In this document: positions 1 through 64,000 of the stretch, piece after piece
Layout of the letters: every line of letters starts with the position of its first letter
Numbering within the stretch: position 1 is the stretch's first letter
Assembly: GCA_963666345.1 (NCBI GenBank)
Contig: OY762721.1
Span: 2,688,001-2,752,000, forward strand
DNA from: Desulfatiglandales bacterium
GTDB taxonomy: Bacteria > Desulfobacterota > DSM-4660 > Desulfatiglandales > Desulfatiglandaceae
Direction of reading: 5' to 3'
Length of the DNA: 64,000 nt
Program-made: the position numbers and the translations under genes
The notes under the pieces: generated by a model
What the model saw: only the letters and a program-made list of their open reading frames with translations
The model's database searches: none
Told to the model about the DNA's origin: nothing

Positions 1-320
1 GTTCTATTATGCTTTTCGAGGATGTGGGGGTTTCACTTAAACTCATGATGCCGACTATCGTTATTATAGGCGCGTTTTTTGTCGCCGTGGCCGGCCTGGC
101 ATTCAAGGCCTACAGGAGCAAACCCAGGAGCGGAGAGGAGGGCCTGATAGGAGAGACCGGATATGCAAGAGAGGCGCTTGATCCTGAGGGTCTTGTGTTC
201 GTTCATGGTGAATACTGGAGCGCCAGGGCGGGGGAAAGGATAGAACAGGGAGAACGGGTGGAAGTGGAAGGTATCGAAGGCCTTGTTCTCAGGGTCAAGA
301 AAGTTATAACAGGTGCGTAA
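1..320 (+). CDS. NfeD-family membrane protein, C-terminal part (5' end outside window)
   Basis: TM segment, then [10 protein letters not shown]...[14 protein letters not shown]-fold motif; directly upstream of an SPFH gene. Confidence 0.85.
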
Positions 321-340
321 TAAATAGACAGGGGGACATT

Positions 341-1081
341 ATGTTCTGGATATTGGCGGTAGTGCTGATTGTCTTTTTTTTAGCGTCGGCCATCAAGGTG
401 CTCAGAGAGTATGAGAGAGGAGTGGTCTTCCGACTTGGAAGGGTGATCAAGACAAAGGGGCCCGGGCTTGTAATCATAATCCCGGTCATTGATAAGATGG
501 TGAGGGTCAGCCTGAGACTCGTTACCATGGATGTGCCCACTCAAGATGTTATTACAAGGGACAATGTCTCCGTAAAGGTTGATGCCGTAGTGTATTTTCG
601 TGTAATGGAACCTACCAAGGCCACTATTGAGGTCGAAAATTACATCTTCGCCACGTCCCAGCTTTCCCAGACTACCTTGAGAAGCGTCTGCGGGCAGGCG
701 GAACTGGATGAGCTTTTGGCCGAAAGGGATAAGATAAACACTAAGTTGCAGAATATCCTGGACAGCCACACCGATCCCTGGGGAATCAAGGTGACGGCGG
801 TTGAGGTAAAGAGAATCGACCTTCCAACTGAGATGCAGCGCGCAATGGCAAGACAGGCTGAAGCCGAAAGGGACAGGCGGGCGAAGGTCATAAACGCGGA
901 GGGCGAATACCAGGCCGCAGACAGACTTGCCGAGGCTGCCGGAATAATAAGGGAATACCCGGAGGCGCTTCAGCTCAGATATCTCCAGACCCTGAAAGAG
1001 ATATCCGCTGAGAATAATTCAACCATACTTTTCCCGATTCCGATAGACCTGTTAAGGCCTTTCCTCGGAAAGGAAAAGTAG
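341..1081 (+). CDS. SPFH/band 7 (slipin/stomatin-like) protein
   Basis: [28 protein letters not shown] and [15 protein letters not shown] motifs. Confidence 0.93.
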
Positions 1082-1158
1082 GCCGGTGAGCTTATGATTA
1101 TGAAAGGATTTCAGTATCCTTTCATTCCGCCTTGATAAGAGGGGCAGTAAATAAATCG

Positions 1159-1426
1159 GGATCTTTTCCCGATTAGTTGGTCGATCAGCATATGGTTTTT
1201 GCACGGTGTGATTTGTCAGGATTCGAAGGCTCAAGGGGCCAAGGGTCCGAGTGAAAAACAAAGAAAAATTTAAGAGGGTTCTAATTTTTAGTCGATAGAA
1301 TATTCACTTACACAAACAAAAAAAGACTCGATTTTACAGTAATCACATGTTCAAATATCGCCTAATTGAACCCTCGGACCCTGGAATCCTTGAACCCTTT
1401 TCGTACAACTAAATCGGAGAAGAACC
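1159..1426. mobile_element. Family-1 non-autonomous element, short copy (268 bp)
   Basis: Left end GGATCTTTTCCCGATTAGTTGG, right end CAACTAAATCGGAGAAGAACC; flanks ATAAATCG (1151-1158) and ATAAATAG (1427-1434); GGCTCAAGGGGCCAAGGG and CCCTGGAATCCTTGAACCC arms. Confidence 0.8.
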
Positions 1427-1455
1427 ATAAATAGAAAAAAGACAGGAGAAAAAGT

Positions 1456-1932
1456 ATGTCAGAAGAGATCAAGGAGAAAATAGAAGAGACCTCAAAGGAT
1501 GTCACCGAAGCCGGTACCAAGGAGCCTGAAAATGAGGCCGCACAAGAGGTCCCTGCTCGGGAAAATAAGGAAACGGATGCGAAAGACTCGGATAAAGGGC
1601 CTGATGCGGAAGAAAAACCCCTTGATAAGATGACGGTTGTGGAGCTGAGGGAAATCGCCAAGGAGATCCCCGGTGTAACCGGTGTGCATGCCATGAAAAA
1701 AGAGGAAGTGCTGGCCACAATAAAGGAATACAGGGGCATAGTGGATGAGAAACCTGTCAGGAAAAAGGTGGCCAAAGTAGGGTTGAGCATTAAGGAACTG
1801 AAGGAAAAAACGGCTCAGCTGAGACAGGAAAAAGAATCCGCCAGAGCGGCAAAGGATATGAAAAGGGTCGGTATGCTGCGCCGCCGCATCAACCGCCTCA
1901 AAAAGAAGACAAGAAAGGCCATACAGGCATAG
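1456..1932 (+). CDS. Rho-termination-factor N-terminal-like domain protein
   Basis: Acidic N-terminus, then LDKMTVVELREIAKEIPGVTGVHAMKKEEV and a basic C-terminus; AGGAG RBS. Confidence 0.7.
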   Translation: MSEEIKEKIEETSKDVTEAGTKEPENEAAQEVPARENKETDAKDSDKGPDAEEKPLDKMTVVELREIAKEIPGVTGVHAMKKEEVLATIKEYRGIVDEKPVRKKVAKVGLSIKELKEKTAQLRQEKESARAAKDMKRVGMLRRRINRLKKKTRKAIQA

Positions 1933-1950
1933 GCCGTGGAATAAACCCAG

Positions 1951-1992
1951 GACAGGTCCCGGCGCTCAAGGCCCGGGGCCTGTCTTTGTTTT
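1951..1992 (+). terminator. Rho-independent terminator
   Basis: GACAGGTCCCGG...CCGGGGCCTGTC hairpin followed by TTTGTTTT. Confidence 0.65.
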
Positions 1993-2003
1993 CTGCTCCT
2001 GAT

Positions 2004-2744
2004 ATGGATAAAGATAGAAGCGATAAAGAAAGAAAAGGGACAGTCGCGATAATACCCGCTGCGGGTGAGGGTATCCGCATGGGAAGCAAAAAGGCAAAGC
2101 AGTTCCTGGAACTGAAGGGAATGCCGATCGTCGCTTCCACCCTGAGGGTTTTTGACCTTTGTCCGATTATTGACGCTGTTATTCTGGTAGTGCCGGAATC
2201 TGATGTGGGTTACTGTATCAGGGATATAGTTGAAAAATATGAACTTGCCAAGGTTGAAAAGGTGGTTCCGGGCGGGAAAAGAAGACAGGATTCCGTTAGA
2301 AAGGGGCTTGAGGCCTCGGCCGGAAAATATGAACTGGTTCTGATCCATGACGGGGTCAGGCCGTTTGTGAGCGAGGGGGTTATTAAAAATGTAATCCAGT
2401 CGGCAAGGGTCCATGGCGCGGCAAGTGCAGGTCTGCCCGTAAAGGAAACCATCAAGGAAGTAAGTGAGAGCGGCGATGTGATACGGACCTATGACCGTAA
2501 ATTTGTGTGGGCCATTCAGACCCCTCAGGCCTTTTATTATGAGGAGATAATGAAGGCCCATCAGAAGGCCGTTATGGAGGCCTGGGAAGATGCGACTGAT
2601 GACTGTCAGCTGATGGAAAAAATGGGGGTGACGGTCAGGGTGGTGGAAGGATCGGAAGAAAATATCAAGGTAACTACACCCCATGATCTTATCATGGCAA
2701 GGTTCCTTACGGAGCACAAGACTTTTATTAGACCAAGAGACTGA
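2004..2744 (+). CDS. ispD: 2-C-methyl-D-erythritol 4-phosphate cytidylyltransferase
   Basis: AIIPAAGEGIRMG, KQFL, RQDSV, LIHDGVRPF, QTPQAF, TDD and NIKVTTPHDL motifs. Confidence 0.93.
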   Translation: MDKDRSDKERKGTVAIIPAAGEGIRMGSKKAKQFLELKGMPIVASTLRVFDLCPIIDAVILVVPESDVGYCIRDIVEKYELAKVEKVVPGGKRRQDSVRKGLEASAGKYELVLIHDGVRPFVSEGVIKNVIQSARVHGAASAGLPVKETIKEVSESGDVIRTYDRKFVWAIQTPQAFYYEEIMKAHQKAVMEAWEDATDDCQLMEKMGVTVRVVEGSEENIKVTTPHDLIMARFLTEHKTFIRPRD

Positions 2745-2750
2745 AGAAAG

Positions 2751-3674
2751 ATGAAACTACGAATCGGAACCAGAAAAAGCAAACTGGCGTTAGCCCAGAG
2801 TAGGTGGGTGAAACAGAAGATAGAATCAAGGCATCCTGGTGTGGATGTCGAACTTGTAAGGATTCAAACCACGGGTGACAAAATCCTTGATTCACCTCTG
2901 AATGCAATCGGCGGCAAAGGCCTTTTCGTCAAGGAGATCGAAGATGCGCTGATCTCAAAAAAGGTGGACCTCGCCGTTCACAGCATGAAGGATGTGCCTG
3001 CCCGGCTTCCAGATCGACTGAGCCTTTCAATATTTCCTGAAAGGGAAGATCCTTTTGATGCCTTTCTTTCAGTCGCGGTTGTGGACATAGGACATCTTCC
3101 TGCCGGTGCGCGGGTGGGTACCAGCAGCCTCAGAAGATCTTCCCAGTTGCTCAGCATCAGACCGGACCTTGCTATCGTGCCCTTAAGGGGAAATGTCGAC
3201 ACGCGCATAGGAAAGATGGAAGCAGGGGAAACAGATGCAATCATACTTGCCGCGGCCGGCCTCAACAGGCTCGGAATAGGTGAAAGGATCAGGTCAAAGA
3301 TACCTGCTGATGTCCTGCTTCCCGCCATAGGTCAGGGTGCCCTGGGGCTTGAGGTGAGGTCGGACGATGAGGCAACCATCGGGATGCTCAGGTTTTTAAA
3401 TCATGGGCCGACAGAGTCGGCTGTGAGGGCCGAAAGGGCCCTTTTAAAGGAGCTTGAGGGCGGTTGCCAGGTGCCTATCGCAGGATTCGCCCGGATAAAT
3501 AATGGAAAAATCAGGCTGAGGGGCATGGTGGCGGAACTGGACGGTTCAAGGATAATAAGGGATGAAGTAACAGGAGATCCGGTTGAGGCCGAGGATCTCG
3601 GAAGATCACTCGCCCACAGGCTTATCGAAGCGGGGGCGGATCGTATCCTTGCCGAGATATACGGGAGGGATTGA
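2751..3674 (+). CDS. hemC: Hydroxymethylbilane synthase
   Basis: IGTRKSKLALAQ, GKGLFVKEIE, AVHSMKDVP, GTSSLRR and LEGGCQVP motifs. Confidence 0.96.
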   Translation: MKLRIGTRKSKLALAQSRWVKQKIESRHPGVDVELVRIQTTGDKILDSPLNAIGGKGLFVKEIEDALISKKVDLAVHSMKDVPARLPDRLSLSIFPEREDPFDAFLSVAVVDIGHLPAGARVGTSSLRRSSQLLSIRPDLAIVPLRGNVDTRIGKMEAGETDAIILAAAGLNRLGIGERIRSKIPADVLLPAIGQGALGLEVRSDDEATIGMLRFLNHGPTESAVRAERALLKELEGGCQVPIAGFARINNGKIRLRGMVAELDGSRIIRDEVTGDPVEAEDLGRSLAHRLIEAGADRILAEIYGRD

Positions 3675-5230
3675 AAGTGCGGGGAAAAGGCAAAGTTTAT
3701 CTTGTAGGAGCCGGTCCCGGTGACCCGGGTCTCATGACGATAAAAGGCAGGCAGTGTCTGGAATCGGCGGATGTCGTGGTCTACGATTTCCTCGCCAACA
3801 GGACCTTTCTTGAGTACGCAGGAGAGAATGCCGAACTCATATATGTAGGCAAAAAAGGCGGGTGCCATACCATGAGACAGGAGGATATAAATTCCTTAAT
3901 AGTCGAGAAGGCAGGCATGGGACTGACCGTTGTAAGGCTTAAGGGAGGTGACCCTTTCATATTCGGAAGAGGGGGCGAAGAGGCCCAGGAACTGGTCGAG
4001 GCGGGCGTGGACTATGAGGTGGTGCCGGGCGTGACATCCGCTATCGCGGTACCGGCGTATGCCGGCATACCTCTGACTCACAGGGATTATACCTCCTCCG
4101 TGGCTTTTGTTACGGGGCATGAAAATCCGGATAAAGGGCACTCCGATATCGCCTGGGACAGGTTGGCCGATGGCGTCGGTACCCTTGTTTTTCTTATGGG
4201 TGTGGGAAATCTGGGCGGTATCGCCAAAAAACTGATGCAGCATGGTAAGGGAGCCGACACCCCTGTGGCCGTGATAATGAACGGAACCTCGAGCATGCAG
4301 AAGACGATCACGGGAAGGCTGGACAATATCAGGGAAAAGGCCGAACTGAGCGGCATCAGACCTCCGGCCATAATTGTCGTGGGAGGAGTCGCCGGTCTCA
4401 GGGATCAGCTAAAATGGTTTGAAAAAAGGCCCCTTCTGGGCAGAAGAATAGTCGTGACAAGGGCCAGGGAGCAGGCAAGCGGGTTTTTGAAAAGACTCGG
4501 CGAACTGGGCGCGGAATGCATAGAATTCCCCACTATCGAAATCCTTCCGGCACCGGACTGGAACAGACTTGATGAAGCGATTAGAGCGCTTGATAAATAT
4601 GACTGGCTTCTCTTTACCTCGGTAAACGGGGTGAAATATTTTTTCATGCGGCTTAAGGCATGCGGAAAAGATGTCAGGGATCTCAGCGGCATCAGGATAG
4701 GCGCGATAGGTCCCAAGACCGCTGAAATTTTAAACAACATGGGCATAATGCCGGATATAATTCCGGATGAATACAGGGCTGAAGCCCTGGTTGAACAGCT
4801 GGGACAAGCCGGTATAACGGGTGCCCATATCCTTATCCCGAGGGCTGAAAAGGCAAGAGAAATATTGCCTGAGGAACTGAGGAAAAAAGGAGCCAATGTC
4901 GATGTGGTAACCACTTACAGGACAGTGCTGCCGGATCGGGACAGGGAGGAGATAGTTAAAATGTTTGAGAGGGGTCAGATAGACATGGTGACCTTTACGA
5001 GTTCTTCGACTGTAAAAAATTTCTGTGAGATCTTTTCTTCCAGTAAGACGGTATTGAAAAAGTGGATGTCCTCCGTTTCCGTCGCCAGTATCGGTCCCAT
5101 AACCTCAGAAACGGCTGTCTCAGAGGGCTTTTCAGTTGATCTGGTCCCCGCCGAATACACAATAGAGGCCCTGACTGAAAGCATCGTGGAATTTTTCGGA
5201 TCACCAGCTGATCCTACTAAAATACCTTGA
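3671..5230 (+). CDS. cobA/hemD: Fused uroporphyrinogen-III C-methyltransferase / uroporphyrinogen-III synthase
   Basis: VYLVGAGPGDPGL and RLKGGDPFIFGRGGEE, then a HemD domain (VVTRAREQ, FTSVNGV, TFTSSSTV). Confidence 0.93.
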   Translation: MKVRGKGKVYLVGAGPGDPGLMTIKGRQCLESADVVVYDFLANRTFLEYAGENAELIYVGKKGGCHTMRQEDINSLIVEKAGMGLTVVRLKGGDPFIFGRGGEEAQELVEAGVDYEVVPGVTSAIAVPAYAGIPLTHRDYTSSVAFVTGHENPDKGHSDIAWDRLADGVGTLVFLMGVGNLGGIAKKLMQHGKGADTPVAVIMNGTSSMQKTITGRLDNIREKAELSGIRPPAIIVVGGVAGLRDQLKWFEKRPLLGRRIVVTRAREQASGFLKRLGELGAECIEFPTIEILPAPDWNRLDEAIRALDKYDWLLFTSVNGVKYFFMRLKACGKDVRDLSGIRIGAIGPKTAEILNNMGIMPDIIPDEYRAEALVEQLGQAGITGAHILIPRAEKAREILPEELRKKGANVDVVTTYRTVLPDRDREEIVKMFERGQIDMVTFTSSSTVKNFCEIFSSSKTVLKKWMSSVSVASIGPITSETAVSEGFSVDLVPAEYTIEALTESIVEFFGSPADPTKIP

Positions 5231-6026
5231 GGAGATATTTTTCTCTGTCAAAATTGTCGTAAGATTCCGTGCCTGGCAGATCCAGACATTCCCTGGCAAA
5301 CCTGAACACCCTTTCATAGTCAAAGACCATGCCCATGTTTTGGTAATATTTTTCCAGGATTCTCTTAGGCCTCGAAGTCTCAAACTTACACTCCCTGGTG
5401 ATAAAGGGAATTTTCAGGGATTTCAGGACCTCCAGGATGTTGTTTGAATTGTACCTTATAAGAGGCCTGTAGATCTTAAAGCCTTCTTTCATCTCGAGTA
5501 GGGGATAAAATCGTTGGGCTGTTGTAAGGAATCTGTCGCTCCCTGAATGACCCTTAGGCGAACTTCCCAGCTTCTCTGAAAGAATTTCCTCCAGAGAATA
5601 GCTGACTATGTCCCAGAGGCTGTAACTGGTAACAATTATAAGGTCCTTCCAATCCTTAACCAGTTTTGAAAGCACAATGTTGAGCACCTCTTTTCTCAGC
5701 TCCTGGCAGACAATACAGGGCGTGTCCGTGTTTTCAATCTTTGAGTCCGTATCAGCCAGTTTGTGCCAGTTTACCGTCACTCCTCTTCTTTCCCAGTATG
5801 AACCGATCTTTTCCATTTCTTCGTCAGGATAACGATGAACGGGAAAAATACCGGCGTGAACCTCAAGTTCAAACCGGAGTTCTTTTGATGCTTTCAACAT
5901 GAAATCAAGGGCAAGAGAAGAATCTTTACCACCTGAAAAGAGCATGAAAAATTGTTTATTTCTCAAGTCCTCGAGTGTCTTGATTTGACTTTCTTTCCAA
6001 CTTTGATATGCCTTGCAAGAGGTCAT
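5217..6026 (-). CDS. PP-loop ATPase, TtcA/Ctu1-like (adenine nucleotide alpha hydrolase)
   Basis: LFSGGKDS PP-loop, PCIVC and RPL motifs; start set at ATG 6026 after AGGGAG; lacks a complete second CxxC. Confidence 0.75.
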   Translation of the reverse strand: MTSCKAYQSWKESQIKTLEDLRNKQFFMLFSGGKDSSLALDFMLKASKELRFELEVHAGIFPVHRYPDEEMEKIGSYWERRGVTVNWHKLADTDSKIENTDTPCIVCQELRKEVLNIVLSKLVKDWKDLIIVTSYSLWDIVSYSLEEILSEKLGSSPKGHSGSDRFLTTAQRFYPLLEMKEGFKIYRPLIRYNSNNILEVLKSLKIPFITRECKFETSRPKRILEKYYQNMGMVFDYERVFRFARECLDLPGTESYDNFDREKYLLKVF

Positions 6027-6082
6027 GCGTATCTCCCTGTCAGCTTCGGTTATGAAGTTTTCTCTTAGTGCCTGAAGGTTTC

Positions 6083-7228
6083 TCAAGGTGCATTTATAAC
6101 GGTCAGTAGGTCGCAAAGTTTCTCAAGCGAGTGCCTGCTGACCTCCACTCCCAGACCGCAGCCTTTTATCGGGCCTCCCTCACCCCCGGGTCCAAAGGAC
6201 ACATTTGACGTAGTCAGGTTCTCTTTTAGGACAAAGTCGTCATAGGAGCCGTCCCAGTAGGCTGCATCCCCGCTCAGGAGGCCCAGAACTCTTCCTGCAG
6301 CTGACAGTAACCCCGATTCACCAAGCTGACATCCGATCTGAAAAGAAAGACCCCGGGATCTCAAAAAATCGGTTATCTCCAGGGACCTGATCAACCCGCC
6401 GCACTTGGAAAGCCTCACATTTATCAGGTCATAGAAACCCTGATCCGCGATTTTCACGCAATCCTTCATTGAGCAGGCCGATTCATCCGCCATAAGCCTT
6501 ATGTTGTTTTCGTTCATCAATCGGGCAATTACGGGAAGCTGGTCGCTTTCAGGATCAACAGGCTGCTCAAGAACGCTGACCCCGTTTTTCAGAAAAAGAT
6601 CAAGATGCCTTTTTGCCAGTTCAAAGTTCCATGAGCCGTTGATGTCTATCCTGATATCCGAAAGCCCGCCGAAGATTATACCGGCGGTTTCAATCCTTTC
6701 CTTGTTTTCCAGGTAGATGCCGCCCATTTTTATTCGCAATGGACTTAATCCGAATGCCTTTATCTGCCGGCAGACTTCGGTGGTCCTTTCTCTGCCCGCC
6801 ATAGGGATGGTGGCGCCATAGAATACATGGCCGGTATAATGATTTTTCGGGAAAAAATCCAAGACCGCCCTGTTTTGTATCTTTCCCAGAAGGTCCAGTA
6901 ATGCGGTTTCAAGGGCGCAGAGGGCGGCATTGCCATTCTTGCCGGAGTCAACCCGGGATACGAATTCCCATATCTGGGATTCATTTTCCAAATTCCATGG
7001 GAAGTGTTCGGATGCCAGAAGATGTTCTATTCTCTTTGCAGCGCCTGTTTGGGATTCCCCAGTTACGTAGGATCTGGGGGCGCCTTCTCCGTAACCTTTG
7101 ACTCTTCCCTTTTCCGTCGTCACCTGGACCACCAGGTTGTCGGCTGAAAGCCCTTTTTTCCTGGAATGGGAGAAATCCCCTCTAAAAGGGAGGCTCAGCT
7201 TATAGACCTTTACCGTTTCAATATTCAT
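6083..7228 (-). CDS. Enolase-superfamily (MLE/dipeptide epimerase-like) enzyme
   Basis: GYGEG, RIK, DIN, EQP, ADES, NVRLSKCGG and GCQLGES motifs. Confidence 0.85.
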   Translation of the reverse strand: MNIETVKVYKLSLPFRGDFSHSRKKGLSADNLVVQVTTEKGRVKGYGEGAPRSYVTGESQTGAAKRIEHLLASEHFPWNLENESQIWEFVSRVDSGKNGNAALCALETALLDLLGKIQNRAVLDFFPKNHYTGHVFYGATIPMAGRERTTEVCRQIKAFGLSPLRIKMGGIYLENKERIETAGIIFGGLSDIRIDINGSWNFELAKRHLDLFLKNGVSVLEQPVDPESDQLPVIARLMNENNIRLMADESACSMKDCVKIADQGFYDLINVRLSKCGGLIRSLEITDFLRSRGLSFQIGCQLGESGLLSAAGRVLGLLSGDAAYWDGSYDDFVLKENLTTSNVSFGPGGEGGPIKGCGLGVEVSRHSLEKLCDLLTVINAP

Positions 7229-7229
7229 C

Positions 7230-9233
7230 TTAGCCCTCATCTTGTTTTTCCGGGAGTCCTGAAGGAGGTTCACAGGGAAGGGTAATAAAAAAAGAGGCGC
7301 CTTGATCGACCTGACTCTTGATATCTATGGTGCCCCCATGGTCCTGCACGTTTTGGTGCACGATAAAGAGGCCCAGGCCCGTACCATTATGGATCGTGCT
7401 TTTGTGTTTTGTAGTGAAATAGGGATCGAAAACCTTTTCTATCATCTCCTCGGAAATCCCGGTCCCGTTGTCTCTGACCTCGATGTTTATGCAATTATTT
7501 CCATCTTTATCCATCGATTTTTTTGTAATAATTTTGATTTGACCTCCTTCCGGGGTAAAATCAAGGGCATTTGAAAGAAGATTCAGTATAACCTGTTTTA
7601 TCTTCTCCGGATCTATCCATATAAGAGCTATGTCCGGATCAAAATTACTTACGACACTTATCCTCTTGCCTTTGCTTTGAGGCGAGACAAGGAGTATCAT
7701 TTTGTCTATAACTTCATGTATATCGCTGAATTTATATAACGGTTTATTGGTTTTTACGAGTTCAAGCAGTTCCGTTATCAGATTGTTTACCCTGTCGGTT
7801 TCTTCCATGGCGATGCCGTAGAAATCGGTTCTGAATTCCTCATCGTCAAATTTCTGGGGAAGCATCTGAATGAATGTGCGGATGGATGTGAGAGGATTTT
7901 TTATCTCATGAGCAAGCCTGGCCGAAAGGTTGCCGAGAAAAGAAAATTTCTCTGCCCTGCTCAAAAGCGCATGAGACCGCTTGAGTTCGTGCATCTGCTC
8001 CTGAAGGGTGCTGTAAAGTCGGGCATTTTCTATTGCTATGGCTATCTGTGGTCCGAACACCTCGAGTGTCTCCCTGGTTTCTTCAGGTAACCCATCCGAA
8101 CTTATGGCGTCCGTGGCTATAACACCTATAACCTTGGACCTTGTTATCAGAGGAACAACATACACCGAAGAAGGTTTTCCATGGGCAAGAACAATATTCT
8201 CCCGCCTCAGAGAGGACCTTTCCACGTGGGATATATACTCCGGTCTGCCGGTGCTGGCGACCCTGGCAAGGATATTGCTGACCCTGTCAAGGGGCACCTC
8301 ATATTCTTTTATGACCTCCGGCACGTCTCCTTTAAATCCCACGCCATGTATATATTGCAGACATCCGGCTTCCTTGTTTACCAGCATTATCATGGCACGG
8401 TTTATACTGCATACATTCGAGAGGATATTCATGATAACCGTAAGCACCTTGTCCAGATCAAGTACCGAAATGATGGCCTTGCCTGTTTCCTGAATGGCAA
8501 GAAGCTGCTTTATCTTATAATTGAGGTCCTCATTAAGACGATTTACCTCTTCATATTTTTGTTCGATTACCTTTTTATCTTTCTCCATCTCATCGATTGT
8601 TTCCATGAGTACCGATTTAGAGGTATAGAATCTAGAGAGGATCTCATGGAGAAGGTTCCTGATCGGCCATCTGATATGATATTCACAAAAGGGGGCTCCT
8701 TCAAAATAACAGGCCTTTTCGATCAGGGTAATCGGATTGCCGCCCCAGATAAGAGGCATAAACGTATACGCCCCCTGATTGTATAGGCATATGTCTTTGG
8801 AAACATCCATTTGGGGATCCCAATGGAGCCTGATAATCGCCCTGTTTCTTTTTATTTCAACCAGCTCAATCCTTTTACTTATGTTCCACTTGTCATTTAT
8901 CTTCTGAAGGCTCTTAAGCCCTTTTTTGATGGACCAGAACGCCTTTACGATAATGCCCTGCGCATACCCGAGTTCCGCGTTTTCAGCAGCATATCTGGCT
9001 ATCTTGTATGCGGCATTTTCATCTTTGAGCAAGGTCCTTGTGCGCTCATAAAGTTTTGATATCACAGTGCAGGATATCCAGTTATTGGGGTCCCTTAAAA
9101 ACTCCAGCGGGTCATCAAAGGCATCTATTTCAGGATCAAGACCTTTTAGAAAAGGGGAAAGATCTCCATCATAATGTGCCTCTAAATAATTGAGGATTAC
9201 TCTTGAATTTATACAGCTCGTTTCCCTTTTCAT
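7230..9233 (-). CDS. Cytoplasmic sensor histidine kinase: V4R/HNOB-like N-domain, GAF, HisKA, HATPase
   Basis: ICLYNQG...EKACYFEGAPFCEY V4R-like pattern; GAF (VVPLITRSKVIGVI...AIAIENARLY); H-box LAHEIKNPL; NLLSNA, DNGTG and GTGLGL. Confidence 0.88.
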   Translation of the reverse strand: MKRETSCINSRVILNYLEAHYDGDLSPFLKGLDPEIDAFDDPLEFLRDPNNWISCTVISKLYERTRTLLKDENAAYKIARYAAENAELGYAQGIIVKAFWSIKKGLKSLQKINDKWNISKRIELVEIKRNRAIIRLHWDPQMDVSKDICLYNQGAYTFMPLIWGGNPITLIEKACYFEGAPFCEYHIRWPIRNLLHEILSRFYTSKSVLMETIDEMEKDKKVIEQKYEEVNRLNEDLNYKIKQLLAIQETGKAIISVLDLDKVLTVIMNILSNVCSINRAMIMLVNKEAGCLQYIHGVGFKGDVPEVIKEYEVPLDRVSNILARVASTGRPEYISHVERSSLRRENIVLAHGKPSSVYVVPLITRSKVIGVIATDAISSDGLPEETRETLEVFGPQIAIAIENARLYSTLQEQMHELKRSHALLSRAEKFSFLGNLSARLAHEIKNPLTSIRTFIQMLPQKFDDEEFRTDFYGIAMEETDRVNNLITELLELVKTNKPLYKFSDIHEVIDKMILLVSPQSKGKRISVVSNFDPDIALIWIDPEKIKQVILNLLSNALDFTPEGGQIKIITKKSMDKDGNNCINIEVRDNGTGISEEMIEKVFDPYFTTKHKSTIHNGTGLGLFIVHQNVQDHGGTIDIKSQVDQGASFFITLPCEPPSGLPEKQDEG

Positions 9234-9257
9234 ATGGCGTTCATTTTCCAGTGACTT

Positions 9258-10796
9258 TTAATAAGGCAAAATACGGGTATTCCTCTGGGCTGAAACCAGC
9301 CCTTTGTATCTGGAAGAAAGTTGAGGTAATTTCGTTCTGAAATGCGCGAGGGCTTCGCCGCGCACATTCATAATTTCTCTGGAGCTGTCCATGTAGCAGC
9401 TGTCAGGTATTATCTCGTCCTTGAGGCTTAATACCGGAAGCCTGAAAAAGGGCATAAGCCTCAAAAGGGTGTTCTTTAATTTAGGTGTGTAGTTGGATAG
9501 TGAGAAAATCTGCTTTGTGTAGGATTGTACGGTATCGAAGTCAAGGTCCTTTGACGGCTTTCTAACTGTATTCATGCCAAATACACCGTCATCATCGAAT
9601 ACAACGTCGGGTATGGACAGGGCAAGCCTGTGGATATTCGTCTTGGGATATACCTGGCATTCCCCGATCTTGAAAATGTATCCACCCTCTCCTCCGTATT
9701 TTGACAGTTCATGGGCAAAAGCGAGGCTTTTCTCGAGGTCCCTTTCAGTATCCCCAGGGTAGCCGGCGATCATGAAAACAAGCAGAGGAATTTCATTTCT
9801 GGCCGCTTCCCTGAAAATTTTAATCGTATTGGAGATGTAATGTTCATAATGGGCCTTGTCCCTGACCTTGTTCATCCGCTTCAAGGTGTCATAACTAGCT
9901 GATTCAAAGCCCAGAGCGAACATGCCGCAGGTATCGGCTATTTCAGATATCCTGGAAGATTCCATAACATCGCAACGGGTTTCAAAGTTTACCTTCATCC
10001 CCAGGGATTTAATGAACGGAAACATTCCGAAAGACCTGAAAAGTGCGTCGCTTACCAGGAGTGTGTGACTGCTGCTGCGGGCCGAGATGTTTTCCAGGTC
10101 TTTATAGACGATTTGCTCCGGGACGGCTATCCTTGTCGGCCTTATGAATTCTTCCATGCAGAAATTGCATTGAAAAGGGCAGCCTCTGCTGAAGGAATAT
10201 GGAAGGATTTCATATGATCCGGGATTTCTCAGAAAATCAAGGTTCAAGACCGCCTTGTTTTTGAGATCAAATCTAGCCCCCCTTTTTGTCGTCCTTATTT
10301 CATCTCCCTCTTTCCAGGCAAGACTTTCTATGTTTTCTTTCCTTGGGTCTTTTCCCTTCTCAAGTAAGGAGATGATCTCGAGGGAAGGTGCCTCGCCTTC
10401 ACCTACTACTATCAGGTCCAGGGAGGATGTCCTTTTCAGTATGTCCTCGTAGTATATAGTTGGAAAATATCCTCCCATAAAGGTGAAGATGTCAGGGTCC
10501 TTTCTCTTGATGTGCTCACAAAGGGTGATCGCCTCTTCGGCCTGAGAAATTGCTGTACAGGAAATTCCGACGCCTCTGGGTTTCGCCTTGCACAGTTCAA
10601 TCGATATATCCGAGTAGAGGTTGTTTCTGGCGTCTTCACTGAGAGGGAGGCCATAGTCAATAGGTACCGAGATGACTTCAATATCGATTTTCGGGAGGTT
10701 TTTTTTAACAAAGCTCGCAATCTCCATTATCGGAAGGGGATAAGCCGGAACGTACATGCCTATATTTTTAGAAATAGGTTCGATAAATGTAATCAA
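9258..10796 (-). CDS. B12-binding-domain radical SAM protein
   Basis: GISC...MGGYFPT...VGEGE cobalamin-binding domain; SRGCPFQCNFC; GFES; TTG start after CAGGAG. Confidence 0.88.
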   Translation of the reverse strand: MITFIEPISKNIGMYVPAYPLPIMEIASFVKKNLPKIDIEVISVPIDYGLPLSEDARNNLYSDISIELCKAKPRGVGISCTAISQAEEAITLCEHIKRKDPDIFTFMGGYFPTIYYEDILKRTSSLDLIVVGEGEAPSLEIISLLEKGKDPRKENIESLAWKEGDEIRTTKRGARFDLKNKAVLNLDFLRNPGSYEILPYSFSRGCPFQCNFCMEEFIRPTRIAVPEQIVYKDLENISARSSSHTLLVSDALFRSFGMFPFIKSLGMKVNFETRCDVMESSRISEIADTCGMFALGFESASYDTLKRMNKVRDKAHYEHYISNTIKIFREAARNEIPLLVFMIAGYPGDTERDLEKSLAFAHELSKYGGEGGYIFKIGECQVYPKTNIHRLALSIPDVVFDDDGVFGMNTVRKPSKDLDFDTVQSYTKQIFSLSNYTPKLKNTLLRLMPFFRLPVLSLKDEIIPDSCYMDSSREIMNVRGEALAHFRTKLPQLSSRYKGLVSAQRNTRILPY

Positions 10797-10811
10797 GGGG
10801 TTTTCTCCTGT

Positions 10812-11791
10812 TTAAGATGTCCTTTCGACGGCAGTTTTCAGTATAGGTACAGGTCTGTTTATGCTCAAGGCCTTTTCGTTTAATTGCGAAGATGTAATCG
10901 TGAAATAATTTTTCCATTGATACCACTGTTCAGGATGCAGGTATATATAATGCTCCATAAGGCTGAGAACCTTTTCCCCCACTGACGACTGGGCAGGAAG
11001 GTTACCCGGAATTTTTATCCCGTCGTTGCATCGGTGAATTATCATCCTATAACTGTCAAGATTATATCTGTGCAATAAACCGAAAACTATTTCCGCTCCG
11101 GTTCTCCTGTGAATGATATTTATGGTTCTGTCAAGCCCGGTTATTTGACCCAGAAAGGAAATGTTCTTGTGGGGGGAAGGTCTCCACTCTTCTATTTCAT
11201 CGCATTCCGTAATAAGCACTCGATTTTCCTTTAATTCATTTAGAGCGGACTTAATGACGTTGCCGCAGTTTTCAGCATCAACTACCCTGATGCCGTATTT
11301 TTCAGCCTGCGAAAAGACTTTTTTTTTAACTGCGCAGTCTTGAATTTGGCGATAATGGAGACTGGGAAATGGTTTGTTGCGAGGAGCACCGGTATGAATT
11401 CAATGGCGCCGTAGTGTCCGGTAACCAGTATGACGCCCTTTTTTTCAACAAGTTTTTCTCTTATTATCTCCAGCTCATCGGTTATGACATGCCTTTTGAG
11501 AAACCCTGATGCGGCAGAAGGTTTTTCAAAGGCTATAAACATTTTTTCATAATAGTGAGAAAGTATGCCGTCAAAGACCTTTTTCTTGATATAAGAAAGA
11601 CTCCCCGTCCTCCCCTTTTTCTCCAATGCCTTTGAAACCGCGTCCTCAATGGATTTCTTCTCTTTCCTGTTGAAAAAGAAATGAAGTCTGCCTAGAAAGA
11701 ATACCAGATTCCGCGCCCTGTTCCAGCCCATAAAAAGGTATAGCTTGATGTTGCACTTCAGTTGAATTAGGGAACTAAGATTTAACCTCAT
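10812..11791 (-). pseudogene. Lysophospholipid/lipid A-type acyltransferase, split by a frameshift at an A9 run (status uncertain)
   Basis: VILVTGHYGAIE in ORF 11282-11806 and HPEQWYQW in ORF 10812-11219; a -1 shift at T9 11319-11327 joins them (KTAQLKKK|VFSQAEKYGIRVVDA). Confidence 0.8.
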
Positions 11792-11986
11792 GAAAATTAC
11801 CTCCAATTTTTATAGAATTTTAAAAAATAGAAAGATTTAAAATACAGGTTTCAATTAAAAAATATTATTTTAATAAAACTAAACGATATGATATTTGACT
11901 TAGAAGATTTAATTGTAAAAGTAGTTAAAAATAATTCTATTAAAATAAATATGCAATAAAAAAAATTACTCAGAAATATAAGAAAA

Positions 11987-12002
11987 TACAATATTCGTGC
12001 CA
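11987..12002 (-). promoter_or_regulatory. sigma54 promoter for the acyltransferase operon
   Basis: TGGCACGAATATTGTA; perfect -24 box, -12 box TTGT instead of TTGC. Confidence 0.6.
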
Positions 12003-12174
12003 TAAAAAGATGGTGATTTTCGGAACATAGGAGATGAAACGAGAGGATATCGCCTGGTATCGGTAGTAAGAGGTTATTCCGGGGGTCGGCGAAGTTTGAA
12101 TCCGGGATATTTGGAGGCGGAATCATGCCGTATTTTAAAATAGAAGTGGATTCGAGAAGGTTTTTAACCCGTAC

Positions 12175-12244
12175 ATGCACATTTTTATGTGCATTGATGC
12201 ACATTTTTATGTGCATTGATGCACATTTTTATGTGCATCAATGC
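12175..12244. repeat. Three tandem 22-bp palindromic units, probable enhancer (UAS) sites
   Basis: ATGCACATTTTTATGTGCATTG x3 (third ends CA); each unit contains ATGCACAT-N4-ATGTGCAT. Confidence 0.9.
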
Positions 12245-12323
12245 CTGTTATTTTAGCGGTCCGGAAAGTGAAAATGCTTGAAGGGCCTTTATTTCTATGG
12301 TGTTATATATTTTTTGGAATATA

Positions 12324-12339
12324 AGGCACCCTATTTGCA
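12324..12339 (+). promoter_or_regulatory. sigma54 promoter
   Basis: AGGCACCCTATTTGCA (GG-N10-GC). Confidence 0.6.
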
Positions 12340-12515
12340 GTTTCAGGTTCAGGATAACTGTAAATCGGATTTTGACCCTACGGGTCTATGGGTCCTCTTG
12401 TAAAGGCAAGTTGGAGAAGAACCGGAATAAGATGTAAAAATGATGGTAGCTTTTTTGTCATACTAATACCTGGAGCGGTTTGATTGCCGTAACATCTTGG
12501 AAATCAAAGAGAATC

Positions 12516-13865
12516 ATGAAAAATAAAAAAGCTGTAGTTCTTGTTGTTGACGATGAAAAAGGGGTGCGTCAGTCTTTTAAGATGGTCTTAAAGGATGATT
12601 ACACTGTTTTTCTGGCTGAAAGCGAAGAAGAGGCGATCGATCTCTTTAAAAAGAAATCGATTGATCTGGTCCTCCTTGATATCCGGTTGCAGGATGCCGA
12701 TGGGATAGAGTTGTTGCAGAAATTCAGGGAGCTGGATCCCAATGTCGAGATTATAATGGTTACCGCTGTTAAGGAGATACAGACCGCGGTAAGGGCGATC
12801 AAGCTGGGGGCCTATGAGTATGTAATAAAACCGTTCAATGTCGACGATGTGTTGACCATCATAAACCGGGCGCTTGAAAAACGGAGTCTTTTAAGACAAT
12901 TAAGCTATCTGAAAGGGGAACTCGAGCACTTCAAGCCGTTTGAAAAGATGGTGGGAAATGACGTAAAGATGAGAGAGGTCTTTGAACTTATATCGTCTGT
13001 GGCTGAAAGCAGCGGTTCGGTCCTTATTCAGGGTGAGAGCGGAACGGGAAAGGAACTGGTGGCCAGGGCCATTCATAATCTGAGCCCGAGAAGGGACCAG
13101 CCTTTTGTTGTTATCAACTGTGCCGCCATACCAGCGACTCTGATGGAGAGTCAACTCTTCGGCCATACCAAGGGCGCGTTCACGGGTGCGACCAGTACAA
13201 CAACCGGAAAGATGGAGATCGCAAACAGGGGAACGGCCTTCCTGGATGATGTCGATACCCTTGATACAGGCATGCAGGCAAAGCTTTTAAGGGTACTTCA
13301 GGAAAAGGAGATCGAGAGACTCGGCAGCACAAAACTCATAAAGGCGGACGTACGTTTCGTGGCCGCTTCCAACAAGGATCTCGAAAATTATATTGAAGAG
13401 GGGAAATTTCGTGAGGATTTTTATTACAGATTAAACGTGTTTCCGGTCAAGGTGCCGCCTCTAAGGGAACGTATATCCGATATACCCTTACTCATTGATC
13501 ATTTTCTCAAGACTAATGCAAGAAACGGTAAGATGGCTAAAAAGAAATTTTCAAAAGGTGCCATAAAGATATTGAAGCAGTATGAGTGGCCGGGAAATGT
13601 AAGAGAATTGCAAAACATGGTCGAAAGACTTTCAACGGTAACCAAGGGCCCTGTAATTCATTCCGCAGACCTTTCCGGATTGAGTATAACGAAAAAGGAG
13701 CCTGAGAAAAAAAATCTGAAAAATGCCGTCTACGATTTTGAAAAACAGTATATTATCGCGGCCCTTGAGCAGGCGGATGGAAGCAAGAAAAAGGCCGCTG
13801 AACTGCTTGGAATTCATAGAAATACACTCCTAATAAAGATGACTCAGTACGATCTCCAAACCTGA
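12516..13865 (+). CDS. sigma54-dependent response regulator (REC-AAA+-HTH, NtrC/AtoC family)
   Basis: VLVVDDE, DIRL, GESGTGKE, GAFTGA, WPGNVREL and Fis-type HTH; Walker B reads FLDD. Confidence 0.93.
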   Translation: MKNKKAVVLVVDDEKGVRQSFKMVLKDDYTVFLAESEEEAIDLFKKKSIDLVLLDIRLQDADGIELLQKFRELDPNVEIIMVTAVKEIQTAVRAIKLGAYEYVIKPFNVDDVLTIINRALEKRSLLRQLSYLKGELEHFKPFEKMVGNDVKMREVFELISSVAESSGSVLIQGESGTGKELVARAIHNLSPRRDQPFVVINCAAIPATLMESQLFGHTKGAFTGATSTTTGKMEIANRGTAFLDDVDTLDTGMQAKLLRVLQEKEIERLGSTKLIKADVRFVAASNKDLENYIEEGKFREDFYYRLNVFPVKVPPLRERISDIPLLIDHFLKTNARNGKMAKKKFSKGAIKILKQYEWPGNVRELQNMVERLSTVTKGPVIHSADLSGLSITKKEPEKKNLKNAVYDFEKQYIIAALEQADGSKKKAAELLGIHRNTLLIKMTQYDLQT

Positions 13866-14001
13866 TCGGTTTCCATCCTGAAACCGTGGAATTCCGGATG
13901 GAGGAGCACCCGGCAAGGGATGTGTTGAACCTTTCCGCCGGAAGACGGGAAAATAATCGATCCGGGCTCAACCTTCCGCCGATTTTCTCCGCGCAAACCA
14001 G

Positions 14002-14029
14002 AATAATGCACATAAAACTGTGCATTATT
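14002..14029. promoter_or_regulatory. Single palindromic site matching the 12175 repeat unit
   Basis: AATAATGCACATAAAACTGTGCATTATT. Confidence 0.7.
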
Positions 14030-14229
14030 TTTATCCCCTGTATGTAGGCGGTAAATCTTCATTCTAGGTCTTAAGTAGATATATTTCTGCCTTTTCTTTT
14101 GTACGCATAAAGGCTCTCATCGTAACTTCCTGATAATACCTTATTTTTTTATGCTGATTTTTGAAGGAGCCTCAAAAAATACCGGGAATTTACAGAGGTA
14201 ATCCAGGTAGTTTTTATTCTTTCGTGCTA

Positions 14230-14245
14230 TGGCATGCCAATTGCA
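14230..14245 (+). promoter_or_regulatory. sigma54 promoter
   Basis: TGGCATGCCAATTGCA. Confidence 0.7.
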
Positions 14246-14371
14246 TTACGTATTTATGCTGTGCTGAAAATAAAAGCCGAATTACCTGCAGGCCTGAATT
14301 GCCTGGACCTGTGCGGCCGGTGTAAATCCCAGAAGCGCTTTAGCCCTGAAAACCAGCAGAAAAGGAAGACT

Positions 14372-15646
14372 ATGGAAAAGGATATTGTCAAAAACCTGGA
14401 ACGAGAAAACAGCAGTCTGAGGAAAGAAATCCGGGAGCTCAGAATCGAAAGGAAAAATAATAGGACACTTGAGGAACAACTGAAGCACGCCCAGAAAATG
14501 GAAGCGGTTGCCAATATCGCGGGTGGAATTGCGCATGATTTCAATAATATCCTGCAGTCGATTATGGGACACACCCAGATTGCGCTTATACAGCCGGATC
14601 TGGATAAGGGGATCAAGAAGACCCTCTTTCAGATTGAGGAGATCATAAAAAAAGGCAGCAGCCTGACCGGGCAGTTGCTTACCTTTGGAAGAAAAGGAAA
14701 TACCAAAAAAAGACCACTTGATCTGAACAAAAAGATCAGGGAGATAAAAAAACTGCTCGGAAGGACTATCCCCAAAATGATAGACGTGGACCTGCTCCTT
14801 TCGGACGATCTGGGAATGATCAATGCCGATGAAGGCCAGATAGATCAGGTATTAATGAATCTCAGCCTTAATGCCAAGGATGCCATGCCGGAAGGGGGGG
14901 AACTTATTTTCAGGACGGAAAACGTCAATCTCAGTGAGGACGGCGTGCTTGCCTATCTGAATGGGAAGCCGGGTGAGCATGTCCTTTTGAGCATCTCGGA
15001 CAACGGGTGCGGTATGGCCCAGGATGTCCTGAATCATATCTTTGAACCCTTTTTCACTACCAAGGAAGGCAGCAAGGGCACCGGACTCGGCCTTTCAATG
15101 GTTTATGCCATAGTGAAAAGCCATGACGGTTTTGTTTACTGCTCAAGTAAGGAGGGGGAAGGTTCCACTTTCAAGCTTTACTTTCCTTTGTTAAGAGAAA
15201 ACGGAATCAGGTTGGACCTGGATGGTGAAAAGGGGAAAAGATGCGTTTCCGGGGGCTCGGAGACGATTATGATGGTGGATGACGAAGCCGATATACTGAA
15301 AGTGTGGAAAGAAATCCTTGAAGATTACGGATACAGGGTCCTGACCGCACTGTCCGGAGAAGAAGCGATAGATAAATTCACAAGAAATAATGTGGAGGTT
15401 ACGGTTCTTGATATCGGCATGCCCGGTATGGGAGGAATGAGGTGCCTGAAAGAACTAATCTCTTATAAAAAGGATACAAAGGTTATCATCAGCAGCGGCT
15501 ATCGTATCGGTGGAAATGAGAAAACCGGTCTGATGGATGATGTGAATGCATTCCTCTTAAAACCCTATACGGTTGAAGATTTTCTTTCCACAATAAGAGG
15601 TGTGCTGGAAACGGAGGCGTATTTCGAGGTATCAGCCAACCGGTGA
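14372..15646 (+). CDS. Hybrid histidine kinase/response regulator with no sensor domain
   Basis: Short coiled coil, AGGIAHDFNNIL, HATPase boxes and C-terminal REC; ATG 14372 follows AAGGA. Confidence 0.88.
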   Translation: MEKDIVKNLERENSSLRKEIRELRIERKNNRTLEEQLKHAQKMEAVANIAGGIAHDFNNILQSIMGHTQIALIQPDLDKGIKKTLFQIEEIIKKGSSLTGQLLTFGRKGNTKKRPLDLNKKIREIKKLLGRTIPKMIDVDLLLSDDLGMINADEGQIDQVLMNLSLNAKDAMPEGGELIFRTENVNLSEDGVLAYLNGKPGEHVLLSISDNGCGMAQDVLNHIFEPFFTTKEGSKGTGLGLSMVYAIVKSHDGFVYCSSKEGEGSTFKLYFPLLRENGIRLDLDGEKGKRCVSGGSETIMMVDDEADILKVWKEILEDYGYRVLTALSGEEAIDKFTRNNVEVTVLDIGMPGMGGMRCLKELISYKKDTKVIISSGYRIGGNEKTGLMDDVNAFLLKPYTVEDFLSTIRGVLETEAYFEVSANR

Positions 15647-15661
15647 GCCGTGCGGCGGACC

Positions 15662-16273
15662 TTATCCCAAAGCTTTCCTGTAACCCTCGGCAAGGAGGAC
15701 ATTTACACGCACCACGCCCCGGTTTATGTCCTTGAGAGGATAGTCATCGGAGATCTGCGGCATGCCGTCCGCTTTTCCCTGTTCTTTCAATATAGTCCCT
15801 GCCGGGACATATCTGCCTGCCGGGACCGATACCCCCATTATATGGCATCCCGGTTCAATTACAGCCCCGCGTCCGACCAGGCTCCTGAATATAAATGATT
15901 TCATCCCGATAAAGGTCCCGTCCCCTATAAGGCTTGGACCGTGTATCTGGGCCTGGTGGGCCAGCGATACCCTGGAGCCGATAAATACGGAATATTTCCC
16001 GCCGTCCGCTTCGACCATGTTTTCGTCGATTGCCAAGCCGTCATGTTCGGTTTCAAGGCCGTGAATTACAACCCCTTCCTGGACGTTTGAATCGTCTCCC
16101 ACAAATATGGGCTGGCCTTCATCACCCCGTATGGAGGCAAAAGGCGCAACCATTACCCTCTTTCCGATCGAGATATTGCCGATTGCCGCCGCAAGAGGGT
16201 GGATGAATGCGGAAGGATCAATAACCGGTGTATGGACACCGGAAAAGTCGGTCTTTACGTTGTCATGTATCAT
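15662..16273 (-). CDS. gamma-class carbonic anhydrase (Cam/CcmM N-domain-like)
   Basis: ASIRGDEG, SNVQEGVVIH and SLAHQAQIHGP; hexapeptide repeats. Confidence 0.9.
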   Translation of the reverse strand: MIHDNVKTDFSGVHTPVIDPSAFIHPLAAAIGNISIGKRVMVAPFASIRGDEGQPIFVGDDSNVQEGVVIHGLETEHDGLAIDENMVEADGGKYSVFIGSRVSLAHQAQIHGPSLIGDGTFIGMKSFIFRSLVGRGAVIEPGCHIMGVSVPAGRYVPAGTILKEQGKADGMPQISDDYPLKDINRGVVRVNVLLAEGYRKALG

Positions 16274-16354
16274 ATCCCGCCTTTTGAGATTCAAGGAAAC
16301 ATTAGGTATGGAAAATCCCCTCGATATCCGATTACGGCCGATATCTTAAAGGCA

Positions 16355-17833
16355 CTACCCGGTTGTAGTTACCGGCATCCCCATTATAGGCCAGAGTACC
16401 CATATGGCAAAGGCCACCACAATCATGAGGATGATGCTTGCGGGAATGCCGTATAGAAAAAACTCCCCCGTGGTGAACTGTTTTGAGTCGTATGCAATCG
16501 CGTTCGGTGCCGCGCCCACAAGAAGAAGAAAGGGCATACCGGCAGTTACCAGGGCGGCAAACAGTATCACATCAGGCGCCACGCTTAGATACGGTGCAAT
16601 TACCAGGGCAACCGGGAGCGATATGGCGATCGCAGCCACATTCATTATGAAGTTGGTCATAATCATTACAAAAAAGGCGATGCTCATGACGAAAACGAAC
16701 CAGCCGGATTTCTGGAACATGGCGAGCCAGTGAACGGCCAGCCATTTTGCGGCGCCTGTTTCCCAGAGGCAGAAACCTATGCTCATGGCCCCTCCGAAAA
16801 GCAGAATAATATTCCAGGGTATTTCCTCAAGATCGTTAAGCGTCAGTATCCCCAGTACGAAAAAGAGGACCGTGGAGATAAGTATGATCGCACTTTTATC
16901 GATCGGCTTCAAGGCGGGCACAAAGGAACGAAGAGACATTACGAGGATACACCCGAAAACGATGGCCGCGGCCATTATCTCCTTCCTGGTTATAGGGCCC
17001 AGTTCGGAGTTGAGCTGTTTGGCCTTTTCTCTGAGCCCAGGAATCCTGTCTTTTTCCGGTTTGAAAAAGATCATGAAGAATCCCCAGAGCAGAAAGGTCA
17101 TGAGCCATCCTATCGGGAACATGTAATAGGTCAATTCAAAGAAACTGATATTTCTTCCGACTATGTCATCGAAAAAGCCTATGGCAACCGCACCACGGGC
17201 GGCCCCCAAGAGGGTGACTATGCTTCCTGCGCCCGCGACATAGGCCATGCCCATGAACAGGCCCTTGCCGAATTTGGTCTGTTTGTCTCCCTCTCCATAC
17301 AGGCTGTAGATTGCCAGCAGGAGCGGATAGATCGTCGCGGCCACCGCGGTGTGCGCCATTATATGGGCGAGCGCGGCCGTAACGAAAAAACAGCCCAGAT
17401 ATATCATGCTTGTCTTTTCCCCGACTATGATAAGCATCTTGTATGCAAGTCTTTTGGTCAGTCCGGTTTTTGTGAAGACGAGTCCGATTACGATGGAGGC
17501 GAAGATGAACATTACCGAGGGGACCATGAAATCGGTAAAGGCTGCCCTGGCGGGGCGTATGAGGAACAGGGCCTGCAGAACCCCTATGGTGATGCTGGTA
17601 ACACCGATGGGGACCACTTCGAAGACCCACCATGTCCCTGCGAGCAGGAATACGGCCAGAGCCCCTTTCGCCTGTTTGGACAGGGCAAAATGCTTTCCCG
17701 CCGGATCAATGGCGTCCGGCCAGGGAGGGGCGTAGTAGACGATTACAAAAAGCAGGACACCTGCCAGTATGGCGATTATCCTTCCCCATTCTATCTTTCC
17801 GCCTGCATTCGGATAGCTGAAAGCACTATTCAT
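16355..17833 (-). CDS. SLC13/DASS family anion transporter
   Basis: Multiple TM helices; AHTAVAA, LLGAARGAVA, PWNIILLFGG and GAAPNAIAY motifs. Confidence 0.88.
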   Translation of the reverse strand: MNSAFSYPNAGGKIEWGRIIAILAGVLLFVIVYYAPPWPDAIDPAGKHFALSKQAKGALAVFLLAGTWWVFEVVPIGVTSITIGVLQALFLIRPARAAFTDFMVPSVMFIFASIVIGLVFTKTGLTKRLAYKMLIIVGEKTSMIYLGCFFVTAALAHIMAHTAVAATIYPLLLAIYSLYGEGDKQTKFGKGLFMGMAYVAGAGSIVTLLGAARGAVAIGFFDDIVGRNISFFELTYYMFPIGWLMTFLLWGFFMIFFKPEKDRIPGLREKAKQLNSELGPITRKEIMAAAIVFGCILVMSLRSFVPALKPIDKSAIILISTVLFFVLGILTLNDLEEIPWNIILLFGGAMSIGFCLWETGAAKWLAVHWLAMFQKSGWFVFVMSIAFFVMIMTNFIMNVAAIAISLPVALVIAPYLSVAPDVILFAALVTAGMPFLLLVGAAPNAIAYDSKQFTTGEFFLYGIPASIILMIVVAFAIWVLWPIMGMPVTTTG

Positions 17834-17911
17834 AAATAACCTCCTCAGTAAGTCTTATCGAAAATCAGATATCGGCACGTGCGAGGTTCTCTTTTATGAT
17901 ACTGTGAAAAG

Positions 17912-18466
17912 TTACAGATTGCATTCCTTCATCCTCTGGCATATATGCTTGAAAACGTCCGTAAGCCTGAGAATCCCAACTATTTGATTTTTTCCGGTAA
18001 CCAGGAGCGATTGGTGATGCCCCATGATAAGCTGGTGAATGGCAAGGTCCAGAGACGCGCCTTGGTCTATGTACTCCCCTTCCGTGGGAAGGGTCATGAA
18101 GCTTTTCACCTTCATCTCGGATGCCTTTTTGCATATATCATCAAGAGGTTTGTCAAAAAGCTTGAACTGCTCAAGCATTGAGGCGAGGAATTTGGGGCTG
18201 AAACCGAAACGGGAGACAGGTATCCTCTCTCCCATATCCCCATATTTCGGCTCAAGGCCCTGCAGCACATCATGCTGGCTTATCTTTCCGACTACCTTCC
18301 CCTTTTTGTCAAATACAAGTATGGCCCTGTGCCTGTATCTTGTTTCATCGAACTCATCCTGGGCCTTTTCAAGCGCAACCACAGCTTCATAAAGGGTCGC
18401 GTCTTCCGATACGGTCGCATATTCAGACAAGGGAACCATCAATTCGGATACGATAAATGATTTCAT
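17912..18466 (-). CDS. CBS domain protein
   Basis: VSELMVPL...VVGKISQHDVL...IVGILRLTDVF. Confidence 0.85.
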   Translation of the reverse strand: MKSFIVSELMVPLSEYATVSEDATLYEAVVALEKAQDEFDETRYRHRAILVFDKKGKVVGKISQHDVLQGLEPKYGDMGERIPVSRFGFSPKFLASMLEQFKLFDKPLDDICKKASEMKVKSFMTLPTEGEYIDQGASLDLAIHQLIMGHHQSLLVTGKNQIVGILRLTDVFKHICQRMKECNL

Positions 18467-18828
18467 TTCAGCCTCCCCTTTAGATTCTCATGGATATCAC
18501 GGGTAATGTATTTGAATAAATACCGGCCTGCGGGAGCGGGCGCGGAGTGCAGCAATTTCAGGTGGCCTATGCCGGATTTGCGTTATCAGCGCGCAGGCGC
18601 TTATGCCGCGATAAGACAGAACAATTTCCCCGACCAGGAGTTCAGGACCTGGGTTTCCATAATAGAACAGAGGAACCGGAAAGGGACCGCTTTGCCTTTT
18701 CCGCTTCATATGGATGTCTATTGAATCAAAACGATCTGCCTGGTAAGACTCGATTTTACAGTCCTTTTACCTTTTGATTCAATTCAAGGCAAGTCCTTTT
18801 GTTTATATTCAATGAGAAATTAATCGGT

Positions 18829-19431
18829 TCAGCCGTTTAAAAGCCTGATAAGTGCTGAATCCTTAAGGTAATCGATAATGTTGAGACACCCGTAATCCTG
18901 GTGAATAGTGAATATTTTTTCAAGTTCAAGGCCGAGCGCGTTGCAGATGATAACTCTGTTTACGCCGGCATGCGCCACTATAACAAAATTACCTTCCGAC
19001 TGATCATGCCTTAGATCCTCGAAACAGCCGATCACCCGTCTTGAGAAGCTTCCGAGCGATTCTCCGCCCCCGGGATTTGAATAATTGACAAGGTCCGCCT
19101 GCCTTTTTTCAAGCTCTTCCGGAAATGCGCGCCTTAACTCAGCCAGGGTCGTGCCCTCCCAGTCACCGAAATTCATCTCCCTTAACCGGGGCAGGAGCCT
19201 GACCGGCACGTCATGGTAGCGGCCGATCTGATAGGCCATGGAGGATGCACGGTCCAGGTCGCTTGAGTAGATCGCGCCTATGTCCGCAAACCTGAGGCGT
19301 TCGGCCAGATGCCGTGCCTGAAGCATCCCTATTTCAGTCGTGGGAACGTCGGTGTGTCCGTAAATGGGCATGGTCTCATAGCCTTTAACCTGTCCATGCC
19401 TTGCGAGATAGATCCTGCTTGGAGATTCCAT
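18829..19431 (-). CDS. Histidine phosphatase (CobC/phosphoglycerate mutase family)
   Basis: LARHGQ, YSSDLDRA, LREMNFGDWEG, GES and VAHAGVNR motifs. Confidence 0.9.
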   Translation of the reverse strand: MESPSRIYLARHGQVKGYETMPIYGHTDVPTTEIGMLQARHLAERLRFADIGAIYSSDLDRASSMAYQIGRYHDVPVRLLPRLREMNFGDWEGTTLAELRRAFPEELEKRQADLVNYSNPGGGESLGSFSRRVIGCFEDLRHDQSEGNFVIVAHAGVNRVIICNALGLELEKIFTIHQDYGCLNIIDYLKDSALIRLLNG

Positions 19432-19870
19432 AGCATGAGATGATAGATAGTCGTAATTTTTATGTCAACGAATTTGGGTTTGGAAACAGGCTAGCGCAAT
19501 GGACTTGAAAGATGCCCCGGCATCCGCAGTGTATTCGTATGTAAGACGCCGGAAAGCCGGACGTATGACCTGTATATCGTGCGTTACCTCTTTATGGTGC
19601 AGGGCTTATCGGTTTTACAAAACATACCATCTGTGATAAGCGTTACATTAACGGCTTCGTAAAAAGGGAGGCCCCCATGGTGCGGGAGAAAATTTTATTG
19701 TGCCGTAAGGAATTTTTATTTTTTAAGAATAGATCATTGATCAAGTTTAAACCAGATAACCCCCTCAGCCTTTTGGAGCCTTCGCTCCACCCCTTGCCTC
19801 TTCTCCCGGTCTGCGGGAGGATCGAAGCGGGAGGGATACGCTGCGGCCGGGAGAGAAATACGCGCCTGAC

Positions 19871-20134
19871 ATGGAAGAAAAACGCAAGGAATGTTTCGGG
19901 GTCCTTGACAAGGTATTCCCGATCGGACAGGGAGATCTGAGAGAGGTCCCTGAATCCTGTTTCGCATGCCCCGTCAGAAAGGCATGCCTCCAGGCAGCCC
20001 TTAAGACGGGTGAGGGCCTGAAACTGAGGGAAGAACTAGTGGATCGTTCAGCCGCCGGGGGGATCCTGGGGGGCCTGATGAGGTGGTCTCAGAAAAAGAC
20101 CCTCAACAGGCTGATGAAAGAGAGAAAGTCGTGA
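19871..20134 (+). CDS. Small Cys-containing hypothetical protein
   Basis: ECFG...CFACPVRKAC; abuts the next gene. Confidence 0.65.
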   Translation: MEEKRKECFGVLDKVFPIGQGDLREVPESCFACPVRKACLQAALKTGEGLKLREELVDRSAAGGILGGLMRWSQKKTLNRLMKERKS

Positions 20135-20135
20135 G

Positions 20136-20936
20136 ATGTCCAGGATCGAAATAATCTGCCCTTTCTGCGGTTTTTCAAAAGAAATCGGGGAAGAAATAAT
20201 ACCCAGGGGAGCAAAAAGGGCGACCTGCCCCAGATGCCGCCAGCGTTTCGAGATTCCATGTTTCGGTAAAAACGCGGAACATTCAGCAGAAACAGATGCG
20301 CCCGGCCCGGACAAAGAATCTCCATGGGAAAACCGCTCCGAGATAGGCCTTTTACAGGGGGTGTTTCGCACCTTAAGAGAGGTCCTTTTCCGTCCCTCCT
20401 CGTTTTTCAGAGACTTAAGTGCCAACCGCGGAATGTGGGAACCGATGGGATTCGGCCTGCTTACCGGTTCCATAGGGGCCATGTTCGGCTTTTTCTGGCA
20501 TTTCCTCCTGCTGTCCGGGACCATGTCAAGATTCGGGGTACCTTTTTTCGGGCATGCAGCCGCCGGCATATTATTCGTATTCATGATAACCCTTGTCCCG
20601 TTGATCATAGCGCTGGGCATGGTTGTGTATGCCGCGTTTCTGCACCTTCTTCTGAGCATCGTAAGGGGAGGCGGAAGGGGATTTGAGGCCTCCTTCAGGG
20701 TGATCGCCTTTTCCCAGTCCGCGCAGCTGCTTGGTATTATTCCGGTAATCGGAGGATGGGCAGGGCTTGTATGGCAGCTTATCGTGCAGGCGGCGGGACT
20801 CAAGGAGATCCACAGGATTTCATATCTGAGACTTACGGCGGCAATGCTCATCCCGGTTGCCCTTGTTCTCTTGTTTGCCCTTGCAGTGGTCCTTTTCGTT
20901 CCTTTTTCCGTGCAGACCGGTACCACCTATATATGA
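20136..20936 (+). CDS. Zinc-ribbon plus YIP1-family membrane protein
   Basis: CPFC...CPRC ribbon, PWE motif and P..FF start of a Yip1-type TM region. Confidence 0.8.
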   Translation: MSRIEIICPFCGFSKEIGEEIIPRGAKRATCPRCRQRFEIPCFGKNAEHSAETDAPGPDKESPWENRSEIGLLQGVFRTLREVLFRPSSFFRDLSANRGMWEPMGFGLLTGSIGAMFGFFWHFLLLSGTMSRFGVPFFGHAAAGILFVFMITLVPLIIALGMVVYAAFLHLLLSIVRGGGRGFEASFRVIAFSQSAQLLGIIPVIGGWAGLVWQLIVQAAGLKEIHRISYLRLTAAMLIPVALVLLFALAVVLFVPFSVQTGTTYI

Positions 20937-20976
20937 ATAAGGAAGGCGTTTGGGATATCCGATGCCGGGTGAAGAT

Positions 20977-22020
20977 ATGAGAGAAATAGCGATCTGGATT
21001 GCCGATGAAAGGTTCATCTACGATATGCTGGATGGATTTCCCTCCATCCTTGTACTGCTGCTCATAGTCCTGTGCATCGTAGTGGTATCCAAGGGGGCGG
21101 ACTGGCTCGTAGAAGGGGCTGTGCGTCTGGCGGGCGCAACCGGGCTTTCCAGGATCTTTATCGGGGCGACGGTCGTGTCTCTGGGGACCACGACACCCGA
21201 GGCGGTCGTATCCGTTATGGCCGCCTGGATGGGAAACCCCGGTCTTGCCCTTGGAAACGGGGTGGGATCAATTATCGCGGATACGGGACTCATCTTCGGG
21301 TTGAGCTGCATCCTGGCGTCCATGCCGGTGAATCGCTATATCCTGAACAGGACCGGCTGGGTACAGGTGGGGTCCGCCACCCTGCTGGTGATAATCGCGC
21401 TCATAGCGGCAGCGGGCACCGGGCCCCCTGTTATCGGTAGATCGGTAGGGCTCCTGTTCCTCTGTATCCTTACGGGCTATCTCTACATGACCTATGTGTG
21501 GGCGAAAAGGGGGGCGCCGACTGATGAGGGTACGGCTGAATGTTCGGCCGCGGGGGGGCTGGCCTGGTCGTGGTCCAGGATCGTGGCAGGCCTTGTCATG
21601 GTGGTGGCGGGGGCAAGGATTCTCGTTCCCTGTGTTTCATGTATGGCCCACAGGGTAGGGGTTCCGGACGACGTGATCGCCGCCACCCTGGTGGCCTTCG
21701 GCACCTCGCTTCCCGAGCTTATAACGGCGGTTGCGGCAATCAGAAAGGGGCATCCTGAGATCACCATAGGAAACATAGTTGGGGCCGATGTCCTCAACTG
21801 CCTTTTCGTGATCGGGGCGGCCGCTGCTGCAAGGCCCCTTGCGATCCCGGAAAATTTCTACACCTTTCATTTCCCCGCCATGCTGCTGATACTCTATTCG
21901 TTCAGGATCTTTATCGGCATGAACAGACAAGGGCGCTTCAGGAAGTGGCAGGGGGGGTGGCTTCTGGGGGTCTATTTCGTCTATATCCTGCTTCAATATC
22001 TCTTTAATATTGAGGCGTAA
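20977..22020 (+). CDS. Calcium/sodium antiporter (YrbG family)
   Basis: GATVVSLGTTTPE and VAFGTSLPE alpha-repeats. Confidence 0.9.
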   Translation: MREIAIWIADERFIYDMLDGFPSILVLLLIVLCIVVVSKGADWLVEGAVRLAGATGLSRIFIGATVVSLGTTTPEAVVSVMAAWMGNPGLALGNGVGSIIADTGLIFGLSCILASMPVNRYILNRTGWVQVGSATLLVIIALIAAAGTGPPVIGRSVGLLFLCILTGYLYMTYVWAKRGAPTDEGTAECSAAGGLAWSWSRIVAGLVMVVAGARILVPCVSCMAHRVGVPDDVIAATLVAFGTSLPELITAVAAIRKGHPEITIGNIVGADVLNCLFVIGAAAAARPLAIPENFYTFHFPAMLLILYSFRIFIGMNRQGRFRKWQGGWLLGVYFVYILLQYLFNIEA

Positions 22021-22028
22021 TTTTTTAT

Positions 22029-22582
22029 GGATCATCTCCAAAAGAGTTGATCTAAATGAAGGATTCTTTGCTCCGCTTACGCTTCGCTCAGCCCCACTGC
22101 TTCGCAGCGGGTTCCCGGGTTCGAGGGGTCAAGGGGCCAAGGGTTCGAGTGAAATGCTTAAAGATCATAGGCAGTTAAACGTTCGGCAAAAACCGTATAC
22201 GCCTTGTTTACATATCTATAAAGAAACGAAAAGTTTTCCAAAAGATGAGCGGTACGGTTTGACCTCCCAAATCAGAAGATCTGCGGTTTCCATACCATCG
22301 AATATCGCCTAAAGGTATGGGAGGAAAACGACTATGGAGTATGTGAGATTTCTCTATATTGCATATGGTTCAGTCTGTGAACTGGAAACCCAAGCCATGA
22401 TATCAGGTGAGTTGGGTTATGTGAAAAAAACAGAGGCTTCAGGAATTAAAAGGGCAAATCGGGGATGTCGAGACAATGCTCAAAGCGTTGATCAAATTTC
22501 TGGAAAGCAAACCATCGACTCCTTGAACCCTTGAACCCTTGAACCCTTGAACCCTTTATCCTAACTAATTGGGAGAAGAACC
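22029..22582 (+). mobile_element. Family-1 non-autonomous element (554 bp) carrying a four-helix-bundle pseudogene
   Basis: Left end GGATCATCTCCAAAAGAGTTG, right end AACTAATTGGGAGAAGAACC; CCCTTGAA tandem repeats; flanks not a clean duplication. Confidence 0.85.
22154..22526 (+). pseudogene. Four-helix-bundle protein (TIGR02436 / 23S IVS-like) with a nonsense codon and a frameshift
   Basis: MLKDHRQLNV...FPKDERYGLTSQIRRSAVSIPSNIA*...RFLYIAYGSVCELETQ. Confidence 0.88.
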
Positions 22583-22638
22583 AAAATTATAAACAGTTAA
22601 ACGTTCGGTAAAAATCGTATATGCCTTGTTTGCATATC

Positions 22639-22796
22639 TAGTGTTCATCCGTAAATCAAGATTTATGGAATCACGTTATAGGCAATCAGCTCTCAGCAGT
22701 CAGCAAAACATCAGGAATATCAATTTATTGGTTCTCTGCCGATGGCTGACGGCTGAAAGCAACATCCGGAAATGATCCATTTCCGGATGGGAACTA
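22639..22796. mobile_element. Family-2 MITE-like element
   Basis: Ends TAGTGTTCATCCG and CGGATGGGAACTA; internal 7-nt repeats CAGCTCTCAGCAGTCAGC and GCTGACGGCTGAAAGC. Confidence 0.7.
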
Positions 22797-22813
22797 CTTA
22801 AGGAAGATATAAT

Positions 22814-25042
22814 ATGACAAAAGGTACGTCTTTGATTGAATATGAAAAGGTCTTAAATCCGATGCAGCTTGAGGCGGTCATGACGCTTCAGGGGCCGCTG
22901 CTTGTAATCGCGGGCGCGGGCAGCGGAAAGACCAGGACCCTAACCTACCGGGTCGCGCGACTTGTCGAGACCGGCGTTGATCCGGAAGCGATCCTGCTTC
23001 TGACCTTCACCAGAAAAGCCTCGCAGGAGATGCTTGAAAGGGCCGCGGCTCTTAGCGATTCCAGATGTACGCGGGTATCCGGAGGGACCTTTCACTCCCT
23101 TGCCCACCGGGTATTGAGGGGCAACGCGGAACTGGCCGGTTATTCACCCTCTTTCACCATCCTTGACCGGGCCGATATGGAGGAGGTCATTCAATCCCTG
23201 GTCCCTGATCTGGGTCTGCCCAAGGGGACCCCCAGGTTCCCCAAAAGGGGCACCCTGGCAAACATATTGAGCAAGTCCGCAAACCTCCAGTGTCCTGTCG
23301 ACAACCTCATTGCAGACGAGTTCGCCCATTTCGTGGAATTTACCTCCGACATAAATACCCTGGGGGAACTCTACAGGGGCTACAAAAAGAAAAATCAGCT
23401 GATGGACTATGATGACCTTATAATAAATTTCAGGGACATATTGGCGCACAGCAGGGAGCTTAGAACAAGACTGGGCCTTAAGTACGGATATATAATGGTG
23501 GATGAATATCAGGACACAAACTCCATACAGGCGGATATCTCAAGGTATCTTGCCGATGAACATGGCAATATCATGGTGGTGGGGGACGACTCCCAGTCGA
23601 TCTATTCCTTCAGGGGCGCCAATTACAGGAACATGTTCGAATTCACCGACCATTTCCCTGAGGCAAGGATCATAAAGCTGGAGGAAAACTACCGCTCAAC
23701 CCAGCCGATCCTTTCCTTTACAAACGCCCTTATGGACGGGGCCGTGGAAAAGTATACCAAGTGCCTCTTTACCAAGAGGGGAGACGGGGAAAGGCCGAAG
23801 ATCGTGGATACGGGAAGCGATCCCGGGCAGGCGGCCTATGTGTGCCGCTTTATTCAGGAGCAGGTCGGGAAGGGAAAGGCACTCAAGGACCACGCCGTGC
23901 TATTCAGGGCCGGATACCACTCCTTTGAGCTTGAGGCGGAACTTACCAGACAGGGGGTCCCGTATGTAAAGTACGGCGGGTTCAAGTTTCTGGAATCCGC
24001 GCATATCAAGGATTTTATCGCGCACCTCAGGGTTCTGGTAAACAGGGACGAGGCGGTGAGCTGGGGAAGGGTGCTTGGGCTCATAAAAAACGTGGGCCGG
24101 GCAAAGACCAGGGACATAATAAGGTGGATGCGGGAGTCTGATATCCCTCCCGAGGAGGTGGCGTCATGGCCGGGGCGCGGCGGAAGAGATAACCGCGGCC
24201 TCAAGGACCTGGGCAGCCTTTTCAGGAAGCTGTCTTCAAATAAGATAGCCCCCAAGCAGGCGGTTTCAAAGGTCATGGACTACTACGGCCCCATCCTTGA
24301 GGAGAAATTCGATGACCATCCCAGAAGAAGAAAGGAACTGGAACAGCTCATACGGATGTCCAAGAGATACAGGAAGCTCAGAGGCTTTCTGGATGATCTC
24401 GTGCTTGAACCCCCGGCAAGTTCAGCCGATATAGGCATGGAAAAGGGGGATGACTGTCTTACCCTTTCTACCATTCATTCGGCAAAGGGGCTTGAATGGC
24501 CCGTGGTATTTATCATATGGCTCAAGGACGGAAGGTTCCCGCCCGCCCAGGCATGCTCGGATGATGAGGCGCTTGAAGAGGAGCGCAGGCTTATGTATGT
24601 GGCGGCAACAAGGGCCAAGGACAGGCTCATCATGTGTTATCCCGGAAGAGACACGGGCCCTGCCTGGGCCGCGGCCTATTCAGGGGGAAACAACAGCGGT
24701 CCGTCATGTCTTCTTAATGGAATTCCTGACGGCATAACCTCGTTTGAGGCATCAAAGAGGGGCTTTTCTTTCAGAGACAGGGGAAAGGACATTATCTTCG
24801 GCCGGAGACGCGGCGCTATAATCAGGAGGGAAAACGCCTCAGGCGGCAGGGACAGGTCCCTTAAACCGACTGAGGGCGAAAACGGGGGAAACGGCTTTTG
24901 CCAGGGGGAAAAGGTCAATCACCCGGCGTTCGGCCCGGGGGTCGTATCACGGCTTATAGGATCCGATAAGGTGGAGGTGCTCTTCAGCAGGTTCGGCCGA
25001 AAGCTTCTGCACCTTCAGTACACCACGCTTGAGAAGGGGTGA
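22814..25042 (+). CDS. ATP-dependent helicase, UvrD/Rep family
   Basis: AGAGSGKT, LLTFTRKA, VDEYQDTN, VGDDSQSIY, NYRS, STIHSAKGLEW and EERRLMYVAATRA motifs. Confidence 0.94.
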   Translation: MTKGTSLIEYEKVLNPMQLEAVMTLQGPLLVIAGAGSGKTRTLTYRVARLVETGVDPEAILLLTFTRKASQEMLERAAALSDSRCTRVSGGTFHSLAHRVLRGNAELAGYSPSFTILDRADMEEVIQSLVPDLGLPKGTPRFPKRGTLANILSKSANLQCPVDNLIADEFAHFVEFTSDINTLGELYRGYKKKNQLMDYDDLIINFRDILAHSRELRTRLGLKYGYIMVDEYQDTNSIQADISRYLADEHGNIMVVGDDSQSIYSFRGANYRNMFEFTDHFPEARIIKLEENYRSTQPILSFTNALMDGAVEKYTKCLFTKRGDGERPKIVDTGSDPGQAAYVCRFIQEQVGKGKALKDHAVLFRAGYHSFELEAELTRQGVPYVKYGGFKFLESAHIKDFIAHLRVLVNRDEAVSWGRVLGLIKNVGRAKTRDIIRWMRESDIPPEEVASWPGRGGRDNRGLKDLGSLFRKLSSNKIAPKQAVSKVMDYYGPILEEKFDDHPRRRKELEQLIRMSKRYRKLRGFLDDLVLEPPASSADIGMEKGDDCLTLSTIHSAKGLEWPVVFIIWLKDGRFPPAQACSDDEALEEERRLMYVAATRAKDRLIMCYPGRDTGPAWAAAYSGGNNSGPSCLLNGIPDGITSFEASKRGFSFRDRGKDIIFGRRRGAIIRRENASGGRDRSLKPTEGENGGNGFCQGEKVNHPAFGPGVVSRLIGSDKVEVLFSRFGRKLLHLQYTTLEKG

Positions 25043-25085
25043 AAAAGACAGGGGCCAAGGGCTCGAGAGGTCAATCGGGGGAAGG

Positions 25086-25652
25086 TTATTTTACCAGCTT
25101 CAGGACCTCCCTGAACTTATCCGTGCCCGCCTTTTTGAGCAGTTCATAAAAAAACATCTCGCATGTCGTAAGGGTCACGCCGCACCCTGCCATCCTTTTA
25201 AGCGCGATGTCTCTGTCGTCCCTTGCGCGGGAAGAGGTGCAGTCTGTCAGAAGCTGGACCCCGTAACCGGAAAGCGCGTAAATGGCGGTCTGGGCAACAC
25301 ATATGTGGGTCTCGATGCCTGCGACAATCAGGACCTTTTTGCCTGTGTCTTTAATCCGCCCGGCGAAACCGGGAGATCTGAAGCAGTTGAAATCCATCTT
25401 CATTACCGGGGCGACATCTTCCATCTCAACGCGGATCTCAGGGATGGTCTCTCCCAGGTTCTCCTGCTCGGTAAGGATAATCGGAAGATCCATTATCTTC
25501 GAAAACCTGATGAGCCTGACAATATTGTCTCTTATCCTTTCCTTGTCGGAGATAAGCTGAAAAAGCCTTTCCTGAACATCTATTATCAAAAGGCAACAAT
25601 CCTGCTTGTCAACCAGCCTTTTATCGCAGCCCTCGGCTATTACGGCACCCAT
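25086..25652 (-). CDS. Isochorismatase-family hydrolase
   Basis: LLIIDVQERL, TEQ and GIETHICVAQT motifs. Confidence 0.9.
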   Translation of the reverse strand: MGAVIAEGCDKRLVDKQDCCLLIIDVQERLFQLISDKERIRDNIVRLIRFSKIMDLPIILTEQENLGETIPEIRVEMEDVAPVMKMDFNCFRSPGFAGRIKDTGKKVLIVAGIETHICVAQTAIYALSGYGVQLLTDCTSSRARDDRDIALKRMAGCGVTLTTCEMFFYELLKKAGTDKFREVLKLVK

Positions 25653-25663
25653 AAGACTCCCCG

Positions 25664-26386
25664 TTAATAATCACGCCATTCCATTTCCATGTGTGCACAC
25701 TTGGCCTTTATGCGCTCAAGTATCTCTTCCCTGCGATCGTGGGCCCAGGCGGGAAGCTCGTTGTTCCATTTCTCCTTTGAAGGGACATACACGATGCTGG
25801 GTGTCTTAAGCCCCGGGTCCACGCTCAGCTCGAATGAATTTTCCCCTTCAATGTATTTGAGATACCTGAAGGCAATGAGCAGGTCATATTCTTCTCTTGC
25901 ACCTTTGGCAGGGCTTCCTTTTTTATCTGAAGCCTCTTTTGCCCTGATAAATGCCGCCTCTGAATCGATCATGTCGATCCTTTTTTTGTAACGGCCCCCT
26001 GCAAAGGGCGTATCAAGCCACACGGATATGATGTCAAGCGCCTTTTCAATGCCCGCTGTGCCTGAGGCAATGGAGATCATGTTCGTATCATGCCGCGTCC
26101 TTGAGACAAGTGCGGTACTGCTGTCCTGGCACAGGACGCATCTTACCCCCTTTTGTCTGTTTGAAGCGATAACGGCACCGATTCCCGTAACACCCAGAAA
26201 TATCCCCCGTTCGCACGTGCCCCCTGAAACGGAGGCTGCAACAGGGTTGACAAAGAGGGGATAATCAACCTCATCCGCTGAAAAGGTCCCGAAATCCTCT
26301 ATTGTGTGCCCTTTTTGTTCGAGGTGCCTGATAATCCTTTCCTTATCGGCAAACCCGGTCCCGTCGGAGCCTATGGCAATCTTCAT
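25664..26386 (-). CDS. RpiB/LacAB-family protein with a divergent active site and a C-terminal extra domain
   Basis: MKIAIGSD, VDYP, TGIG, N...GVRC and WLDTPFAGGRY, plus about 95 extra residues. Confidence 0.75.
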   Translation of the reverse strand: MKIAIGSDGTGFADKERIIRHLEQKGHTIEDFGTFSADEVDYPLFVNPVAASVSGGTCERGIFLGVTGIGAVIASNRQKGVRCVLCQDSSTALVSRTRHDTNMISIASGTAGIEKALDIISVWLDTPFAGGRYKKRIDMIDSEAAFIRAKEASDKKGSPAKGAREEYDLLIAFRYLKYIEGENSFELSVDPGLKTPSIVYVPSKEKWNNELPAWAHDRREEILERIKAKCAHMEMEWRDY

Positions 26387-26617
26387 CTCTTTTTACCTTC
26401 CTTTCGGCATTTTACGGCCTATGTCAGCATACTTCCTGTATACTGCTTTATGTCAAGCGCTTTTTAAATGAAAAGGGGATAATATATGCTTGCGTGGATA
26501 ATATTTGGGATGTAATATTAACCTCTGACTTAAAATACAACCATATAATCCGTCAGTTTCGGTTTTTCTGCCAGCATCAGACCCGGCGCGGCCCACGGCC
26601 GCAGGAGGGAGCCCCCA

Positions 26618-28096
26618 ATGAATATTCTACTCTTATACCCGGAATTTCCCGACACCTTCTGGAGCCTCAAGCATGCTCTGAAATTTATCAGAAAAAAGGC
26701 GGCCTCGCCCCCGCTGGGGCTTTTGACCGTGGCCGCCATGCTCCCTTCCAAATGGCAAAAGCGCCTTGTGGACCTCAATATCGGAAATGTAACGGATGCG
26801 GACCTTAAATGGGCCGATTACGCATTCATAAGCGCCATGATGGTGCAGAGGGAATCGACCCTCAGGCTTTTAAGGCTGTGCAGGAGCAAGGGACTCAAGG
26901 TCGTGGCGGGCGGCCCTCTTTTCATGGATAATCCCCTGGACTATGAGGATGTCGATCATTTTGTCTTAAATGAGGGGGAGCTTACCCTGCCCGGCTTTCT
27001 TGAGGATCTTGAGAATGGCTGTGCAAAAAGGGTCTATAAGAGCGATGAATTTGCCGACATGAAGGATACTCCGGTGCCCATGTGGGAGCTTGCCGAGGTG
27101 AACAGATACGCCTCCATGAGCGTCCAGTACTCAAGGGGCTGCCCCTATAACTGCGATTTCTGCAACATAACCGCACTTTTCGGGCACCTTCCAAGGACCA
27201 AGACCCCTGAGCAGATCATAGCAGAGCTTGACGCGCTTTATGCCCTGGGATGGCGAAGGGGGATATTTTTTGTGGACGACAACTTCATCGGAAACAAGAG
27301 GCGCCTTAAAGAGGAGCTGCTCCCGGAGCTTAACCGCTGGAGAAGGGATAAGCCGCAGATAACATTCAACACCGAGGTGTCCATAAACCTTGTGGATGAC
27401 GCCGAGCTTATGGACATGATGGTTGATGCGGGATTTGACAAGGTGTTCATAGGAATTGAGACACCCGATGAATCAAGTCTTGCCGAGTGCAACAAGAAGC
27501 AGAACAGAAACCGCAACCTTGTGCAGGATGTAAAAAAGATCCACAGGGCAGGGCTCGAGGTCCAGGGCGGCTTTATCGTGGGTTTTGACAATGACACCCC
27601 TTCCATATTCCAGAGGCAGATCGATTTCATACAGAAAAGCGGCATAATGACCGCCATGGTGGGGCTCCTTCAGGCCCCCCCCGGCACCAAACTCTATGCG
27701 AGAATGGAAAAAGAGGGCCGGCTCACCGGAAGACTTGAGGGGGATAATGTAAACGGTACCACGAACATCATCCCGACCATGAACCCGGAACAGCTCTTTA
27801 AGGGGTACAAAGACATACTGGAACACATCTATTCCCCTGAATACTATTACAAGCGCTTACAAACGTTTCTCAAGGACTACAAGGCACCCGAGATAAATAT
27901 CCCCATAAAATGGGGGCAGATAATGGCCTTTGTCAGGTCGGCCGTTCACCTCGGCATACTGGGAAAGGAGCGGATATATTACTGGAAGCTCCTTATTTGG
28001 ACCCAGTTCAGGAGACCCAGGCTGGTCCCCCTTGCAATCACCCTTGCCATCTACGGGCATCACTTCAGAAAGGTCTATGAGCAGCACATAATCTGA
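26618..28096 (+). CDS. B12-binding radical SAM protein (DUF4070 type)
   Basis: YPEFPDTFWS, PPLGLLTVAA, SRGCPYNCDFC, FFVDDNFIG and GFIVGFD motifs. Confidence 0.9.
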   Translation: MNILLLYPEFPDTFWSLKHALKFIRKKAASPPLGLLTVAAMLPSKWQKRLVDLNIGNVTDADLKWADYAFISAMMVQRESTLRLLRLCRSKGLKVVAGGPLFMDNPLDYEDVDHFVLNEGELTLPGFLEDLENGCAKRVYKSDEFADMKDTPVPMWELAEVNRYASMSVQYSRGCPYNCDFCNITALFGHLPRTKTPEQIIAELDALYALGWRRGIFFVDDNFIGNKRRLKEELLPELNRWRRDKPQITFNTEVSINLVDDAELMDMMVDAGFDKVFIGIETPDESSLAECNKKQNRNRNLVQDVKKIHRAGLEVQGGFIVGFDNDTPSIFQRQIDFIQKSGIMTAMVGLLQAPPGTKLYARMEKEGRLTGRLEGDNVNGTTNIIPTMNPEQLFKGYKDILEHIYSPEYYYKRLQTFLKDYKAPEINIPIKWGQIMAFVRSAVHLGILGKERIYYWKLLIWTQFRRPRLVPLAITLAIYGHHFRKVYEQHII

Positions 28097-28275
28097 TCCT
28101 GAAAGGAAACAGGGGATGGACCCCCCATCCTTAATACAGCCTATATATGCAATTCCAACCCGTTGGTATGTCAGGCCGCCTTATCAAAGACAGCAACACG
28201 GACCGCTTAATTAAAGCTGATTTTGCATACAGTGATTTATTTGTAATCGCAGGTTAAGTAACGGGAGGGTATGTC

Positions 28276-28791
28276 ATGAAAGTCTTGGTCACTTATTTCA
28301 GTCAGAGTGGAAACACCGAAAAGATCGCCAAAGCCATCCGGGAAGAAGCATCCCTGGCCAATGATGCGGATCTGAAAAAACTTGCGGACGTCGGAACTGA
28401 CGCTTTTGCCGGATATGATTTCATCTTCATAGGTTCCCCCATCCACGCATCCAATCTGGCCGCACCGGTCAAAGAGTTCCTGGGTAACATTCAGGCAGGT
28501 TCGGGCCGGAAAATGGCCGGGTTCATTACCCATTTCGCCCCCGCCTATCCGGATCAGGACATGGAAGGATTTACAGAACCGATAAAAGCGGCATGCAAGG
28601 AAAAGGGCATCGAATACAAGGGCTGTTTTAACTGCCAGGGCGCTCTGGCCGAATCCATGCACGCAGCAGTACAGAAGAAGCGCAATTTTTCCGACGAACA
28701 ATGGAAAGATATAGTCAAACAGATGACCGGGCACCCAAACGAAGAAGACGCGGCAAACGCCAAAGCGTTTTCAAGAGAGGTTCTGGGCTGA
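28276..28791 (+). CDS. Flavodoxin-family protein
   Basis: YFSQSGNTEKIAKAI and FIGSP motifs. Confidence 0.88.
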   Translation: MKVLVTYFSQSGNTEKIAKAIREEASLANDADLKKLADVGTDAFAGYDFIFIGSPIHASNLAAPVKEFLGNIQAGSGRKMAGFITHFAPAYPDQDMEGFTEPIKAACKEKGIEYKGCFNCQGALAESMHAAVQKKRNFSDEQWKDIVKQMTGHPNEEDAANAKAFSREVLG

Positions 28792-29071
28792 TTTTAAGCC
28801 CCCTGTAAATACATTCAGAGTTTCCGGCTCCAGCGCTTCCGACCCCTGATGCCTGGAAATATAATTTCTAAGGTAACCTGTTGCGGTAATATTTTACCGG
28901 GGAGGATGATGCCCTTACTGTAACCTTGAGTCGCGAGGGTACCAAGAGGTTTTGTACGATATAAAGGCTGCGTGGGCAATGTTTCGTGGAAAAGCATCAT
29001 CTCCCATGTCTTCCGGCAAATGCAGTGATCGGGAAGATACTTGGAAAGGAATAAAAAAGAGGAGGTCATGT

Positions 29072-29716
29072 ATGGATACACATCAAATGGACTGGAACGA
29101 AAAAGTGGCCAAAGTAATCATTGAGAACCTGGAGAAGCGCCGCATGGAAGGCAGCTACACACCTACCGCGGCCCGGGCCAAAGAAGAAATCCTGGACATG
29201 ATTCCCCGGGGGGCAACGGTCTTTCGCTGCGGTTCTATGACAGCTACTGGAATGGGACTCTGGGAGGACATCGCGAACTTGCCGGAAGTCAACCTGATCG
29301 ATCCATATCGGCCGGAACTGAAACCGGAAGAAGGCCTGGAACTCCGGCGTCAGGGATTGACCGCCGATGTCATGGTTGCCAGCTCCAATGCCGTCACGCT
29401 GGACGGGAAACTGGTCAATCTGGACGGTATGGGCAACCGCGTGGCGGCCATGACATTCGGACCAGGGAGGGTCTTTCTGCTGGTCGGGATGAACAAGGTG
29501 GCGCCTGACGTGGATACTGCAATGGACCGTGTCAAACACTATGCGGCACCGGTCAATGCAGTCCGGCTCGGTCTGAAAACCCCCTGTGTGGAGACCGGAC
29601 TCTGTTCAGACTGCAGAGCACCTCAACGGATCTGTAACATGTGGAGCGTCATAGAAGGTCACATGATCAAGGGTCGTATCCATGTCAAGCTGATCGGCGA
29701 AAACTTGGGATATTAG
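29072..29716 (+). CDS. LUD-domain (lactate utilization) protein
   Basis: GSMT, SSNAVTLDGKLVNLDGMGNRVAA and Cys-rich C-terminus. Confidence 0.88.
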   Translation: MDTHQMDWNEKVAKVIIENLEKRRMEGSYTPTAARAKEEILDMIPRGATVFRCGSMTATGMGLWEDIANLPEVNLIDPYRPELKPEEGLELRRQGLTADVMVASSNAVTLDGKLVNLDGMGNRVAAMTFGPGRVFLLVGMNKVAPDVDTAMDRVKHYAAPVNAVRLGLKTPCVETGLCSDCRAPQRICNMWSVIEGHMIKGRIHVKLIGENLGY

Positions 29717-30084
29717 ACGAGATAGGACACGACCTTGGAATGGAAAAGCTTCCTTGGAAAGGGGTGGTAGGCTATGGAGGAAAAGGATCGTCGCTACATT
29801 CCGAAGACAAATAGTGACCCGATAATTGTTGCAAAAATGGTCTTTATGTACGCTATGAACTCCCGGCTCGGAAGGTGGTAGGGAAATGTGACATTGATTA
29901 TCTTGAGCTTGAAAATCTCTCCGATCTTCAAAAACTTAATGCCGTCAGGGTAATGGTAAATGTTGAATCAGCAGCTTTAGCACTTCGGGCCGGTATCAAG
30001 TGATAGTTTTCTAACGGTGTGGTTTTTGTGTGACTTGGTAACCGGGGGGCCTGTTTAAGACCATCCAACCAAGGAGAAAAGAAG

Positions 30085-30969
30085 ATGCATATTACCAAAA
30101 TATTCAAAAGCCGTTCAATAGCGTACAGCTTTGAGGTTTTCCCCCCGAAATCCAAGGAGGCTTCCGAACAGCTTTTCGCCACCATCAGAGAGCTTTCTCC
30201 GCTTGAACTGGCGTATGTGAGCGTTACATACGGCGCGGGCGGCTCCACCCGTGACCTGACGCACGAGCTGGTCGTTCGGATTCAACAGGAGACCGACCTG
30301 ACGGTGGTGTCTCACCTGACCTGTGTCGGCTCAACCAAGGACGAAATCAGATCGATTCTGGATACCTATGCGGAAAGCGGCATCAAGAATATCCTGGCCC
30401 TTCGCGGGGATCCGCCCATGGGCAAGACCTTTGAGCCGGTTCCGGGAGGTTTCAGCTATGCGGCAGAGCTGGTGGCATTCATCCGCAAGAACTATCCGCA
30501 GATGGGAATCGGTGTGGCAGGCTATCCTGAAGGCCATCCGGAGACACCTAACCGGCTGCTTGAAATCGATTATCTCAAGGCCAAGGTCGATGCCGGCGCC
30601 GATTATATATGCTCTCAGCTTTTTTTCGATAATAACGAGTTCTATGATTTCAGGGAGCGGTGTGAACTGGTAGGAATTGGCATACCAATCGTGGCAGGTA
30701 TCGCCCCGGTTACTTCGGTCAAATTAATGAAACGCATGGCTGAAGTCTCGGCGGGCACCCGCTTTCCGGCTCGTTTCATCAAGGCCCTGCGGCGTGCCGA
30801 AAAACAGGAGCATATGACCAAAGTCGGGATCCACTGGGCAACCGAGCAGGTGCGCGATCTGATAGATCACAATGTCAGCGGCATTCACCTCTATACCCTG
30901 AACAAGTCTAGTGCCACCCGCCAGATCTATGATTCTTTAGGTGTAACAACCACGCGCTACCTTGTGTGA
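30085..30969 (+). CDS. metF: 5,10-methylenetetrahydrofolate reductase
   Basis: SFEVFPPK, SVTYGAGG, HLTC, LALRGDPP, AGYPEGH and QLFFDN motifs. Confidence 0.95.
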   Translation: MHITKIFKSRSIAYSFEVFPPKSKEASEQLFATIRELSPLELAYVSVTYGAGGSTRDLTHELVVRIQQETDLTVVSHLTCVGSTKDEIRSILDTYAESGIKNILALRGDPPMGKTFEPVPGGFSYAAELVAFIRKNYPQMGIGVAGYPEGHPETPNRLLEIDYLKAKVDAGADYICSQLFFDNNEFYDFRERCELVGIGIPIVAGIAPVTSVKLMKRMAEVSAGTRFPARFIKALRRAEKQEHMTKVGIHWATEQVRDLIDHNVSGIHLYTLNKSSATRQIYDSLGVTTTRYLV

Positions 30970-31097
30970 GAGGTAAGTAGAAGGGTTCAAGGATTCAAGG
31001 GGCCAAGGGGTCGAGGTTTCCAGGGAAATGGAGCGAAGCGACTCCACAATTTTAGGCACTTATAATTTTAGTCACTTTAGTCACTCCTGAAACTTTC

Positions 31098-31341
31098 TGA
31101 TATTGAACGGCATAAGGATAATCCAAATTTTAAACAAGGAATCTGGGCTTTGGTTGAAGTAGATATCAGCAAGCTTTCCTTAAAATCAAAACGTATAAAT
31201 ATTACTATGCCTGAAAGATTGATAAGGACGGTAGATCAATACGCGAAAAAGTATGGATCAAGCAGGTCCGGGCTTTTATCTCAGGCAGTTACTGAATATA
31301 TGTCCACTCATCAGGAAAATATCAGCGAACCGGACGCTTGA
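31098..31341 (+). pseudogene. HicB-family antitoxin, C-terminal fragment
   Basis: GIWALVEVD...RINITMPERL...SRSGLL RHH domain; N-terminus replaced by repeat debris. Confidence 0.7.
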
Positions 31342-31400
31342 GTGGACAGTGCTGTAAAACCCGCATGCCCCACAGCCTGGGGTGAGATGGCTCTTAAAAA

Positions 31401-31802
31401 CTATTTTACCCAGTTTTCAATTCTCAGATTCGGAATCCGGTTAAATTCTATTTCATTATTTGTGATGAGAGTGCAAGTTGTTGAAAGGGCATGAGCGGCT
31501 ATTAACATGTCTAAAGAACCAACAGGTGTTGCCTGCCTTTCCAAGTGAACCCTGAGGTCACCGTAGTATTGAGCAGCGTCATCTCCATAAGGCAGGATCT
31601 CCAAAGGGGCAATGAACTGCATCAAAGCCAGTTGGTTCTGCTCAGGCCTTGAGCTCTTGGACACGCCATACATCAGCTCGCTCAGAGTGATTGAAGAGAT
31701 GCCGATTTGTGTGATCTCGGTGTTCAGAAATCGTTCCAATACCGCTTGAGGCTTCTGCTTTATGATATAGATACATATATTTGTATCAAGCATGTATTTC
31801 AT
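31401..31802 (-). CDS. vapC: VapC PIN-domain toxin
   Basis: YMLDTNICIY, ITLSELMYG and DMLIAAHA motifs. Confidence 0.92.
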   Translation of the reverse strand: MKYMLDTNICIYIIKQKPQAVLERFLNTEITQIGISSITLSELMYGVSKSSRPEQNQLALMQFIAPLEILPYGDDAAQYYGDLRVHLERQATPVGSLDMLIAAHALSTTCTLITNNEIEFNRIPNLRIENWVK

Positions 31803-32029
31803 TAGAGACCTTCCCGGGAATCCTGTGCGGGTTGATCTCTGGCATTCATGAAATCATCGGTGAACTGGTCAAGGGACTTGACCAACGAGGACCATGGGTC
31901 ATCCCTTGGCAAAAGCACAACCATCTTGCCGATCTTTTTGATAAAGACGTCATCTCCGGTAAATCTGTAATCCTTCGGCAGCCTTACAGCCTGGCTGCGT
32001 CCGTTGGTAAATATTTTTGCGGTCTGCAT
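31802..32029 (-). CDS. vapB: VapB antitoxin (AbrB fold)
   Basis: TAKIFTNGRSQAVRLPKDYRF. Confidence 0.9.
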   Translation of the reverse strand: MQTAKIFTNGRSQAVRLPKDYRFTGDDVFIKKIGKMVVLLPRDDPWSSLVKSLDQFTDDFMNARDQPAQDSREGL

Positions 32030-32046
32030 GGTCGATACCCCTGTTA

Positions 32047-32204
32047 AGTGCTCATCCATAAGTTAAGATTTATCTGCTCACGCTATCAGTTATCAGCCCT
32101 CAGCCTTCAGTAAAATATATGGAGTATCAATTCTCGGCCCACTTGCTGACAGCTAACGGCTGAAAGCCTTTATCCGGAAATAGGCCATTTCCTGATGGCC
32201 ACCA
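32047..32204. mobile_element. Family-2 MITE-like element
   Basis: AGTGCTCATCC...GATGGCCACCA; GCTATCAGTTATCAGCCCTCAGCCTTCAG and GCTGACAGCTAACGGCTGAAAGC. Confidence 0.65.
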
Positions 32205-32413
32205 ATTCATATTAATAGATATCATAGTATATATCATTCACATTATGTTGTAAATATCTTGAATGAATCAAATCAGCAGAACCGATCGCCTGTACTGTCC
32301 CTGAGGACCGGACAGCACTGTTCACCGTTATGCTCAAAACTGTAAACAGATCTTGCAATTTACACCTGGAATGTATACATATGTATTACAAATAAATACA
32401 GAGGAGACAATGT

Positions 32414-32632
32414 ATGAGCAAGGCATTATCAGTAAGAATCACCGAAGAACTTGCCTTAAAACTATCTGAAATCGCGGAAGAAACCGAACGTCCCAAATCA
32501 TTTCACGTTCAAAAGGCATTGGAAGCCTATCTGTCTGAAATAGCAGATTTACAGGTCGCCTATGATCGGCTGCATGATACAACTGATCCGGTAATCTCTA
32601 TTGAAGATATGAGGGAAGAATTTGAACTATAA
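32414..32632 (+). CDS. RHH antitoxin (RelB/CopG-like)
   Basis: LSVRI...TERPKSF...ALEAYL; overlaps the relE start. Confidence 0.8.
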   Translation: MSKALSVRITEELALKLSEIAEETERPKSFHVQKALEAYLSEIADLQVAYDRLHDTTDPVISIEDMREEFEL

Positions 32633-32891
32633 GGTTGCCTTCAAGAAATCCGTTTCTCGTGATCTCAAAAAAATAGACAAGGAACAGGTCAAAAGGATTT
32701 TAGATAAGATTGAAGTTGAACTTCCCGGAAAGGCTGAGACTTTGCCGGTGTTGACCGGAAGATTTTCAGGGCTTAGAAAATTCAGGGTCAAAGACTTCAG
32801 GGTAATTTTTTCCATCTTAGGCGATACTGCTCTCATTTTGAGGATAGGGCATCGAAAAGAAGTATACAGATCAAACATAACCTCTAACTGA
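32622..32891 (+). CDS. RelE/ParE-family toxin
   Basis: YKVAFKKSVSRDLKKI...LRKFRVKDFRVIF...IGHRKEVY. Confidence 0.88.
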   Translation: MNYKVAFKKSVSRDLKKIDKEQVKRILDKIEVELPGKAETLPVLTGRFSGLRKFRVKDFRVIFSILGDTALILRIGHRKEVYRSNITSN

Positions 32892-32906
32892 ACAAGACCT
32901 CTGAAT

Positions 32907-33232
32907 GGGGGTCAATGGGGGTCAAGTCTGCCTTTGACCTTTGAGAATAAATTCCCCGAAAGCATTTTACCATGTCTCGCTGTTACAAGATAAAGTTTGT
33001 TCTGAACTTTTAAATTTTGGTTGGAAAAAAGTTATCGAGACGACATTGAAAAGATTCGGCATCAAGGCAAAGAGGAGGAAGATTGTCGGTAGTGAAAGAA
33101 GCTCTGTTTTCAGAGATCCGGCGGTCTCTTATATTGCCAATTTAAATCCCGAAATTGGCCTTTTAAGGTCTGAGGGCACTTATTTTTGGAACGATAGTGT
33201 TTAAAAATCGGCATGTTGGCTTAGCCGACCCC
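32907..33232 (+). pseudogene. Internally deleted REP-associated tyrosine transposase (RAYT-like) remnant
   Basis: LRINSPKAFYHV N-terminus fused to a ...YFWND C-terminus; GGGGTC and GACCCC ends. Confidence 0.55.
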
Positions 33233-33278
33233 AATCCAAACAATCCAAAGACATAACCAGGATAAAAGGAGGTATGTC

Positions 33279-34316
33279 ATGCGGGGAGTGGTATTTTTAG
33301 GAAACAAGAAAATGGAGTTGGGGGAGATTCCCGATCCGAAAGTAAGAGAAGGGGATGTATTGGTACGGGTAAAAGCCAGCGCAATATGCGGAAGCGAAAT
33401 GGAGACCTTTGTTCCCCCAAAAGGCCTTCCCTGGAAGGGGAACCCGGGGCATGAGGTAATGGGCATCATCGAGGATCCCAACGGTTCAAAACGCTTTCGA
33501 AAGGGAGATCGAGTTGGCGTTTCAACGCTCCAGGGTTGCGGAAACTGTTCCTGGTGCTTACAGGGAAAACAGATTTTCTGTAACAAGGTCAGAGGGATCA
33601 GAAACGCCCACAGCGAGTACGTGGTATCCAAAGAGATATGGCTTCACCCCCTCGATGACGATATAACTGATGGTGTAGCAGTGCTTCTTTCCGGTGACGG
33701 GATGGGTGTGCCTTATGGTGCCAGTATCAGAAGCGGGGTGGCTCCGGGTGAAATTACCTGCGTGTTTGGGACGGGCCCAGTTGGATTAGGGATGACATTG
33801 TTTCAAACCTATTTGGGGGCACGTGTCATAGCGGTTGATATAAACCCACTCGCGCTTGAGCGTGCGAAACAACTGGGCGCATGGAAGACCATAAATCCCA
33901 AAGAGACGAAAGACCTGAAGTCCGCAATATTGGACCTGACATTCGGCCTGGGACCCAACAAAAGTTTCGATGCTATCTCCATGGGCAACCAGGAGTTGTT
34001 TCACACAATGTTGGACGTCACAATGCCGGGAGGCACGGTGGTGACGGTCGCACATGGCGACCATGGGATAGACCATGTCCGGGAGCGGCTTTCCTTCCAC
34101 CTGGACCCGGCCAAAAAAGAAATTTGGGGTAGGAACCTCACCGTGCTGGGTAACTGGATGTGCAATTTCAGTGAATGGTCAGACATGGTGGCCTTGGTCA
34201 GAAACGGCTTTCAGATAGACCGCATCATCACCAACCAGTTTCCAATCGAAGCGGCGGATGAGGCATATCGCCGGGTTTCAGAGGGACTGGAGGGAAAGGT
34301 GATACTGACTCAGTAG
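33279..34316 (+). CDS. Zinc-dependent alcohol dehydrogenase (MDR family)
   Basis: ICGSE, GHE, CGNCSWC...C and GTGPVG motifs. Confidence 0.9.
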   Translation: MRGVVFLGNKKMELGEIPDPKVREGDVLVRVKASAICGSEMETFVPPKGLPWKGNPGHEVMGIIEDPNGSKRFRKGDRVGVSTLQGCGNCSWCLQGKQIFCNKVRGIRNAHSEYVVSKEIWLHPLDDDITDGVAVLLSGDGMGVPYGASIRSGVAPGEITCVFGTGPVGLGMTLFQTYLGARVIAVDINPLALERAKQLGAWKTINPKETKDLKSAILDLTFGLGPNKSFDAISMGNQELFHTMLDVTMPGGTVVTVAHGDHGIDHVRERLSFHLDPAKKEIWGRNLTVLGNWMCNFSEWSDMVALVRNGFQIDRIITNQFPIEAADEAYRRVSEGLEGKVILTQ

Positions 34317-34548
34317 GGACGAACAGACGCCTGCCCCGGAATGTGGGATGTTGGGATGTGGGCCGGGCGACGATAACCATTATGAACTAATTTGGAAAGA
34401 AGTCCAAAAAGGGCCAAAATATGGGCTATACAGGCGTCAAAAACAGGTATTTTTGGAATAATTATCATGCATAATTAACAGGTTGTCGTGGCGACCCCAA
34501 GTACACACTAAACGGTATCGAGTTGATCAGGTCTCATAAAACAGCAAA

Positions 34549-36177
34549 ATGTCAAATAAAATTAGAATTAAGAAAAAAAAAGGGTCACTTGCGAAACAGC
34601 AGCAGAAAAAGTATTTGCTCCGGAGCAAGACATTTCAAAAAGAACTTCAATTAGCAGCAAAGTACCTTCATGCTAAACAACCGACCAAGGCAGCAAATAC
34701 CTATTACAGAATTCTCATTCACGATCCTCAGCATCTTCAAGCTAATTACTTTCTGGGCCGGTTGTTCCATCGGGCAGGGCGTAGTGACTTAGGCATACCC
34801 TACCTGAAAAAGGTAATAGAATTGCAGCCAGAATATATTGACGCCCAGCTCGCCTTGAGTGATATGCTCAGGAGCATGGGTCGATCGAAGGAATCTCTTA
34901 ATATTCTAAAAGCACTTACTAAACAGGAACCCAGAGAAGCAAAAGTTTTTTTTGCCCTTGGCAGGCTATATCAACAACTGGGAAAATTTGAAGAAGCTGT
35001 TGCAAACTTCAAATGTGTACTCACCCTTAACCCCAAAATGGTTCACGCTTTAACAAGTCAAGGGAGAATTTATGCCGCCCAAGGCGAGACCATTACGGCT
35101 TTGCAGCTTTTTCGACGGGCACTTGCAATAAGGCCCGGCTTCGGAGAGGCGCACTACGGCATAGCATTATTGCAAAAACACGATAATTACTCGGATGACA
35201 TCCATTTTATGGAGGAGGCGTACTCCAAAAGAAGCAAAAGCGAGGAAGACAAAATATATCTGTGCTTTGCACTTGGAAAAATTTTTGACGATCTCAAGCA
35301 GTATGACAAAGCATTCCACTTTTTTTCCGAAGGGAACAAACGAAAACGAGAATCATTTCCAGCACCATACTCAATAGCTCAAGAAGTGAGTCATTTTAGC
35401 AAGATCAAAAAAGCCTTCGACAGCAAATTTATAACTAAAACTAAACAAATAGGCGTTGAATCTCCCTGTCCCATTTTTATTATCGGTCTGCCACGCTCCG
35501 GAACCAGTTTAGTTGAACAGATACTGGCAAGCCATTCACTCGTGTGCGGTGCAGGAGAATTGCAGGATATCAATATACTCGTAAAAATAATATCAGTAAT
35601 ATCCGGAAATTCTTTCCCTGAAGGGGTTGAAAAACTTAACGACGACAACTGGCGTAAACTTGCTGACAATTACCTCGACAGTCTCAAAGGAAAAGGCACA
35701 GAGCCTTATATTACCGATAAGATGCCTCACAATTTCAGGTATGTAGGAATGATCAGCGCCCTCTTTCCTAAAGCAAAAATCATCCATTGTCGGCGTGCCC
35801 CCTTGGCTACTCTTTTTTCAATTTTCAGGCAACATTTCTCCATGTCACATGGTTATGCTTCAGACCTCAAGGAACTTGGTGAGTACTACTTGTTGTACCA
35901 GGATCTGATGGCATATTGGGAGCAATTGCTACCTGCGCGGCTCTACAACTTGCAATACGAGGAATTGGTGAATAACCCTGAAGAAGAAATCAGGAAATTG
36001 CTTTCCCATTGCGGCCTACAGTTTGAGGAAGAATGTCTCTCTTTTTTTAAAAACAAACGATCCGTCAGCACCCCTAGTGCCTCGCAGGTTCGGCAACCTA
36101 TATACAAAACTGCTGTCGAACATTGGCAACATTATGAAGGGCAATTATCGCCTTTGAAACACGCTTTGAGGAAATGA
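34549..36177 (+). CDS. TPR-repeat sulfotransferase-family protein
   Basis: TPR repeats, then PIFIIGLPRSGTSLVEQILASH, DKMPHN and TPSASQVRQPIY. Confidence 0.9.
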   Translation: MSNKIRIKKKKGSLAKQQQKKYLLRSKTFQKELQLAAKYLHAKQPTKAANTYYRILIHDPQHLQANYFLGRLFHRAGRSDLGIPYLKKVIELQPEYIDAQLALSDMLRSMGRSKESLNILKALTKQEPREAKVFFALGRLYQQLGKFEEAVANFKCVLTLNPKMVHALTSQGRIYAAQGETITALQLFRRALAIRPGFGEAHYGIALLQKHDNYSDDIHFMEEAYSKRSKSEEDKIYLCFALGKIFDDLKQYDKAFHFFSEGNKRKRESFPAPYSIAQEVSHFSKIKKAFDSKFITKTKQIGVESPCPIFIIGLPRSGTSLVEQILASHSLVCGAGELQDINILVKIISVISGNSFPEGVEKLNDDNWRKLADNYLDSLKGKGTEPYITDKMPHNFRYVGMISALFPKAKIIHCRRAPLATLFSIFRQHFSMSHGYASDLKELGEYYLLYQDLMAYWEQLLPARLYNLQYEELVNNPEEEIRKLLSHCGLQFEEECLSFFKNKRSVSTPSASQVRQPIYKTAVEHWQHYEGQLSPLKHALRK

Positions 36178-36579
36178 GATGTTGCTTTGGTTCGGGGTCC
36201 GGTAAGATTTTGAAATAATTCAGAAAGAAGTCCGGAAAGGACAAAAATACGGGCCTATATTGCTGAGATGGTATTGTGAGATGGGGGTCGGATATTTACT
36301 CTTATCACTTATTTTCACTTCACTTCTATATTATCGTCCCGATAAAGGGAATTCTTATCATTTCACTGATTCTCAATCAGGAACTGCCGGTTCTTCATTG
36401 AAGGCTAATCGGAATTTATATTTCTTATCCTGAAATAACGCGTAATTTAAGAAGGTTACCGTTAAAAAAATCTGAAAGGATGCTGTATCAAAAAGAACGG
36501 CATGGGCTGTCGGAACTTAATATTCCTTCTGCCTGGGCATGATAGATATTATTGTAGTTAATTCAAAGGGTTGTGTTGT

Positions 36580-36595
36580 TGGCATAATATATGCT
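36580..36595 (+). promoter_or_regulatory. sigma54 promoter of the KamA operon
   Basis: TGGCATAATATATGCT (GG-N10-GC). Confidence 0.65.
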
Positions 36596-36667
36596 TTCAA
36601 GAAAAAACAAAGCAACCTGAAAAAGATCTTGTGTGATTAATTATTTTTAGAAAGGGGAATACGATAA

Positions 36668-38023
36668 ATGATAAAAACAGGGGTGTCCGAAACAGAATCT
36701 TCAGAGCCTCCTAGTTGGCGGGCTAAAGCGAATTCAGAAACAGAGAAGAAATCAGAAAACAGAAACGCGGTTTCTGGAAACACTCTCAGGATTGTTTCCT
36801 TGCCTCACAAATTATCTTCACGAGCACCGGGCCCCAGCAAGCGCACATCAGCGTACAGGAAAAAATATTACCCCCACGTCACCAGGGATGAATGGAACGA
36901 CTGGAACTGGCAGTTAAAAAACCGTATCAGGGATCTGGAAGGCCTTTGCCGAATAATAAACCCTTCCCCTGATGAGCAAAAGGCCATTCGCGAAATAAAG
37001 AAAAAGATCCCGTTCGCTATCACGCCCTATTATGCAAGCCTTCTTGAAAGGGACAACCCTGATCAGCCCCTTAGACGAACTGTAGTGCCTGTTACGGCCG
37101 AACATATTCTTTCAAGCGGCGAAAAGGAAGATCCCCTTGGCGAAGAAAAGGACAGTCCTGTGAACGGGCTGGTTCACAGGTATCCGGACCGGGTCCTTTT
37201 TCTGGTTACGGATTTCTGCTCCACCTATTGCAGGTATTGTACGAGATCAAGGATGGTGGGGGACAACAAGGGGACTTTGAGCAACAGGGCTCAGTGGGAA
37301 AAGGCTCTGGCCTATATCGAGGAAACACCTTCAGTGCGGGATGTCCTTCTATCCGGAGGAGATCCCCTGACCCTGCCTGATGAAAAACTGGAATGGCTTC
37401 TTTCACGGCTGCGCAGAATCGAACATGTGGAATTCATTCGCATCGGCACAAAGGTCCCTGTTGTGCTGCCCCAGAGGATCACTCCTGCATTGACCCGAAT
37501 GCTGAAAAAATATCATCCCCTGTGGATGAGTATTCATTTTACACACCCTGATGAATTGACAGGGGAAACAATCCGGGCCTGTCAGCGTCTAGCCGATGCC
37601 GGCATTCCCCTTGGAAGCCAGACGGTCCTAATGTCCGGGATAAATGATAATATTGAAACCATGAAAAAACTGTTTCACGGCCTTTTGAAGATTCGTGTCA
37701 AGCCCTATTACCTTTATCAGTGTGATCCAATTCCGGGTTCGAGCCATTTTAGAACCCCTGTGAGCAAGGGGCTTGAGATCATTCAGGGGCTGAGGGGGTT
37801 TACAAGCGGCTATGCCGTGCCCAGCTATGTAATAGACGCACCCGGGGGCGGAGGAAAGATTCCGCTGCTGCCCGACTACAGGGTGGGCATCAAGGGTGAT
37901 GAACTGCTTTTAAGGAATTACCGCGGCGAGATTTACAGCTACCCTGATTCCGGAGAAAACTCATGCCGAAGTCCCCATCCGGATTTTTGCCTTGAAAACC
38001 ATGCGGAAGGGGCGCTGCAATGA
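36668..38023 (+). CDS. KamA-family radical SAM aminomutase (lysine 2,3-aminomutase-like)
   Basis: HRYPDRVL, CSTYCRYC, LLSGGDPL, YQCD and DAPGGGGKIP motifs. Confidence 0.92.
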   Translation: MIKTGVSETESSEPPSWRAKANSETEKKSENRNAVSGNTLRIVSLPHKLSSRAPGPSKRTSAYRKKYYPHVTRDEWNDWNWQLKNRIRDLEGLCRIINPSPDEQKAIREIKKKIPFAITPYYASLLERDNPDQPLRRTVVPVTAEHILSSGEKEDPLGEEKDSPVNGLVHRYPDRVLFLVTDFCSTYCRYCTRSRMVGDNKGTLSNRAQWEKALAYIEETPSVRDVLLSGGDPLTLPDEKLEWLLSRLRRIEHVEFIRIGTKVPVVLPQRITPALTRMLKKYHPLWMSIHFTHPDELTGETIRACQRLADAGIPLGSQTVLMSGINDNIETMKKLFHGLLKIRVKPYYLYQCDPIPGSSHFRTPVSKGLEIIQGLRGFTSGYAVPSYVIDAPGGGGKIPLLPDYRVGIKGDELLLRNYRGEIYSYPDSGENSCRSPHPDFCLENHAEGALQ

Positions 38024-39030
38024 AGATCGGAATAACATATGATCTGCAGGATGACTACCTGGCCGCGGGGTTCAGTGAAGAGGATGCTGCTGAATTTGAT
38101 CGTCCGGATACCATAGCGGGAATTAAGGATGCCCTGCAGGGGCTCGGCTATACCACAGACCCCATAGGCAACGTCCTGAGGCTTACGGAAAGGCTTGCAA
38201 GGGGGGAGCGTTGGGACATGGTTTTCAATATTGCCGAGGGGGTTCATGGGTTCGGGCGGGAGGCGCAGGTGCCGGCCCTGCTTGATGCCTATAATATTCC
38301 CTATACATTTTCCGATCCCATGGTTCTTTCCCTGACCCTTCACAAGGGCATGACAAAACATGTGCTGAGGGATCTGGGGATTCCGACACCGGAGTTTGCC
38401 CTGGTGAAGGATATGAAATCACTGAACAGGGTCGATCTGGCTTTTCCGGTCTTTGCCAAACCTGTTGCAGAAGGTACGGGAAAGGGAATTGACCGTGCTT
38501 CAAAGATAGAAAAAAGGGAGAATATGGCAGACGTATGCAGGAAGCTACTGGAAATACACAGACAGCCTGTTCTGCTCGAAACATTCCTGCCGGGCCGAGA
38601 GTTTACAGTCGGTATTACCGGGACCGGTGAAAGGTCTGAAGCCGTTGGTGTCATGGAGATTTTGCTCGTAAAGGAGGCAGAGCCTGATATCTATTCCTTT
38701 TTAAACAAAAAAAAATTTGAGGACCGGGTAAAGTATATCCTTGTGGATGATGATGAGGCGCAAAAGGCCGCCCTGGCGGCCCTTAATGCCTGGCAATGCC
38801 TCGGGTGCAGGGACGGGGGAAGGGTGGATCTCCGGTCCGATGAAAAGGGAGTGCCCCATTTTCTTGAAGTGAACCCGCTTGCCGGACTTAACCCGGAAAT
38901 TTCCGATCTTCCAATACTGTGCAGGCTTGCAGGCATGGACTTCAGGGAACTGATCGCAAGGATCATGGAATCGGCCCTGGAAAGGGTTTCCCCAGCTAGG
39001 CAGCCGTCCTTCCGGCATTTTCCAGAATGA
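38020..39030 (+). CDS. D-Ala-D-Ala ligase-like ATP-grasp enzyme 1
   Basis: VFNIAEG, KPVAEGTGKGI, GREFTVG, RVDLR and LEVNPLAGL motifs. Confidence 0.88.
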   Translation: MKIGITYDLQDDYLAAGFSEEDAAEFDRPDTIAGIKDALQGLGYTTDPIGNVLRLTERLARGERWDMVFNIAEGVHGFGREAQVPALLDAYNIPYTFSDPMVLSLTLHKGMTKHVLRDLGIPTPEFALVKDMKSLNRVDLAFPVFAKPVAEGTGKGIDRASKIEKRENMADVCRKLLEIHRQPVLLETFLPGREFTVGITGTGERSEAVGVMEILLVKEAEPDIYSFLNKKKFEDRVKYILVDDDEAQKAALAALNAWQCLGCRDGGRVDLRSDEKGVPHFLEVNPLAGLNPEISDLPILCRLAGMDFRELIARIMESALERVSPARQPSFRHFPE

Positions 39031-39047
39031 AAGCATAAAATATTACA

Positions 39048-40064
39048 ATGAGAATCGCAATTCTATATGACCGTATCTCCGATGAGGCCGGTCCGGATCA
39101 GGCAGATTCCTTGATCCAGGCCAATGCCGTGGAAGATGCCTTAAGAGCTTTTGGCCACCTTTGCCGGCAGTTTTCATTTTCCCTTGATGTCAAATCCTTT
39201 ATGGAATCCCTGAAGGAATGGAAACCGGACCTGGTATTTAACCTTCTGGAGTCGGTGGAAGGGGCCGGGCGGCTTATCCATCTTGCCCCTTCAATACTTG
39301 ACTTTTCAGGGATACCCTATTCAGGGTCATCTAGTGAGGCACTCTATATTACATCCAATAAACTGCTGTCCAAAAGGCTTATGGCAGGGGCGGGTATAGA
39401 AACCCCCGGGTCCTTTACGTTCCCTGAGGCGTCGGGCCGGCAATTCTCCCTGAAGGGCCGCTATATTATAAAGTCTCTATGGGAACATGCCTCAGTGGGG
39501 ATCGGGGAAGAATCGGTTTTCTCGGCCGGAAATACCGGTCAGCTTGCCGGGGAGATCCAAGGGAGCATAGAACGGCTTGGATCGGATTGCTTTGCAGAGC
39601 AATATATTGAAGGAAGAGAATTCAACATTTCCCTTATTGCAGGAGAAAGGGGCGTCATTCCCCTTCCCGCGGCTGAAATCCTGTTTAACGGTTATCCCGA
39701 TGAAAAGGTCAGGATAGTTTGTTACAAGGCAAAGTGGGACCATGGTTCCTTTGAGTACAGGCACACCAACCGCACATTTGATTTTCCTAAGGAGGATGAA
39801 GCACTCCTTGAGAAGCTGGAGGATATCTCCGAAAGGTGCTGGAACCTTTTCGGTTTAAATGGATATGCAAGGGTGGATTTCAGGGTAGACAAGGAAAACA
39901 GGCCCTGGGTTCTTGAGGTAAATGCAAACCCGTGCCTTTCTCCTGATGCAGGATTTGCCGCGGCAGCATTCAAGGCCGGAATGGATTATAAAGGGATCAT
40001 TGATTTTATTCTATGTGACAGCTTTAATCATCCGGTTAAGGACATGAGAGTAAACAGCATATGA
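39048..40064 (+). CDS. D-Ala-D-Ala ligase-like ATP-grasp enzyme 2
   Basis: VFNLLES, EHASVGI, EGREFNI, YARVDFR and LEVNANPCL motifs. Confidence 0.88.
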   Translation: MRIAILYDRISDEAGPDQADSLIQANAVEDALRAFGHLCRQFSFSLDVKSFMESLKEWKPDLVFNLLESVEGAGRLIHLAPSILDFSGIPYSGSSSEALYITSNKLLSKRLMAGAGIETPGSFTFPEASGRQFSLKGRYIIKSLWEHASVGIGEESVFSAGNTGQLAGEIQGSIERLGSDCFAEQYIEGREFNISLIAGERGVIPLPAAEILFNGYPDEKVRIVCYKAKWDHGSFEYRHTNRTFDFPKEDEALLEKLEDISERCWNLFGLNGYARVDFRVDKENRPWVLEVNANPCLSPDAGFAAAAFKAGMDYKGIIDFILCDSFNHPVKDMRVNSI

Positions 40065-41806
40065 TAAGAATAAGAAGGATCTACGATGACATCCTTCTGA
40101 TTGATTCGCAGGTGATCAGGGATGTGCAGGATATTCTGCGGGCCCAATTTCCGATGATATCGGAGAAGACCATAGAAAAACTCCCGGAGCAGTTGCGTAA
40201 TCCCCTGAAATTCAAGTTCAGGTCCATACTATTTGCCGCCGAAGGAGGCAGGGGAAAGGTCAAAGGGTTTGCATTGCTGCAGCACGCGCCTGATCTTCAC
40301 TTCAGTTATCTTGATTTTATTTCTGCGGCGGAACACAGGACCGGCGGGGGCATAGGGAGTGCGCTTTATGGAAGGGTAAGGGAGGAGGCGCTTTCGTTGA
40401 AGAGCGATGGGCTTTTTTTCGAATGTCTACCTGATGATTCTGAGCTGTGCAGGGATGAGCAGGTATTGAAGCAGAACATCGCAAGGCTTCGTTTCTATGA
40501 AAGGTACGGGGCCCGCCCCATCGAAGGCACAGCCTATGAAGCGCCGGTAAACCCGGGTGACGACTGTCCGCCATACCTTGTGTATGACAATCTCGGCAAG
40601 AACAGGCAGCTTTTCCGCAATTGGACACGGCGCGTCGTGCGCGCAATCCTTGAGAGGAAGTATGCGTACCTGTGTCCCATACAATACATCGATATGGTGG
40701 TGCGGTCTTTCAAGGATTCTCCTGTAAGGATAAGAAAGCCGAGATATATAAGGAGAGAATCACCGGTGACGGTCAAAAAGATAAAATCCCTGGAAAAATT
40801 AATCGTGCTCGCCGTAAACGACAAGCATGAGATCCATCATGTGCATGAAAGGGGTTATGTTGAAGCGCCGGTCAGGATAGGAGCAATCCTTAAGAAAATT
40901 GAGCCGTCCGGATTATTTGAAAAGGTTCAAGTCAAACACTTTTCAGAAAAGCACATAAGGGCCGTACATGAAGGCCGGTTCGTGGATTATTTCAAAAAGG
41001 TATGCGACCTTATAGAGCCTGAAAAATCCCTGTATCCCTATGTTTTCCCCATACGCAATAATACGCGGCCTCCAAAGGAACTGCCGATCAGAGCAGGTTA
41101 CTATTGTATAGACACCTTCACTCCCATAAATAAAAATGCCTATCTTGCGGCTAAACGCGCTGTTGACTGCGCCCTGACGGTCACGGAAAAGGTCTTAAGG
41201 GACGGGTACCGGCTGGGGTATGCTCTGGTTCGACCGCCAGGGCACCATGCGGAATTCCGTGCTTTCGGCGGATTCTGCTATTTCAATTCAGCGGCAATTG
41301 CCGCCCATTATGCCAGCTCTCAGGGCAGGGTGGCTGTTCTTGATATCGACTATCACCACGGTAACGGCACGCAGGACATCTTTTACAAAAGGTCTGATGT
41401 GGTAACACTCTCCATTCACGGGCACCCCGGTTTCGCCTACCCCTATTTCAGCGGCTTTAAGGAGGAAACCGGCAAAGCAGAGGGGACAGGATGCAACATC
41501 AATCTCCCTCTTAAGGAAAATATCGATTCAGGACAGCACAGGGCAGCCCTTGCAACGGCGCTTCGCCGCATTATACGCTTCAAATGCGTTATTCTTGTCG
41601 TGGCTCTCGGGCTTGACACTGCAAAGGGTGATCCGACAGGAACATGGAACCTTCTTCCAAGGGATTTTATGGCAATGGGCAGAATGATCGGTTCTCTCAG
41701 GCTTCCCACAATAGTTGTTCAGGAAGGCGGTTACAGGGTCCGGTCGCTGGGCAGTAATGTATACAATTTTTTTTCCGGACTATGGGAGGAGACCCTGCGC
41801 TCCTGA
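40061..41806 (+). CDS. GNAT-like domain fused to an HDAC/acetylpolyamine amidohydrolase domain
   Basis: RTGGGIGSALY acetyl-CoA motif; RPPGHHA, GFCYFN, DIDYHHGNGTQ, GLDT and QEGGY. Confidence 0.88.
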   Translation: MIRIRRIYDDILLIDSQVIRDVQDILRAQFPMISEKTIEKLPEQLRNPLKFKFRSILFAAEGGRGKVKGFALLQHAPDLHFSYLDFISAAEHRTGGGIGSALYGRVREEALSLKSDGLFFECLPDDSELCRDEQVLKQNIARLRFYERYGARPIEGTAYEAPVNPGDDCPPYLVYDNLGKNRQLFRNWTRRVVRAILERKYAYLCPIQYIDMVVRSFKDSPVRIRKPRYIRRESPVTVKKIKSLEKLIVLAVNDKHEIHHVHERGYVEAPVRIGAILKKIEPSGLFEKVQVKHFSEKHIRAVHEGRFVDYFKKVCDLIEPEKSLYPYVFPIRNNTRPPKELPIRAGYYCIDTFTPINKNAYLAAKRAVDCALTVTEKVLRDGYRLGYALVRPPGHHAEFRAFGGFCYFNSAAIAAHYASSQGRVAVLDIDYHHGNGTQDIFYKRSDVVTLSIHGHPGFAYPYFSGFKEETGKAEGTGCNINLPLKENIDSGQHRAALATALRRIIRFKCVILVVALGLDTAKGDPTGTWNLLPRDFMAMGRMIGSLRLPTIVVQEGGYRVRSLGSNVYNFFSGLWEETLRS

Positions 41807-41809
41807 CAT

Positions 41810-42364
41810 ATGAAAAGACGAATTCCATTTGAAACCGTTGTATGGAGGGAGGAGCCCCGCGCCTCGGATGAGGCATGTATAATGGAACTGATAAGATCAT
41901 CAGGTTTTTTTTCGACCGAAGAGGTGAAGATCGCCGCAGAACTTGTTCGTGAAAGGGTTGCTCTGGGAAAAGCGAGCGGATATTATTTTCTTTTTGCTGA
42001 GATTTTTGAGGAGATTTCAGGATATAGCTGTTACGGGCCTATTCCCGGCACCGCGGCCAGTTACGATTTATACTGGATTGCCGTTAGAAATGATGTCAGG
42101 GAGCTGGGGCTGGGAAGGGCGATAATGGAGAAGACTGAACAAAGGATCAGTGAATCAGGAGGGAAACGGATATATATTGAGACCTCTTCAAGGGATCTTT
42201 ACGCACCGACACGTATTTTTTATGAAAAATGCGGATATGTCAAAAAGGCGGTTATTCAGGATTTCTATTCGACTGGTGACGATAAGATAATCTATGTAAA
42301 ATTCTACCAGAAACAGGGGCCGGATTCGAGGCCTGGGCCGGACATGAAGAAAGGCACCCATTAA
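41810..42364 (+). CDS. GNAT N-acetyltransferase
   Basis: YDLYWIAV...GLGRAIM...FYEKCGY. Confidence 0.88.
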   Translation: MKRRIPFETVVWREEPRASDEACIMELIRSSGFFSTEEVKIAAELVRERVALGKASGYYFLFAEIFEEISGYSCYGPIPGTAASYDLYWIAVRNDVRELGLGRAIMEKTEQRISESGGKRIYIETSSRDLYAPTRIFYEKCGYVKKAVIQDFYSTGDDKIIYVKFYQKQGPDSRPGPDMKKGTH

Positions 42365-43049
42365 AGGACTAGTCAAGAGAAAAAACACCTGTCCATGCAA
42401 AAGATGAATCTTTTTCGCTTACGTCCTACTTCCGCTTCAGCTCGGTGTTGTTTTTGTATCCCTTTCCGCAACAGCCATCCATCAGGATCTAGGCTATGTG
42501 AATAAGATCACTGCCCCTGGTCCGTTTTAGGACCCCGGAAAATCGTCGGTTCCATACGGTGTCCAATTGGATATATCACAAATCTTATGGTTATTAACCA
42601 ACCCCTTTTTGGCTCACGGCATAGGCGTATCAGGATGTAAAACAATTACCGTCTGATTATTCGGGCGTGGTTTAAATGGGGTCGCCTATCTGAACTCTCT
42701 GTCCATGGCAAATTATTATTTTTGCCAGGGAACGGGTTACGATAAATTCCAGAGATAGAGGGGGGCTAATCGGACCATTGAACTGTATTATCCAAGTAAT
42801 GCGGATTTGTTGCGACCCCGAATTGAGCGCTCTCCCCTCGCCTGTAAGACCGATATCGACATTTGACGGGATTCTTTGCATAGGATGCTTACAGGCCTGA
42901 TGAGACTTCTTTATTGCCTTTTACATGATTCCTCCGGTACGGCTGATATTTCTTGCCGCTCTTAAAAACCCCTAAACTGAGGATGGCCAGTCGTCGACAG
43001 GCCTTATGCCGGGCATTATGTTCAGGATATCCTTTCTCTTGGATCAAAT

Positions 43050-44103
43050 GTTCATAGTAATCATTGATGGGGTTTCCATGGCCAAACAGGGGGTGTCGCC
43101 TGAGGATGAAGCGTTTGACTTGCTAAATGAAGCAGAAATGGCGTCAACAAGGGCCCAGGCACTGACCAAACAGTTACTGACTTTTGCCAAGGGTGGCGCT
43201 CCGGTAAAAGAGACCGCCTCAATCAAAGATATCCTCAAAGAATCGTCTTCGGTTGCCCTGCGAGGCTCAAAATCCAGATCAGAGCTTTCGATACCGGAAG
43301 ACCTCCGGCCGGTTGATGTTGATGTCGGGCAGATCAGTCAGGTCATTAATAACATCGTGATCAATGCAAACCAGGCCATGCCGGAGGGGGGAATCATTCA
43401 GGTTGCGGCAGATAACCTGAGAATAGAGGACGGGCATGGCTTGCCGGTTAAACCAGGTCGATACATCAGGATATCCATAAAAGATCAGGGAATTGGAATA
43501 GCCGACAAACACTTTTCAAAGATATTTGACCCTTATTTTACGACAAAGGAAAAGGGAAACGGTTTTGGGCTTGCCACTGCTTATTCCATCATTAAAAAGC
43601 ACAATGGTCATATTACAGTGGAATCCCGGGCAGGGGTCGGGACCACGTTTCACATCTACCTGCCTGCTTCCGACAAGGCAATACCTGGAAAAGAGAAAGT
43701 TGAACTGATAAAAGGCCGGGGCAAGATTCTGGTGATGGATGACGAGGCGCCGTTACTGAAAATGGTCGGGAGGATGCTGGCGAAATTGGGCTATGAGGCG
43801 CAATTTGCAAAAGACGGTGCTGAAGCGATTCAGATGGTCAAAATCGCCAAAGAAGCTGAAAAATCCTATGATGCTGTCATCCTGGACCTGACCATTCCGG
43901 GGGGGATGGGAGGAAAGGAAGCCGTTAAGAAATTGCTGGAGATAGATCCTGAAGTTAAAGCCATCGTCTCCAGCGGTTACTCCGATGACCCGGTATTGTC
44001 GAATTTTCAGGAATACGGGTTTAAGGGTATGATGCCCAAACCCTTTGAATTCCAAACATTGGGGAAAGTATTACACGAAGTGCTTAAGAGTCAAAAAGTG
44101 TAA
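43050..44103 (+). pseudogene. Hybrid histidine kinase truncated just after the H-box
   Basis: Homology starts at ...SMAK...LTKQLLTFAKGG; no AHDFNN; HATPase and REC intact. Confidence 0.7.
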
Positions 44104-44413
44104 GATTGGGGTTCGGGGTCCGGTAAGAGGCTGAAATAACGTGGGAAAAAGTCTGAAAAGGGCCGAAAACAAGGGCTATATCGCGATTTTTGATGCCGAA
44201 AAGGGCATTATAGGTTGCCGGAGATGGCTATGAGCTTCGGAAGCCGGTGATTCCCTTTGGTGTCAATTTCGAGGGGAAAAACGGCTGTACAGGCGTCAAA
44301 ACAGGTATTTTTGGAATGATCGACTATAATCAACAATAGGTTATCACGACCCCGATTCAAGTTCCCATTTCGGGAACGTTTTGCTTGGCGTCATTCTGGG
44401 AACCGATTAAATT

Positions 44414-44713
44414 ATGCATGTAATCAAACGAAAAACCTTGGTTGAGTTTTATCAAAAATCAGGACATCAGGATGCCAAGGGGGCTTTTGAAGCATGGTAT
44501 TATGAAGCCAAACATGCCCAGTGGGCATCCCCTGCAGATATTGAAGCTCTGTACAGATCTGCAAACATTCTTAAGGATAATCGGGTCGTTTTCAATATCG
44601 CTGGTAATAAGTATCGATTGATTGTCAGAATCAACTAAGATTCGAAAACGGTATTTGTGCGTTTTATCGGAGCGCACCGAGAATATGATGGAATTGATGC
44701 GGAGGTGATCTAA
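44414..44713 (+). pseudogene. higB: HigB toxin with a premature TAA
   Basis: [39 protein letters not shown]; stop at 44636-44638. Confidence 0.85.
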
Positions 44714-46435
44714 ATGATTAGCCGCCTTATAAAAAATGAAAAAGACTATGAAATGGCACTATCACGCATTGAACAACTCATGGATGCCAAATCCGGTACC
44801 ACTGAGATGGATGAGTTGGAACTGCTGACAGCGCTTGTGGAAATGTATGAAGAACGACACTTTCCGATTAGCCCGCCGGATCCTATTGATGCAATAAAAT
44901 TTCGTATGGAACAGCTAAGATTGGTTCAAAAGGACATGATTCCTTATATCGGTACAAAAAGTAAGGTCTCTGAAGTTTTAAATGGTAAAAGGCCTCTTAC
45001 CTTGGCCATGATGAGATCTCTGAATAAAATCTTGGGCATTTCTGCGGAGGTACTGCTGAAGGAACCTGGTGCTGATTTTCCGGACAAGATTCAAGACCTG
45101 GAGTGGTCCAAATTCCCATTAATTGAAATGGCAAAACGCGACTGGATTCCAATGCCGGATGACATAAAGGAAAAAGCCGAAGAATTGATGCGTGATTTTA
45201 TCGAACAGGCTGGTGGGCTGGATACCGTTCGGAAACCATGTTTCCGTCAGGGAAAAAGAGGCAGGTATAATTCTAAGATGGACTTATTTGCCCTTACCGC
45301 TTGGTGTATTCGTGTGCAGGCCATTGCCCGAAAAAACCCCTTAAAAACGAAATATGTCAAGGATTTAATAAAATTGGATCATCTCCAAAAGAGTTGGTCT
45401 AAATGAAGGATTGGAGGGGTCAAGGGGCCGCGGGTTCGAGTGAAAAGCTTAAAGATCATAGGAAGTTAAACGTTCGGTAAAAAAAATTGTATACACCTTG
45501 TTTGCATATGTATAAAGAAACGAAATGTTTTTTTAAAGATGAGCAATACTGTTTTACCTCCCGAATCAGAAGATCCGCTGTTTTCGTATCAAGGGATACC
45601 GCCTAAGGGTATGGGAGAAAAACGGCTATAGAGTATATGCAATTTTTCTTTATTGCATATGGTTTAGCCTGTGAATTGGAAACCCGGGACATGATATCAG
45701 TTGGCCTGGGTTATTTGAAAGAAGAGCGGCTTCAGAGATTAAGAAGGGAAATAAGGGATGTCGGGGCAATGTCCAAAGCGATGATCAAATCCCTGGAAAG
45801 AAAACCCTTGAATCCTTGGACCCTTGGACCCTCTTCGACAACTAAGTTGGAGAAGAACCATAAAATTGAGCTTTTTGAAGGACGTCGCACGGTTGAGTTA
45901 TTTTGATAACGGTCCTCTTCTTGCAAAAGAATATCTTGAGAAACATGGAATACATCTGATTGTTGTTCCCCATCTTCCAAAAACCTGCATTGACGGCGCT
46001 GCTATCCTGCTGCCGGGTGAGACTCCGGTCATCGGTCTAACTCTTCGCTATGATAGAATTGATTATTTCTGGTTTTGCCTTTTGCATGAGCTCGCCCATG
46101 TTTCAAAACATCTATCGGCATCCGATCGACTTATTATAGATGACCTGGATCTCCGAGGGAAAAAGGTTGAAACAGAAGATATAATCGAGAAGGAAGCAGA
46201 TGAAATGGCCCTTAATGGACTTATCCCAAAACGGATTTGGGCCGGAAACCAGATGTCTGGCAAAGCACCAACAGCGGAAGTATACGCCTCAGCGGAAAAA
46301 TTAAAGATCCATCCTGCCATTATTGCCGTAAGAATCCGTTTCGAACGGAACAACTATAAGTTGCTATCCAGGCATGTCGGCAATAAACAGATTCCAAAAC
46401 ATTTTGCCGATAGTTTTATTGCAAAGGCCTCGTGA
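44714..46435 (+). pseudogene. higA: HigA-type HTH plus ImmA/IrrE (HExxH) protein interrupted by a family-1 element
   Basis: PDPIDAIKFRMEQ...VSEVLNGKRPLTL and WFCLLHELAHV; removing 45376-45867 restores KDLIKLSFLKDVARLSY. Confidence 0.9.
45376..45859 (+). mobile_element. Family-1 non-autonomous element (484 bp) with a perfect 8-bp target duplication
   Basis: ATAAAATT at 45368-45375 and 45860-45867; ends GGATCATCTCCAAAAGAGTTGG and CAACTAAGTTGGAGAAGAACC; decayed four-helix-bundle gene inside. Confidence 0.92.
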
Positions 46436-46601
46436 CAAGGGATTTCACTGTCTTTGTAAATGAAGGTAAATCATTATATAAAGGCACAACGAATAAGGCA
46501 TTAAGAGCGACGGCAAAAAGCCGCTGCGGAAAGAAAAGGGGTCTTGAAACTTGAATGGAGGATTGATTCGTAAGAGCAAAATGCTCTCAATTATGGTAAC
46601 C

Positions 46602-46754
46602 TAATACATGACCATGAAATTTATGGACTCATGCTATCGGTTATCAGCCCTCAGCTTTCAGCAAAACATATGGGATATCAGCTTGTTGGCAACTTGCTGA
46701 TAGCTAAAGGCTTAAAGCAACATCCAGAAATGCGGTATTTATGAATGTACACTA
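46602..46754. mobile_element. Family-2 MITE-like element (decayed)
   Basis: GCTATCGGTTATCAGCCCTCAGCTTTCAGC and GCTGATAGCTAAAGGCTTAAAGCAACATCC...ACACTA. Confidence 0.6.
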
Positions 46755-46976
46755 AACTAATATCTAAACGGACTGTGCCATGCCTCGACCTTTTACCATG
46801 TCAAGGCAAGAGGCAATGATCGTAAAGCTGTTTTCAAAAGCAAGCGGGCAAGGGAGTCAGGAGCCCCATGGACGGCTTATGAGGTGCCAGGCGAATGGAT
46901 CTTGTGCCGCGATTTTGCAATCTATAGGTGTTATGAAGAAAACATATAAACATTGTTGAATCAAAAAAGGAAAAAT

Positions 46977-47717
46977 ATGTCGGACGGAAAAATCGAAAAA
47001 TTGGCTGTATTGATAGATGCTGACAACGCCCAACCTTCTATTGTTGAAGGGCTGCTATCGGAAATCGCAAAATATGGGACAGCAAATGTAAAAAGGATAT
47101 ACGGTGACTGGACGCTACCGGGACTTAAAGGGTGGAAGGAGGTTCTTTTACAGTATTCAATACAGCCCATACAACAATTTGGATATACGTCAGGAAAAAA
47201 TGCAACCGACAGTGCATTAATAATTGACGCAATGGATTTGCTCTATACAGGCAAATTTGACGGCTTTTGCATTGTATCCAGCGATAGTGATTTCACTAAA
47301 TTAGCGTCAAGGATAAGAGAAACCGGACTGATTGTATATGGATTCGGGGAGAAAAAAACTCCTAAAGCATTCGTTTCGGCGTGTGATAAGTTTATTTTCA
47401 CTGAAGTGCTACGCTCCAAAGATGATTCTATTGAAAAAATAGTCCGTAAAACAAAAAGCCAACTTACGAGAGACACCAATCTGGTTGATTTGTTAAGAAA
47501 TGCTGTTGAGGCATCTTCAGACGATTCCGGTTGGGCTCATCTTGCATCGGTGGGCAGTAACATTGCCAAGCAGGCACCAGAGTTTGATCCCAGAAACTAT
47601 GGTTATAAAAAGTTGGGGGAACTTGTATCAGCATCAAAGTTATTCAAAATCGATGAAAAAACTGTTGGAGATGGACCTTCAAAGGCAATTTATTTAAAAG
47701 ATATAAGAAAAAAATAA
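46977..47717 (+). CDS. NYN-domain protein with OST-HTH (LabA/DUF88 family)
   Basis: LAVLIDADN, GKNATDSALIIDAMD, SSDSDF and FDPRNYGYKKL motifs. Confidence 0.92.
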   Translation: MSDGKIEKLAVLIDADNAQPSIVEGLLSEIAKYGTANVKRIYGDWTLPGLKGWKEVLLQYSIQPIQQFGYTSGKNATDSALIIDAMDLLYTGKFDGFCIVSSDSDFTKLASRIRETGLIVYGFGEKKTPKAFVSACDKFIFTEVLRSKDDSIEKIVRKTKSQLTRDTNLVDLLRNAVEASSDDSGWAHLASVGSNIAKQAPEFDPRNYGYKKLGELVSASKLFKIDEKTVGDGPSKAIYLKDIRKK

Positions 47718-47726
47718 AGAGAAAAA

Positions 47727-47784
47727 TTCTAACATCGGTGTTCTGACGGACTCGCTTTGCTCGCCGCAGACGCAGGGCTTGGGG
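47727..47784 (+). repeat. Degenerate attC-like site
   Basis: TTCTAAC...CTGACGGACTCGCTTTGCTCGCCGCAGACGC... imperfect palindrome just after the NYN stop; GTT core decayed. Confidence 0.5.
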
Positions 47785-47929
47785 TTTAAAGAGGACAACG
47801 ATGGGCCAACACCTTTTTTGTGAAGGGGATTTATCAACTATCGGAAGTGCACTTTCTGATCAGGTTAAAAAGCAAAAGACCCTTCTGCCCCCGCTGAGCC
47901 AGCCGTTAAACCTCAGAGGATTTATTTCC

Positions 47930-48583
47930 ATGACCAAGTCGTTCGCATCACAAGAAAGCACGCAGTCCCCCGGGGAGGAAATCGCGAACAGCGTTAGCCA
48001 CGGTGTAGGCTTCCTGGCGGCAGTTGCTGCCTCCCCAGTTCTTATATTCTGTGCCGTTCAGCGTGACAGCTCAGCTGGAATTGTAGGCGCGAGCATCTTC
48101 GCCTTCACGATGGCGCTTATGTACATCACATCCACGCTTTACCACACTCTAGCAAGGAATAAGGCCAAACGGGTATTCCGGATTCTTGACCATGGCGCCA
48201 TCTTCCTGCTGATAGCGGGTACGTATACGCCGTTCACGCTTGGGGTACTTCGAGGTACTTGGGGCTGGACTCTATTTGGACTCGTTTGGGGTATAGCTGT
48301 TATGGGTGTCGTCCTCAAGGCTATCGGGGGCGTAAGGTACCAAAAGCTATCAACGATTTTGTATCTGGCCATGGGCTGGCTCATCATAATTGCCGTGAAG
48401 CCGTTGTGGCTCAATATGCCATCGTGGGGTCTGTTTTGGTTGCTGGCAGGAGGAGCGGCCTACACAGCGGGGGTGGGGTTTTACGCAGCCAAACGGCTTC
48501 GGTATGCGCACTTCGTTTGGCACCTTTTCGTTATCACGGGTACTGCATGTCACTTTATCGCTGTACTGAAATACGCGGTCTAA
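47930..48583 (+). CDS. Hemolysin III (PAQR) family membrane protein
   Basis: EEIANSVSHG, STLYH, LDHGAIFLLIAGTYTPF and HFVWHLFV motifs. Confidence 0.92.
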   Translation: MTKSFASQESTQSPGEEIANSVSHGVGFLAAVAASPVLIFCAVQRDSSAGIVGASIFAFTMALMYITSTLYHTLARNKAKRVFRILDHGAIFLLIAGTYTPFTLGVLRGTWGWTLFGLVWGIAVMGVVLKAIGGVRYQKLSTILYLAMGWLIIIAVKPLWLNMPSWGLFWLLAGGAAYTAGVGFYAAKRLRYAHFVWHLFVITGTACHFIAVLKYAV

Positions 48584-48640
48584 CCAGACTAATTTTCATG
48601 CAAAAAAGCTGCGAAATAAGGGTCACCCATTAATAGGGCT

Positions 48641-48850
48641 AGTCAAGACTGCCTTTGGCCGTTGAGAATAGTTTCCCGGGGCATTTTATCATGTCATTGC
48701 CAGAGGAAATGAACGTAAAGGCCTTTTCAAAAGCAAGCGGACAAGGGAACAAATCGAACCGGACAGAAAACTGAAGCGGTGAGTTCTCACCATTGAGAAT
48801 AATATAAGGGATTCAGGTTTCAAGACCCGGCCCCTTCGCCCCTGGAACCT
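48641..48850 (+). repeat. RAYT-derived about 200-bp direct repeat, copy A
   Basis: Encodes decayed FPGAFYHVIARGNERK; aligns with 49839-50043. Confidence 0.65.
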
Positions 48851-48890
48851 GTCTTGAAATCTAATCTTTGAACATTACAATTTTCAGTCG

Positions 48891-49697
48891 TTATTCCTGA
48901 TCCGGACGCTTCCATCTGTAAGGGAGCTCTCTAATTGAGCCGGGTTCGGTCATGGTTTTCAAGGCTTCCAACGCATCCATTATAACGCGTATCTGCCGTT
49001 TCACATTGCCCGGCTCACCGAACATGCTTCCGCGTGCAAATTTTACCAGCATAGCCCTGGACGGCCTGATATGAGCCATTCGGTCGGGCGCATTGCCGAA
49101 AGAAACGGTTGGAATTCCCGCTTCCTCTACCATATGTTGGATCAGACCCACGGTCTGATGGCATTTGGGTCAGGCGGGTACAAGGAATAGGACGTCGATC
49201 TTTGCAGATTTGATTCTTGTTATTAATTTCGGAATCGTCTCCGTTACCAGGCTCACTACGTCGTTGACATAACTGAAGCTGTAGTTCGTATCAGCGAACC
49301 TTCCGATGACGGCATCTTTCTCAAGTTCAATGAAGCGCCGGAGGGGAAAAATAACGTTGAAATCCTGTTCAGCCAGACTATGGTCGTAATGTGAATGGGC
49401 GATACCGAAGTCTTCCTGTCGGGCGGTTCCGGGGATTTCCCTAAAAGAGGCGTCGCCGTGAATAGATGCGGTGTCGAAAGGAGGCTGGCTGTCCTTGAGA
49501 TAGAATCCGCCGCTGGTTACAAGGGCGAAGGTCTGCTCAGAAGGGTGTCCCCGGTAAGGAGTCCAGGGCACATGGTCAGGCTCAATGAACGGATATCTTT
49601 TCACGATCTCCGTCATATTGCCTGCCTGGTAATCCGGCAGGCTTTCTTCTACCCAACTTTGGTATGCAGGTTTATATTTTTTGAGGTCAATCGTCAT
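48891..49697 (-). CDS. Selenoprotein of the glycine/sarcosine/betaine/D-proline reductase B (PrdB-like) family, 268 aa with Sec
   Basis: Two in-frame ORFs joined at TGA 49170-49172 give LVPA-U-PKCHQTVGL; SECIS-like hairpin follows; ALVTSGG and GIPTV motifs. Confidence 0.88.
49141..49159 (-). promoter_or_regulatory. Bacterial SECIS-like hairpin
   Basis: ATCAGACC-GTG-GGTCTGAT beginning 11 nt after the UGA. Confidence 0.7.
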
Positions 49698-49838
49698 GAA
49701 ATTTCCTTTGTTATTTCGAAAATTTTGTGTGCGGCATCATTTTAAGGGTTGATTTATACAAAGATAAGCCTAATGTGTCAAGATCGAATAAAAATATCAT
49801 GAAACAGTTATATCTAGTTTTTCAGTACTGATTTATCA

Positions 49839-50043
49839 ATGGCAAGTCTGCCGTTGACAGTTGAGAATAGTTTGCCCGGGCATTTCACCATGTCATTGGT
49901 AAGGGAAATGAGCGCAATGCTCTTTCCAAAATCTAGCGAGCAGGCAAACAGTTCGAACCGGACGGAAAGCTGAAAAAGAGAGTCCTCACCATTGAAAAGA
50001 AGATTAGAGGTTCAGGTTCCAAGCCCTGATCGTTTCGCCCCTT
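49839..50043 (+). repeat. RAYT-derived about 200-bp direct repeat, copy B
   Basis: GTTGAGAATAGTTT...CATGTCATTG...CGAACCGGAC...CTCACCATTGA shared with copy A. Confidence 0.65.
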
Positions 50044-50153
50044 GATGTACTTTGAAATTCTTTTGACAGTGAGACGTTTTGGCGTATGATCTATGTCAAA
50101 AAAAACTGTAGTTTTGAATAACCTGTCCACATAAATGATAGGAACAGAGCAAA

Positions 50154-50690
50154 ATGGAAATAAAGCGGTGTCTGGAAATCCTTGAGCTTCCGAAGTATCC
50201 TTCCATTGATGAAACACGTCAGGCCTATAAGGATCTGGTCAATATCTGGCACCCGGACCGTGTTGGCGATAATCCCAGGCTGAAGAAGAAAGCGGAAGAG
50301 AAACTGAAAGACATCAACATTGCCTATGAGGAACTCAACTCTTTTTTATCCTCTCGGCCAAAAACACCTCCCACAGTGCAAAAAACAGCTCGTGAACAGC
50401 CAAAGGCCGAGGTGTTTCATCCTGCCGACCGGGCGAAAACGGAAACAAAGAAAGCTCCAAGACCCAATGTGGATATTCAGCCTAAATCCGATTTCTTTTC
50501 GAGCTTGTGGACGTTCCTTTCCAAAGCCCTGGACGCCTTAACCGCCGCTCAAGGGTCTTCAAATGAACCCATGCGCAAACGGACTACGCCATTTGAGCCG
50601 ACCGGGGGACAGAGGCAAAACAGAGGCAGAGGCATGGGGAGGGGGAAAGGCATGGGAGGAGGGGGAAGAGGGAGAGGCCGAAGGGGTTAA
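50154..50690 (+). CDS. J-domain (DnaJ-like) protein with a Gly/Arg-rich tail
   Basis: AYKDLVNIWHPDR...AEEKLKDINIAYEEL; GRGMGRGKGMGGGGRGRGRRG tail. Confidence 0.82.
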   Translation: MEIKRCLEILELPKYPSIDETRQAYKDLVNIWHPDRVGDNPRLKKKAEEKLKDINIAYEELNSFLSSRPKTPPTVQKTAREQPKAEVFHPADRAKTETKKAPRPNVDIQPKSDFFSSLWTFLSKALDALTAAQGSSNEPMRKRTTPFEPTGGQRQNRGRGMGRGKGMGGGGRGRGRRG

Positions 50691-50860
50691 ATTGGTTTTG
50701 TCCCTCCAAAGACCCTCCTTGCCCTGCTCCCGAAACATCGGTTTGCACGGTAACTCTGATAACCCGTAGCATCCCGTGAAACCGGGACCCGGGGTTTAAA
50801 TATTAAGTGCAACGTTGTCCATGTTGTTGTTATCTCTTACGAATAGAAAGGTTTTTGAAA

Positions 50861-51358
50861 ATGGCTCTGGAAGTGGAATTGGAAAGTGAAATCAAGCTGA
50901 TGAATGATGAAAAAAAGCTTAATCTTGTGACTCCCTGCGGCTACTGCTGCCTTACCTGTCCCGTCTATGTTAAAAGCAGGTGCCGGGATGAGGCCGTAAT
51001 CGAACAGATGCGCAGAAGATGCGAACTGGCAGGTGCTTCGGCCGATGAGGCGATCAATCGATGCCCGGGCTGCCGTGCAACTCAGGGAAACCCTCACGGA
51101 TCCGGGGTGTGCCGGACATATGAATGCTGCGTCAATGACAAGGGGCTCAATTTCTGTCATGAATGCGAAGATTTTCCATGCCTTAAACTGGCTCCGATTG
51201 CCAGAAATGCCGAGATAAGACCTCATAATACCAAGATATATAATCTTCTGATGCTAAAAAGGCTTGGTCTGGACGGTTACATTACCGGGAGCGGGAGGCT
51301 CTGGTCTCAATTTGCCAGGGGCAGGACTCCGGTGGACGGTGATGATGTGCAGTTGTAA
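50861..51358 (+). CDS. Cys-rich DUF3795-like protein
   Basis: PCGYCCLTC...CPGCR...CRTYECC...FCHECEDFPC. Confidence 0.75.
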   Translation: MALEVELESEIKLMNDEKKLNLVTPCGYCCLTCPVYVKSRCRDEAVIEQMRRRCELAGASADEAINRCPGCRATQGNPHGSGVCRTYECCVNDKGLNFCHECEDFPCLKLAPIARNAEIRPHNTKIYNLLMLKRLGLDGYITGSGRLWSQFARGRTPVDGDDVQL

Positions 51359-51553
51359 CCTTGTTGATTAAGGGTCTGTCCTTGACATTGAAAAGAAGAT
51401 TAGAGGTTCAAGTTTCAAGATCTGTCCCCTATACTATTTTGACCTGTTCCGCTTTTTGCCCCCAATATCCAATAAACGAGACGTCCACTTACTCAATAGT
51501 TGGGCTTGGTGCTTTGAAGGCGTTATCTTTTTGGAAAAACAGGAGAAATGAAT

Positions 51554-52237
51554 ATGGGAAAGATGGATGCAAACCCGTTCAACCGGGAAAAGCTTACCGA
51601 AGACGTTTTGAAAGAATGGCAGAACATGCTCAATGAGACGGCTGAGATCCTTGGCGTTCCCGCGGGGCTGATCACGCGCGTTGACGGTAAGGAAATTGAG
51701 ATCCTCCTTTCAAGTGAGACTGAGGGCAACCCTTATCCGGCAGGGAGCACGTCTCAGTACCCGGATTCCGGATGGTACTGTGAGCATACTCTGAAGAGCA
51801 GGGAGCTTAATCTGATTCCAAATGCGCTCAAAGATCCTCAGTGGAAAGACAATTCAGCTGCAGTCGGACTGCACATTATCTCCTACGTAGGCATGCCCAT
51901 TGAGTGCCCAGATGGAGGACTGTTCGGGACGATATGCTTCCTGGACAACAAGGAGAACGCTCATAATGACATACACATCCAGCTGGTCAAACAGATCAAG
52001 AGGATGATCGAACTGTTCCTTCGCATTGTTTTGGCCAAAGAGGAGATAGACCGCCGGGATCGATTGCTTGAAGATTTGAGTAAGATTTATCCGATTTGCA
52101 GTTATTGCAAAAAGATCCGCGAAAAAACGGGCAAGTGGGTCTCGGTAGAAAAATATGTAAGTGATATTTCCGGGGCCGAGCCCTCTCACGGGGTCTGCCC
52201 GGCGTGCTACGAAAGGGAGATCAAGCGATTTACCTAA
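51554..52237 (+). CDS. GAF-domain protein with a C-terminal Cys/His motif
   Basis: YCE, SYVGMPI...FGTICFLD; PICSYCKKIR...SHGVCPAC. Confidence 0.8.
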   Translation: MGKMDANPFNREKLTEDVLKEWQNMLNETAEILGVPAGLITRVDGKEIEILLSSETEGNPYPAGSTSQYPDSGWYCEHTLKSRELNLIPNALKDPQWKDNSAAVGLHIISYVGMPIECPDGGLFGTICFLDNKENAHNDIHIQLVKQIKRMIELFLRIVLAKEEIDRRDRLLEDLSKIYPICSYCKKIREKTGKWVSVEKYVSDISGAEPSHGVCPACYEREIKRFT

Positions 52238-52297
52238 ACAGTGCATTAACCGGACACCGATAAGGCCTGGCGCCGGCCGTGCGCGGTGTTTCAAACT

Positions 52298-52624
52298 ATT
52301 TTATGGAGCCATTCTTCTTGGGGGTTGGATCTTTCACGCATATTGTCACAGGGTTCACAAACAGGCCCATGAACAGTCGAAGCAAATCGAGGGACTCGTC
52401 ACAACCGGGGTGTTCTCTAAGATGCGGCACCCCATGTATCTGGGTCTGGCCATCGCATGGGGAGTTGCGTGGATGCTCCTTCCTTTGCTTCTTTTTTCGG
52501 CATTGACTGTGTTGACCATGATCACATGATCAAGGAAGAGGAGTTTCTACTGCGTAGGTTCGGGCATCAATACGAGGAATACATGCAAGCAGTGCCCTGG
52601 CGGTTAATACCCAAAATATTTTAA
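52298..52624 (+). pseudogene. Isoprenylcysteine carboxylmethyltransferase-family fragment
   Basis: LVTTGVFSKMRHPMYLG; an 8-bp duplication shifts the frame before KEEEFLLRRFGHQYEEY. Confidence 0.75.
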
Positions 52625-52641
52625 AAGGAAAGGGACTGAAG

Positions 52642-53301
52642 GTGATACCCGCAGAGGAGTGGTGGAGCATTATCGAAGCCTATGGTGTTCGAATCTGGCC
52701 TGCCCAGGCCGTTTTCTACATCGTCGCAATTCTACTTACCGGGTGGCTTTTTCTCAAACCGGGTCGGGTCCGGAACCGGTTCATAAAGCTGTATCTCTCA
52801 ATTGCATTCGCGTGGAACGGTATTGTGTTTTTCCTGATACTTGCCAGGGATATCACGGGCGACAGCTATGGGAACTACTTGTTCGGTTCCATATTCATCA
52901 TCGTGTCGGTTTTGTTTGCGGTTGATCTATTCAGGCAGAAGATGCAGTTTTCCCTCCCGGCAGCCGGATGGCGCAAGCATGCCACTATAGCGCTGATGCT
53001 ATTGGTGTTCTGCTACCCCTTGTTCGGTATCGCGTTCGGACACCGACTCACCAGCCTCATCGTGCCGGGTACCATGCCGTGCCCAACGACGGCTCTCGGC
53101 TTGCTCATGTTGACGACCGCTCTGCCGCGGGTTGATAAGATAGCGTACGTCCTGCTGCTTTTATGGGCGATTCCTTTTCCGCCGTTCATTCAAATTCCCA
53201 AGTATGGCGTCTATGAAGATGGGATCATGTTTGTTGCCGGCATCTACAGCCTGATCCTGCTATTTAGATATTGGAAGACTGAAGCTCCACGTGCCTTTTA
53301 A
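52642..53301 (+). CDS. DUF6064-like membrane protein
   Basis: EEWWSIIEAY...IWPAQ and PCPTT; multiple TM helices. Confidence 0.7.
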   Translation: MIPAEEWWSIIEAYGVRIWPAQAVFYIVAILLTGWLFLKPGRVRNRFIKLYLSIAFAWNGIVFFLILARDITGDSYGNYLFGSIFIIVSVLFAVDLFRQKMQFSLPAAGWRKHATIALMLLVFCYPLFGIAFGHRLTSLIVPGTMPCPTTALGLLMLTTALPRVDKIAYVLLLLWAIPFPPFIQIPKYGVYEDGIMFVAGIYSLILLFRYWKTEAPRAF

Positions 53302-53379
53302 TGGGTGCCCCTTAGCCCCCATAAGAGGCAGTCGGATATGAGCCTGTCCATCACAATTGTTTAACAGGAGAGTATAATT

Positions 53380-53745
53380 ATGGCAGATGGTCTATATGTC
53401 GAGGAAACTTTCAGGCATCTTCATGAAATTCCTGAAACAGCACTAAAGGAATATAAGACGTCAGAATTTATCGCAAAAGAGTCAAACAGTTTTGGTTTTG
53501 CTGTAAGGACAGGTATCGTAGGGACCGGATGCGTGGCGGTGCTGGACGGCAAAAAAAAGGGAACTGCCCTTGGGCTCAGGGCGGACATGGTTCCGGGTCT
53601 TCATCATCCTGATATGAGCTTTGATCTGAAGGCACTGTCGGATGGAAGGGAACTTCTAAAAGAGATAGTTGAAGAAAATATCAGTAGAGGGAAATGGGTG
53701 TCTCCAGTATGTCAGCTCGGAACCTTACTTTTTTGCCTTCGTTAG
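53380..53745 (+). pseudogene. M20 amidohydrolase with a large internal deletion
   Basis: HLHEIPE...EYKTS...GTG...LRADM joined directly to PGLHHPDMSFD. Confidence 0.75.
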
Positions 53746-53953
53746 TCCAAATTTTTTTGTATTTATCTTGCCGTTTGAATGTTTATAGTTTATAAGCTAT
53801 AAATACGATCGAAAATTCCTTGTTTTTTGGGACCTAATCTTGCGGGTAATCAGCTTTTTTTGCAAGACTTTCAAAAATTCATGCCGGGGGTGGTCTGTTC
53901 GGCACGGTTGATTCGGTGACCTTTCATTTGTCGGCAATCAATGGAGAGATGAT

Positions 53954-54601
53954 ATGGGGTTTGATCAAAAAAAGCGGTACAGGCCCAACCTGAATGAAAT
54001 CGCTTATGAAGAAATCAAGAACATGATCTTTGTCGGGGAACTCGTCCAGGGAGAAAGGATCCTTCTGGACAAGATGGCTGAAAGGATGAATCTCAGTATC
54101 ACCCCGGTCAGAGAGGCGCTGAACAAACTGGCGCAGGAGGACCTGATCCATATGACCCCCCGCACCAGCTACGAGGTTGTGCGCCTTGACAAAGACGACA
54201 TAGTCGATATCCTGGAACTGCGGGAACTGCTGGAGATATTTGCCCTTCGCTCGGCAGGGGATAATATCAAGAACTTTCCTGTAGAAGAGACGCGGGCCAT
54301 GATTGTCAAGATCTACCGAACCGAAGATTATATGCAGTTTATCGATGCTGACATTATTCTTCACAAGGCGATAATTTCCATTGCCAGAAATCAGAAGCTC
54401 AAGAAACTGTTTGATCTCATTTATAACGGCATCCGCATCCTTGCCATCCCGTCTGCAAAGGTTCCGGGCCGTATCGAGAAGAGCAACCAGGAGCACCTGG
54501 CACTGTTGAAGGAAATCGGAGAGGGAAATATCGAAAAGGCAGCTGAGACTCTGACCCACCACATACGGCAGGTAAAGACAATCCTGCTTGAGGGATTATG
54601 A
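53954..54601 (+). CDS. GntR/FadR-family regulator (FCD domain)
   Basis: SITPVREALNKLAQE; D..LH and EH motifs. Confidence 0.92.
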   Translation: MGFDQKKRYRPNLNEIAYEEIKNMIFVGELVQGERILLDKMAERMNLSITPVREALNKLAQEDLIHMTPRTSYEVVRLDKDDIVDILELRELLEIFALRSAGDNIKNFPVEETRAMIVKIYRTEDYMQFIDADIILHKAIISIARNQKLKKLFDLIYNGIRILAIPSAKVPGRIEKSNQEHLALLKEIGEGNIEKAAETLTHHIRQVKTILLEGL

Positions 54602-55064
54602 GAAAAGAGGACGTACCAGCGGAAGTGACCCAGGGGCAGTCGGATTATTTTTCCCAATCTTAGCCGCATTGCTTCAGTACCAAAGGAGCTTTGACGGCCG
54701 CTACAAAACTATACATGAATTTCGCCTCACACCAGCACCAATCTTAATATCCTGATAATAAAACTTTTTTTCATCAGCATCTCTATTTTTACTGTTTCCC
54801 CGCCCTGCAAAAAAAATAAATAATTTTATTGACATCGTATATCTTATAAAATATAGGAAATAAAAAATAAGGTTGATGGAGGTCCTGAATCGAGCGGGAA
54901 CCCTCTTCTTAATTACACTTGTATAAAGCGCCTTTTCAGGGTGATTGATAAGAAATTACCTCATGAAAGCTACCCCGCCGAATGGATCCCCGCAGTTGGA
55001 ACAATGGCATAATGGTTGGAGCATATCATTAAACAAGGTCAACAAAAGAGGAGGAGATGAAAAA

Positions 55065-56126
55065 ATGATTAATGCTAGAAAAGGAATCTGGTCAGGTCTG
55101 GTTGGTGTTGTTGTTATAGCCCTTTGCCTGGGGCTGACAGCCATGCCCGCCTCGGCCAAGAAGCTCATCAAGCTGGCCCACGTTGATACGGATGACCCCA
55201 CTATTTCGTCTGATCATGCGTTTTCGGTTGTTTTCAAAAACCTCGTGGAAAGCGGAACCAACGGTGAAATAGAGGTCAAGATCTATCCCGCAAGCGTGCT
55301 GGGTAAGGAACGGGAATCGATGGAGATGGTTCAGAGAGGCCTCATTCAGGGCTATCTGGCCACAACAGGCGCCATGGCCACCTTCTGGCCCCTGGTGGGA
55401 GTCCTTGATACCCCATTTGCCATTCCCAACTACTCGGTCGCCTATGATGTTTTTGACGGCCCGTTCGGGGATAAACTTAAGACATCCATAGAGGAAGCGG
55501 TAAAGGTGAAATGCCTGGAAGTTACGGGCGCAGCGGGATTTTTCTGCTTTACCAACAGCAAGAAACAGATCAGGACCGTGGACGATGTCAAGGGTATCAA
55601 GTTTCGCACAATGTCTATGCCCAGCCATATCGCATTTTTCAGCTCCATGGGGGCATCTGCCATCCCGATCTCCTGGTCGGAGGTCTTCACCGCGATGCAG
55701 ACCGGCGTGGTTGACGGACACCACAACCCGCTCGGCCAGATCATTTATGCAAAGATCTACGAAGTCCAGAAGTACCTCACACTTACTAACCACATATTTT
55801 CAACACACTATTTTATTATGAATGATGCCTTTTTCAAGGGGCTGACCCCGGAGCAGAAAAAGGTTGTCCTTGATGCGGCCCGCGTAGCCAAAGTTGCATC
55901 ACGGGGTATACCCAGGACCTATCTGTCAACAGACAAGGGGCTTCCATTCCTTGCCAAGCATATGGATGTGTACCAGCCTACCTTGGAGGAGCAGAAAACC
56001 TTTGCAAATGTGGCTATTCCTGCCATGCAGAAGTGGGTTAAGGAAAATCTGGGCGAAGAAGGTGCGGCCCTGCAGGATGATTTTCTTAAGTCCATTGCAG
56101 ATTCCGTAAAGAAACTGGGTTATTAG
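55065..56126 (+). CDS. dctP: TRAP transporter substrate-binding protein
   Basis: Signal peptide; KGIKFRTM and SEVFTAMQTGVVDG motifs. Confidence 0.92.
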   Translation: MINARKGIWSGLVGVVVIALCLGLTAMPASAKKLIKLAHVDTDDPTISSDHAFSVVFKNLVESGTNGEIEVKIYPASVLGKERESMEMVQRGLIQGYLATTGAMATFWPLVGVLDTPFAIPNYSVAYDVFDGPFGDKLKTSIEEAVKVKCLEVTGAAGFFCFTNSKKQIRTVDDVKGIKFRTMSMPSHIAFFSSMGASAIPISWSEVFTAMQTGVVDGHHNPLGQIIYAKIYEVQKYLTLTNHIFSTHYFIMNDAFFKGLTPEQKKVVLDAARVAKVASRGIPRTYLSTDKGLPFLAKHMDVYQPTLEEQKTFANVAIPAMQKWVKENLGEEGAALQDDFLKSIADSVKKLGY

Positions 56127-56148
56127 AGAACACAGCCTTAGCTCGTAA

Positions 56149-56183
56149 CATCCCCCCTTTGTCAAGGATGAAAAAGGGGGATG
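56149..56183 (+). terminator. Intercistronic hairpin after dctP
   Basis: CATCCCCCCTTT...AAAGGGGGATG. Confidence 0.5.
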
Positions 56184-56187
56184 ATTT

Positions 56188-56727
56188 ATGAAAGGGAAAA
56201 GTATGGATTCAGCGGAACAAAACAGCTTCGTCCGCAAGGCCGAACAGCTGGCCACGATCATAGAAAAGCTCACAGCGGTGCCATGCATCCTTATCGGTGC
56301 TGTGATGGTGGTTACCGTCATCAGCGGGGTATTCGCCCGTTATCTTCTGAAAAACCCAATGCCCTGGACAGAGGAGGTGGCGCGATTCTGTATGAACTGG
56401 GTGGCGCTTTTGGGTGCCTCCATAGTCGTCCGACACCGGGGCCATCTGGGATTGCTCTACTTTATCCGGAAAGTTCCCTTGCCCTTGCAGCGTCTAACCA
56501 AACTAATAATGGACATCCTGATAATGTTCTTCCTTTATCTTCTGACGGTGGAGGGATTTAAGATGGCGATGGCAGCCAAGGCACAGGTCGAGCCTACATC
56601 CGGTATCTCGATGACCTATATTTTGATTTGCGTTCCCCTGGCAGGTCTGCTGATGATAATCCAGACCGGTATTCAGATGTTTGTTGATGCATTTCAATGG
56701 GGTACATCCAAGTCACCCTATGTCTAG
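56188..56727 (+). CDS. dctQ: TRAP small permease
   Basis: VFARY...WTEEVAR...RHRGHL; 4 TM helices. Confidence 0.9.
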   Translation: MKGKSMDSAEQNSFVRKAEQLATIIEKLTAVPCILIGAVMVVTVISGVFARYLLKNPMPWTEEVARFCMNWVALLGASIVVRHRGHLGLLYFIRKVPLPLQRLTKLIMDILIMFFLYLLTVEGFKMAMAAKAQVEPTSGISMTYILICVPLAGLLMIIQTGIQMFVDAFQWGTSKSPYV

Positions 56728-56745
56728 TAGTCGGAAAGGAAAATC

Positions 56746-58032
56746 ATGACCTCGATTATCACCATCTTTTTCTTTGTGTTTCTAGTTCTGGGGATGCCTA
56801 TCGCCTTTGTGCTGGGAGTCACATCACTGGTGGCCATCATTAAAATGGGGGTTCCGGATCTGGTTCAGCTCATCCCCCTTAAAGTCTATAACGGAATAGA
56901 TATTTATCCGATGATGGCGATGCCCCTCTTTATTTTAGCAGGGGATTTCATGAACAGGACCGGGATCACTACCCAGGTGGTCACCTTTGCGCTCCGCATT
57001 GTGGGTCATCTTAAGGGCGGGCTTGCCCACGCCAATATCGTGGCAAGTATCATCTTTGCCGGAATCACCGGAAGCGCTGTGGCCGATGCCGCCGCCCTGG
57101 GTACCCTGCTTATCCCGGCCATGGAAAAAGAGGGATATCCGAGACCCTTTGCCGCCTCTATTGTTACGGCCGCATCTGTCATCGGACCGATTATTCCGCC
57201 TTCCATGATAATGGTAATCTACGGCTCCTTCATGAGTGTTTCAATTGCAGGACTTTTTGCTGCGGGTATAGTCCCCGGGATCCTGATGGCAACTGCCCTG
57301 ATGTTTTCCGCTTATCGGACGGCATCAAAGAACAACTATCCGTGCACGGAGCGACGGGCCACGGTGCGCGAGATGCTGGTTTCCCTGAAAAAGGCCTCTG
57401 TGGCGATTATGATGCCGGTTATAATACTGACCGGGATTTTGGGCGGGTTTTTGACTCCGACTGAAGCGGCTGCAGCAGGTGTGTTCTACGCCTTTATCGT
57501 TGGCTTTTTTGTGTATCGAAACCTTACGCTCAAGGACCTGTGGGAATGTCTGGGCAATATGACCTTTGTTACGGCAGTGGTATTCCTGATTCTGGCCACG
57601 GCAGCCATATTCGGCTGGCTGCTGGCCTCCGAGCAGATCCCACAAAAGGTGGCCGGCCTGATCCTGTCTATCAGTGACAACAAATATTTCGTTCTTCTCA
57701 TCATTAACTGCGTCCTGATCATTGTGGGATGTTTCATGGACCAGACAGCTGCTCTCATCATACTGGCGCCGGTGCTGGGGCCTCTGGCCCATCAGGTGGG
57801 TGTCCACCCGCTTCATTTCGGCATAGTCATGTGTCTGAATCTGGTCCTGGGCCTGGTGACGCCGCCCCTTGGGGCGTGCCTGTTCACTGTATGCAGTATA
57901 GGAAAGCTGCAGATAGAGGATGTGGTCAAACCGCTCCTGCCTATGATAGGAGCCCTGCTTGTCGTGCTGTTGCTGGTCACCTATGTGCCGGCGATCTGTC
58001 TGACTATTCCACGGTGGCTTGGATTCGCATAG
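56746..58032 (+). CDS. dctM: TRAP large permease
   Basis: GMPIAF, GSAVADAAA, IIPPS, TPTEAA and TPPLG motifs. Confidence 0.93.
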   Translation: MTSIITIFFFVFLVLGMPIAFVLGVTSLVAIIKMGVPDLVQLIPLKVYNGIDIYPMMAMPLFILAGDFMNRTGITTQVVTFALRIVGHLKGGLAHANIVASIIFAGITGSAVADAAALGTLLIPAMEKEGYPRPFAASIVTAASVIGPIIPPSMIMVIYGSFMSVSIAGLFAAGIVPGILMATALMFSAYRTASKNNYPCTERRATVREMLVSLKKASVAIMMPVIILTGILGGFLTPTEAAAAGVFYAFIVGFFVYRNLTLKDLWECLGNMTFVTAVVFLILATAAIFGWLLASEQIPQKVAGLILSISDNKYFVLLIINCVLIIVGCFMDQTAALIILAPVLGPLAHQVGVHPLHFGIVMCLNLVLGLVTPPLGACLFTVCSIGKLQIEDVVKPLLPMIGALLVVLLLVTYVPAICLTIPRWLGFA

Positions 58033-58100
58033 AAAGATCTTATAAGCAGTTTTAAATAACCGACCCATTTAGGGTTTGAAAAAATCAAGGAGACATTGCC

Positions 58101-58940
58101 ATGAGCAATTACTATTCACCCAAGGGAGATCTGCCAGCACAGACCGACCTTATGACCGGCCGTGCGGTGTTCACAGAGGCCTACGCCGTTATTCCGAAAG
58201 GAGTAATGGCACATGCGGTTGCCAGTTATCTGCCGCATTGGGAAAAGAGCCGTGTATGGATAATAGCGCGTCCTTTGTCCGGTTTTGCAGAAACCTTTTC
58301 ACAGTACATCATGGAGGTGGCCCCGGGCGGAGGGAGCGATCGGCCCGAGCCTGAAAAAGAGGCCGAATGCATCATCTTTGTCACAGAGGGAAATCTTACT
58401 CTTCACCTGGGCGATGATATTCATGAGATGGGTGTCGGCGGCTACGCATACATACCGGCAGGATCCGACTGGCGCCTGTGGAACTCGGGGTCGGAACCGG
58501 CATGTTTCCACTGGGTGCGTAAACTTTACGAGGTCGTGGACGGAGTCGATCTGCCGGATGCTTTTGTGACGAATGAAAAAGACGTGACCCCCAACGTCGT
58601 GCCTGATACAGAAGGCCGCTGGGCTGCCACCACCTTCGTAGAGCCAGACGATGTGCGCCACGACATGCATGTCAATATTGTCACCTTTAAGCCGGGCGGT
58701 GTGCTGCCGTTTGAGGAGACGCATGTGATGGAGCATGGCCTCTATGTGCTTTCAGGCAAGGCGGTGTACAAGCTCAACCGCGATTGGGTTGAGGTGGAAG
58801 CCGGTGATTTCATGTGGTTGCGTGCCTTCTGCCCGCAGGCGTGCTATGCGGGAGGGCCTGAACTGTTCCGTTATTTACTATATAAGGATGTGAACCGCCA
58901 CGCAAAACTGCACGGCGTGTTGGATGGAGTCGTGCGATGA
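58101..58940 (+). CDS. allE: (S)-ureidoglycine aminohydrolase (bicupin, YlbA/AllE)
   Basis: ETHVMEHGLYVL, CPQAC and YLLYKDVNR motifs. Confidence 0.85.
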   Translation: MSNYYSPKGDLPAQTDLMTGRAVFTEAYAVIPKGVMAHAVASYLPHWEKSRVWIIARPLSGFAETFSQYIMEVAPGGGSDRPEPEKEAECIIFVTEGNLTLHLGDDIHEMGVGGYAYIPAGSDWRLWNSGSEPACFHWVRKLYEVVDGVDLPDAFVTNEKDVTPNVVPDTEGRWAATTFVEPDDVRHDMHVNIVTFKPGGVLPFEETHVMEHGLYVLSGKAVYKLNRDWVEVEAGDFMWLRAFCPQACYAGGPELFRYLLYKDVNRHAKLHGVLDGVVR

Positions 58941-59425
58941 ATAAGGTTATTATTGAGCCACTGACGGCTGAGGCCTTCAGCTCTTTCGGAAATGTTGTTG
59001 AGGCTGCTGGAGAGCCTGATTATACTATCAACCAGGGCCTTTGCGTTCGCTATCATGACCGCGCAAAGATGGATTTCGGTACAGGCGGACGCTGCGGCCT
59101 GAGTCTGTTTCTGGGCGAACCGCTGACATTGCCGATAAAGCTTGAGATGGTGGAGTGTCACCCTGAAGGCAGCCAGGCCTTCATTCCTATTCATCAGAAC
59201 CCATTTCTGGTGATAGTCGCGCCCAGTGATGCGAACGGTCTTCCAGGAGCGCCCCGAGCCTTTCTGACCTCGCCCGGACAATGTGTCAATTATTACGCCG
59301 GAACCTGGCACGGGGTGTTGATGCCTCTTCACACACCCGGCCTGTTCGCGGTCGTTGACCGGATCGGAAACACTCCGAATCTGAAGGAGCACTGGTTCGA
59401 CGAGCCCTTCACTGTGGAAGCCTAA
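58937..59425 (+). CDS. allA: Ureidoglycolate lyase
   Basis: EPLTAEAFSSFG, INQG, HPEGSQAFIP, GTWH and VVDR motifs. Confidence 0.88.
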   Translation: MNKVIIEPLTAEAFSSFGNVVEAAGEPDYTINQGLCVRYHDRAKMDFGTGGRCGLSLFLGEPLTLPIKLEMVECHPEGSQAFIPIHQNPFLVIVAPSDANGLPGAPRAFLTSPGQCVNYYAGTWHGVLMPLHTPGLFAVVDRIGNTPNLKEHWFDEPFTVEA

Positions 59426-59772
59426 ACCTAAGGCTAAATTGTCAACCCTGTGCGGCTGCGTGATTTTCGGAAGCCGGGTCGGCAGAATGAGGAAATTACC
59501 AAGACGGCATCTCATTATCGTGGATAAAGGGGCTTTTAATCTGAGATAACCGGGTGCCGGGTGAAATAATAAATTGTAATAAGTGGATAAGGTGGCAATA
59601 TGAGGCCTGGAACAGGTCATGTATTGCCATCTTTGTTTTAAAAAAGGGCGTCACAAGTTGCAGGTGACGGCAAGAAGGGGTATGTTACGGGGGAGGCCCA
59701 AAAGCTGATATTTAAATACCGGGGCCCTAAACCCATGTATTCAAATCATATCGAGACCGCGTGTTCTCAAAA

Positions 59773-59985
59773 ATGAGAGAAATTAAGATTTCAGTTGAGC
59801 CTATTGAGCTCTATAAGATCCTGAAGTTTGAAAATATGGTTGCCAGCGGCGGCGAAGCAAAATATTTGATTTCCGAAGGCCGGGTTATGGTAAATGGAAA
59901 GGTTGAAACCAGAAAAAGAAAGAAGATGTTTTCAGGTGATGTCGTTGAATTTGGAGAAGAAAAAATTCGTGTACAGGTCAAATGA
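59773..59985 (+). CDS. S4-domain RNA-binding protein (YbcJ/YaaA)
   Basis: IELYKILK...SGGEAK...VNGKVETRKRKK. Confidence 0.88.
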   Translation: MREIKISVEPIELYKILKFENMVASGGEAKYLISEGRVMVNGKVETRKRKKMFSGDVVEFGEEKIRVQVK

Positions 59986-60061
59986 AAATAAGTCGAAGGG
60001 TCGCCCATTTAAAATTTTGTAAAACAACAAACAGCTCTCCACTGGAACAAACAGAATTATC

Positions 60062-60137
60062 ATGAGTATAAGCCTGGGTTTTGTAGATGTTCGCGATGTG
60101 GCTGCTCACATTTTGGCAATGGAAAATTATTATATCC
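60062..60137 (+). pseudogene. Small fragment of an NAD-dependent epimerase/reductase
   Basis: GFVDVRDVAAHILAME motif, cut by the element at 60138. Confidence 0.45.
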
Positions 60138-60595
60138 GGATCATCTCCAAAAGAGTTGGTCTAAATGAAGGATTCGAGGGTTCAAGGGGCCGCGGGTTCG
60201 AGTGAAAAGCTTAAAGATCATAGGCAGTTAAACGTTAGACAAAAATTGCATACACCTTGTTTGCATATGGTTCAGCCTGTGAATTGGAAACCCGGGACAT
60301 GACATCAGCTGACCTGGGTTATTTGAAAAAAGAGCGGCTTCAAAAATTAAGAAGGGAAATAGGGGATGTCGGGGCAATGTTCAAAGCGATGATCAAATCC
60401 CCGGAAAGAAAGCCCTTGAAACCGGGAACCCGCTGCGAAGCAGTGGGACTGAGCGAAGCGTAAGCGGAGCAAAGAAACCGGGAACCCGCCCTGAGCTGGC
60501 CGAAGGATGGGACTGCGCGAAGCGTAAGCGAAGCAAAGAATCCTTGAATCCTTGACTCCTTGGACCTTCTTCGACAACTAAGTTGGAGAAGAACC
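60138..60595 (+). mobile_element. Family-1 non-autonomous element (458 bp) with a perfect 8-bp target duplication
   Basis: TTATATCC at 60130-60137 and 60596-60603; same termini as the 45376 copy; internally deleted four-helix-bundle gene. Confidence 0.92.
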
Positions 60596-60667
60596 TTATA
60601 TCCTTATAGGATTATTTGGTTAATTACTCGCGCTCCCCCATGTATACCCGAAAAAAGGGACCTTCTT

Positions 60668-61561
60668 TTAATAGGCCTTTAGCTTCCCGTGCCTTTTCCC
60701 GATTACCTCGAGCGTCTCGTTAACGACTAAAAAGGCATCCGAATCGATCCCATAAACAAGCCTTTTAATCTTGGGCAGCTCCGTAAGAGATGCCACAGTG
60801 AAGATCACATTTTTTTCTTTTCCGGTGTATGCCCCTTCTCCCTTCAGAAACGTAACTCCCCGATTTGCCTTTTTCATGATTTTATCGGCGATGGCGGTTG
60901 CATTTTTTGAGATAATCAGGATGGACTTCCTCCGATTGAATCCGGTAAGGACCGCTTCCATCATCCGAGCGCTTGCGTAATAGAAAATAACGGAATAAAG
61001 TGCCCTTTCCAGGTCGAAGAGCAGTGCTCCAACCAACAAAATAAAGGCATTAAAAAAGAAATTCACCGTCCCGATCCTGAAACCGAATTTTCGGTGAAAA
61101 TAAATGCTAAGGATGTCAAGCCCCCCGGCCGAGCCGATGGACCTCAAAATTATACCACCGCCCACGCCGCATATGACACCAGCAAGCAGAGCAGATAGGA
61201 TCGGGTCTTTCAAAGGGACTACAGGAGCCTGATAAACGGCGGCAAATGAAAAAAACACAATTCCGTAAATACTATACAACATGAATTTTCTGCTTATGGT
61301 CAACCATCCCAAAAGAATGAGGGGGAGGTTCAGCAGAAAGTAAATGGGGCCGACATCCAGGGTCGGATTCAGATAGTGGACAACCATGGCGACCCCTATC
61401 AGTCCTCCGCTCATAAAGCCTTTCGGGATCAAAATACTGTTCAAACCGATGATAAAGATGATACTCCCGAGGGATATCAACATGAGATTGAAACAAATCT
61501 CTTTTGCGGGTGCGGCAATATGCCTAATCGCGAGACCTTGGTTCAGGGTAAGGGTGCTCAT
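60668..61561 (-). CDS. YitT-family membrane protein
   Basis: GFMSGGLIG, NLPL, GSAGGLDIL, RGVT and GAYTG motifs; start uncertain. Confidence 0.88.
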   Translation of the reverse strand: MSTLTLNQGLAIRHIAAPAKEICFNLMLISLGSIIFIIGLNSILIPKGFMSGGLIGVAMVVHYLNPTLDVGPIYFLLNLPLILLGWLTISRKFMLYSIYGIVFFSFAAVYQAPVVPLKDPILSALLAGVICGVGGGIILRSIGSAGGLDILSIYFHRKFGFRIGTVNFFFNAFILLVGALLFDLERALYSVIFYYASARMMEAVLTGFNRRKSILIISKNATAIADKIMKKANRGVTFLKGEGAYTGKEKNVIFTVASLTELPKIKRLVYGIDSDAFLVVNETLEVIGKRHGKLKAY

Positions 61562-61729
61562 ATCTAATAAGGATCTCCTTATACTTTTTTGAAGTTTTCT
61601 CTCCGGTGCGAGGGGCCCGGCCGGACCGTCCTCGTAACGCCTCCATTTCACAACGTAATAGGCTTTAGTGAGGGTGGTTAAGAGCCCAATTTTCAGCCGC
61701 TCTTTAAAACCTGTTCTCTACCGATCTTA

Positions 61730-61745
61730 AGCAACAAAAGTGCCA
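61730..61745 (-). promoter_or_regulatory. sigma54 promoter for the yitT-like gene
   Basis: TGGCACTTTTGTTGCT. Confidence 0.72.
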
Positions 61746-62091
61746 AATCAGATAACTTGCTGTTTTTTAATTTGATTTTATTTTAGATGCCAGATTGATT
61801 CTGAACCTTTAGTTCCGATTATTTGAGGCAGCATATGAGGCTCTATCTCGAAAACCGGGAATTCATGCCTTCATCTCTTTGAATTTATAGAAGAATATCA
61901 AAAGCGGGATTTCAATTTCCGGTCGGTCAATACCCGGAAGCAATGATTCCTAATCCATTGTCTCTTTCTTTTGTTGACATCTCCGTAAAAAGATATAATT
62001 TTCCTGGTTGACTACTTCTTTTTAACCCCGATGTCGCATAATGATAATTAACAGGCGGGCGCGGCCTTTATTTAACTTGCCGGAGTAAAGC

Positions 62092-63492
62092 ATGAAAAAT
62101 ATCCTCGTCATATCCCCGGGTCATGATGCCTTTCGGATTATTCGCAGTTGTTATCGCTCCGGTTACCGAATTGAAATGTCCCCTGACAGGGTTCAGGCCC
62201 TGGAGCTTTTGAAAAAGCGGCGTTATGATTTCCTGTTCATCGATCTCGACATACTGAAGGAGTCAATAACGGACAACGGCTACAAATCGGCCCTCCTGGC
62301 CTACTGGAATGTCTTCCCGACCATTGAAACAATTGTCATGTCATCCCCGGACATGATCAGGGAATGCGTCATGGCTGTAAAGGCGGGGGCAAGCAACTAT
62401 CTCACCTATCCCCTGAATCCGGATGAAGTTAAATTTGTCATCGAGAGCATCTATGAATCTCTTATCATTCAGTCCGAACTGGACTATCTTCGGGACCAGT
62501 TCTGGCAGGCGGAGGTCCTGGAGCTTGTACAGACCAGAAATCCCTTGATGAAAAAGGTTTTTGAAAAGGTCCGCTCCGTAGCGCCTACCAAGAGCACGGT
62601 CATTCTCGTCGGGGAGACCGGCACGGGAAAGGGTGTGATGGCTAATCTTATCCACATGCACAGCAATCGCAGGGATGCCCCATTCATCAGCGTTCACTGC
62701 GGGGCGATTCCTGACACCCTGCTGGAGAGCGAATTGTTTGGTCATGAGAAAGGCGCTTTTACCGGTGCGACAAAACGAAAGCTGGGAAAGTTTGAAATCG
62801 CCAAAGGGGGTACGATCTTTCTGGACGAGATCGGAACCATAACACCCTCAGCTCAGATCAAACTTCTACAGGTTCTACAGGACGGGGATTTTCAACGTGT
62901 GGGCGGCGAGGAAACCATCAAAACCGATGCCAGGGTGATTGCCGCAACCAATGCCGATCTAAAAAAAATGTGTGATGACGGTCTCTTCAGAAAAGACCTG
63001 TATTATCGATTGAATGTTTTCCCAATCGATCTCCCTCCACTTCGGGACCGCATTGAGGACGTCCCTCATTTTGTGGATGTCTTTCTAAAAAAGATGAACC
63101 AGTTCTACGGCAAGGGCATTTATGATATTGATGCTCGCGTTACAGAGGCATTCATGAACTATTCCTGGCCCGGAAATATCAGGGAACTCGATAATCTCAT
63201 TGAGCGTGCCTACATCCTGGGATCCTTCTCCATTTTGACCCCCGAAAGTTTTCCAAGCGAACTTTTCGATTTCGAAACTCAGGGGTCGTGCCCGTTATCC
63301 GATGAATCTTTTACTCTGGCGGAGGCACGGAGGCGAGGACTTGGAATAATAGAAAAGACATACCTTGAAGAACAATTGGCGAAGCATCACGGTAAAATTT
63401 GTATTACAGCCACATCCTCGGGCATTACCCCCCGCCAACTGCATAAACTGATGAAGAAGTACGGTCTCCGAAAAGAGGCATACAAACAATGA
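62092..63492 (+). CDS. sigma54-dependent activator with an atypical REC domain
   Basis: GETGTGKG, ESELFGHEKGAFTGA, FLDEIG and WPGNIREL; the REC domain lacks the N-terminal acidic pair. Confidence 0.92.
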   Translation: MKNILVISPGHDAFRIIRSCYRSGYRIEMSPDRVQALELLKKRRYDFLFIDLDILKESITDNGYKSALLAYWNVFPTIETIVMSSPDMIRECVMAVKAGASNYLTYPLNPDEVKFVIESIYESLIIQSELDYLRDQFWQAEVLELVQTRNPLMKKVFEKVRSVAPTKSTVILVGETGTGKGVMANLIHMHSNRRDAPFISVHCGAIPDTLLESELFGHEKGAFTGATKRKLGKFEIAKGGTIFLDEIGTITPSAQIKLLQVLQDGDFQRVGGEETIKTDARVIAATNADLKKMCDDGLFRKDLYYRLNVFPIDLPPLRDRIEDVPHFVDVFLKKMNQFYGKGIYDIDARVTEAFMNYSWPGNIRELDNLIERAYILGSFSILTPESFPSELFDFETQGSCPLSDESFTLAEARRRGLGIIEKTYLEEQLAKHHGKICITATSSGITPRQLHKLMKKYGLRKEAYKQ

Positions 63493-63719
63493 GATTTTTC
63501 AAGGTCTCTTTTCAGCCGGAACCTAAAATTCCTATCGAGACTTTTTAGGAACTTCAATCTCCTGTTTTAGATTACCATATCATACCGGGAAATTACCCGA
63601 ACTTTGAAACCTATCCGAGATATCAGAAGATTTTCCATCCTGCGAATCGGAATCGGAAGTTCCGTTTCATATCCACCCTGTAATAACTAATATCAAGCAA
63701 AATCTGCAAGTTGGACTAT

Positions 63720-63735
63720 TGGCACGGCTATTGCT
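63720..63735 (+). promoter_or_regulatory. sigma54 promoter
   Basis: TGGCACGGCTATTGCT, near-perfect consensus. Confidence 0.8.
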
Positions 63736-63772
63736 GTATGCCGGGGGCATGGATGCTCGTCGAAAAAAAAAT

Positions 63773-64000
63773 ATGAATGATACCCGGGAAACCGGCGGTT
63801 TGAACAAAAACCTGACCACGTTGAAAGGTGTTCTCATCCCGGTGGATTGGGATGACGACGGTGGCATTACTGCAGTGGCTCTTTCCACTTCAGATGAAAA
63901 GAAATATTTGGTCGTCAAGGATGAAAAAGGAGATCAGTTGATCCCCCTGGTTCGGGAGGAACTGGAGCTTACCGGCGTAGTAAAAACAACTGAAAATAAA
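63773..64000 (+). CDS. Hypothetical protein, runs off the window end
   Basis: Open frame MNDTRE...KGVLIPVDWDDDG...ELTGVV downstream of the sigma54 promoter. Confidence 0.6.
   Translation, partial: MNDTRETGGLNKNLTTLKGVLIPVDWDDDGGITAVALSTSDEKKYLVVKDEKGDQLIPLVREELELTGVVKTTENK

Follow-up and report, generated by a model that had tools for sequence, protein, structure and literature searches.

In the usage of ISfinder, as outlined in PMC3129680, mobile insertion cassettes (MICs) and MITEs are non-autonomous derivatives of insertion sequences. Four-helix-bundle genes are known from a different setting. The description of the Coxiella burnetii 23S intervening sequence (IVS) with S23p in PMC4990558 includes tandem heptamers, a 28-bp terminal stem, and excision by RNase III, and ORF-bearing 23S rRNA intervening sequences also occur in Leptospira and others (cited in PMC4990558). 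Here, we examined a 64,000-nt stretch of the genome of a Desulfatiglandales bacterium (the window), in which a first-pass annotation had recognized four copies of an element with ISL3-like ends and had read them as a mobilized cassette carrying a four-helix-bundle gene between inverted 8-nt repeat arms. Our analysis supported this interpretation overall, with corrections concerning the location of the transposase, the dead state of the gene, the ownership of the arms, and the minority status of this route. We found no published description of such an element.

The four copies lie on the forward strand of the window at positions 1159–1426 (copy 1, 268 bp), 22029–22582 (copy 2, 554 bp), 45376–45859 (copy 3, 484 bp), and 60138–60595 (copy 4, 458 bp), and the ends, arms, and flanking 8-mers described in the first-pass annotation were confirmed for all of them. 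The left end is GGATCATCTCCAAAAGAGTTGG and the right end, reverse-complemented, is GGTTCTTCTCCAACTTAGTTG; a repeat search returned terminal inverted repeats of 22–27 nt with 73–77% complementarity. In copy 3, these are an A-type left end (45376–45397, + strand, GGATCATC...) and a T-type right end (45839–45859, + strand, ...GAAGAACC). As had been claimed, the flanking 8-mers are perfect duplications (8/8) at copy 3 (ATAAAATT at 45368–45375 and 45860–45867) and copy 4 (TTATATCC on each side), and match at 7/8 positions at copy 1 (ATAAATCG at 1151–1158 and ATAAATAG at 1427–1434), which retains both ends and both arms. The flanks of copy 2 (TTTTTTAT and AAAATTAT), which the annotation passed over, match at only 4/8 positions and form no duplication. 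Adjoining copy 2 is a 58-nt gene-start fragment from another copy (22583–22640, + strand, family D12), 86% identical to positions 22161–22218, and its presence in the right flank indicates that this site is rearranged or nested. Two further features of the window lie outside the four copies. A lone right end with a degenerate arm may lie at 12367–12426 (+ strand, family D3, 60% identical); this is a weak call, corresponding to an unpaired census match at genome position 2700423 with an E-value of 0.78. Arm-type repeats directly after the MTHFR gene (30976–31075, + strand, family D4) have neither a gene nor terminal repeats and adjoin repeats of another cassette's arm type (compare genome position 1645777).

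Copy 3 splits a host gene of approximately 409 aa (44714–46435, + strand) into an N-terminal half (44714–45375) and a C-terminal half (45860–46435), which aligned with residues 1–220 and 209–409, respectively, of a 409-aa homologue (L057). The homologues in relatives belonging to other genera are single open frames of 403–438 aa, as expected if the element inserted into a previously empty site. The borders were exact, in that public-run contigs of other copies part from this locus precisely at 45375/45376 and 45859/45860. No contig spanning the joined site without the element was found in four public runs (chosen from 22 listed), and no empty-site allele was seen in the comparisons, which comprised homologues in other genera and these four runs. 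Copy 1 ends 30 nt upstream of a start codon and copy 2 starts 9 nt downstream of a stop codon.

We surveyed the 4.16-Mb genome with nhmmer and paired the termini into elements, which yielded 52 paired elements of 87–603 bp, together with 45 unpaired terminus-like matches at E < 1, a few of which were opposite-strand readings of a palindromic core. The flanking 8-mers of the paired elements matched at 8/8 positions in 27 elements, 7/8 in 14, 6/8 in 2, and ≤5/8 in 9, so that 41 elements have flanks of at least 7/8, and the further copies with duplications that had been anticipated do exist. When the flanks were moved 10 nt outwards as a control, none of the 52 reached 6/8 or better, and permuted flanks gave an expectation of approximately 0.6 perfect pairs against the 27 observed. 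The perfect duplications have an A+T content of 83%, compared with 52% for the genome. One A-type and one T-type end were paired in 47 of the 52 elements, as in the matching ISL3 insertion sequence described below. Near-identical copies occupy different sites (one pair 100% identical, another 99.2%), implying that elements have moved recently. None of the 52 elements contains a transposase gene, and PF05635 is the only coding similarity inside them. We consider it very probable that the family consists of non-autonomous ISL3-family transposons, namely a mobile insertion cassette and shorter, MITE-like deletion derivatives; the nine pairs with flanks of ≤5/8 count against this reading.

ISL3 insertion sequences with matching, asymmetric ends were found in two related Desulfatiglandales genomes, G169 (1343 bp, L019 positions 1484–2826, with a perfect ACAAAAAT duplication) and G036 (1344 bp, L015 positions 297–1640). 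Their ORFs match Zn_ribbon_ISL3, HTH_Tnp_ISL3, and DDE_Tnp_ISL3; the Pfam models matched are PF01610, PF13542, and PF14690. The left end of the G036 element agrees with the family consensus at 19/21 positions, and the right ends agree at 20/21 (G169) and 19/21 (G036); a right end with one to three mismatches was present at all 10 transposase C-terminus loci chosen from 30. In genome G167, the transposase ends occur together with a cassette of 369 bp that has a perfect AAATTTAA duplication. In both G169 and G036, the transposase is divided between two reading frames at a run of eight A, and it may be inactive or in need of frameshifting. The transposase with matching ends that the first-pass annotation called for is thus present in the lineage and absent from the source genome, where tblastn gave only the resident ISL3 at 35–36% identity. 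The lack of a cognate transposase alongside identical copies also counts against the ISL3-family reading. Of 29 further four-helix-bundle loci sampled across the phylum, only one bears these ISL3 ends, and ISL3 packaging is a minority route for four-helix-bundle cassettes.

The four-helix-bundle gene (PF05635/TIGR02436) was recognizable in 28 of the 52 elements. A search for copies with an intact ORF, as the annotation had proposed, found one among these 28 (genome positions 3089063–3089543), which scored 136.1 bits against PF05635 (cut-off 33.8) and 136.2 bits against TIGR02436 (cut-off 24). No uninterrupted frame exists among the four window copies: the annotation was right that they contain no transposase, but copy 1 has no detectable four-helix-bundle gene and the gene is broken in the other three. 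The pseudogene of copy 2 (22154–22514, + strand) has one TAA in place of the codon for Glu in the conserved AEG motif, that of copy 3 (45448–45807, + strand) has two in-frame stops, one being this common AEG Glu stop, and copy 4 retains a remnant with an internal deletion (60210–60415, + strand). Read through the stops or the deletion, copies 2 and 3 exceeded the PF05635 cut-off of 33.8 bits (101 and 56 bits) and copy 4 fell below it (21.6 bits). A TAA or TGA occupies the AEG Glu codon in 18 of 21 long copies, and a stop at one conserved codon in so many copies indicates that the gene was already dead when the family spread. The burst in this genome postdates the stop codon, and the protein was therefore not needed in cis. 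It is the cassette that has spread in this genome, rather than a functional gene. The earlier proposal that the gene travels as cargo of an ISL3-mobilized cassette, as one mechanism for its spread, is supported as regards the cassette, with the corrections that the gene is dead in 27 of 28 copies and that the route is a minority one (1/29).

The inverted arms of the window copies are 20–40 nt long with 71–85% complementarity. In copy 3, the left arm (45406–45442, + strand, family D4) consists of G-rich 8-nt repeats and the right arm (45805–45834, + strand) of complementary CCTTGRAY-type repeats; in copy 2, Tandem Repeats Finder reported CCTTGAAC in 4.5 units at 22521–22556 and AGGGGCCA in 2.5 units at 22124–22143. 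An optional insert of approximately 51 nt interrupts the left arm of copy 2 (22069–22117, + strand, family D17); the same module occurs twice in tandem in the right arm of copy 4 (approximately 60420–60540) and at 45 places in the genome, 25 of them within paired elements. The 8-nt arms had been treated as part of the element, and they are indeed present there. However, arms also surround all six intact non-transposon four-helix-bundle genes of the source genome (z 6.5–11.7) and, with quite different repeat units, 23 of 28 four-helix-bundle loci in other genomes of the phylum (z ≥ 5), and arm repeats are missing from the interior of the matching ISL3 insertion sequences. The arms carried by the elements are imperfect, and only 15 of 50 passed a strict DNA-level test at z ≥ 5. 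The arms are therefore a general feature of the four-helix-bundle cassette rather than the ISL3 element's own, and packaging of the gene between arms is the norm in this family, whether ISL3 ends are present or not.

The breadth of this packaging bears on an alternative order of events, in which the gene-plus-arms cassette is itself mobile by its own mechanism and one such cassette landed in an ISL3 miniature element, the ISL3 ends being a secondary vehicle and not the origin of the association. Cassettes with arms and without these ends are the rule (arms at 23/28 loci, these ends at only 1/29), and a “naked” cassette at genome positions 2066743–2067057 has the same arm words and the insert of approximately 51 nt without the terminal repeats. 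We regard this alternative, whose only departure from our preferred explanation is the sequence of events, as possible but doubtful: no cassette was seen moving without a transposon, no arm-less miniature element fit to serve as a landing pad was seen, and the arms already lie inside the ends in all subfamilies of this genome and in those of four other genera.

The claim that the arms fold the element into a long stem agrees with the predicted structures. An element fold reached −145.9 kcal/mol, compared with −123.2 ± 5.8 kcal/mol for shuffles (z −3.9), with its ends paired, and the predicted RNA fold of copy 1 also pairs the ends (−78.8 kcal/mol, z −4.1); in the predicted fold, the gene occupies the loop. 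That such stems are significantly more stable than shuffles, that many copies sit in short intergenic spaces, that the gene decays as the ends and arms persist, and that in Coxiella the RNA and not the protein was judged the relevant part, according to the discussion of that insert in PMC4990558, could all be taken to mean that copies are kept for an RNA role of the hairpin in the host, such as transcript processing or intergenic termination, with transposition serving as delivery only. This seems unlikely, in view of the imperfect arms within the elements and the disruption of genes by some copies (copy 3, and 8 of 41 restored sites that yielded an open frame of at least 150 aa in a rough test). 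Moreover, only 27 of 46 cases gave a more stable fold for the sense strand than for the antisense, a weak advantage among copies that are not independent, and RNA-level selection on the stem is thus not established.

No ISL3 transposase other than that of the resident element was detected in the genome. The resident ISL3 is present as three 1349-bp copies that are 99.9% identical (one mismatch in approximately 1350 aligned bases) and so was recently active, and its duplications are likewise 8 bp and A+T-rich (TCTTTTAT, ATTAAAAA, and AAGATTTT). That it mobilizes the cassettes, its extreme terminal bases and the adjoining internal hairpin sufficing for cross-recognition, is improbable. In favor of this explanation, its first eight bases (GGTTCATC) match each cassette end at 7/8 positions, a short palindrome just inside the ends is common to both, and no other source was seen for the recent movement of the 100% and 99.2% identical cassettes. 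Against it, over 21 bases its ends match theirs at only 10–11 positions, its protein is only 35–36% identical to the transposase with matching ends, and its own inverted repeats are perfect and symmetric, unlike the cassette ends, in which the A-type/T-type asymmetry of the matching element is retained.

The ends and duplications were observed directly, as was an ISL3 element that matches, and we infer that the transposase of this element moves these non-autonomous ISL3-family elements. Acting in trans, a DDE transposase of this kind would recognize the two different ends (left, GGATCATCTCC...; right, GGTTCTTCTCC...) and insert the element in A+T-rich DNA, duplicating 8 bp. In place of the transposase gene, with orientation kept, the element contains an intervening-sequence-type cassette, that is, a PF05635/TIGR02436 gene flanked by two mutually complementary 8-nt repeat arrays. 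The composite probably originated when an ISL3 element or derivative captured one cassette, after which the composite multiplied; the source of the transposase is no longer in the assembled chromosome. In the predicted structure of the transcript, terminal repeats and arms together form a long stem that holds the gene in its loop, and, given the precedent of the intervening sequence in Coxiella 23S rRNA, we infer that this stem may be a substrate of RNase III.

Among known systems, Avd, the accessory protein of diversity-generating retroelements, shares the four-helix-bundle superfamily fold with the cargo, which matches the Avd model weakly. Identity with Avd was rejected, with the intact copy scoring only 25.5 bits on NF033474 (cut-off 80), and the elements are too small for a reverse transcriptase or template repeats. 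The ISL3 elements of G169 and G036 agree with the family in their ends (19–20/21), left/right asymmetry, 8-bp A+T-rich duplications, and direction of coding from the A-type to the T-type end. The family differs from them in length (87–603 bp instead of approximately 1.34 kb), in having no transposase, and in an interior formed by the gene-plus-arms cassette. Like MICs and MITEs as outlined in PMC3129680, the elements have insertion-sequence-type inverted repeats, target-site duplications, no transposase, and many copies; MICs and MITEs depend on a cognate transposase in trans, and some bear a passenger gene. In contrast to these, the cognate insertion sequence is missing from the source genome, almost every copy has a pseudogene as its passenger, and the passenger is an intervening-sequence-type cassette whose own long inverted arms give a two-tier hairpin. 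The Coxiella 23S IVS differs in its location, since no copy here lies in an rRNA gene, and neither a PF05635 match nor an element was found within the single 23S gene (genome positions 606500–609522). Transposon ends and duplications, which the cassette has here, are not among the features that the account in PMC4990558 reports for the IVS. The two nevertheless share, on that account, a PF05635 protein, a gene in the loop of a terminal complementary stem (predicted here), short tandem repeats just upstream of the gene, and an ORF that decays as the RNA structure is kept. These transposons carry as cargo a type of cassette that is known elsewhere from insertions in ribosomal RNA genes.

Four transposase-less elements with ISL3-type ends lie at window positions 1159–1426, 22029–22582, 45376–45859, and 60138–60595 (copies 1 to 4), and the sequence at all four stretches had the ends and arms described in the first-pass annotation. 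All four are on the plus strand in the same orientation, with a left terminus of GGATC(A/T)TCTCC... and a right terminus of ...GGAGAAGAACC. Inside these ends, the left side carries G-rich 8-nt repeats and the right side their complement, which together form inverted arms of 20–40 nt that are 71–85% complementary, and Tandem Repeats Finder detected 4.5 units of CCTTGAAC at 22521–22556. Similarity to PF05635 (23S_rRNA_IVP family) was found in copies 2, 3, and 4. Of the flanking 8-mers, which are putative target-site duplications, those of copy 3 (ATAAAATT) and copy 4 (TTATATCC) were perfect pairs and those of copy 1 agreed at 7/8 positions, as previously noted; copy 2 (4/8) was the exception among the four. 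The right flank of copy 2 is a 58-nt fragment of the gene start of another copy, indicating that this site has been rearranged or is nested.

Copy 3 can be shown by sequence comparison to have inserted into an open frame, which it divides in two; in seven genomes belonging to other genera of the same family (loci L057–L063), the homologous frames run uninterrupted over 403–438 aa. Four of these seven homologues were aligned to both halves of the split frame, and the halves flanking copy 3 aligned to residues 1–220 and 209–409 of the 409-aa homologue at L057. Furthermore, public metagenome contigs derived from other copies cease to match the window at precisely 45375/45376 and 45859/45860. In the search for an empty-site allele, 4 of the 22 public runs (X3, X4, X6, and X7) were compared with window 44900–46300; none of their contigs bridged the element, all stopping inside the repeat. 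When sites were restored across the family, an open frame of at least 150 aa appeared at 8 of 41 sites, a rough test in which some frames are possibly spurious and only the copy 3 frame is confirmed by homologues.

The genome is a single contig of 4.16 Mb, and a census of its whole length with a profile of the termini extended the four copies to 52 paired elements of 87–603 bp, with 45 more terminus-like matches left unpaired. The flanking 8-mers agreed at 8/8 positions in 27 pairs, at 7/8 in 14, and at 6/8 in 2, and a convincing duplication was absent in 9/52 (5/8 or fewer). A control shifted 10 nt outwards gave 0/52 pairs at 6/8 or better, and approximately 0.6 perfect pairs would be expected from permuted flanks. 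The perfect duplications had an A+T content of 83%, against 52% for the genome. One pair of copies was 100% identical and another 99.2% identical, and the members of each pair occupied different sites with different duplications, indicating that the family has been active recently. By type, these are mobile insertion cassettes of the ISL3 family together with MITE-like derivatives, a known class of element (PMC3129680).

The cargo of these elements is mostly dead. Four-helix-bundle similarity was detectable in 28 of the 52 elements, and a single one, at genome 3089063–3089543 with a perfect CTACTTTA duplication, retains the intact open reading frame that had been sought; this frame, at 3089115–3089474 on the minus strand, encodes a 120-aa product that scored 136 bits against TIGR02436 (cut-off, 24). 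In an alignment of the 21 longest copies, the codon for the Glu of the conserved AEG motif was TAA or TGA in 18, another sense codon in 2, and GAA only in the intact copy. This shared stop indicates that the master from which most copies derive already carried a dead gene and, therefore, that the family could spread without the protein being supplied in cis. The remaining 24 elements are shorter subfamilies, all of which have arms and, by eye, C-terminal gene scraps or other filler. Elements sharing these ends, arms, and decayed genes were present in four further genera of the order, with a complete element at 6 of the 12 loci examined. Another, of 474 bp, came from a genome of another family within the phylum (G311); it had 70% identity with the intact copy, and its flanks agreed at 7/8 positions. 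Therefore, these ISL3 ends and this cargo have long been associated, and the combination has crossed between lineages.

A partner insertion sequence was found in relatives within the order. In one of them (G013), the remnant of an ISL3 transposase, different from that of the window's genome, sits immediately internal to a terminus matching the family right end. Its 55-aa C-terminus had a match in 28 of the 209 genomes of the order searched, and the family right end was present, with 1–3 mismatches, at all 10 of the loci examined from the 30 fetched. Two of these 10 loci hold whole elements, one of 1343 bp in the genome G169, with a perfect ACAAAAAT duplication, and one of 1344 bp in the genome G036. 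Their ORFs matched Zn_ribbon_ISL3, HTH_Tnp_ISL3, and DDE_Tnp_ISL3, and their ends agreed with the family consensus at 19/21 bases on the left and 19–20/21 on the right. They also have the end asymmetry of the cassette family: positions 3 and 6 are A in the left end and T in the right end, a pattern kept in 47/52 elements. In a further genome (G167), the ends of the cognate transposase occurred together with a 369-bp cassette whose AAATTTAA duplication is perfect and whose left end is the same. In both whole elements, the coding sequence of the cognate transposase is divided between two frames (231 and 176 aa), which overlap at a run of eight A and split the DDE domain at profile position 72–74. 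This frame change, located at 1985–2040 of the G169 locus (L019) and around 1120 of the G036 locus (L015), could be programmed frameshifting, transcriptional slippage, or damage. A peptide-pattern scan of 185,579 species for close relatives of the cognate transposase yielded its source record alone, apart from relatives at 25–34% identity.

The ISL3 transposase with matching ends anticipated in the first-pass annotation thus exists as whole elements in G169 and G036 but is absent from the window's genome, where tblastn recovered only a resident ISL3. This resident element is 1349 bp in length, is present in three 99.9%-identical copies, and has inverted repeats that are perfect over 24 bp (GGTTCATCCGGCAAATGCCGGGGT) and 8-bp A+T-rich duplications. 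It stays as a rival mobilizer of the cassettes, although we rejected it as the best partner because only 10–11 of 21 bases agree between its ends and the cassette ends and its protein is only 35–36% identical to the cognate transposase. With the cognate element as the partner, the matching ISL3 transposase would move the cassettes in trans and may have been present in the lineage until recently or may reside on an unassembled replicon.

The arms had a different distribution. Arm repeats were absent from the cognate insertion sequences of G169 and G036. In the window's genome, complementary short tandem-repeat arrays flank all six intact four-helix-bundle genes outside the transposon family (z, 6.5–11.7 compared with shuffles), each gene having its own repeat unit, and two weak partial matches had no arms. 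In the phylum, the gene was found in 86 of 151 sampled genomes, and arms at a z of at least 5 were present at 23 of 28 testable loci, each from a different genome, with differing units (TCGTAAA, TTAGCTG, GGTGAAA, and GGGGTAA). ISL3 family ends, the one pair of ends for which the 29 sampled phylum loci were checked, occurred at only one of them. The arms therefore belong to the four-helix-bundle gene family, not to ISL3, and are a separate feature, and only a small fraction of the gene-family loci are explained by the ISL3 route. Inside the elements, a strict DNA-level arm test gave a z of at least 5 in 15 of 50, a low rate explained by the partial (71–85%) complementarity of the arms.

Several further arrangements of the gene and arms were observed. 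Outside the window, four four-helix-bundle matches lie within approximately 18 kb at genome 1627755–1646064. Those at 1627755, 1631805, and 1645777 are intact genes whose arm types differ from one another, and the one at 1633108 matches only weakly and in part (23 bits) and lacks arms. From a reading of the flanking translations, one gene of this cluster lies between apparent cheR and cheB frames. The elements at genome 3121593–3121978 and 1465503–1465848 have the same interior, and in one the left arm consists of six tandem GGGGTCGA units with the right arm unexpanded, indicating that the arm repeats change copy number on one side alone. A module of approximately 51 nt (GCTCCGCTTACGC...GGGTTCCCGG) lies within the arm repeats at window 22069–22117 and about 60420–60540, and sits in the left arm, in the right arm, or as two tandem copies. 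It was found at 45 places genome-wide, 25 of them inside paired elements; the others mostly abut arm-type repeats, including those of a cassette without ISL3 ends at genome 2066743. Directly 3′ of the MTHFR gene, window 30976–31075 contains an array of arm words of the GGGTTCAAGG type but neither a gene nor terminal repeats; the array adjoins the ACTTTAG-word arm type of a different four-helix-bundle cassette and looks like arms left behind without their gene.

The proposal that the arms fold into a long stem agrees with the predicted structures, in which both ends pair in copy 1 (−78.8 kcal/mol, compared with −58.7 ± 4.9 for shuffles) and copy 3 (−145.9 compared with −123.2 ± 5.8 kcal/mol). 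The sense strand was the more stable in 27/46 elements, with a mean difference of −4.2 kcal/mol (Wilcoxon p 0.024, the copies being non-independent), an asymmetry too weak to be taken as a sign of RNA-level selection on the stem. By analogy with the intervening sequence of Coxiella, an RNA stem formed by the terminal repeats and arms would be a substrate for RNase III and may be processed by it.

Other repeats occur in the same region. A second repeat family of about 100–135 nt, at window 22661–22796, 32068–32167, and 46619–46754, has its own inverted arms of CAGC/GCTG-type words (e.g., TCAGCCCTCAGCCTTCAG ... GCTGACAGCTAACGGCTGAAAGC) with no gene between them, and one such copy is nested as cargo of an ISL3-type element at genome 1024559–1024796. 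Three diverged fragments that seem to encode an FYHV..RGNER motif, at window 46791–46855, 48684–48748, and 49883–49947 (with 48644–48846 and 49843–50045), look like short remnants, one of them just after a CAGC-word copy; this motif may resemble the N-terminus of IS200-like/REP-associated tyrosine transposases. At window 12175–12244, a 22-nt unit containing a palindrome (ATGCACATTTTTATGTGCAT) is repeated three times in tandem upstream of a sigma-54 activator gene (12480–13865) and may be an operator array.

The defined ends, the 8-bp duplications, the dozens of copies, and the matching ISL3 in relatives indicate that ordinary DNA transposition is one route by which this gene family moves. The claim that the gene travels as ISL3-mobilized cargo therefore stands for the elements themselves, whose ends and duplications have a matching ISL3 in the order, but the cargo is mostly dead and the route covers few of the family loci. 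Capture of the cassette by a pair of ISL3 ends is its probable origin, with the cassette oriented as the lost transposase gene had been. A broader and more speculative reading, which we regard as possible but rather unlikely, is that the gene with its inverted arms constitutes one widespread class of insertable cassette, that the ORF-bearing 23S rRNA intervening sequence is one special landing site of this class, that capture by IS ends (here ISL3) is a general way for it to gain mobility and cross lineages, and that the arms form a functional, RNase III-processed stem persisting after gene decay. If true, such persisting arms would explain many of the short-repeat hairpins without a gene that lie between bacterial genes.

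PF05635/TIGR02436 genes occur in multiple scattered copies in many genomes, and their spread has been a matter of conjecture ever since rRNA intervening sequences were found to contain them. The present family is a concrete, checkable case of such spread, linking a gene family of unassigned function and mobility to ordinary DDE transposition, within the limits that the ISL3 route is lineage-restricted, the protein was dispensable for the burst, and the arms are a separate feature. In the full-text literature searched, which lies outside most subscription journals and the original Leptospira paper, there was no description of a PF05635 element bounded by ISL3 or other IS ends, or of a general packaging in inverted-repeat arms. 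The family is not itself a 23S rRNA intervening sequence, since a search of the single 23S gene of the window's genome found no insertion. An identity with the DGR protein Avd was rejected because its score was below the cut-off. Older ideas on the spread of such rRNA inserts, as quoted in PMC4990558, were that they are transposon remnants or mobile elements. The nearest published parallel found is the 23S rRNA intervening sequence of Coxiella, in which, according to the same account (PMC4990558), tandem heptamers precede the S23p gene, a 28-bp terminal stem is formed, RNase III excises the insert, and the ORF is decaying. The family resembles it in its short tandem repeats (heptamers in Coxiella), its predicted stem, and its decaying ORF, and differs from known mobile insertion cassettes in that the cargo here is an intervening-sequence-type cassette with its own hairpin.
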